From assembly GCF_000146505.1 (NCBI RefSeq), contig NC_017448.1, positions 330,001 to 362,000 of the forward strand: a DNA stretch of 32,000 nt, written 5' to 3'. This document shows, in pieces, positions 1 to 32,000 of this stretch. This DNA comes from Fibrobacter succinogenes subsp. succinogenes S85 (GTDB lineage Bacteria > Fibrobacterota > Fibrobacteria > Fibrobacterales > Fibrobacteraceae). Positions within the stretch are counted from its first letter, which is position 1, and each line of letters begins with the position of its first letter. The notes beneath the pieces are model-generated. The model was not told where the DNA came from. It saw only the letters and a list, made by a program, of their open reading frames with translations, and did not search any database. Position numbers and translations under genes: made by a program.

Positions 1-375
1 TTCAAACGCATTCGGGAGACCGCGGAAATCATTATGACGAGCAGGGTCAATGCTATCAACGCTGATGCCCATCGCCATGGCCCCCGCTTCCTTGAGCATG
101 AACGCCAAATCATGCGTAATAAGCGTTCCGTTCGTGCCAAACACCGGGCGGAGTCCACGTTCGCGGGCATGGGCCACAAGTTCCACGATATCCGGGCGCG
201 TCATCGGTTCGCCACCGCTGAAAATCATGATCTTGAATCCGGCCTTGGCAATCTCGTCGATGAGCTTGAGCGCTTCGTCAGTCGTAAGTTCTGCCGACTT
301 GTTTTCGCCAGCATCCTGGTAGCAGTGTTTGCACGTCAAGTTACACTTATTCGTTGTCATCCAAGAGACGATCAT
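1..375 (-). CDS. radical SAM protein, N-terminal part (AhbD/AhbC/NirJ-like candidate); 3' end runs off the window
   Basis: Hand translation of the minus strand from ATG 375-373 gives MIVSWMTTNKCNLTCKHCYQDAGENKSAELTTDEALKLIDEIAKAGFKIMIFSGGEPMTRPDIVELVAHARERGLRPVFGTNGTLI... It has the CX3CX2C radical-SAM motif and a GGEP SAM-binding motif. Track ORF 34..486 (+) is its antisense shadow. TTG 387-385 is an alternative start. Confidence 0.7.
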   Translation of the reverse strand, partial: MIVSWMTTNKCNLTCKHCYQDAGENKSAELTTDEALKLIDEIAKAGFKIMIFSGGEPMTRPDIVELVAHARERGLRPVFGTNGTLITHDLAFMLKEAGAMAMGISVDSIDPARHNDFRGLPNAFE

Positions 376-410
376 GCCATAGACCTCATTCAAAATGTTT
401 TTTACGCTTG

Positions 411-433
411 CAAATATAGAAAAAGCAAATATA
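411..433 (-). promoter_or_regulatory. two tandem TATATTTG (TAnnTTTG-type) boxes upstream of the radical SAM gene
   Basis: The minus strand reads ggaTATATTTGctttttcTATATTTGcaagcg. The + strand caaatata copies are at 426-433 and 411-418, which is 35 nt and 50 nt upstream of ATG 375. Confidence 0.3.
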
Positions 434-492
434 TCCTATTATACCCCTATATAATTACCGTTACTATCGCAAAAAAGCTATTTTAATTTCAT

Positions 493-1746
493 ATGATGAA
501 TAGAAGAAGAGTTGTTATTACTGGTATGGGTGCGGTGACCCCCGTAGGCAAGTCCGCCCCCGAACTTTGGAACGCCATTAAGGCAGGCAAGTGTGGCATC
601 GGCCCGATCACTTTGTTCGATGCTACGAACTGCCCAGTGAAAATTGCGGCAGAAGTCAAGGATTTTAAGCCCGAAGAACACGGAATCGACCCGAAGGAAG
701 CCCGCCGCATGGCCCGCTTCACGCAGTTCCTCGTCGCCGCCGCTAACGAAGCGGTCAAGGACGCAAGCTTAACGAAGGAAGAAATCGCCGCCGACACGAC
801 TGGTATTGTCGCTGGTAACGGCCTTGCTGGTATGGACGTTGTTGAAGAAACTTACAGCAAGTACCTCGAAGGTGGCCGCCGCCGCGTCTCGCCACTCGCC
901 ATGCCCGAACTGATTGCAAACGAAGCATGCGCCAACGTATCCATCGCTCTTGGCATCACAGGCTCTGCCTGGACAGTCTGCACCGCCTGTGCCTCCGGCA
1001 CAGACGCCATCGGCGTTGCCCTTGACGCCGTCCGCTCGGGCAGGCTTGACGTCTGCCTCGCCGGCGGTTCTGAAAGTGCTATCACGGACTACTCCATCAA
1101 GAGCTTCGCGGGCATGCATGCCCTCACCGACAAGTTCAACGACGCCCCCGAAAAGGCTTCCCGCCCGTTCGACAAGGACCGCAGCGGTTTTGTCATGGGT
1201 GAAGCAGGAGCCATTCTCGTGCTCGAAGAACTCGAACACGCCAAGGCCCGCGGTGCAAAAATTTACGCCGAAGTCGCCGGTTACGGTTCTTCTGCCGATG
1301 CTTACCACATTACAAGCCCGCGCCCGGGTGGAGAAACCTGCGCGAAGGCTATGGTCAAGGCATTGAAAGATGCGGGCATCGCCCCGACGGATGTAGACTA
1401 CTACAATGCCCACGGCACCTCGACGCACCTGAACGACCTCACCGAAACACAGATGCTTAAAATAGCACTCGGCGAACATGCCTATAAAATCAAGGTCTCT
1501 AGCACCAAGAGCATGACCGGCCACTGCGTCGGTGCAGCAGGCGTTATCGAAGCGATGATTAGCACGCTCGCCATCCGTGATTCGTTCTACCCCGCCACCA
1601 TCAACCTCGACAACCCGGACGCAGAATGCGACCTCGACTACGTGCCGCACAAGGGCGTTGAAGGGAACATCGATGTTGCAGTATCTGCATCGCTTGGCTT
1701 TGGCGGTCACAACGGCATCGTCGTCATCAAAAAGTTTAAAGATTAA
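493..1746 (+). CDS. fabF: beta-ketoacyl-ACP synthase II
   Basis: 417 aa ORF with an N-terminal RRVVITGMGAVTPVG motif. It has the active-site Cys context (CTACASGTDAIG), the HITSP and NAHGTSTHLND His motifs and C-terminal SLGFGGHNG. These are typical of KAS II. Confidence 0.95.
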   Translation: MMNRRRVVITGMGAVTPVGKSAPELWNAIKAGKCGIGPITLFDATNCPVKIAAEVKDFKPEEHGIDPKEARRMARFTQFLVAAANEAVKDASLTKEEIAADTTGIVAGNGLAGMDVVEETYSKYLEGGRRRVSPLAMPELIANEACANVSIALGITGSAWTVCTACASGTDAIGVALDAVRSGRLDVCLAGGSESAITDYSIKSFAGMHALTDKFNDAPEKASRPFDKDRSGFVMGEAGAILVLEELEHAKARGAKIYAEVAGYGSSADAYHITSPRPGGETCAKAMVKALKDAGIAPTDVDYYNAHGTSTHLNDLTETQMLKIALGEHAYKIKVSSTKSMTGHCVGAAGVIEAMISTLAIRDSFYPATINLDNPDAECDLDYVPHKGVEGNIDVAVSASLGFGGHNGIVVIKKFKD

Positions 1747-1760
1747 ACAAAGGAGCCGCT

Positions 1761-1892
1761 ATGTCTGATTGGCTTTTCAAATCCTGGGTTAAAGCAACCA
1801 TCTGCAGCGCAGTATTGTTCTTTTTCTACCACCTCTTCATTTCGCAGAAGTTGGAAGAAGAAGTTTCCACAAAATCTAAAGAACAAGAGTAG
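1761..1892 (+). CDS. small (43 aa) single-pass membrane protein, hypothetical
   Basis: Not in the track because it is under 60 aa. ATG 1761 is preceded by AAGGAG 7 nt upstream. Translation is MSDWLFKSWVKATICSAVLFFFYHLFISQKLEEEVSTKSKEQE, a hydrophobic helix with a charged tail. It is packed between fabF and the next ORF (TAG 1890-1892, next ATG 1896). Confidence 0.45.
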   Translation: MSDWLFKSWVKATICSAVLFFFYHLFISQKLEEEVSTKSKEQE

Positions 1893-1895
1893 CTT

Positions 1896-2666
1896 ATGGA
1901 ACAGAATAAAGATATCGCCGACATCCAAGCGGCCGAAGCGACCTTCCAAAAGAAGAAGAAGTTCATCCTTTGCTACCACAGCTTTAGCGTGAACAACTTC
2001 AAGAAGGCGTCCGTCCAGATCAGAAAGCTTGCAGAAGCAGCAGGCTCCCCCATCAGCATTGCGGTCATCCCCGCATTTGGCGCAGCCCCGGAATCCGAAG
2101 CCGAACAGTTCCGCGAAGAACTCGACAAGTTTGTCAAGGAAGGCTATGAGATTATGCTCCACGGCGCACGCCACCGCGCAGACCTCTCGCTGAACAGAAG
2201 TATTGCAGGCAAGCTCGCGCTCCTCGTTTCGAACAACGAAGCAGAATTTGCAGGTATTGACGAACGCTTCACGCAAGCACTCCTCAAGCGCAGTCTCGCA
2301 CTGTGGAAGGCTCACGGCAACGGCAAGCCCTCTGGCTTTATCCCGCCGATTTGGTTTGGCAACAAGTACCTCAAGGAACAGGCTCTCGAAATTTTCGACT
2401 ACTACGAAGATTTCCACGGCATTTACCAGAAGGTCAAAGGCAACATCAAGAAGACGAATTCCGCAACGCTTAGCTTCTCGATTTTGCCCACCCCGATTCT
2501 CGGTATCGCGCAGACTTACGCCTGCCTTCGTATGCTCTTGCCGGGTGGAGTCCACCGCCTGGTGTTCCACGACAAAGACTTCAGAACGATTGGCGAGAAA
2601 CGCATTTTGAACATGGTGCGCTACATTTCGACCTTGCGCGAAAAAATCATGTACAAGGACTTGTAA
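1896..2666 (+). CDS. conserved hypothetical protein, DUF2334 / polysaccharide-deacetylase-like
   Basis: 256 aa ORF in an operon-like position. The motifs ILCYHSFS, IAVIPAFG, EIMLHGARH and NEAEFAG resemble the DUF2334 deacetylase-like fold. The family assignment is from memory only. Confidence 0.5.
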   Translation: MEQNKDIADIQAAEATFQKKKKFILCYHSFSVNNFKKASVQIRKLAEAAGSPISIAVIPAFGAAPESEAEQFREELDKFVKEGYEIMLHGARHRADLSLNRSIAGKLALLVSNNEAEFAGIDERFTQALLKRSLALWKAHGNGKPSGFIPPIWFGNKYLKEQALEIFDYYEDFHGIYQKVKGNIKKTNSATLSFSILPTPILGIAQTYACLRMLLPGGVHRLVFHDKDFRTIGEKRILNMVRYISTLREKIMYKDL

Positions 2667-2684
2667 TTTCAGGACTTCGCACAG

Positions 2685-4412
2685 ATGATTTTAAATAAGT
2701 TTCTATCTAAAATTGATTACAAGTCTTATGAAGACTTGTATAAAAATTTCAAGATAACGATTCCGAACGATTTTAACTTCGCTTATGACGTTGTTGACGA
2801 ATATGCCAAGACGGAGCCGAAGCGTGAAGCCCTCGTGTGGTGTGACGACAACGACGAAAGCCACATTTACACGTTCAAGGACTTGTCGCTAGCCTCCCAG
2901 CGCACGGCGAATTTCCTTGTAGAACAAGGTATCCAGAAGGGCGACCGCGTGATGCTCATCTTGCGCCGCCGCTACGAATTCTGGTTTTTCTTGCTCGCTC
3001 TGCACCGCATTGGCGCAATCGCCATCCCGGCAACAAACATGCTCGCCGCCGAGGATTTGGAATACCGATTCAACGCCGCCGAAATCAAGATGGTCGTAAC
3101 ATACGACGATCCCGCCTTGCAAAAGGAAGTGGACAAGGCAAAGTCCAAGTGCGAATCGGTCGAAAAGCTCGTGACAGTCGGCCAGACTGCTCGCCAGAAC
3201 TGGATTAGCTTCTACGACGACTACGAACTTTTCCCCTCAACGTTTGAACGCCCCGTTGGCGATGCCGCTACGCATAACGACGACATCATGATCGTCTATT
3301 TCACGAGTGGCACGAGCTCAAATCCGAAGATGGTGGCACACACTTATACGTACCCGCTCGGACACATTGTAACCGCCAAGTACTGGCAGCACGTTGTGGA
3401 CGGAGGTCGCCATTTGACCGTTGCCGAAACAGGCTGGGCCAAGGCTCTCTGGGGCAAAATTTACGGGCAGTGGATTGCTGGAAGCGCCGTGTTCACTTAC
3501 GACATGACCACGTTCATCCCGGGCAAGCTCCTCGAGAAGATGGCGGAATACAAGGTGACGACGTTCTGCGCGCCGCCGACCGTGTACCGCTACATTTTGC
3601 AGCATGGCCTCAGCAAGTACGACCTTTCGAGTTTGCAGTACTGCACAACCGCTGGCGAAGCGTTGAACTTGGATATTTACAACAGGTTTTATGAGCAGAC
3701 GGGCATCCGCATGCAGGAAGGCTACGGACAGACCGAGCTTACACTTACCACGGGTAACTTTGGCTTTAGCGAACCGCATCCGGGTTCTATCGGCAAACCC
3801 TCTCCAGGCTACCAGATGGAAATCATCAATGCCGAAGGCAAGCCGTGCGAGGCTGAAGAAGTCGGTGAGCTTATCATCAAGATTGACCAGGGCAAGCCTT
3901 TTGGCATGTTCGGCGGTTACTATCGCAATGCAGAACGCACCGAGAAAGTCTTTGAAGGCGGAGTGTATCACACCGGCGATACGGCTTACCGCGACAAGGA
4001 CGGATTCTTCTGGTTCGTGGGCCGCACGGATGACTTGATCAAGAGCTCCGGTTACCGCATCAACCCCTTCGAAGTGGAAGAAGTGTTGCACAAGCACCCT
4101 GCCGTTTTGGAAGTCGCTGTAACAGGTGTCGAAGACAAGTCTCGCGGTCAAGCGGTCAAGGCAACAGTCGTTTTGCAGAAGGGCTACGAAGCCTCCAAGG
4201 AACTTGCGAAGGAAATCCAGCTCTTTGCAAAGAACATTGCCGCAAGTTACAAGAGCCCTCGCATCATTGACTTTGTGACGGAACTGCCAAAGACAATCAG
4301 CGGAAAGATTCGACGCGCAACCATCCGCGACAAGGATACGGCTGAGAATGTGACTGCGCCGGACGAAGCGAATGCGGAAAACGCCGCAAGCGAAACGTCT
4401 GAAGAAAAGTAA
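2685..4412 (+). CDS. AMP-forming acyl-CoA synthetase (medium/short-chain ACSM/MacS-like)
   Basis: 575 aa with the adenylate-forming motifs YFTSGTSSNPKMV, EGYGQTE, YHTGD and PKTISGKIRR. It has an acidic low-complexity C-terminal tail. Confidence 0.9.
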   Translation: MILNKFLSKIDYKSYEDLYKNFKITIPNDFNFAYDVVDEYAKTEPKREALVWCDDNDESHIYTFKDLSLASQRTANFLVEQGIQKGDRVMLILRRRYEFWFFLLALHRIGAIAIPATNMLAAEDLEYRFNAAEIKMVVTYDDPALQKEVDKAKSKCESVEKLVTVGQTARQNWISFYDDYELFPSTFERPVGDAATHNDDIMIVYFTSGTSSNPKMVAHTYTYPLGHIVTAKYWQHVVDGGRHLTVAETGWAKALWGKIYGQWIAGSAVFTYDMTTFIPGKLLEKMAEYKVTTFCAPPTVYRYILQHGLSKYDLSSLQYCTTAGEALNLDIYNRFYEQTGIRMQEGYGQTELTLTTGNFGFSEPHPGSIGKPSPGYQMEIINAEGKPCEAEEVGELIIKIDQGKPFGMFGGYYRNAERTEKVFEGGVYHTGDTAYRDKDGFFWFVGRTDDLIKSSGYRINPFEVEEVLHKHPAVLEVAVTGVEDKSRGQAVKATVVLQKGYEASKELAKEIQLFAKNIAASYKSPRIIDFVTELPKTISGKIRRATIRDKDTAENVTAPDEANAENAASETSEEK

Positions 4413-4414
4413 TG

Positions 4415-4444
4415 AAAAACGCACCCTTCGGGGTGCGTTTTTTG
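4415..4444. terminator. bidirectional rho-independent terminator between the acyl-CoA synthetase and hemL
   Basis: The sequence is aaaaACGCACCC ttcg GGGTGCGTtttttt. It is an 8-bp GC-rich stem with a tetraloop, an A-run on the left and a T-run on the right. Confidence 0.8.
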
Positions 4445-4509
4445 CGAGATGCGTAAGTTTTACAAGATGCGTGGACCGCTAGGGGAATGCGAAAAAAAAT
4501 GCGCCGCCG

Positions 4510-5796
4510 CTATAATTTTTTGAACACGCGCTTCGCGGCTTCAATGGTACGGTCGATTTCATCTTCGGTGTGAGCGGCGCTCACGAAGATGGCTTCGAAC
4601 TGGCTCGGCGCAAAGTAGAATCCTTCGTCGAGCATGCCGAGGAAATACTTGCGGAAAAGTTCCAAATCGGATTTTTGCACGTCGGCAAAACACGTGACCG
4701 GCCCTTCCGTAAAGAAGATGCAGCCCATAGAACCGACTTGGTTTGTCGCAAGCGGAATGCCCGCTTCGGTTGCAGCGGACTTGAGCCCAGCAATCAAGCG
4801 TTTCGTCATAGCTTCGGCATGCACGTAATGTTCTGGATGCGTTGAAAGTTCACGCATCGTTGCAAGTCCTGCCGCCATCGCGACCGGGTTTCCCGACAAG
4901 GTACCCGCCTGGTAAATTCCGCCGAGCGGGGCAATTTGCTGCATCACGTCCAAGCGACCGCCATAAGCGCCCACCGGCATGCCACCGCCGATAATCTTAC
5001 CAAACGTCGTGAGATCCGGCTTAATGGCATAAAGGCCTTGTGCGCAATGAATCCCGACACGGAAACCGGTCATGACTTCATCGACAATGAGCAAAGCGCC
5101 ATGTTTTTTAGTCTCTTCAGAAAGAGTCTGCAAGAACTCCGGCTTCGCAGGGACAACGCCCATGTTGCCAGCCACCGGTTCTACTATCACACAAGCAATT
5201 TCGTCACCAATCTTGTCGAAAAGTTCCTTAACGCCCGCCACATCGTTGTACTGGAGCGTGAGCGTGTACTTTGCCAAGTCCGCAGGCACACCCTTGCTGC
5301 TCGGCTTGCCCGTCGTGAGCATGCCCGAGCCCGCCTTGATAAGCAAGCTATCGCTATGACCATGGTAGCAGCCTTCGAACTTCACGATTTTATCGCGACC
5401 GGTAAAACCGCGAGCCGCACGGATGGCACTCATCGTAGCTTCGGTTCCGCTGTTCACCATGCGAATCATCTCGACGCTTGGCACAAGGCTCATCACAAAC
5501 TTCGCAAGTTCCGATTCAAGACCGCACGGGGCGCCAAAACTGAGGCCATTCTGAGCTGTATCGGCAACAGCCTTAATCACTGCATCGTGCGCATGCCCCA
5601 AAAGCATCGGGCCCCAGCTGCCCACGTAATCAATGTAATCGTTGCCATCCACATCGTAAATGTGGCTGCCCTTGGCACGCTTGATAAACGGAGGCGTCGC
5701 CCCCACATTGCTAAACGCACGCACAGGACTGTTCACGCCGCCCGGCATGAGCGTCTTTGCTTCTGCAAACAACTTTTCGCTCAAAGAGTGATTCAT
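4510..5796 (-). CDS. hemL: glutamate-1-semialdehyde 2,1-aminomutase
   Basis: The ORF matches class-III aminotransferase HemL ([40 protein letters not shown]). I place the start at ATG 5796 ([10 protein letters not shown]), which has AAGGAG upstream. The track's longer start at 5862 overlaps mscS. Confidence 0.93.
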
Positions 5797-5800
5797 ATAA

Positions 5801-6610
5801 CTACTCCTTAACGATATGCACAACGCGCTGCGGGAACGGGATAGAAATACCGACTTCGTCAAAGCGTTCCTTCACAGCCTTCATGTACTTGCAACGCATA
5901 TCCCAGTAATTTGCGGTCTTGACCCAAATTCTCAAATTGACAGCCACCGAGCTATCTTCAAGCGCAGACACAAAGAATGAAGGTGCAGGACTTTTCAAAA
6001 CTTCAGGATCGTTATCGACGAGCTGTTTCATTTCGTTCATCGCCGTTTCAGCAGAATCCGCATAATCAATGCCAAAAGCCAAATCAAGGCGGCGGCTCGG
6101 ATTGCGGCTAAAGTTGACAATCGGAGCTCCCCACAACATGCTGTTCGGTGCAGAAACGTAAAGACCATCCAACGAGATAAGCGTCGTGTTGAAAAGCCCC
6201 ACGCCTACAATTTTCCCCTTCAAAGAACCACATTCGATATAATCCGAAGCGCGGAACGGATGGAGGAACAGCAAAAGGATTCCCGACGCAATGTTGCCAA
6301 GCGTATCCTTCAAAGCAAGGCCAATGGCAAGAGAAGCGGCACCGATTACAGTCACGATTCCTGCGGTGTTCACACCGAGAATATGCAGAATCATGAGCAA
6401 GCCGACAATGTACAGCGCATAAGAGAACAGCGAATAAAGTAGCGGTTTTACCGATTCATCAGCGCCCTTCTTAATGGCAAAACTAAGAATAAACTTTATA
6501 ATCGCCAAGATAATGGCGATAACGACAAGCACTGTCGCAATTTCAATGATGTCCTGAGCAATAGCATTCGTGACACCGAGATTTTTCAAGAAAGCTTCGT
6601 ATTCTTTCAT
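5801..6610 (-). CDS. mscS: small-conductance mechanosensitive channel (MscS family)
   Basis: 269 aa with N-terminal TM helices followed by [27 protein letters not shown]...[13 protein letters not shown], the MscS beta-domain signature. Confidence 0.88.
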
Positions 6611-6629
6611 TTTAGCATCCTTTTTTAAT

Positions 6630-6659
6630 TGTCATCCCGGACTCTGTTCCGGGATCGCC
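6630..6659 (-). repeat. REP-like hairpin+ATGAC element, copy 1, downstream of hemB
   Basis: The minus strand reads GGCGATCCCGGAacagagTCCGGGATGACA with a perfect 7-bp stem. It is similar to the copies at 10831-10860 and 24618-24646. Confidence 0.6.
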
Positions 6660-6677
6660 TTTTTACAAAATCTTATT

Positions 6678-7643
6678 TTACAGAATTTTATTTTCCAAAA
6701 TTTCCTTGGCGTGGTACGTAATGATGATATCAGCACCGGCGCGCTTGAACGCAATCATGTTTTCGCGGATAATCGACTTTTCATCAATCCAGCCCATTTT
6801 TGCAGCAGCCTTGACCATCGAATATTCACCACTTACGTTATACACAGCGACCGGCACATTGCTGATTTCAGCCGTCTGGCGAAGCACATCGAGGAATGCG
6901 AGGCCAGGCTTTACCATCACGATATCTGCACATTCTTCAAGATCGAGTTCCACTTCATGGAGCGCTTCGCGACCATTGCGCACGTCCATCTGGTAACTCT
7001 TGCGGTTGCCGAAATGCGGAGCGGAATCAGCGGCATCGCGGAACGGACCGTAATAAGCGCTAGCGAACTTTGCGCTATAACCCATAATCGGCGTATTTGT
7101 AAAGCCCGCATTGTCAAGAGCTTCGCGGAGAGCCGTGATGTGGCCATCCATCATGTCACTCGGAGCCACCATGTCGGCACCGGCAGCCACCTGCGAAACA
7201 GCGGTCTTTGCCAAAAGTTCAAGCGTTGGGTCATTATCCACATCACCATCCTTGATAATGCCGCAATGGCCATGGCTCATGTATTCGCAAAGGCACACGT
7301 CCGTAATCACGTACAAACTCGGGAACTTCGCCTTGATAGCACGCACAGCACGCTGCACAATGCCGTTTTTATCATAAGCCGAAGTCGCCATCTCGTCCTT
7401 GTGATTCGGGATGCCGAATAGCAAAATGGACTTGATGCCAAGCGCGACACAGCTTTCAAGTTCCTTCAAGATTTCATCAATCGAGAAACGGAACTGGTTC
7501 GGCATGGACGGGATTTCTTCTTTGACGCCCGTTCCTTCAACCACGAACATCGGGTAAACGAGGGCATCGGGATTTACAGCAGTTTCTGCAACCATGTTGC
7601 GGATAACTTCATTTCTACGTAAACGACGAGGACGAATAATCAT
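6678..7643 (-). CDS. hemB: porphobilinogen synthase (delta-aminolevulinate dehydratase), Zn-type
   Basis: 321 aa with RPRRLR, a Cys-rich metal site (DVCLCEYMSHGHCG), SPSDMMDG, the active-site Lys context (YSAKFASAYYGPFRDAA) and SYQMD. Confidence 0.95.
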   Translation of the reverse strand: MIIRPRRLRRNEVIRNMVAETAVNPDALVYPMFVVEGTGVKEEIPSMPNQFRFSIDEILKELESCVALGIKSILLFGIPNHKDEMATSAYDKNGIVQRAVRAIKAKFPSLYVITDVCLCEYMSHGHCGIIKDGDVDNDPTLELLAKTAVSQVAAGADMVAPSDMMDGHITALREALDNAGFTNTPIMGYSAKFASAYYGPFRDAADSAPHFGNRKSYQMDVRNGREALHEVELDLEECADIVMVKPGLAFLDVLRQTAEISNVPVAVYNVSGEYSMVKAAAKMGWIDEKSIIRENMIAFKRAGADIIITYHAKEILENKIL

Positions 7644-7648
7644 AATAA

Positions 7649-8545
7649 CTATTCCTTTTTGAAATCTTTTTCAATTTGCGCAAGGTCTTCGGCCCATTCG
7701 GTCTGGATTTTCTGCTTGAGCTTCTTGGCGAGCGAAGGAGCGCGGCCCTGCGTAGAGACGGTCACAGCAATGTTTTCGCCGAAGTCCATACGAGCAGGCA
7801 CAATAAAATCACCGTCGAGGTAATCGCAGGCGTTATTCACGAGGATGCGGCGAGCGCGAGCATCGTTAGAAACTTGAGCATTGACTGCGGGCTGGTCAGT
7901 ACAAATGAAGACCATGAAAACGCAACGCAAATCCAGAGGTTCGTACGGGCGCTGTTTTAATGTGATAGAAGACGGCTCGTCAGCCTTGAGCGTTTCAAAT
8001 TCAGGGTCGATTTGCGGAGCGACAACAGTAATATGAGCACCGGTCGGGATAAGCGTTTTCACCTTGCGCAGAGCAATGCGGCCACCGCCCACCACAAGCA
8101 CGTTACGTCCTTCAAGATTCAACTCGATGGAGAAGAGGTTTGATGTTTTAGACGAAAGACGAGAGACGAGAGACTCTGAAGGCTTTTTTTCGTCTAACTG
8201 CGCATTGCGAATACCGCACACAACCATGCTCGAGAATTCTTTCCAATCGCCAAGGCAAGGCAAAAGCGTAATCGGGATTTGCGGGAATTCTTCCTGCAAT
8301 TTTGCAACAACACGCGGCACGTCATTCTTTGTATGCTGACCGTTCAACAGCAAATACGGCAGAAGCGTCACCGATTCCACATCTTCGCGCAAAAGCGTAC
8401 GGAGGTCGTTTTCCAAATCCAACAAACTCGTACTTGCGACGCGCGTACCCGGCAAATCATGATGCAAGCGGTCAAGGATTTCTTCAAATCCTTTGTACGC
8501 CCCCGGCAAAATGCAATGGTGAGCGATGATAAGAATAGCTTTCAT
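7649..8545 (-). CDS. fusion of CbiX/SirB-type chelatase (N-terminal) with precorrin-2 dehydrogenase / sirohydrochlorin ferrochelatase SirC-CysG(N)-type (C-terminal)
   Basis: The N-terminal ~115 aa is CbiX-like (LLPYLLLNGQHTKNDVP). The C-terminal part is SirC/Met8-like (GRNVLVVGGGRIALRKVKTLIPTGAHITVVAP ... VNNACDYLDGDFIVPA ... VSTQGRAPSLAKKLK). The linker LDEKKPSESLVSRLSSK is encoded by the repeat at 8148-8197. The start overlaps the upstream stop (TAATG). Confidence 0.8.
   Translation of the reverse strand: MKAILIIAHHCILPGAYKGFEEILDRLHHDLPGTRVASTSLLDLENDLRTLLREDVESVTLLPYLLLNGQHTKNDVPRVVAKLQEEFPQIPITLLPCLGDWKEFSSMVVCGIRNAQLDEKKPSESLVSRLSSKTSNLFSIELNLEGRNVLVVGGGRIALRKVKTLIPTGAHITVVAPQIDPEFETLKADEPSSITLKQRPYEPLDLRCVFMVFICTDQPAVNAQVSNDARARRILVNNACDYLDGDFIVPARMDFGENIAVTVSTQGRAPSLAKKLKQKIQTEWAEDLAQIEKDFKKE
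8148..8197 (+). repeat. heptamer-tract element copy 1 with 10-bp terminal inverted repeats
   Basis: The sequence is TTA GACGAAA GACGAGA GACGAGA GAC tctgaaggcttt TTTCGTCTAA. TTAGACGAAA at 8148-8157 is the exact reverse complement of 8188-8197. Confidence 0.75.
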
Positions 8546-10122
8546 TAAGCATTCTCCCCCATCGTGTAATATTCCACGATTTTTTTGACGAGCGAATCCA
8601 TCGTTGTTTCGTCGGAGGTGACAGTTTCAAAGCCATGCTTTTTCGCGGAGGCTTCAGTCATGCGACCTATGCAGAAACTTAGACGAGAGACGAAAGACGA
8701 GAGACTTGATATTTGCGCAAAATTCTCAACAGCGCTAGAACTGGCGAAGACGACTGCATCAGCAGAGGCAATAGCTTCACGTTTCCAATCCGGGAGTTCA
8801 GCAATCGGCAGTGTTTCGTAAACGATCCAACGTGTTGCTTTCGGTAAGAGTTTGAGCAAAGTATCGTCTGCAAGATTGCCTTGCAAAAGAAGAATACGAG
8901 ATTCGTCGTCAACCACTTCGCGCAACAACAAACCTAGTCCTTCGCCGGTGTGATCTTTAGGAACGTAATCGCAACGGATGCCGTATTCAAGCAACTTCTT
9001 TTCGGTAATCTTTCCGACACTTGCAATTTTCTTGCCGGCAAGCTCGCGTACGTCATACTCCGCAGTGAACAACTGCTCGAAGAAGCTTTCAACACCATTC
9101 GTGCTCGTGAAAGCAAGAATATCAAAGTCTTTAAGGTCTTCGAAATCGGCTAGATCGGCTAGTTCAGCAGTATCATATTCATAAGAATTGGCGATGCAGG
9201 AAGGGAGTTCGGCATGACAATAAGGGAGAACATTCCGTGTCTCAATCATCGGAGTTTCGATGACTTCGGCACCGAGGGCTGTCAGTCGAGCGGTAATCCC
9301 GCTAGATTGTTTTGCGGCACGCGTTACAACCAAACGCTTACCCGAAAGCGGCAAATTCTTTTTCCACGCAAGAGTCTTGCCAAGTTCAACCACGCCACCC
9401 ATAATCGTAATTGCGGGTGCCGTCACATTTTCACGGACAATGGTCTCGCCCGCTGTTTCAAGCGTTGCCATAACGGTACGCTGGTTCGGGGTTGTACCTT
9501 TTTCAATAAATGCAAGCGGAGTCTTCGGATCTTTGCCACACTCGATTAAACGACGTGCGATAAAGTCCATATTGGCAATGCCCATCAAAAAGATGAGCGT
9601 TCCTTGGCTCTTTGCAAGATTTTCAAAGTCTAAAGAAAGCGAATCACCAGCCTCGGCTTTTTCATGCCCTGTGATGATATGGAAACTTGTTGCAATTCCA
9701 CGATGACTCACGGGAATGCCCGCATAGGCAGGCACAGCTATAGCAGACGTCACGCCCGGCACAACTTCAAATTCGACGCCTGCATCGACAAGCTCCAAAG
9801 CCTCTTCGCCACCACGACCGAACACAAACGGGTCGCCGCCCTTCAAACGAGCTACGGTCGCGCCCGGCATTTCAACGGCAAATTTTACCAGGAGTTTATT
9901 AATTTCGGACTGTTTCACCTTGTGGTGCGTCGGCATTTTGCCCACATCCACCATCTTTGCTTTCGGATTACATAACGAGAGCACGCCCGGTGAAACCAAA
10001 CGATCGTAAACCACAACATCGGCTTTTTCAAGAATTGACTTTCCGCGCACGGTTAAAAGCCCAGGATCGCCAGGACCCGCGCCAATCAAATAAACTTTAC
10101 CAAAATGATTCGAATTTTCCAT
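8545..10122 (-). CDS. cobA-hemD: uroporphyrinogen-III C-methyltransferase (SUMT) fused to uroporphyrinogen-III synthase
   Basis: The N-terminal SUMT domain has VYLIGAGPGDPGLLTVRG, GGDPFVFGRGGEE and VPGVTSAIA. The C-terminal ~250 aa is HemD-like. I place the start at ATG 10122 (MENSNHFGKVYL). The track's start at 10374 overlaps the divergent deaminase gene and adds non-homologous sequence. Confidence 0.9.
   Translation of the reverse strand: MENSNHFGKVYLIGAGPGDPGLLTVRGKSILEKADVVVYDRLVSPGVLSLCNPKAKMVDVGKMPTHHKVKQSEINKLLVKFAVEMPGATVARLKGGDPFVFGRGGEEALELVDAGVEFEVVPGVTSAIAVPAYAGIPVSHRGIATSFHIITGHEKAEAGDSLSLDFENLAKSQGTLIFLMGIANMDFIARRLIECGKDPKTPLAFIEKGTTPNQRTVMATLETAGETIVRENVTAPAITIMGGVVELGKTLAWKKNLPLSGKRLVVTRAAKQSSGITARLTALGAEVIETPMIETRNVLPYCHAELPSCIANSYEYDTAELADLADFEDLKDFDILAFTSTNGVESFFEQLFTAEYDVRELAGKKIASVGKITEKKLLEYGIRCDYVPKDHTGEGLGLLLREVVDDESRILLLQGNLADDTLLKLLPKATRWIVYETLPIAELPDWKREAIASADAVVFASSSAVENFAQISSLSSFVSRLSFCIGRMTEASAKKHGFETVTSDETTMDSLVKKIVEYYTMGENA
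8679..8705 (+). repeat. heptamer-tract element copy 2 (27 nt, in frame inside the HemD domain)
   Basis: The sequence is TTA GACGAGA GACGAAA GACGAGA GAC. It is read on the minus strand as ..SSLSSFVSRLS.. between ENFAQI and FCIGRMTEASAKKHGF. Confidence 0.75.
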
Positions 10123-10128
10123 CGAAAC

Positions 10129-10136
10129 CAAATTTA
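10129..10136 (-). promoter_or_regulatory. TAAATTTG (TAnnTTTG) box 6 nt upstream of the cobA-hemD ATG
   Basis: The minus strand reads tttcTAAATTTGgtttcgATG. There is no Shine-Dalgarno sequence between the box and the start. Confidence 0.4.
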
Positions 10137-10176
10137 GAAAAACTTCGCCATTAAAATTTTGCCTATATTTTTTAGC

Positions 10177-10734
10177 ATGAATAGTTCTAGAGCAAAGCTT
10201 CGCGACGAAGTCTATACGCAGATGATGTGTGCCCAGGCACGCCTTTCCAAAGACCAAAATACCCAAATGGGTGCCGTTCTTGTGAGCGCCGACGGGCGCG
10301 TTATCAGCACGGGTTACAACGGCGCTCCCGCTGGATTTGACGACGAGACCGTTCCGTACACGCGCGAAAAGCAACTCCTCGCCTACGATTTGCTAGATGC
10401 CGACTCGGGCGAGCTTTTAAGCCACCACGAATTCGAGGCGAACAAGTATCCGTTCATGGTTCACGCCGAGATCAACGCACTTCACTACGCCCGCGGAAAA
10501 GTTCCTCCAGGTTCCAAGCTCTACGTGATTGGATTCCCGTGCGAACGTTGCTCTTTGGACATCAGCCTTTCAGGCGTTGCCGAAGTTTTCGTGACCAAGG
10601 ACGATTACGATCCGAAGTCCACGTTGAACAACAACCGCGACACGGCTTACTACATGTTCGCACAAGCTGGAATCATCGTAACGCTTTGCGGCAAACGAAT
10701 CAAACCCGTTGTATCGAAGCCTGAAAAGAAATAA
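10177..10734 (+). CDS. dCMP deaminase / ComEB-type cytidine-deoxycytidylate deaminase
   Basis: It has the zinc motifs HAEINAL and PCERC and an N-terminal LSKDQNTQMGAVLV motif. I place the start at ATG 10177 (MNSSRAKL). The track ORF starts at TTG 10159. Confidence 0.85.
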   Translation: MNSSRAKLRDEVYTQMMCAQARLSKDQNTQMGAVLVSADGRVISTGYNGAPAGFDDETVPYTREKQLLAYDLLDADSGELLSHHEFEANKYPFMVHAEINALHYARGKVPPGSKLYVIGFPCERCSLDISLSGVAEVFVTKDDYDPKSTLNNNRDTAYYMFAQAGIIVTLCGKRIKPVVSKPEKK

Positions 10735-10783
10735 CGTATAGTTTGCCATGTCGCTACGCGACTCGCAATGACGAAAATGTTAG

Positions 10784-10818
10784 AGCCCGCTCATTCAAAA
10801 TGCGCGGGATATTTTTTT
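10784..10818 (+). terminator. rho-independent terminator after the dCMP deaminase gene
   Basis: AGCCCGCTCATT caa AATGCGCGGGAT pairs at 10 of 12 positions and is followed by T7 at 10812-10818. Confidence 0.55.
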
Positions 10819-10830
10819 GCGATACAAGAA

Positions 10831-10860
10831 GGCGATTCCCAAACGGAGTCGGGAATGACA
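10831..10860 (+). repeat. REP-like hairpin+AATGAC element, copy 2, in the convergent gap between deaminase and hemC
   Basis: The sequence is GGCGATTCCCaaacggagtcGGGAATGACA. A related unit, GTCGCtacGCGACtcgcAATGACG, lies at 10751-10773. Confidence 0.6.
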
Positions 10861-10867
10861 GTGTAAG

Positions 10868-11923
10868 TTACAATTGTTTTTGAATTGCACAGGCGAGTTC
10901 AATGCCCAAGTTCTTGGATTGCTGAACGCAATCCTCCGAGTTCAAATCAACGTTTCCGGCGACTTCTGCACGGAGCAGTTTTTCTGATTTTTCGTCCCAG
11001 TAAATGCCGCGAATTTTCAAAGTCTGCGCAATTCTATTAGCATTCTCTTCGAGTGCGCCACAAGTGCCGCGATTTTCAATACCATCTTCGCAAACAAATT
11101 CTGCGAAGCTTGCCACTGGAAATTGGCAGCCTGCGTTAAGCGCTTTTAAATAAGCCATTTCAGCAGAAGCAATGCAATATGTCGCGACATCATTCACGCG
11201 AGCGAGAATCTGCGCAAGGTCCGCACGACCTGTGACGCGCGATTCTTGAACAGTTGCATCATTCAACGTTTCAATTGCAAGGATTCCCTGACCACTTGCG
11301 GGGAGCATCTGTTCAGTGCTAAAGTATTCCGTCACCTGGTCAGCAAGCCCCATACGCTTAAGGCCCGCCGCCGCAAGCACAACGCCATCAAGTTCCGCAA
11401 GCTTGCCTATACGAGTCTGGATGTTTCCGCGAATCGGCACATATTCCAAATCCGGGCGGAGCGCTTTCAGCTGCACCACACGGCGAATACTTCCCGTACC
11501 GACACGAGCGCCCGCAGGCAAATCCATAAAGCGAATTCCAGCCGAACCACCACGCGAAAGGAATGCATCTCGCGGGTCTTCGCGTTTCAAGACTGCAGCA
11601 AGCTTGAACTGCGGCAGCACTTCAGCAGGCATATCCTTCAAACTGTGAATCGCTATATCGGCACGACCTTCGAGGAGCGCAATTTCCAGTTCCTTGATGA
11701 ACACGCCCTTGCCACCAAAGCTCGCCAACGACTTATCCAAACGGCGGTCGCCTTCGGTTGTCATGGAGACAAGTTCATAAGTCAGAGAATCGCGGGCATT
11801 ATTAGAATCGGCGGCATTCCCAATAACAGAATTAGCAGCGACAATAGCATCTGCCACCATCGTCGTCTGGGCCAAAGCCAAAGCGCTCTTGCGCGTTGCG
11901 ATACGTAATTTCAAGTCACTCAC
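10868..11923 (-). CDS. hemC: hydroxymethylbilane synthase (porphobilinogen deaminase)
   Basis: 351 aa with LRIATRKSALALAQT, TTEGD, SLKDMP, VGTGSIRR, IRGNIQTR and the cofactor Cys context (LNAGCQFPVA). It uses a GTG start with GGAGG upstream. Confidence 0.95.
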   Translation of the reverse strand: MSDLKLRIATRKSALALAQTTMVADAIVAANSVIGNAADSNNARDSLTYELVSMTTEGDRRLDKSLASFGGKGVFIKELEIALLEGRADIAIHSLKDMPAEVLPQFKLAAVLKREDPRDAFLSRGGSAGIRFMDLPAGARVGTGSIRRVVQLKALRPDLEYVPIRGNIQTRIGKLAELDGVVLAAAGLKRMGLADQVTEYFSTEQMLPASGQGILAIETLNDATVQESRVTGRADLAQILARVNDVATYCIASAEMAYLKALNAGCQFPVASFAEFVCEDGIENRGTCGALEENANRIAQTLKIRGIYWDEKSEKLLRAEVAGNVDLNSEDCVQQSKNLGIELACAIQKQL

Positions 11924-11935
11924 AGCAAGCCTCCT

Positions 11936-13189
11936 CTAATTTCTAGGAGATTTTGAATCCAAGCACTTCAGGAAAACCTGCACATCTTCAGGAGAATTTT
12001 CGGCTTTGACTTTATACAAAAAGTCATTTGCCATTTTCTTCGCAAAGCGTTCGTACATCATCTGGATGCGATGGCGGTCATCTTCCGAAAGCTCGGGCAT
12101 GGAGCGCAACAACTTTTCAGATTCTTCATTTGCCGTCGTGAGCATTTTCTCAGCATGCAAATGAATTTGCTTAGAGACCTCATCCATGCGGTTCCAATGC
12201 AAGAATTCATCAAGACCTTCTTTCAAGATTTTCTGAGCCGCATCAAATTCAATCATGCGCAAACGGCGATTTTCAGAAACGATTTTTTCAAGGTCATCAA
12301 CGCAAACGTATTCAACGCCCGGAAGTTCACCAATAGAAGCTTCAGCATTGCGCGGATTCGCGAGGTCAACGACAAGGCGCTTTGATGGGACATCGATGGA
12401 ATCTGCAACCTGAATAGCCTTAACAAATTCATCTTTCGTGACAATCGGTTCCTGACAAGCGCTGCAGAGAATAACGACATCGCACTTGCCAAGGACTTCG
12501 TAGCGGTCTTCGAATTTCACAGGAGTAAGCACATCCGCAAATTTTTCAGCATTTGCAAAAGTCTTGCTGCTTGCAAAAATCTTGGTCGTATTTTCTTGTA
12601 CATACTTGAGCATCAGCGATCCCATCTCGCCAAGCCCCACGATATACACAGTACGATTTTCAAGATCGTCAAAAGTCTTCTGCACTTGCTTCATCGCCAA
12701 GAACGGAATGTTGCAACTGAGCTTGCTCAAGTTCGTCTCGGTCTTGATGCGCTTCGTCGTATGAATCGCACTCTGAAAAAGCTTGTTCAGCGTATTACCC
12801 GTTGCATTCAGCTGGTGCGCCGTTTCGTACGCGCGGCCAATCTGGTGCAAAATCTGATCCTCACCCATGGCGACAGAATCAAGCCCGGCACACACGTTCA
12901 TCACATGATGCGCAACATCGTCACCCGACTTAAAATAAAAGAACTTCGCAAAATCATCGTAGTCTTGACGGGCAAGTCCACACACATAACGAACGAGTTC
13001 ACCATCAGAGATTTCGCGGTCACTCGCCACATAGACTTCCGTGCGATTGCACGTTGCCAAAATCAAAAGTTCATCAAACGGAGAATGCATCAACGCCTCG
13101 GTCTTTACATCCATCGGGATATAAAACTTTTCGCGAATCGCGATTTCAGCCACCTTGTGGCTCATGCCTGCCATGTAAATTTTGCGCAT
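11936..13189 (-). CDS. hemA: glutamyl-tRNA reductase
   Basis: 417 aa with GMSHKVAEIAIREKF, the catalytic Cys context (LATCNRTEVY), GEDQIL and the NADPH site (IVGLGEMG). Confidence 0.95.
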   Translation of the reverse strand: MRKIYMAGMSHKVAEIAIREKFYIPMDVKTEALMHSPFDELLILATCNRTEVYVASDREISDGELVRYVCGLARQDYDDFAKFFYFKSGDDVAHHVMNVCAGLDSVAMGEDQILHQIGRAYETAHQLNATGNTLNKLFQSAIHTTKRIKTETNLSKLSCNIPFLAMKQVQKTFDDLENRTVYIVGLGEMGSLMLKYVQENTTKIFASSKTFANAEKFADVLTPVKFEDRYEVLGKCDVVILCSACQEPIVTKDEFVKAIQVADSIDVPSKRLVVDLANPRNAEASIGELPGVEYVCVDDLEKIVSENRRLRMIEFDAAQKILKEGLDEFLHWNRMDEVSKQIHLHAEKMLTTANEESEKLLRSMPELSEDDRHRIQMMYERFAKKMANDFLYKVKAENSPEDVQVFLKCLDSKSPRN

Positions 13190-13193
13190 AACC

Positions 13194-13201
13194 CAAAGAT
13201 A
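13194..13201 (-). promoter_or_regulatory. TATCTTTG (TAnnTTTG) box 4 nt upstream of the hemA ATG
   Basis: The minus strand reads tttttTTTGcgtagtccaatcttttcTATCTTTGggttATG. A TTTG lies 17 nt upstream of the box, and there is no SD. Confidence 0.4.
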
Positions 13202-13213
13202 GAAAAGATTGGA

Positions 13214-13528
13214 CTACGCAAAAAATCTAAAGCTCGTTTTCTTGAGTTCCTTGAGCGAATGGAGAACGACGTATTCCGGATTATCAAGCAAAGCCACGGA
13301 TTCCTTGATATAACCGTCCAATTCTTCGGGAGTCTGAGCATGCATCATTGCATACAAGTTGTACGGAAAATTTTCAAAAGACGGACGCTCGTAACAATGC
13401 GACACGTAATGTTTTTTTGCAAGTAGAGAACCCGCTCTTTCCGAATTTGCGAGCACACTTTCGTCTTTGCACTTCGTGCCAAGACCTGTCGGCTCAGCTA
13501 TGGGGGTATGCAAGCATCCCCGCAGCAT
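13214..13528 (-). CDS. ahbB: siroheme decarboxylase AhbB-like, C-terminal half only, frame-shifted relative to the upstream half (split gene or pseudogene)
   Basis: ...VLANSERAGSLLAKKHYVSHCYERPSFENFPYNLYAMMHAQTPEE...LKELKKTSFRFF matches the C-terminal ligand-binding domain of NirD/L/G/H-AhbA/B proteins. The N-terminal HTH half lies in ORF 13498..14403 in another frame. Confidence 0.6.
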   Translation of the reverse strand: MLRGCLHTPIAEPTGLGTKCKDESVLANSERAGSLLAKKHYVSHCYERPSFENFPYNLYAMMHAQTPEELDGYIKESVALLDNPEYVVLHSLKELKKTSFRFFA

Positions 13529-14403
13529 TCGCCTCTTTCGTCTTTCGTCTTTCGTCTCTCATCTAAACTAAAGCAGACCATCGCATTGCATGGGAAACCC
13601 GCATCTTGATGACGGAGGATTGCACCAAAGCGACGCATGCGTTTGGCGGCAAGATCCTCGCGAAGTTCATCGCAAGAAACGCCCCAGTCCTTAAACGGAG
13701 TGAGCGTATGCGGAATGTCGTCACAAGCGATGTGGATTCGGGACTTGTCGGAGTCAGTGAGTTTTCCCAAGAAATTACTGGATTCTTCCAACCTTCGGTT
13801 GTCAGAAAGACGCGGGACTTGGTCCTCAGAATGACGCAAAGCCGGGGCACTCTCGCCTCTTTCGTCTTTCGTCTTTCGTCTCTCGTCTAATGACATCACC
13901 GTATTGATTTTATACTTCTTTGTGGCGGTGAGGACATGGACATCGTGCAAATCCGTTTGCGCACACACGCGGTCAACAACCGTCTGGATTGCGGATTCAT
14001 TTTCGGCAATGACCGTAAACCAAACATTGTATTCGTGACTGCGGATGTAATTATGCGTAATCGCGGGTTCGCTCATCACGACTGTAGCGAACTTTTCCAT
14101 CGGCGTTTGCGAATGCGGTTCTGCAGAAAAATCAAGCGACAAAGCAGGTACCTTCCCTGCACAAAGCCTTGAAATAAAGCCGAGTTTCTTGGAATCGTAC
14201 ACGCCACCGATACGGCGAATCACGCCGGACACGCACATTTTCTCAACTTCATCAAAAACTTCTTGTTCCGAAACATTCAACATTTCCGCAAGCGCCTTAT
14301 ACGGGCGTTCCACCAACGGAAAGCCGTCTTGAATAATCGCGAGAAGTTTTTGACTCAGCATTTGCGGCACATCGCAAGGGGCGTTACAGCCCGATTTCTT
14401 CAT
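13498..14403 (-). CDS. ahbA: siroheme decarboxylase AhbA-like domain fused by read-through to the N-terminal half of an AhbB-like domain
   Basis: Residues ~16-170 (LLAIIQDGFPLVERPYKALAEMLNVSEQEV...GVIRRIGGVYDSKKLGF...ITHNYIRSHEYNVWFTVIA...TATKKYKIN) resemble AhbA/NirD-type proteins. A repeat-encoded SLDERRKTKDERGE follows, then a second HTH-type half (LTDSDKSRIHIACDDIPHTLTPF...MRRFGAILRHQDAGFPCNAMVCF). A second SLDERRKTKDERGE and an early stop end the ORF. Confidence 0.75.
   Translation of the reverse strand: MKKSGCNAPCDVPQMLSQKLLAIIQDGFPLVERPYKALAEMLNVSEQEVFDEVEKMCVSGVIRRIGGVYDSKKLGFISRLCAGKVPALSLDFSAEPHSQTPMEKFATVVMSEPAITHNYIRSHEYNVWFTVIAENESAIQTVVDRVCAQTDLHDVHVLTATKKYKINTVMSLDERRKTKDERGESAPALRHSEDQVPRLSDNRRLEESSNFLGKLTDSDKSRIHIACDDIPHTLTPFKDWGVSCDELREDLAAKRMRRFGAILRHQDAGFPCNAMVCFSLDERRKTKDERGECCGDACIPP
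13529..13566 (-). repeat. heptamer-tract element copy 3 (inside ahbB, at the frame break)
   Basis: The minus strand reads TTA GATGAGA GACGAAA GACGAAA GACGAAA GAGGCGA. It is 37/38 identical to copy 4, which lies 324 nt away in the same orientation. Confidence 0.8.
13853..13890 (-). repeat. heptamer-tract element copy 4 (ahbA-ahbB junction)
   Basis: The minus strand reads TTA GACGAGA GACGAAA GACGAAA GACGAAA GAGGCGA. It starts directly after the AhbA-like C-terminus ...KKYKINTVMS. Confidence 0.8.
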
Positions 14404-15556
14404 CCGTCAAATAGCAAGCCGGATCTTCAGCCCAAAAATCGCCAGTAACGGCTTCGGCACGCGTACGGAAATTGCCGTTGCACAAATTCAAGAACTTGCA
14501 ATTCGGGCAGCGTCCCTTGAGAATCGGCTTACGGTTCTTGAGACCCGCCATAATCGGGTTCGATTCATCCGTCCAGATGTCGCCAAAGTTGCGTTCACGA
14601 ACGTTTCCTAGCGTGATATATTGCGTAAACTGGTCCGGATGCACATTGCCAATGCTATCGATATTGCCAAATGCCATGCCACTGCGGTTACCGCCATTGC
14701 GCTGGATCAAATCCAAAATCTTTTCGGCGCGTTCCGGGTCTTCGCGCTTCATGCGCTGGTACAGATAAACGGCATCTGCGTGGTTGTCGACCGTCAAAAT
14801 TTCCTTGTTCACGCCGCGCTTCTTAAAGTCCAAAGTGCGGTCAATAATCAAGTCCATCACCTTGCGGCTCTCTTCGTGATTCAAGTCGTTATCGACCATC
14901 GCACTTCCGCGACCGCTATAGACAAGGTGATAGAAACAAACTCTATCAATGTTTTCCGCTTCGAGCAAATCGAAAATAGCGTTCAAGTCCTGATAGTTGT
15001 ACTTCGTAATCGTGAAGCGGAGCCCAACCTTCTGGCCCGTTGCCACGCAATTGCGAATTCCGCGCAAAGCCATCTGGTACGCGCCCTGCTTGCCGCGGAA
15101 CTTGTCGTGAGTTTCTTCGCAACCATCCAAGCTGATGCCCACATAGCCAACGCCCATCGCCTTGAGCTTCTGAGCCACATCCGGAGTAATGCAGGTGCCG
15201 TTCGTCGAAATCGTCGGACGGATGCCCTTGCTTGCTGCGTAGTTCGCGAGTTCAAAAAAATCCGGGCGCAAAAGCGGTTCGCCACCGCTGAACAAAATCA
15301 CCGGCACATGGAAATCCGCAAGCTGATCAATAAGCTTGATTCCCTCTTCGTGTGAAAGTTCGTTCTGGTACTTGATGGCCTCTGAACGGGCATAGCAATG
15401 CACGCACTTCAGGTTGCAAGTCTTGGTGCAGTTCCACACCACCACCGGACCACGGCCCGGGCCCACACCGTTCTTGGATTCGTGGGCACGCGGTTCATAA
15501 CGAAGAGAATCCCCGAAATTAGGGGTGTCCATCAAAAGCTTAGTAATACTGATCAT
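14384..15556 (-). CDS. radical SAM/SPASM-type heme-pathway enzyme, AhbC/AhbD/NirJ family (N-terminus looks AhbC-like)
   Basis: 390 aa with MISITKLL...DSLRYEP...GPVVVWNCTKTCNLKCVHCY (CX3CX2C), GGEPLLRPD and a C-terminal Cys cluster (KGRCPNCKFLNLCNG...DPACY). It overlaps the ahbA start by 20 nt. Confidence 0.8.
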   Translation of the reverse strand: MISITKLLMDTPNFGDSLRYEPRAHESKNGVGPGRGPVVVWNCTKTCNLKCVHCYARSEAIKYQNELSHEEGIKLIDQLADFHVPVILFSGGEPLLRPDFFELANYAASKGIRPTISTNGTCITPDVAQKLKAMGVGYVGISLDGCEETHDKFRGKQGAYQMALRGIRNCVATGQKVGLRFTITKYNYQDLNAIFDLLEAENIDRVCFYHLVYSGRGSAMVDNDLNHEESRKVMDLIIDRTLDFKKRGVNKEILTVDNHADAVYLYQRMKREDPERAEKILDLIQRNGGNRSGMAFGNIDSIGNVHPDQFTQYITLGNVRERNFGDIWTDESNPIMAGLKNRKPILKGRCPNCKFLNLCNGNFRTRAEAVTGDFWAEDPACYLTDEEIGL

Positions 15557-15561
15557 GCGCC

Positions 15562-15569
15562 CAAATTTA
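15562..15569 (-). promoter_or_regulatory. TAAATTTG (TAnnTTTG) box 5 nt upstream of the radical SAM ATG
   Basis: The minus strand reads aaatttcTAAATTTGggcgcATG. There is no SD, and it lies in the 29-nt gap after the upstream gene's stop. Confidence 0.4.
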
Positions 15570-15585
15570 GAAATTTTTCTCTATA

Positions 15586-18081
15586 TCAGAAATAGACTCC
15601 ATAATTAGGACGTGCGTTCATACTGCGACCTTTAGCGTCATACCGAGGAGCAAAATTTTTCTTCAACGGGGTCGGGTCAATCGTCTTGCGAATTCCGCTT
15701 CTCGGACCACCAACACCATCCCTACCATTTACATTGAGCAAAACCTTATCATAATATTCATTGGCGAAATAGAAATTAGCGAGATATAAATTCTGCACTT
15801 CAGGATAAACTTGCTGATAAGGCTTATTTTCAATCAACCCATAAAAAGCTTTATAGTTATCGTTATAGAAGAAATTACAGCTCATATACATGCCACTGAT
15901 GGAATGTCCGTTTCCATAGATGATTCCTGCAAAAATATTTTCATAGTTCATCGGATGCCAATCAACATAATCTTTATTCATGTTTTCGTTCACAACGATA
16001 TCGTTCATGATTTTGATACAGGATTTTATAGGCGGTTTTTCGCTTAATTCATTGTTTGCAATTTCGTCAAAATAGAACAGTTCATGAACATTCGTTACAA
16101 GATAACAGCCGTCAGCATCTGTTGCTGGTTTTTGAGGTGCATAAATCCATACAGCTTTCAAATTAAATTCATCGTCTTTCGAATTGACATAAATGGAACG
16201 ATCAAAGTCACCTAATTTATCCAAATTACCACCATTGGGGCCTATCCAGCCACGAAAAAGGAATCCTTCACGAGTCGGACTTTTAAGCAAAATACTTTCT
16301 CCGCTCATTGCTGTTTCCGGATTTTTCGCATCACCCATTGTGCCGCCGTCCAAGTTGTAAATAATCTTGATTTCTCGGGCACTCCATTTGGCATAAAGAA
16401 CAATATCTTCGGTGTTACCCGTGGGCAATTCCGTTACCTTAGTTGTAAAGGAAGAATCCGAGTACCAGCCAACGAAAGTTTTCCCGTTTTTAGAGGGTTC
16501 TTTCAACACAAATGTTGCAGAATCCGCATAACGATAAACCGGATTCCGATTCAACACAGAAGAATAAGTGCCATCATTCACATAAGTGATGGAATATCCC
16601 TTTTTCCACTTGGCAAAAAACTTCTTATTTCCTTTATCCGTAGCAAGTATTTTTTCTACCGGTGTTGTAAAATTTGAATCGGCAAACCAACCTTCAAAAA
16701 TATCACCATCCTTTGACGCAGGCTTCAACAGCACTTCCTGTTCAGGCTTGTAATAGCTCGGATTAACAGAGTCATTGACGCCACCGGCCAAATCATACGC
16801 AATATCGTAATACACGCCGTTCAATTTCGGGTAAGCGTCCTTGCCGATATCCTGCGTCCAGATGGGGTAACTGGACCCCTTCACGATTTTTTCAAGAACG
16901 GTTCCATCGGAAAAAGCTGTGGCAGAAGCCGCACTCGCTTCAAATTCGTCATTAGTATAGGTATCGATATAAAAAGTATTTTCAGCAACGACTTTCCAGT
17001 TCGGAAAATCTTGACACTGAGTCAGACCTTTTTGGCTAATTGCCGAAAAAATCTCCTTTGCCTCAGCAGTTCCTACAAAGAAGGTATTTTTGAAAACGGA
17101 GAAATCAGTCCCGCCCACAAGGCCACCTCCGCGATACCCCACCAAACGTCCAGCAAAATAAGCATTTTCTACAGTTACCGCATTATGATTATTATCATAA
17201 GTGTTGGCTGCACGAGGGGCTTTGCTTATCGAAGTTTCAAGAGTAACATCTATACAATAGTCTTGTTGAACACGGGCATAACCGACAAGACCACCGACAT
17301 AGCTCCCCCTGCTATCCAAAGTAGCCGTACTATAAACATTCTTCAGTGAAGTTCCAAAGCCTAGCGTATTAGCAATAAAAGAACCGACATAACCATTGCC
17401 AGCAAAATAAGAATCAATGATTCCTAAATTTTGAATTAAAGCATTATGTTCACCTTCAGCAAGATTAACAAGTCCGACATTTCCATATAAGCCCGAGATG
17501 GTGTGACCATTCCCTTCAATGACACCCATAAAATTCCCAAAAGGTTTCCACCAGTAATGAGATCCCTCATTCGGGGTTCCATCGGAAGCCAAGAGATTTT
17601 TGTTAACGACGATATCATTTTCAATGGAAACGCAAATTTGTTTATTTTTGCGCATTAAGCTATCAGAAACTTTTACAGCACCGTAGAGTTCTGCAGCATC
17701 GTGGACAAGCATACACCCCGACTCGTTCTGTTGCGGGATTTTCGCCTTCACTCCCCAACGAGCATAAAGCGACAACCGTCCATTTTGGGTGCGGGTGACA
17801 GAAATAACAGCATCAGCATAGGTAATTGCGTTATTATCGTAAGGAGATGAATTAAAATACCAGCCCAGAAACTCGGCACCATCCTTGGTGGGCGGGAAAA
17901 AATTAATTGAAGGGGCGTCCGAGCGATCGCTATATTTATACAAATAGGAAGATAAGTTTTCAGGATTATTCGTTCCTCCCTGCAAATCGTAATCAATATA
18001 AATCGTATCCCTAACTGCAACTACGGCAAAAGCATTTCCCGCGATAAGCAAGCAAATAAAAGCATAAAATGACCTCAACAT
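15586..18081 (-). CDS. large secreted surface/adhesin-like repeat protein with Listeria-Bacteroides (Flg_new / InlB B-repeat type) repeats and two beta-helix-like modules
   Basis: It has a signal peptide (MLRSFYAFICLLIAGNAFA). Four repeats have the form YDLxGG...P.K.G..F.GWY.DS.FTT. There is an internal duplication: CMLVHDAAELY...IENDIVVNKNL...FMGVIEGNGHTISGLY versus CYLVTNVHELF...IMNDIVVNENM...FAGIIYGNGHSISGMY. Confidence 0.7.
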   Translation of the reverse strand: MLRSFYAFICLLIAGNAFAVVAVRDTIYIDYDLQGGTNNPENLSSYLYKYSDRSDAPSINFFPPTKDGAEFLGWYFNSSPYDNNAITYADAVISVTRTQNGRLSLYARWGVKAKIPQQNESGCMLVHDAAELYGAVKVSDSLMRKNKQICVSIENDIVVNKNLLASDGTPNEGSHYWWKPFGNFMGVIEGNGHTISGLYGNVGLVNLAEGEHNALIQNLGIIDSYFAGNGYVGSFIANTLGFGTSLKNVYSTATLDSRGSYVGGLVGYARVQQDYCIDVTLETSISKAPRAANTYDNNHNAVTVENAYFAGRLVGYRGGGLVGGTDFSVFKNTFFVGTAEAKEIFSAISQKGLTQCQDFPNWKVVAENTFYIDTYTNDEFEASAASATAFSDGTVLEKIVKGSSYPIWTQDIGKDAYPKLNGVYYDIAYDLAGGVNDSVNPSYYKPEQEVLLKPASKDGDIFEGWFADSNFTTPVEKILATDKGNKKFFAKWKKGYSITYVNDGTYSSVLNRNPVYRYADSATFVLKEPSKNGKTFVGWYSDSSFTTKVTELPTGNTEDIVLYAKWSAREIKIIYNLDGGTMGDAKNPETAMSGESILLKSPTREGFLFRGWIGPNGGNLDKLGDFDRSIYVNSKDDEFNLKAVWIYAPQKPATDADGCYLVTNVHELFYFDEIANNELSEKPPIKSCIKIMNDIVVNENMNKDYVDWHPMNYENIFAGIIYGNGHSISGMYMSCNFFYNDNYKAFYGLIENKPYQQVYPEVQNLYLANFYFANEYYDKVLLNVNGRDGVGGPRSGIRKTIDPTPLKKNFAPRYDAKGRSMNARPNYGVYF

Positions 18082-18204
18082 ATTTTCTCCCTAATATATA
18101 GCAATCATCCACTCGCTCATCAATATACATATAAATCCAACCTAGAGCAGGATTTATCCATGCTTTTTTAGACACGTTTTTCAAAATTAACGATAGCGCG
18201 ATTA

Positions 18205-18236
18205 ATATGCTACAACAAAGGTATTATATGCTACAA
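18205..18236. promoter_or_regulatory. direct 11-bp repeat ATATGCTACAA x2 (21-bp period) flanking a TACCTTTG box, upstream of the repeat-protein gene
   Basis: The copies are at 18205-18215 and 18226-18236. The minus strand reads TTGTAGCATATAATACCTTTGTTGTAGCATATTAAT. A second TAnnTTTG match (TAATTTTG) is at 18182-18189. Confidence 0.35.
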
Positions 18237-18243
18237 TATGATT

Positions 18244-19552
<1,309 letters not shown>

Positions 19553-19735
19553 AGGAGCTCCTAATGTTTATGATGGTGATAGAAACAATATATTAAAAAA
19601 TTTTAAAATTTCAAGAAAGCACCGCCACCAATCAAGGTTAATCATATACACAGGCCTTTTTGCACAAATGCTGTTGTCAACGCAAATTTGATTTAATATA
19701 ATTGGGTGCGGTTACACAAAATTAAAGGATACACT

Positions 19736-21121
19736 ATGAGAAACTCGCTCAAGATCGATGGTCAGGTCAAGACTTATCTCCACGAAGATGAACTTCCGAA
19801 GGCATGGTACAACGTCCGCGCCGACATGAAGAAGAAGCCCGCTCCGCTTCTGAACCCGGGAACCGGCAAGCCGGTGACTTTCGAAGACCTGCAGCCGGTT
19901 TTCTGCGATGAACTCATCAAGCAGGAACTTGATAACGATACCGCTTACATCGAAATTCCGGAAGACATCCGCACGTTCTACAAGATGTACCGTCCGTCTC
20001 CGCTCGTTCGCGCTTACTTCCTCGAACAGGCTCTCGGCACTCCGGCTCACATCTACTACAAGTTCGAAGGCAACAACACCTCGGGTTCTCACAAGCTCAA
20101 CTCCGCCATCGCTCAGGCCTACTACGCTAAGAAGCAGGGCCTCAAGGGCGTGACGACCGAAACGGGTGCAGGCCAGTGGGGTACCGCCCTTTCGATGTCC
20201 AGTGCCTTCTTCGGACTGGACTGCCAGGTTTACATGGTGAAGGTTTCTTATGAACAGAAGCCGTTCCGCCGCGAAGTGATGCGCACCTACGGTGCATCCG
20301 TCACCCCGTCCCCGTCCATGACGACCGACATCGGCCGCAAGATCAACGCCGAATTCCCGGGCACCACGGGTAGCCTTGGCTGCGCTATTTCCGAAGCTGT
20401 GGAAGCCGCTGTGAAGCAGCCGGGTTACCGCTATGTTCTCGGTTCCGTGCTAAACCAGGTGCTCCTCCACCAGTCCGTCATCGGTCTCGAAACGAAGGCT
20501 GCACTCGACAAGATCGGCGTGAAGGCCGACCTCATCATCGGTTGCGCTGGCGGTGGTTCTAACCTCGGTGGTCTCGTGAGCCCGTTCATCGGCGAAAAGC
20601 TCCGTGGCGAAGCCGACTACGATATTCTCGCTGTGGAACCGGCAAGCTGCCCGAGCTTCACTCGCGGTAAGTACGCTTACGACTTCTGCGACACCGGTAA
20701 GGTCTGCCCGCTCGCCAAGATGTACACGCTCGGTTCTAGCTTCATCCCGTCTGCAAACCACGCTGGTGGCCTCCGCTACCACGGCATGAGCAGCATTCTC
20801 TCTGAACTTTACGATCAGGGACTCATGCGTGCAACGTCTGTCGAACAAACTAAGGTCTTCGAAGCCGCAAAGCTTTTCGCCCAGACCGAAGGTATCCTCC
20901 CGGCTCCGGAATCCAGCCACGCCATCCGCGCAACGATCGACGAAGCTCTCAAGTGCAAGGAAAGCGGTCAGGCCAAGAACATCGTATTCGGTCTCACCGG
21001 CACGGGTTACTTCGACATGGTTGCTTACCAGAAGTTCAACGACGGCGAAATGAGCGACTACATCCCGACGGATGAAGACATTGCCAAGAGCCTCGCCCAG
21101 CTTCCGAAGGTCGAAGGCTAA
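19736..21121 (+). CDS. TrpB-like PLP-dependent enzyme (tryptophan synthase beta chain 2 type, TrpB2)
   Basis: It has the TrpB2-type N-terminus (LPKAWYNVRADM...PLLNPGTGKPV), the PLP Lys context (NTSGSHKLNSAI) and GGGSN. There is no trpA nearby. I place the start at ATG 19736, which has AAAGGA upstream. Confidence 0.85.
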   Translation: MRNSLKIDGQVKTYLHEDELPKAWYNVRADMKKKPAPLLNPGTGKPVTFEDLQPVFCDELIKQELDNDTAYIEIPEDIRTFYKMYRPSPLVRAYFLEQALGTPAHIYYKFEGNNTSGSHKLNSAIAQAYYAKKQGLKGVTTETGAGQWGTALSMSSAFFGLDCQVYMVKVSYEQKPFRREVMRTYGASVTPSPSMTTDIGRKINAEFPGTTGSLGCAISEAVEAAVKQPGYRYVLGSVLNQVLLHQSVIGLETKAALDKIGVKADLIIGCAGGGSNLGGLVSPFIGEKLRGEADYDILAVEPASCPSFTRGKYAYDFCDTGKVCPLAKMYTLGSSFIPSANHAGGLRYHGMSSILSELYDQGLMRATSVEQTKVFEAAKLFAQTEGILPAPESSHAIRATIDEALKCKESGQAKNIVFGLTGTGYFDMVAYQKFNDGEMSDYIPTDEDIAKSLAQLPKVEG

Positions 21122-21144
21122 TCACAAGTTGTCATTAAGCAGAA

Positions 21145-21171
21145 ACGCCCAGCGGATTGCTGGGCGTTTTT
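21145..21171 (+). terminator. rho-independent terminator after the trpB2-like gene
   Basis: ACGCCCAGC ggatt GCTGGGCGT followed by TTTT. Confidence 0.8.
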
Positions 21172-21189
21172 CTGTTTCATAAAAGGCAA

Positions 21190-21222
21190 AAACAAAAACC
21201 GGGCGCTTTCGCGTCCGGCTTT
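21190..21222 (-). terminator. rho-independent terminator after rpmA
   Basis: The minus strand reads aaaaGCCGGACGC gaaa GCGCCCGGtttttgttttt, a stem with one mismatch. Confidence 0.65.
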
Positions 21223-21241
21223 TAAAAGCTAACCAAAGTTA

Positions 21242-21502
21242 TTAGGCTTCTTCAGGATAGACAGAGACCTTCTGGCGCTTTGCATCGAGGCGTTCGAACT
21301 TCACAGTGCCATCAACGAGGGAGAACAAGGTAAAGTCCTTGCCCATACCGACATTGTTGCCCTTGTGGAAGTGAGAACCGCGCTGACGAACGATGATGTT
21401 GCCAGCCTTGACGGTTTCGCCCGCATACTTCTTAACACCAAGGTACTTGGCGTTACTGTCGCGGCCGTTACGTACTGAACCTTGACCTTTCTTATGTGCC
21501 AT
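21242..21502 (-). CDS. rpmA: 50S ribosomal protein L27
   Basis: [24 protein letters not shown]...[21 protein letters not shown] is the canonical L27 sequence. AAGGAGG lies upstream. Confidence 0.97.
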
Positions 21503-21505
21503 GGA

Positions 21506-21991
21506 TTAAGCCTCCTTAGCCTTACGCAGAGAGTTCTTCTTGACCTTAGCCGGCTTCGGAAGTCCCTGAGCGATCTTTTCCTTGCGAGTGAGCGGCTTGT
21601 TCTGAACCTTCTGCTTAGCAAGGGCAGCCACGCGAGCGCGGTTGCGGGTAATAACTTGAGGGTCAACGACTGCAGATTCAGCGCCGGAGCGGAGTTCCGT
21701 GACGAGCACCTCGGTATAGCCCTGACGATGACCGTTACGACGTTCGTAACGGGTACGACGCTTCTTCTTGAACACGATAATCGTGTCTTCCTTGCCATGG
21801 GCGAGAACTTCGACCTTGACAGATGCGTCATTCAGGACAGGGGTGCCGACTTGCACTTCTTTTCCGGAGAAAAGAAGAACGGACTTGAGCTCCAGTTCAG
21901 AACCAACAGCTGCGTCGATCGTCGGGACCTTGTAGGCCTTGCCGAGTTCGACTTTATACTGGAAACCACCTGTTTCAACAATAGAATACAT
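21506..21991 (-). CDS. rplU: 50S ribosomal protein L21 with a ~55-aa basic C-terminal extension
   Basis: MYSIVETGGFQYKVELGKAYKV...KKKRRTRYERRNGHRQGYTEV is the L21 core. A Lys/Arg/Ala-rich tail runs to residue 161. Confidence 0.93.
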   Translation of the reverse strand: MYSIVETGGFQYKVELGKAYKVPTIDAAVGSELELKSVLLFSGKEVQVGTPVLNDASVKVEVLAHGKEDTIIVFKKKRRTRYERRNGHRQGYTEVLVTELRSGAESAVVDPQVITRNRARVAALAKQKVQNKPLTRKEKIAQGLPKPAKVKKNSLRKAKEA

Positions 21992-22025
21992 TTTTGTAAT
22001 CCTTTTTAGGTTGCTATTGGAGTCC

Positions 22026-22033
22026 CAAATTTA
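22026..22033 (-). promoter_or_regulatory. TAAATTTG (TAnnTTTG) box upstream of rplU, giving a leader of about 34 nt
   Basis: The minus strand reads ttacTAAATTTGggactccaatagcaacctaaaaaggattacaaaaATG. Confidence 0.4.
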
Positions 22034-22551
22034 GTAATAAAGCACAAAAAATCAAAGGGGATTAAGGGTAAAAATGAGGAAAATTGGCTAAAAAAGCAAG
22101 AATTCATAGACAAAAAGGCAATAACAGCCGTTTTATTTTCACAAAAAGCGTCAAACCGGGCACTCCAGTTCAAAATCATCAGCACTTTTTAAGTTTTTCG
22201 CCTCACCCACCCCGTCCAAACGCACGCGCAACTTTTTCAAAAAAAGCACGCATGTGCAACCAAAAAGTTCGCACGTCCCCACCGTATATAATGAACATAA
22301 ATTCAGAATCATTTTCATTACTATTTTATTACAAACAAAGAAACAAAACTTTATATGATACTAAGATGATACAAATTAATACATTTATCCAAAAGCATCT
22401 TACTTTTTGACCAATTTATTTTCGCAATACTACAAAAATAAAAGTTTCGTGTAAGTTAATTCCTTTAATTTATTTTTATCATTTACGCCCGCTAACACAA
22501 AGTTAGTTTAAACAAAACAAACAAAATAACCTTTACACATAAGGAGGATGC

Positions 22552-24312
22552 ATGAAACATCTATCTATGTTTCTAATGTCATGCTTAGCAATTTCAACAA
22601 ACGCTGCAACATACAACGCTCAAGGCAAAGCAATCAATAGCAAAGACGCCCAAAATCCAGGCATCGTAGTATACGAAAAAACAAAAGTTATAAACCAAAA
22701 TAAAAAAACAAATCACAACATCTTAGCAAAAACAAATTCAAACGACAGAGTTACAAAATCATACGCAATCTACAATTCAGACGAAAGCATTTATTACATG
22801 GATGGATACAAGAAATCGTTCAAAGCCTTTTTCGACACCTATGTGAATCCACGTGAAGAACGAGACGCCCCGAGAAACAATTACCAGCCACTCAACCTAT
22901 CAAACAACGCAGCACGATACAGAAGCAATAACGGCGACGAATGCAAAGTAGTCGCAGGAACTCTACCAACTAACAAACATTTCTACAAGCAAAACGATCG
23001 TCAAATGCTTTTAGATTACGTGACGGGAACATCTTTCGGCGTAAGCATCTACGACAATTACGACAAAACTAGTTTTACCTGCAATTCCACAGGAAACCAC
23101 CTACACCTAAGCTTATGTTTGGGAAGTCTAGGTTCGGGAATCAACATCTACAATGTTGTCGGCGACAAAAAAATAGACATAACAAAGCAAAGTTGCAAAA
23201 ATGAAACCCAATCCAATCAATACGCTCTACGCGACTACAAATTAGGAATAGACCATTTTTTTGCAGACAAGCTCGTGTCTGCAATCGCACCTTACGCCAC
23301 AAGGTACACAATTGATGAGGGTGATGCAAGAAAACAAGGTAAATTTGCAGCACATCCTCAGAATCCATACACGCTCGACATGCATATAGGCAACACAATC
23401 GCCACATCATCAAAGAACGTCGTCACCTATAACGAAGAATCGGCTTATTTGGACGATTACATATACAATAATCGCGTGATTGAATTCGTTCCTTACACAG
23501 AAAACGGAACAAAAACCGGAGCTGGCATCGCAATGAACGCAATAAGTGTAGGCGGAATTGAGCAAATCTACTATGAAAATGGCACACAAAAAGGTCTTTT
23601 CGTAAACAAAGTTAACGTACCCCGTTTACCATACGCAGCAGGTTACGCAAAACCTGAAATATACCACTTGGGCAACATGTATTTCAAATACGACAAACAA
23701 GTTATCGAATATGGTCCCCAAAACGCTCTTGCACAACACGTTAGAGGTTATTCAGACAACTGGGGAGCATCATCTCTTGCTGCAGCCATGACGGCAGTCC
23801 TTCTTTCAAAACAACCATTCTATAAATGGCATCCAGAAGTAGTGAAAGCACTTTGGCTTACAGCCTATAGTGAAGAGCTACCCAATTTGTACTACAACAG
23901 TAATAAAGTACTCGTCCAAGGAAAGCATATATCAACTATACAGGAATTGATGTCAAAAAACGTATCTCGTTATTGGTACGGAAACAACGATGATTTCTTC
24001 AAAAACGAAACAGAGACTTTCGTCGCTAGCGTAGAACCAGGAAAGAAATACGCCGCAGCAATCGCATGGCTAGTACGTGGAGACTACGCTTTGAACGAAT
24101 CAGAAGTATCATCAAATTATACTTTAACGATAAAAGATAGTAAGACGGGAAAAATACTGAACACACCTGAAAATTCCGTTGCAACCTATCGATTTGCGGA
24201 ACTTATCATTCCTGCTGGAGTTACACAACTTAAATTTGAAATCAAACGTATCAAAAACACCGGAGACAGAATCATCCTCGGATTCAACTTGCATAAAGTT
24301 TCAAGCAATTAA
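22552..24312 (+). CDS. secreted protein, very divergent subtilase (S8)-like fold candidate with a C-terminal beta-sandwich
   Basis: It has a signal peptide (MKHLSMFLMSCLAISTNA) and AAGGAGG upstream. Order-conserved weak matches to S8 motifs are NAISVGGIE (~VGA), KPEIYHLGN (~PDxxAPG), GASSLAAAMTAVLLSKQP (~GTSMAAPHVAG) and HPEVVKALWLTA. The tail YAAAIAWLVRGDY...YTLTIKDSKTGKIL resembles the TLxWxD...LDLxV module. This rests on pattern recognition only, and the catalytic residues are unverified. Confidence 0.4.
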   Translation: MKHLSMFLMSCLAISTNAATYNAQGKAINSKDAQNPGIVVYEKTKVINQNKKTNHNILAKTNSNDRVTKSYAIYNSDESIYYMDGYKKSFKAFFDTYVNPREERDAPRNNYQPLNLSNNAARYRSNNGDECKVVAGTLPTNKHFYKQNDRQMLLDYVTGTSFGVSIYDNYDKTSFTCNSTGNHLHLSLCLGSLGSGINIYNVVGDKKIDITKQSCKNETQSNQYALRDYKLGIDHFFADKLVSAIAPYATRYTIDEGDARKQGKFAAHPQNPYTLDMHIGNTIATSSKNVVTYNEESAYLDDYIYNNRVIEFVPYTENGTKTGAGIAMNAISVGGIEQIYYENGTQKGLFVNKVNVPRLPYAAGYAKPEIYHLGNMYFKYDKQVIEYGPQNALAQHVRGYSDNWGASSLAAAMTAVLLSKQPFYKWHPEVVKALWLTAYSEELPNLYYNSNKVLVQGKHISTIQELMSKNVSRYWYGNNDDFFKNETETFVASVEPGKKYAAAIAWLVRGDYALNESEVSSNYTLTIKDSKTGKILNTPENSVATYRFAELIIPAGVTQLKFEIKRIKNTGDRIILGFNLHKVSSN

Positions 24313-24374
24313 AAAACACCCTGCATAGGGACACAGATTTTCAAATATTTATTTGACTATCGAATAGAATCTCA

Positions 24375-24405
24375 GAGTCGTTCTTTATAGAACGGCTCTT
24401 TTTTC
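24375..24405 (+). terminator. rho-independent terminator after the subtilase-like gene
   Basis: GAGTCGTTC tttata GAACGGCTC, with one G-U pair, followed by T6-7. Confidence 0.8.
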
Positions 24406-24617
24406 ATCGCAAGCAAATCACAAACAAGATAAACAACTTTTAAACCAAATCGGGAATGATTTCACAAAAGAATTTTATTGCGACAGGGGTTTTAGGGGCG
24501 GAGCCCTTAGGCGAAGGGGTGATGGAGGGTTCGACAGGCTCACCAACCTTTTCTATGGCATTGCCTGTCAAAACAGAAATCAGGGGAAGGCTTTCCCCTT
24601 CAAGTGGGCTAATAACA

Positions 24618-24646
24618 GGAGATTCCCGATCAAGTCGGAAATGACA
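24618..24646 (+). repeat. REP-like hairpin+AATGAC element, copy 3
   Basis: GGAGATTCCCGAtcaagTCGGAAATGACA, a stem with one mismatch. It sits at the end of a 180-nt repeat-like, G-rich stretch upstream of the GH2 gene. Confidence 0.55.
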
Positions 24647-24696
24647 GCATCGTGTTTTTACTATCTTTACTTCGGAATTTTATAAAGGATCCCCTA

Positions 24697-27528
24697 ATGA
24701 GCAAAATTATCAGCCTTGATGGCGATTGGCAGATGATCTGGGACACGGAAGACACCGGCATCTCCAATCGTTGGTATGCAACGTATCCTGAAAAAACACA
24801 GACTGTTAGCGTTCCCCACATCTGGGAAAGAGCTTTTGACAAGCTTTTGATGGCCCAGGACTGCGCATTCTATTTCAAGAGATTCACGATTGACGACGAA
24901 AAGCAGGTCACAAAGCGCATTTTCCTCCGCTTTGAAAAGATCGCAACACACGCCACCATCTGGCTTAACGGTAAACTTTTGGGCGACCACTTTGGCGCTT
25001 ACACGTCCTTTGTCATTGAAACTCAGAAGGCAATCAAGCTCGGCGAAGAAAACATTCTCTGCATCCGCGTTGCAAACATGGGTGCAACGAACAGCCGCAT
25101 CGACTTCGGTCGCGAAAGCAAGGAAGGCGCAAACGACCGCTACGCCCACCCGGGAGAAATGCCGGTTGGCCTCCCCTGGTCGCAGTATCCGTATGGCGGT
25201 ATCTGCGGTCACGTGGACTTGATTCTCGGCAACGCCGCATTCATTTCTGACATTCACGTCGAACCGGACATGGACCAGGAACGCGTTTCTGTCGAAGCAT
25301 TCTTCAACAACCCGCGTGGTTACCAGTCCCGCCTCCGCATCCTCATGAAGAACCCGAACGGCGACGTTTACGAATTCTTCAAGGACATCAAGCTCGAAAA
25401 GGAAAACGCCACGCAAAAGTTCTTGCTTGGCATCAAGGACTGGAAGAAGGACAAGTGCGTCTGGAGTCCGGAACGTCCGAACCTGTTTGCCATCGAAATG
25501 CAGCTCGAAATCAAGGGCGCCAAGGGCAAGGCTCCGGAATACACCTTCCCTGTCGTGAAGACTTTCGGCTTCCGCAAGTTCGACTGCCTCAAGGGTGACT
25601 ACTACATCAACGACTCCATCGTGAAGCTCATGGGCGTGAGCTACAACCAGCAGTGGAGCGAAGGCGGCCTCTGGACAGACCAGAACCCGGCTCTCGAAAA
25701 GGACTTGAACGCCGTGAAGGCAGCAGGCTTCAACGTCATCCGTTCTTGCGGCGCTCCGCTCAGCAGCACGGCTCTCGACATCTGCGACAAGATTGGTTTG
25801 TTTGTGTTCCAGGAATTCCCGATCCACACGATGCGTTCTACCGCACAGGGTCTCGAAATCACGAAGAAGCTCATCAACGACATGGTGCGTGACCAGCACA
25901 ACCATCCGTGCATCGCCGCCTGGATTCTCGGTTCCGAAAACGGAACATTCATGCTCCAGAACGGTAACAAGCTCTTGAACGCCATTAGCCCGATCGACAC
26001 CTGCCGCCCGGCTATCAGCAACTTCAACAGTATCTACCTCGACAACGAAGCAAACTTCCACAAGGATACGGGTAAGATTATCCCGGTTTCCATCGACCGT
26101 ATTTCGCAGTACGCCACGATGCGCGTGAACCCGCGTTTAAACCCGAGTGCCGCTTACACGCACTACCTCGCCCACATGCTGGACAAGGAAGACGAAGAAC
26201 TCATGGTGCCGGATACGGGTCTTGGAGACAGCCACTTCCAGGATGAAGAAGAACCGATTTTGAACGATATCGAAAACAAGGTTTTGGTGACGCTCAAGAA
26301 CAATACGCTCTTCCCGAAGCGCGCAACCACCATCGCCGGTCCTCGCAGCATCAAGAGCCAGAAGGCGATCAAGAACGAATTCAAGTCTGTGGAAACGTTC
26401 GTCGACGATAGCAAGCTCTCCATTTGGCCGAACTTTGAATCGTTCAACGCCGATGTTTACCGCATCGCCCTCAAGAGCAAGTACGACCAGATTACGGCAT
26501 TCCAGAGCAACCCGCAGATTTCTGGTTTCTTCCTCGACCAGTGGGCCGACAACGGCACCGACTTTAGCGGCCTTAACGACGAAAACAGAAAGTCCAAGGG
26601 CGTCCAGAATTTTGCTCGTGAAATCACGACTCCGAGCCGCGTGCTCATCAGCGAACTTGAACACGTTGCCACACCGCAGAGCGAAGTCAGCTTCCAGCTC
26701 ACGCTTTTGAACAACAGCCGTTTGGAAGATGTGGAAATCGAAGTTTCGCTCCTCGACGCTAAGGACAAAGTCCTCAACACGCAGAAGGTCATGCCGGAAG
26801 AACCTGCCGAAAAGAAGACTCTTACGCAGCTTGGCATTTGCACGTTGATGGCTCCGCGCGCTACCGGTTTGTACAAGATTAAGCTCACGCTCAAGGATTG
26901 CGGCAAGGAAATCCATTCTAGCTACGAAGACTTGATCGTGATTGAACAGGCCGACGTGAAGGACGCCATGAGCAAGGTTTGCTTCTTGGATAACTATGAC
27001 GAATCGAGCGATGTGCTCGCCGCTCTCGACGGTTCCGAACAAATTATCTTCACTGCAAACTTGAGTTCTTGGCCAGATGAAATCTTGGAAAAGATTATCG
27101 ATGTCACGAAGAACGGTGGCAAGACTTTGTTGCTCTCCGATATGACGACTGAAGATATCGACCTCTTGAACCAGAGCCACAACTTCGAAAACAAGATCGA
27201 AGCCCACTGGACAACGGGTGCAAACGAATTCAGCTTGCACTACTTGCCGAAGGATTCTCCGCTCCTCGCTGTGTTCGGTGGCAACGGCGTTCTCGACCAC
27301 AACTCTGCATCGGCTATGCCGGGCATTTCGTTGAACGAGCTCGCTGGCGCTAAGGTCTATGCACGTTCCGTGACGCTCAAGGATGGCGAAATCAAGACGG
27401 GTGTGGACCTGCAGCTCGTGCCGTTTGGCAAGGGTCAGATCATGTTCAACCAGTTCAGCGTGATTGAAGGCTTGGAAACGAACGCCCTTTCGGATGCTCT
27501 GTTCACGGCAATCGTGAACTTGCTGTAA
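24697..27528 (+). CDS. glycoside hydrolase family 2 (beta-galactosidase/beta-mannosidase-like), apparently cytoplasmic
   Basis: It has the GH2 sugar-binding N-terminus (LDGDWQM...VPHIWE...FYFKRFTI...RIFLRFEKIATHATIWLNGKLLGDHFGAYTSF), a TIM barrel with NHPCIAAWILGSENG (acid/base NE-type motif) and no signal peptide. I place the start at ATG 24697, which has AAAGGA upstream. The track's GTG 24652 start lies inside the repeat. Confidence 0.85.
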   Translation: MSKIISLDGDWQMIWDTEDTGISNRWYATYPEKTQTVSVPHIWERAFDKLLMAQDCAFYFKRFTIDDEKQVTKRIFLRFEKIATHATIWLNGKLLGDHFGAYTSFVIETQKAIKLGEENILCIRVANMGATNSRIDFGRESKEGANDRYAHPGEMPVGLPWSQYPYGGICGHVDLILGNAAFISDIHVEPDMDQERVSVEAFFNNPRGYQSRLRILMKNPNGDVYEFFKDIKLEKENATQKFLLGIKDWKKDKCVWSPERPNLFAIEMQLEIKGAKGKAPEYTFPVVKTFGFRKFDCLKGDYYINDSIVKLMGVSYNQQWSEGGLWTDQNPALEKDLNAVKAAGFNVIRSCGAPLSSTALDICDKIGLFVFQEFPIHTMRSTAQGLEITKKLINDMVRDQHNHPCIAAWILGSENGTFMLQNGNKLLNAISPIDTCRPAISNFNSIYLDNEANFHKDTGKIIPVSIDRISQYATMRVNPRLNPSAAYTHYLAHMLDKEDEELMVPDTGLGDSHFQDEEEPILNDIENKVLVTLKNNTLFPKRATTIAGPRSIKSQKAIKNEFKSVETFVDDSKLSIWPNFESFNADVYRIALKSKYDQITAFQSNPQISGFFLDQWADNGTDFSGLNDENRKSKGVQNFAREITTPSRVLISELEHVATPQSEVSFQLTLLNNSRLEDVEIEVSLLDAKDKVLNTQKVMPEEPAEKKTLTQLGICTLMAPRATGLYKIKLTLKDCGKEIHSSYEDLIVIEQADVKDAMSKVCFLDNYDESSDVLAALDGSEQIIFTANLSSWPDEILEKIIDVTKNGGKTLLLSDMTTEDIDLLNQSHNFENKIEAHWTTGANEFSLHYLPKDSPLLAVFGGNGVLDHNSASAMPGISLNELAGAKVYARSVTLKDGEIKTGVDLQLVPFGKGQIMFNQFSVIEGLETNALSDALFTAIVNLL

Positions 27529-27562
27529 TCCAGAATCGGCATAGTTCAAACGCAATTACAAG

Positions 27563-27589
27563 AGTCCCGCCCTGGTGCGGGACTTTTTC
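27563..27589 (+). terminator. rho-independent terminator after the GH2 gene
   Basis: AGTCCCGC cctggt GCGGGACT followed by TTTTT. Confidence 0.85.
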
Positions 27590-27595
27590 GTTTTC

Positions 27596-27603
27596 TATAT
27601 TTG
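27596..27603 (+). promoter_or_regulatory. TATATTTG (TAnnTTTG) box 5 nt upstream of the proA ATG
   Basis: The sequence reads ttttcTATATTTGctcttATG. It follows the GH2 terminator directly and there is no SD. Confidence 0.4.
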
Positions 27604-27608
27604 CTCTT

Positions 27609-28880
27609 ATGACACAGAATAACGTTAATTTGGAAAAATACTCTGACGAGCTCGCCAACAACGCAAAGAACGCGAGCAAGAAAATTCGTACATTGAGCGC
27701 TGAAAAGCGCGCAGCCGTGCTCGCACGTGTTGCAGAAATCCTCCGTGCAAAGAAGCCGGAAATTCTCGCCGCCAACAAGATTGACCTCGAAGCAGCCGCC
27801 GGCAAGCTCGACGATTCCAAGATGGATCGCCTGACTTTGAACGATGCCCGCATCGAATCCATGGCCAAGGGTGCCGAAGAAATCGCCGCATTTACCGACC
27901 CGCTTGGCCGCGTTCTTGAATCTCGTGAACTCAAGAACGGCATCAAGATTAGCCGTGTCGCTGTGCCGATAGGTTCTGTGTTCTTTATTTTTGAAAGCCG
28001 CCCGAACGTGACGATTGACGGCGCTTGCCTTTGCTTTAAGGCGGGCAATGCCGTGATTCTCCGTGGCGGCAAGGAATCGCTAAACTCTGCTAAGTGCCTC
28101 GCCGGAATTTTCCACCAGGCTCTTGAAGAAAACGGCGTCGACAAGGATGCCGTGCAGCTCGTGACCGAAACGAGCCATGACCTCGTGGGCATGCTCTTGC
28201 AGCGTAACGATTGCCTCGACCTCGTGATTCCCCGCGGTGGCGAACGCTTGATCCGCGCCGTCGTAGAACAGAGCAAGATTCCTGTCATCAAGCACTTCAA
28301 CGGCATCTGCCATGTGTACGTGGACAAGTCCGCCGACATGGAAAAGGCAGTGAACATTCTCATCAACGCCAAGACGCAGCGCACGTGTGTGTGCAACGCC
28401 ATGGAATGCGTGATTATCGACCGCCACATTGATGATGCAAACGTCAAGAAGCTCATTGATTGCCTCGCCGATCGCGGTGTGGAACTCTTTGGCAACAAGG
28501 ATGCCCAATCGCACGACAGCCGCATCAAGGACATCGGCGATGATAGCAACTACCATCACGAATACCTCGCCCTCAAGGCAAGCGTCAAGTTCGTCGATAA
28601 CGTCGAAGAAGCCTGCGACCACATCGAAAAGAACAGCAGCCGCCACACAGAAGCCGTTGTTGCAGAAGATGCAAGCGTTCAGGACTACTTTGTCGCAAAT
28701 GTCGATAGCAGCAGCGTCATGGTGAATGCCAGCACACGCTTTGCAGACGGTGGCGAATACGGTCTCGGTGCTGAAGTGGGCATTTCTACGGACAAGCTCC
28801 ATGCACGCGGCCCCATGGGCGTCGAAAGCCTCTGCAGCTACAAGTGGATTCTCCGTGGCAACGGACAGGTTCGCGGATAA
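27609..28880 (+). CDS. proA: gamma-glutamyl phosphate reductase
   Basis: 423 aa in the aldehyde-dehydrogenase-like ProA family, with VPIGSVFFIFESRPNVT, ILRGGKES, the catalytic Cys context (TQRTCVCNAMECV), HTEAVV, NASTRFADGGE and KLHARGPMG. Confidence 0.95.
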   Translation: MTQNNVNLEKYSDELANNAKNASKKIRTLSAEKRAAVLARVAEILRAKKPEILAANKIDLEAAAGKLDDSKMDRLTLNDARIESMAKGAEEIAAFTDPLGRVLESRELKNGIKISRVAVPIGSVFFIFESRPNVTIDGACLCFKAGNAVILRGGKESLNSAKCLAGIFHQALEENGVDKDAVQLVTETSHDLVGMLLQRNDCLDLVIPRGGERLIRAVVEQSKIPVIKHFNGICHVYVDKSADMEKAVNILINAKTQRTCVCNAMECVIIDRHIDDANVKKLIDCLADRGVELFGNKDAQSHDSRIKDIGDDSNYHHEYLALKASVKFVDNVEEACDHIEKNSSRHTEAVVAEDASVQDYFVANVDSSSVMVNASTRFADGGEYGLGAEVGISTDKLHARGPMGVESLCSYKWILRGNGQVRG

Positions 28881-28926
28881 TTAGACGAAAGAACGGCGCT
28901 TCGCGCCTACAGACGAGAGACGAAAG
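28881..28926 (+). repeat. heptamer-tract element copy 5 (intergenic, proA-hisI)
   Basis: TTA GACGAAA gaac GGCGC ttc GCGCC taca GACGAGA GACGAAA g ATG. It starts immediately after the proA TAA and ends at the hisI ATG. Confidence 0.7.
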
Positions 28927-29277
28927 ATGAAGTTTGAAGACTTAATCAAAGAAGTAAAGTTCGAAGTGGAATTCGGTGGCGTGAAGCTCGCACCGGCAAT
29001 CGTTCAGGACGCCGACAAGGGCGATGTGCTGATGATGGCATGGATGAACGAAGAAGCACTCCGCCGCACGCACGAATGTGGCGAAATGGTGTTCTGGAGC
29101 CGTAGCCGCAAGGAATACTGGCACAAAGGCGACACCAGCGGAAACGTGATGACGGTCGTCGAATGGGCCGCCGACTGCGACTCCGACGCACTGCTTTTCA
29201 AGGTGCGAATGAAGGGACCGCAGGTCGCTTGCCACACAGGCGCTCGCAGCTGCTTCTTTAAAACATGCGATAAGTAA
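28927..29277 (+). CDS. hisI: phosphoribosyl-AMP cyclohydrolase
   Basis: 116 aa with [54 protein letters not shown] and [11 protein letters not shown]. Confidence 0.93.
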
Positions 29278-29283
29278 AAATTC

Positions 29284-29310
29284 AGCTCGGCCAAAAGCCG
29301 AGCTTTTTTG
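29284..29310. terminator. bidirectional rho-independent terminator between hisI and the convergent paralog array
   Basis: aaaattc AGCTCGGC caaaa GCCGAGCT tttttt. Confidence 0.85.
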
Positions 29311-29322
29311 TTACCAGTCTTA

Positions 29323-30582
29323 TTACCAGTCCCCGATGCCCACACCTAGAGCGAACGTATGCCGGACAGTTCCAAGTTTTTTATTGTTCCCGACGCCTTC
29401 CTGCTTAAAGGAACCAAACTGGGCCATATACTTAAAGCGCAAAAAGCAGGAAACGGTCAAGTAACTGAATGCATTTTTCGGCGTTGTTGACCAGAATCGA
29501 TAATCAATATTTGTTCCCAAAGCAAATTCATCCGAAGCATCTGCATGGGCAACACTTTCAAAACTTGTCCTTGAATAACCTAAAAACGGTTCAACACGAA
29601 TATACCGGGAATCAAATGCGGTAAAGCCCAAATTCAAGCCATACGTAACATCTTCCTCGCTTACATCATCAGAATCGTTTTTAAAATCAGGCTTTAAATA
29701 AGTAATCATCCCATAGGAATAGTAGCCGTTCAAGCTAAATCTCCAAGAACGGAGAGACAATTCAATCATGAATGATGTCCCCATCTTATTATTCAAATAA
29801 TCCGTTGCATCACCACTCAACGTACCCATCCATTTGTACACGTACAAATTGCTCCCGCCCGTATAATATTTATGTGCAAACGGATCCTTGCGATAAAGGC
29901 GATGTCTATCCATTATTTTTTGAACAAACGGAATAATCTGATCCTTCAAATAAGAACTATGGACTGAAGAAGGATAATTTTGAACAAAATTTTGAGCAGT
30001 CAATAAAAAATCTTCGGCGCAAGTGGTATCCTTGATAAAATAGATATAGCGCACAGAATCCGAGGAATTAGAGAGTTTGGTTTTATAGCCTAGGAGAATT
30101 TCGGAATAAAGCAAAGTCTTGTACAAATCTTTAGATTCCTGCTTAATGTCCGAAGAATCTACGCGGGCAATCAGCGAATCCGCAATAGGCTTGTCAAAAG
30201 GCGAAAGATGTCTGTACAAATAGAGATTTAAGCCATCATTTTCCCTAAGGCGCAAATCAAATTTCTTCGTGTATGCAGAATCTAGAAACGCACGCCTGCC
30301 ATCCGTATAAATCGCGATTGCATTTTCGAAACGCTTGAGTTCCATATCCACTAGATATTCCTCAAACAATTCCAGCGGAGCGCCTGCACTCACGTTTTCC
30401 CTAAGGTAATCAAAAGCGGTCGCAGCGCGTTCATAATCTTCGTTTTTCAAGGATTCATGCAGCACTTCGCGAGCACGCAAGAACAGAGACTTCTTGGAAA
30501 CCATCTGCGATTCTTGCGCCCAAAGACTAGCCGATGCAAGGCAAAGAAATATCAAGACGAACAAAGAACGCATTTTCACCAT
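29323..30582 (-). CDS. secreted protein, N-terminal helical (TPR-like) domain plus C-terminal beta-barrel-like domain ending in W; tandem paralog 3 of 3
   Basis: It has a signal peptide (MVKMRSLFVLIFLCLASASLWA). It is clearly homologous along its full length to 30583..31839, sharing SKK.L..RAR.VL..SL...DYERA, GAPL, EEYLV..EL.RFE, KYYTGG, YLRVEPF, LRFKYM and VRHTFA.G.G..W. Alternating hydrophobic strands and a terminal aromatic residue suggest an outer-membrane barrel. Confidence 0.6.
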   Translation of the reverse strand: MVKMRSLFVLIFLCLASASLWAQESQMVSKKSLFLRAREVLHESLKNEDYERAATAFDYLRENVSAGAPLELFEEYLVDMELKRFENAIAIYTDGRRAFLDSAYTKKFDLRLRENDGLNLYLYRHLSPFDKPIADSLIARVDSSDIKQESKDLYKTLLYSEILLGYKTKLSNSSDSVRYIYFIKDTTCAEDFLLTAQNFVQNYPSSVHSSYLKDQIIPFVQKIMDRHRLYRKDPFAHKYYTGGSNLYVYKWMGTLSGDATDYLNNKMGTSFMIELSLRSWRFSLNGYYSYGMITYLKPDFKNDSDDVSEEDVTYGLNLGFTAFDSRYIRVEPFLGYSRTSFESVAHADASDEFALGTNIDYRFWSTTPKNAFSYLTVSCFLRFKYMAQFGSFKQEGVGNNKKLGTVRHTFALGVGIGDW

Positions 30583-31839
30583 TTACCAGAGTTCCGCACC
30601 AATACCAAAAGCAAAAGTATGTCTAACGGCGCTAAAGTCCTTGCCGTTGTTACAGCATTTTTCTTCAACAGAACCAATATGCATCATGTACTTAAAGCGC
30701 AACAAGAACGAATGCGCATAAGCCCCCACAGACGATGGCTGAGCCGCATAAAAACGGAAGTCGACATTATTGCCCAACATAAATTCAGGAACAAGCGTTG
30801 TACTTGCAAGATGATCATATCTCAGGCTAGACACACCGACAAAAGGTTCTACTCGCAAATATTTCGAATCGTAAGCAACAAACCCAAGACTTGCGCCAAC
30901 CGCCCACGTTCCTTCACGTCCATAGATATTTATACCCCCCGAAGACATCTCCTTTACATCAACATCGCACTTTTTAAAATTATATCCGGTAATATAACCA
31001 AACGACCAGAACAAGCTCAAATCAAAGCGCTTCACACGGAAATCCAAGCCAAGCATAATGGGCGTATCCGATTCGTAATTCAGATAATCGCTCCCCTCGC
31101 CTGTCATAAAGCCAAAGCCCATGTACATATAAAATCCAAATCCACCCGTATAGTACTTTTGTCCCAAAGGATCCTGTTTGAACTGTTTTTGCTCTTCCAA
31201 ATACTTTTGGACCGGGCCAATAAACAAATCCTTCAAATACGCGGCATGATCCGAATAAGGATACTCCTCAACATACTTTTTGATCAAAGCGAGGAATTCC
31301 TCAAGAGAAGACAAATCTTCATTATAGTTCAAAACAACAACGTCGTCCCCTTCACCCACCGTAGAAGCGTGAGCAGCAACAAAGTCCAAATAAATGAGGG
31401 TCTTGTGCAAAAGTTTGTACTCTTGCCTTTCATCCGAAGCATCTATGCGCACACATAATGAATCAACAAATCGCTTATCCATTTTATTCGTTTGTATCAG
31501 ATAACGATTCAACAAATCTTCAACTTCAACACGGCTTACAGCAGGGCGCGTGTAGTTTTTATCAAAGATATCCCGGTGAATGTCTCCGTAGAAAACAAGA
31601 GCATCCTCAAATCGGCCCAATTCAAGATTCACCAAATACTCTTCCATTTCCGAAAGCGGAGCACCATTCTCCACATTCGTTTTCAAGTAGTCCAACGCTT
31701 CACCGGCACGTTCGTAGTCTCGGCACTCCAAAGACTTTCGAAGAACATCTCGAGCACGGTCATACAGTTCTTTTTTGGATGGCTGAGAGAAAGCCACGAC
31801 ACTAAGCAAAAGCAATGAAAGTAGAATTCGCATTTTCAT
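30583..31839 (-). CDS. secreted protein, same family; tandem paralog 2 of 3
   Basis: It has a signal peptide (MKMRILLSLLLLSVVAFS). Its stop TAA abuts the next ATG (CTCTGGTAAATG). It ends ...FAFGIGAELW. Confidence 0.6.
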   Translation of the reverse strand: MKMRILLSLLLLSVVAFSQPSKKELYDRARDVLRKSLECRDYERAGEALDYLKTNVENGAPLSEMEEYLVNLELGRFEDALVFYGDIHRDIFDKNYTRPAVSRVEVEDLLNRYLIQTNKMDKRFVDSLCVRIDASDERQEYKLLHKTLIYLDFVAAHASTVGEGDDVVVLNYNEDLSSLEEFLALIKKYVEEYPYSDHAAYLKDLFIGPVQKYLEEQKQFKQDPLGQKYYTGGFGFYMYMGFGFMTGEGSDYLNYESDTPIMLGLDFRVKRFDLSLFWSFGYITGYNFKKCDVDVKEMSSGGINIYGREGTWAVGASLGFVAYDSKYLRVEPFVGVSSLRYDHLASTTLVPEFMLGNNVDFRFYAAQPSSVGAYAHSFLLRFKYMMHIGSVEEKCCNNGKDFSAVRHTFAFGIGAELW

Positions 31840-31842
31840 AAT

Positions 31843-32000
31843 TTACCACAAATAAATTCCAAGTCCAAGATTGAAGAAAAAGCTAGTCGTTTCGCCCTTA
31901 ACATACTTATGATCAAAATCAATATTTGAAAAACCAAGTTTGCCTACAAGAGAAAAACTGGAGAAAGCATGATCGGCATAAAAGAGGAAAGCCGTAATGA
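31843..32000 (-). CDS. C-terminal end of a third member of the same family (5' part outside the window); tandem paralog 1 of 3
   Basis: Hand translation of the minus strand gives ...HYGFPLYADHAFSSFSLVGKLGFSNIDFDHKYVKGETTSFFFNLGLGIYLW*. The stop at 31845-31843 lies 3 nt before the next gene's ATG. Confidence 0.5.
   Translation of the reverse strand, partial: ITAFLFYADHAFSSFSLVGKLGFSNIDFDHKYVKGETTSFFFNLGLGIYLW

Follow-up and report, generated by a model that had tools for sequence, protein, structure and literature searches.

GACGARA heptamer tracts in Fibrobacter haem genes: probable members of a dispersed, REP/MITE-like DNA repeat family

In the 32,000-nucleotide stretch of the Fibrobacter succinogenes subsp. 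succinogenes S85 genome analysed here (the window; NC_017448.1, positions 330,001 to 362,000) tracts of tandem GACGARA heptamers are found at five loci, four of them in haem biosynthesis genes. They probably represent a dispersed, non-coding repeat family of Fibrobacter at the DNA level, similar in kind to REP and MITE elements and without a haem-specific signal. A first-pass annotation of the window had proposed a small REP/MITE-like element, occurring at dispersed sites and either tolerated or co-opted as a linker, which is supported by the shared flanks, the turnover and the preserved reading frame described below, and its interpretation as a whole is borne out in part. Its second proposal, an iteron-like protein- or RNA-binding array of a haem regulon, finds no support in view of the lack of conservation at orthologous haem sites, the use of both orientations and the many unrelated loci.

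The (GACGARA)n tracts lie at exactly the five loci that had been listed, with the same sequences and coordinates, where 0.03 are expected by chance. The probe GACGARAGACGARAGA, with up to two mismatches, gave 12 overlapping matches in the window, every one within these loci (0.03 expected from shuffles); TRF, run independently, reported four period-7 arrays at tract loci, and neither looser probes nor an nhmmer profile revealed a sixth tract locus in the window.

Copy 1 (8148..8199, + strand) is located in the CbiX-SirC linker of a fused ORF (7649..8545, − strand). In it a GA-strand tract (8148-8174) is separated by 15 nt from a short inverted arm, TTTCGTCTAA (8190-8199), which matches the TTAGACGAAA start of the copy and extends it to 8199. 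The copy is read antisense as LDEKKPSESLVSRLSSK, the tract peptide falling between the Pfam domains CbiX (residues 18-104) and SirC NAD-binding (residues 142-251). Copy 2 (8679..8705, +), a tract of three units standing alone, lies in the HemD domain of the CobA-HemD ORF (−), in a loop close to the C-terminal end of that domain and within the Pfam HEM4 span, and is read antisense as SSLSSFVSRLS. Copy 3 (13529..13566, −; TTA GATGAGA (GACGAAA)3 GAGGCGA) lies in the beta1-alpha1 loop of AhbB, directly past NAMVCF; nested in its tract is a second small element of about 61 nt (13468-13528, −), after which comes a displaced remnant of the tract, AAGACGAAAGTGTG (13454-13467, −). Copy 4 (13853..13890, −; TTA GACGAGA (GACGAAA)3 GAGGCGA) is identical to copy 3 at 37/38 positions and forms the start of the AhbA-AhbB linker, the Pfam match to AhbA stopping shortly before 13890; beyond it the linker is made up of two degenerate CGTC-tagged REP-like units (13778..13836, −; CGTCATTCTGAGG... 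and CGTCTTTCTGAC...GAAGAATCCAG). Copies 3 and 4 are both read in sense as SLDERRKTKDERGE. Copy 5 (28881..28926, +) is an intact canonical 46-nt module composed of TTAGACGAAAGAAC, the hairpin GGCGC-TTC-GCGCC (28895-28907) and TACAGACGAGAGACGAAAG; it scores best of all nhmmer hits with the module profile (E = 2.5e-12) and occupies the whole spacer between the TAA of proA and the ATG of hisI, which its end abuts. The peptides quoted by the first-pass annotation (SLVSRLSSK, SSLSSFVSRLS and, twice, SLDERRKTKDERGE) are correct, as is its placement of the tracts at domain or gene junctions, judged by the Pfam boundaries of CbiX, SirC NAD-binding, HEM4 and AhbA.

The basic unit of the family consists of GACGARA heptamers in tandem, four being the modal number, and commonly starts with TTA and ends with GA or GAGGCGA. 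In the canonical form of about 46 nt (TTAGACGARAGAAC, hairpin, CTACAGACGARAGACGARAGA) this run is split by a GC-rich hairpin (stem 5-6 bp, loop 3-4 nt) that has GAAC on one side and CTACA on the other; read on the opposite strand, GTA(G) lies directly against the stem, the arrangement known from GTAG-tagged REPs. Inverted unit pairs, 20-60 nt apart, are frequent. That the tracts are always led by TTA is true of 5/5 copies in the window and of only 21/63 Fibrobacter tracts, ATA and AAA being the next commonest prefixes. Covariation supports the hairpin: in a set of 16 modules 98.8% of the cells are paired, compensatory changes occur in 4/5 pairs, and the covariation score of 0.82 (0.19 in shuffles) was reached by 0/500 shuffles and drops to 0.02-0.15 once the hairpin partner is slid. 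The test covered modules other than those of a sizeable subfamily, in which GCTCGCNNGCTCGC stands where the hairpin is expected. For isolated tracts structure prediction gave no structure, and Rfam gave no match to the tract; the full form in the CbiX-SirC linker of L077 folds with −39.4 kcal/mol (z = −2.6).

The tracts are members of one family. Dozens of Fibrobacter MAGs have the complex unit, with identical non-repetitive flanks (TTA..GAAC-hairpin-CTACA..), at loci that are unrelated to one another, and 29 comparable modules are present at other Fibrobacter loci. Copies within a genome have the arms in common and not the spacer and hairpin sequence, which is unlike a recent MITE burst; a search for a transposase, a parent element and a target-site duplication found none of the three. 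Of 45 Fibrobacter tracts 21 lie inside long stop-free spans and the remainder are intergenic. As far as the literature was checked, neither the tract sequence nor such repeats in Fibrobacter have been described, in agreement with the first-pass annotation.

At orthologous sites the repeats are present or absent and turn over. The comparison included 80 orthologous haem loci and two genome loci and covered five sites, the CbiX-SirC linker, the CobA interdomain loop, the HemD loop, the AhbA-AhbB linker and the AhbB loop. At each of them alleles are empty or filled by a GACGARA tract, by other heptamer tracts, by CGTC-type REPs or by nested combinations, and filled and empty alleles differ by replacement, not by clean insertion. 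In the CbiX-SirC linker L077, L142, L163 and L198 have a full form, TTAGACGAAAGAAC-hairpin-CTACAGACGAAAGACGAAAGA followed after about 25 nt by (TCTCGTC)4TAA, and the other orthologues have unrelated linkers of 60-78 nt; these alleles show that copy 1, 52 nt long, is what deletion has left of a composite with two arms and a length of about 115-125 nt. The HemD loop is 33 nt long and free of repeats in L136, L188, L193 and L199, contains the copy 2 tract in L121 and consists of mosaics of CGTC-type REPs and other repeats (99-153 nt) in L142, L148, L077 and L183, every allele being in frame. The CobA insert maps to one point between the two NirE domains (residue 172|172, PDB 2ybq); the GHEK site of CobA is empty in the window and filled in L163, L172, L142, L077 and L031.

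The AhbB loop is empty (NATNGG..., a segment of 69-72 nt) in L178, L179, L186, L189, L191 and L195, has one unit in L177 and four in L164 and L184, and harbours different heptamer families in further lineages. Relatives of the nested element of about 61 nt adjoin a canonical module at the unrelated locus L079 and occur as inserts in CobA of L077 and in L152. The copy 4 tract of the close relatives L121-L125 and L127-L131 contains a hairpin insert of 21 nt net (TGGTTCGGCAGGCTCACCAAC..), which is absent from the window, L126 and L132. In the distant relatives L166, L186, L189, L191 and L196 the AhbA-AhbB linker is 54 nt long and repeat-free. Intact copies of the CGTC-type REPs are found in orthologues, e.g. 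in L136 (CGTCATTCTGAGCGTAGCGAAGAATCCAG).

Throughout this turnover the reading frame is strictly preserved. AhbA, AhbB-N and AhbB-C are in a single frame in 80/80 orthologues, and the inserts at the five sites, the shortest of a few nt and the longest of over 300 nt, fall into 85 distinct length classes that are all multiples of three, with zero stop codons and the flanking domains in one frame, which indicates that the inserts are translated and tolerated. The sole exception is ahbB of the window, in which two additional C, located outside the tract, disrupt the frame: CCCCC (13502-13506), inside the nested element, stands against CCC in L128, the only difference in the alignment over this element, and changes the frame downstream of the copy 3 tract. 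The statement that four copies are read through therefore fails for the ahbB copy of the window and holds for its orthologues (80/80). Fibrobacter tracts use all three phases and both orientations, the sense peptides being charged and (DERRETR)n-like and the antisense peptides rich in S/L/V/R. In all six frames the tract is free of stop codons except at its TTAG/CTAA end, and since three heptamers equal seven codons it is frame-neutral, although the 7-nt period itself, as had been argued, does not come from coding constraint.

The tracts could instead be functional cis elements, either a periodic array bound by an oligomeric protein that recognizes RNA or DNA or a portable promoter-upstream (−33/UP) module with an RNA-level hairpin, which we consider unlikely. 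The NAG that recurs with a 7-nt period is reminiscent of how UAG-N4 units are spaced in HutP sites and may serve as a lead. A reverse-strand TAnnTTT[GA] box, similar to a −7 box, is located exactly 7-8 nt from 12/63 tracts (0.8% in controls), so that some copies may have, or have acquired, a promoter-related role, and the compensatory changes in the hairpin and the exact fit of copy 5 between proA and hisI would agree with a cis function. So would the concentration in haem genes, where 46/48 tracts in 804 kb of orthologous loci fall into three genes; the concentration is real, yet we attribute it to inheritance and permissive sites. A cis function is, however, at odds with the inconsistent orientation relative to transcription (two antisense and three sense in the window, both elsewhere), with the loss of the tract or its replacement by unrelated repeats at orthologous sites, with the position of about half of the copies within ORFs, and with the lack of an Rfam match and of predicted structure in isolated tracts.

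Somewhat less probable still is an origin in place by polymerase slippage, the tracts being simple-sequence repeats that were never copied between loci and are similar by convergence. Period 7 with a mode of four units dominates the tandem repeats of Fibrobacter and Alistipes (39-50% of all arrays), which also speaks for the dispersed family, arrays of numerous other, unrelated heptamers are present in these genomes, the unit number varies between orthologues (L177 versus L164/L184), long pure arrays lacking the TTA/hairpin context occur in GC-rich phyla, and an excess of heptameric repeats is on record for bacteria, with four units as the mode in Xanthomonas (PMC4692102). Slippage does not account for the TTA prefix, the GAAC-hairpin-CTACA core, the GAGGCGA end and the adjoining nested elements, all of which recur at unrelated loci, nor for the A/G alternation that the copies share within their tracts; moreover, array length is sharply modal at four and not broad. 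Selection at the protein level for charged or flexible linkers, i.e. coding sequence that is periodic by chance, would fit the in-frame positions at linkers and loops, but is very improbable and largely refuted already: the same DNA, read in every phase and in either orientation, encodes unrelated peptides such as DERRETR and SLVSRLS and is also intergenic, the nucleotide pattern and not synonymous codons is conserved, and the orthologues, rather than sharing a peptide with synonymous divergence, carry different repeats or none. That gain and loss of frame-shifting 7-nt units toggles the haem genes as contingency loci, as the out-of-frame ahbB of the window might suggest, is hardly credible. 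The shift of frame stems from two added bases (+2) in a C-run that lies beyond the tract, none of the 80 orthologues is out of frame at any site, and the tracts themselves are imperfect and of modest length; the genes, moreover, encode housekeeping enzymes.

The dispersed repeat family preferred here has several relatives in kind. With GTAG-tagged REPs, REP dimers and REPINs (Di Nocera et al. 2013, PMC3733652; Bertels & Rainey 2011, PMC3116915), for which the phyla surveyed did not include Fibrobacterota, it shares a short GC-rich hairpin whose stems differ between copies yet stay complementary, the GTA(G) directly at the stem, some in-frame genic copies and the dispersed copies, often in inverted pairs (20-100 bp apart). 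In the Fibrobacter element, however, the stem has only 5-6 bp and its closing pair is formed by the G of the tag, the hairpin sits in conserved heptamer arms, many copies have arms and no hairpin, and the pair spacers are not conserved. Rickettsia palindromic elements (Ogata et al. 2000, 2002), as reviewed in PMC10969869 and PMC3733652, are likewise small palindromic repeats read through in frame in unrelated housekeeping genes, at fold-compatible positions and sometimes several per gene, but they are about 100-150 bp long with a conserved encoded peptide per family. The Fibrobacter unit of 30-46 nt is built of 7-nt repeats, is frame-neutral by construction, is read irrespective of phase and orientation, shares its sites with several further repeat families and has no sequence similarity to the Rickettsia elements.

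Tandem 7-nt units with a strong excess of period 7 over neighbouring periods, a mode of four units, inverted pairs and several heptamer sequences per genome also characterize the cyanobacterial STRR and the G-rich heptamers of Xanthomonas and Nostoc (Rehm et al. 2015, PMC4692102; Mrazek 2007 therein). Those repeats are given there as intergenic and, in Xanthomonas and Nostoc, as forming G-quadruplexes, whereas GACGARA has no G-runs, the tracts have defined non-repetitive ends and an embedded hairpin, and about half of the copies are within ORFs. The CGTC-tagged REPs (Di Nocera et al. 2013, PMC3733652), which include Neisseria dRS3 and Rickettsia RPE-4/6, have a CGTC tag, a stem starting with AT and a CCA tail and occur in frame in genes. 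The partner elements of the tracts, CGTCATYCTGAGCG..GAAGRATCCA and CGTCATTGCGAG..GCAATCC, match this description; the likeness belongs to the neighbours, the reverse-strand CGTC of the tract itself having no stem after it. Small dispersed repeats of Nostoc (SDR, 21-27 nt) are reportedly hairpin-forming and nest inside other repeats, as do the Fibrobacter inserts of about 21 nt net; they differ in sequence and host phylum and may serve as a lead.

Such a repeat would spread by copying, either through single-strand transposition of the HUH/RAYT type or through templated insertion or gene conversion between tracts, and its copies are presumably neutral or nearly so. A copy that lands in a permissive linker or surface loop with a total length of 3n would persist and simply be translated, as a frame-neutral and nearly stop-free tract is able to do at such a site. 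Nested hairpins, CGTC-type REPs and further heptamer tracts could then land in the resident copy or recombine with it, and the copy would later decay by deletion. In-frame intragenic REPs and RPEs have already been documented elsewhere (PMC3733652; PMC10969869). CbiX-SirC, CobA-HemD and AhbA-AhbB would gather repeats because they have unconstrained linkers and loops on offer, and the tracts in these haem genes would serve as additional linker and loop residues, not a haem-specific function.

The five tracts of GACGARA heptamers lie exactly where the first-pass annotation had described them, as inspection of the window confirmed: copy 1 at 8148..8174 (the full copy runs to 8199) and copy 2 at 8679..8705 (plus strand), copies 3 and 4 at 13529..13566 and 13853..13890 (minus strand) and copy 5 at 28881..28926 (plus strand). 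The core pattern GACGARAGACGARAGA, with up to two mismatches allowed, matched 12 times, always within these five loci, as compared to 0.03 matches expected from dinucleotide-preserving shuffles. Neither looser probes nor an nhmmer profile revealed a sixth locus in the window, and TRF reported four period-7 arrays coinciding with tract positions. The gene context deduced in the same annotation, fused haem ORFs and proA/hisI around the tracts, was borne out. On the minus strand there are a CbiX-SirC fusion ORF (7649..8545), a CobA-HemD fusion (8545..10374), an ORF that joins AhbA to the N-terminal half of AhbB (13498..14403) and, in another frame, the C-terminal half of AhbB (13214..13528); proA and hisI are 46 nt apart, and copy 5 (28881-28926) fills this spacer exactly. 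The closest DNA matches of the window are Fibrobacter MAGs, and the window is Fibrobacter-like.

The CobA-HemD ORF as listed (8545-10374) comprises 609 amino acids with a TTG start far upstream; its true start is probably at MENSNHFGKVYLIGAG (~10120), where SUMT homology begins. At 8545 the stop codon of this ORF overlaps with the start of cbiX-sirC. At 6661-6703, where the hemB ORF (start 7643, minus strand) adjoins the upstream ORFs, there is an AT-rich repeat of period 15 (TTTTACAAAATTTTA x 2.9).

Scanning one genome per species for (GACGARA)3GA yielded at least 120 loci. Among the matches listed, about half were from Fibrobacter MAGs and about twenty from Alistipes/Rikenellaceae, with several perfect tracts per MAG; the remaining matches listed came from scattered phyla, mostly GC-rich, and had longer pure arrays. 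The commonest tract length in Fibrobacter is exactly four units. The recurring complex unit in this genus consists of TTAGACGARAGAAC, a GC-rich hairpin and then CTACAGACGARAGACGARAGA, and copy 5 of the window is one that is intact; a subfamily without the hairpin has GCTCGCNNGCTCGC in its place. In 16 hairpin-type modules from different loci and assemblies, with differing stems and excluding the GCTCGCNNGCTCGC subfamily, pairing held in 98.8% of cells with compensatory changes in four of the five pairs; the covariation score was reached by none of 500 shuffles, and the signal was lost on sliding the partner. The stem is followed on its 3′ side by CTACAG (12/16), CTATAG (3/16) or CTGCAG (1/16), corresponding to GTAG, ATAG and GCAG on the opposite strand, where the module reads (TCTYTCG)2-TCT-GTA(G)-hairpin-GTTCTYTCGTCTAA. 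The last G of the GTAG-like tag forms the closing pair of the stem, so that the tag is partly paired. Inverted pairs of units, 20-60 nt apart, are frequent and give rise to TTAGACGA...TCGTCTAA ends and a long fold; for the composite of the comparison locus L077 a fold of −39.4 kcal/mol (z = −2.6) was predicted. Copy 1 (8148-8199), 52 nt long, derives from such a pair by deletion.

What the family does at the protein level could be followed at orthologous sites. When metagenomes were scanned with the AhbA-AhbB ORF, 80 related loci were retrieved (55-91% identity), and in all 80 AhbA and the N-terminal and C-terminal parts of AhbB share one frame. Across the related loci the AhbA|AhbB linker measures 54-240 nt, the CbiX|SirC linker 60-123 nt, the HemD loop 33-153 nt and the CobA interdomain loop after GHEK 18-282 nt, and the AhbB loop varies in length over ~240 nt. 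The 85 distinct length classes at these five sites in three enzymes are all multiples of three and free of stop codons, the ahbB of the window being the sole exception. What occupies a site differs by lineage: an allele may be short and repeat-free, or may contain a GACGARA tract of one or four units, a tract into which a hairpin is nested or a tract with CGTC-type REPs behind it, and entirely different heptamer tracts, (ACAGTAG)n, (AATTCGG)n and (GTAGGAA)n, are seen at the same position. The CobA site is empty in the window and carries the canonical module in five other lineages, and a hairpin insert of 21 nt net inside the AhbA|AhbB tract differs even among the close relatives of the window. 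At proA-hisI, the upstream context of the comparison locus L087 differs from that of the window, so that no empty-site comparison is available for copy 5.

Two of the inserts can be placed in the protein fold: in AhbB the insert separates the first strand of the C-terminal domain from its first helix and, in a PDB comparison, the CobA insert of L077 (87 residues) falls at a single point between the two NirE domains. The CobA-HemD gene of L077, a related Fibrobacter (2335-4308, minus strand), has a CobA interdomain-linker insert of 282 nt (94 residues) made of stacked repeats only, plus three further inserts, and the AhbB loop at 11000-11320 of L159, another orthologous haem locus, is longer by 225 nt. 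Even inserts of this extreme size seem to be tolerated by these essential enzymes.

Tract DNA occurs both between and within genes, in both orientations and in all three phases, and the peptides obtained from it, of the DERRETR or the SLVSRLS type, are unrelated to each other; predicted insert peptides are LDERRKTKDERGE and SLVSRLSSK. Judged by this distribution, the tract is a nucleotide-level entity. The heptamer repeat is free of stop codons in all six frames, and three heptamers make seven codons. Loops and linkers can therefore accommodate it with unusual ease, selection having only to enforce an insert length of 3n. The strictness with which the 3n rule is kept argues that the inserts are translated, being neither skipped by translational bypass nor excised. 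In 804 kb of orthologous loci, 46 of 48 tracts were located within the three fusion genes and none in hemA, hemC or the radical-SAM gene; since, in addition, very different repeats are found at the same few sites, the data fit permissive sites that serve as nests for small repeats. Tract copies within ORFs are also found in genes unrelated to haem enzymes.

GTAG-tagged REPs are one of the known classes that the element resembles. Like these, the 16 modules have a stem-loop with alternative complementary stems among copies and a GTAG or close variant (GTAG/ATAG/GCAG) at the stem end, the REP layout being that of the opposite strand of the module (PMC3733652). REPs are typically high in copy number and mainly extragenic; among the matches listed, the tract is present in several perfect copies per MAG, and about half of the tracts lie inside long stop-free spans. 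Intragenic in-frame REPs and Rickettsia palindromic elements (RPEs) have been documented (PMC3733652; PMC10969869). A scan for the HUH...Y..NP motif of RAYT, the Y1 HUH transposase whose gene REPs typically flank, was negative in 1.7 Mb of loci, which represent well under 1% of the genomes concerned. With the RPEs the tracts share read-through, in-frame insertion into unrelated genes, which is a functional analogy; unit length and composition clearly differ from those of RPE-1 to RPE-10. The intergenic spacers of the window contain further small REP-like elements, at 10745-10870 (minus strand), where TGTCATTCCCGACTCCGTTTGGGAATCG and the CGTC-type CGTCATTGCGAGTCGCGTAGCGACATGGCAA follow hemC, and at 24480-24650, where 24528-24645 contains GGTTCGACAGGCTCACCAACC (the 21-nt hairpin seen nested in tracts at other places), GGGGAAGGCTTTCCCC and a CGTC-type unit in reverse orientation; several small repeat families are abundant in the genome.

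The likeness to MITEs is partial. Terminal inverted repeats are represented by the TTAGACGA...TCGTCTAA ends that bound copy 1 and the full composites at four comparison loci (L077, L142, L163 and L198), which are predicted to fold as long hairpins. When filled and empty alleles were compared at the AhbB, HemD and CobA sites, no flanking direct repeat indicative of a target-site duplication was seen; loop sequence had been replaced, and clean empty sites were not found. In the limited DNA searched, no ORF-bearing segment was bounded by inverted tracts that could represent an autonomous parent, except host haem genes between two inserts. No Rfam family matched in the window, and the literature searched yielded nothing on Fibrobacter repeats or on the tract sequence. 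The REP/MITE-like reading of the first-pass annotation is supported by the dispersal of the family and the turnover of alleles at orthologous sites. The feature is real and the family dispersed, and we class the tracts as selfish repeats of the REP/RPE-like kind that insert in frame and have simple heptamer repeats as their basis.

The annotation had offered as an alternative an iteron-like protein- or RNA-binding array concentrated in the haem regulon. This is not supported, because orthologous haem loci lack the tract, have other repeats instead or have tracts in differing numbers and orientations; with so many lineages lacking it at the haem sites, a haem-specific signal is unlikely. Nor is there support for a phase-variable contingency repeat, in which changes of unit number would toggle the frame among strains. 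All orthologues are in frame, and the only broken frame, that of ahbB in the window, where the ORF stops at 13498 and the remainder of AhbB continues in another frame from an ATG at 13528, is not due to heptamer slippage: the window and the related haem locus L128 have an identical composite insert (tract, nested ~60-nt element, tract remnant) and differ solely in CCCCC versus CCC at 13502-13506 (minus strand), outside the tract. The CCCCC run may be a genuine mutation, which would make ahbB a pseudogene or a split gene here, or else an error of sequencing or assembly. The ATG at 13528 is preceded by AGAGG, and it is conceivable that translation restarts there. A cassette of TAG stop, purine-rich leader and start that splits AhbA, AhbB-N and AhbB-C is contradicted by the TAG never being in frame and by the continuous frame in 80/80 loci. 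Fusion of the genes by the element was dismissed because AhbA-AhbB and CbiX-SirC of distant relatives are already fused via short, repeat-free linkers.

The tract is one of many heptamers. Period-7 arrays made up 166 of 421 in the orthologous loci, 124 of 297 in other Fibrobacter loci and 80 of 160 in Alistipes loci, as compared to 5-28 arrays each for periods 6 and 8, and the modal length of arrays is four units; the excess of tandem 7-nt units over other periods that characterizes heptameric simple repeats (STRR) is therefore also seen here. For bacteria at large such an excess is described in the literature as unexplained and as lacking a detailed study; in Xanthomonas the modal length is likewise four units (PMC4692102). 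Dozens of different, unrelated heptamers dominate the tandem repeats of loci L001-L120 and L121-L200, examples being AACCACT, AAGTAGG, ACAGTAG and AATTCCG in Fibrobacter and GGAAAAC, GAATGCA and CTCAACT in Alistipes, where different tracts are chained head to tail into intergenic mosaics. That heptamers are arrays of REP tags (CGTC in TCTCGTC, GTAG in GTAGACA) is not supported by the GTAG frequency: GTAG was present in 3 of 33 Fibrobacter and 3 of 25 Alistipes families other than GACGARA, ~5% being expected.

A second element of ~60 nt, a hairpin around TGCTTGCA followed by AT(A/G)GC(C/T)GAGCCG, is found beside Fibrobacter tracts (window 13468-13528, L079 7000-7100, the CobA insert of L077 and the linker of L152). 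A similar motif (..CTGCTTGCAGACTATGCCGAGGCG..) follows tracts in Alistipes/Rikenellaceae (L021, L029, L083, L095, L111), and the element may be a structured one shared across phyla. Carriage of the tract by phages was rejected, since only 12 viral contigs contain it, most of them from one unrelated phage family with a different context. Among the viral loci L201-L212 and L112 from a Vibrio sp. there is one family of related phage/prophage contigs (~41-48% GC) with a (GACGARA)4-10 array of variable number at a conserved locus (..gatgagat[array]gacgacgatattaa..), which looks like a phage VNTR in a context unrelated to that of the Fibrobacter element.

Copies within one genome have the arms in common, not the spacers and hairpin sequences. 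The GTA(G)-hairpin suggests HUH-type single-strand transposition of copies; the two ahb copies are identical at 37/38 positions, which, together with the replacement-like alleles, suggests templated insertion or gene conversion between tracts. Of 63 Fibrobacter tracts, 12 (L005, L009, L016, L033, L037, L044, L050, L052, L072, L100, L103 and L115) have at their TTA end, exactly 7-8 nt away, a reverse-strand TAnnTTT[GA] box (0.8% in controls), which is a −7 box of the Bacteroidetes type; a start codon often lies close behind it on that strand. In this subset the tract would sit at about −15 to −45 of a divergent promoter, and a promoter-related role for some copies is possible.

We consider it improbable that the four-unit tracts and the nested mini-hairpins are the footprint of a single DNA-level process, an ultra-small mobile class or templated insertion/repair, which would operate throughout the FCB group and perhaps in cyanobacteria and Xanthomonas, explain the heptamer excess and generate linkers and loops. 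Tracts being stop-free and frame-neutral, such a process would supply proteins in general with new sequence for linkers and loops. Fibrobacter would be the place to observe it at work, its essential enzymes offering clean alleles of the filled, the empty and the nested kind. The orthologous allelic series are in any case natural before-and-after comparisons for the open question of the bacterial heptamer excess. For annotation the finding means that fused or "split" genes in Fibrobacter and Alistipes, like the odd stretches of low complexity in their proteins, often reflect repeat DNA rather than protein biology, and for quality control of MAGs that frameshifts close to these repeats are worth checking. 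To protein evolution the repeats offer linkers ready for use. Selfish repeats that colonise housekeeping genes in frame are as a rule presented as peculiar to Rickettsia; here the same is seen in an unrelated gut and rumen lineage with much smaller elements, which in some relatives have added up to 94 purely repeat-made residues to essential haem enzymes.
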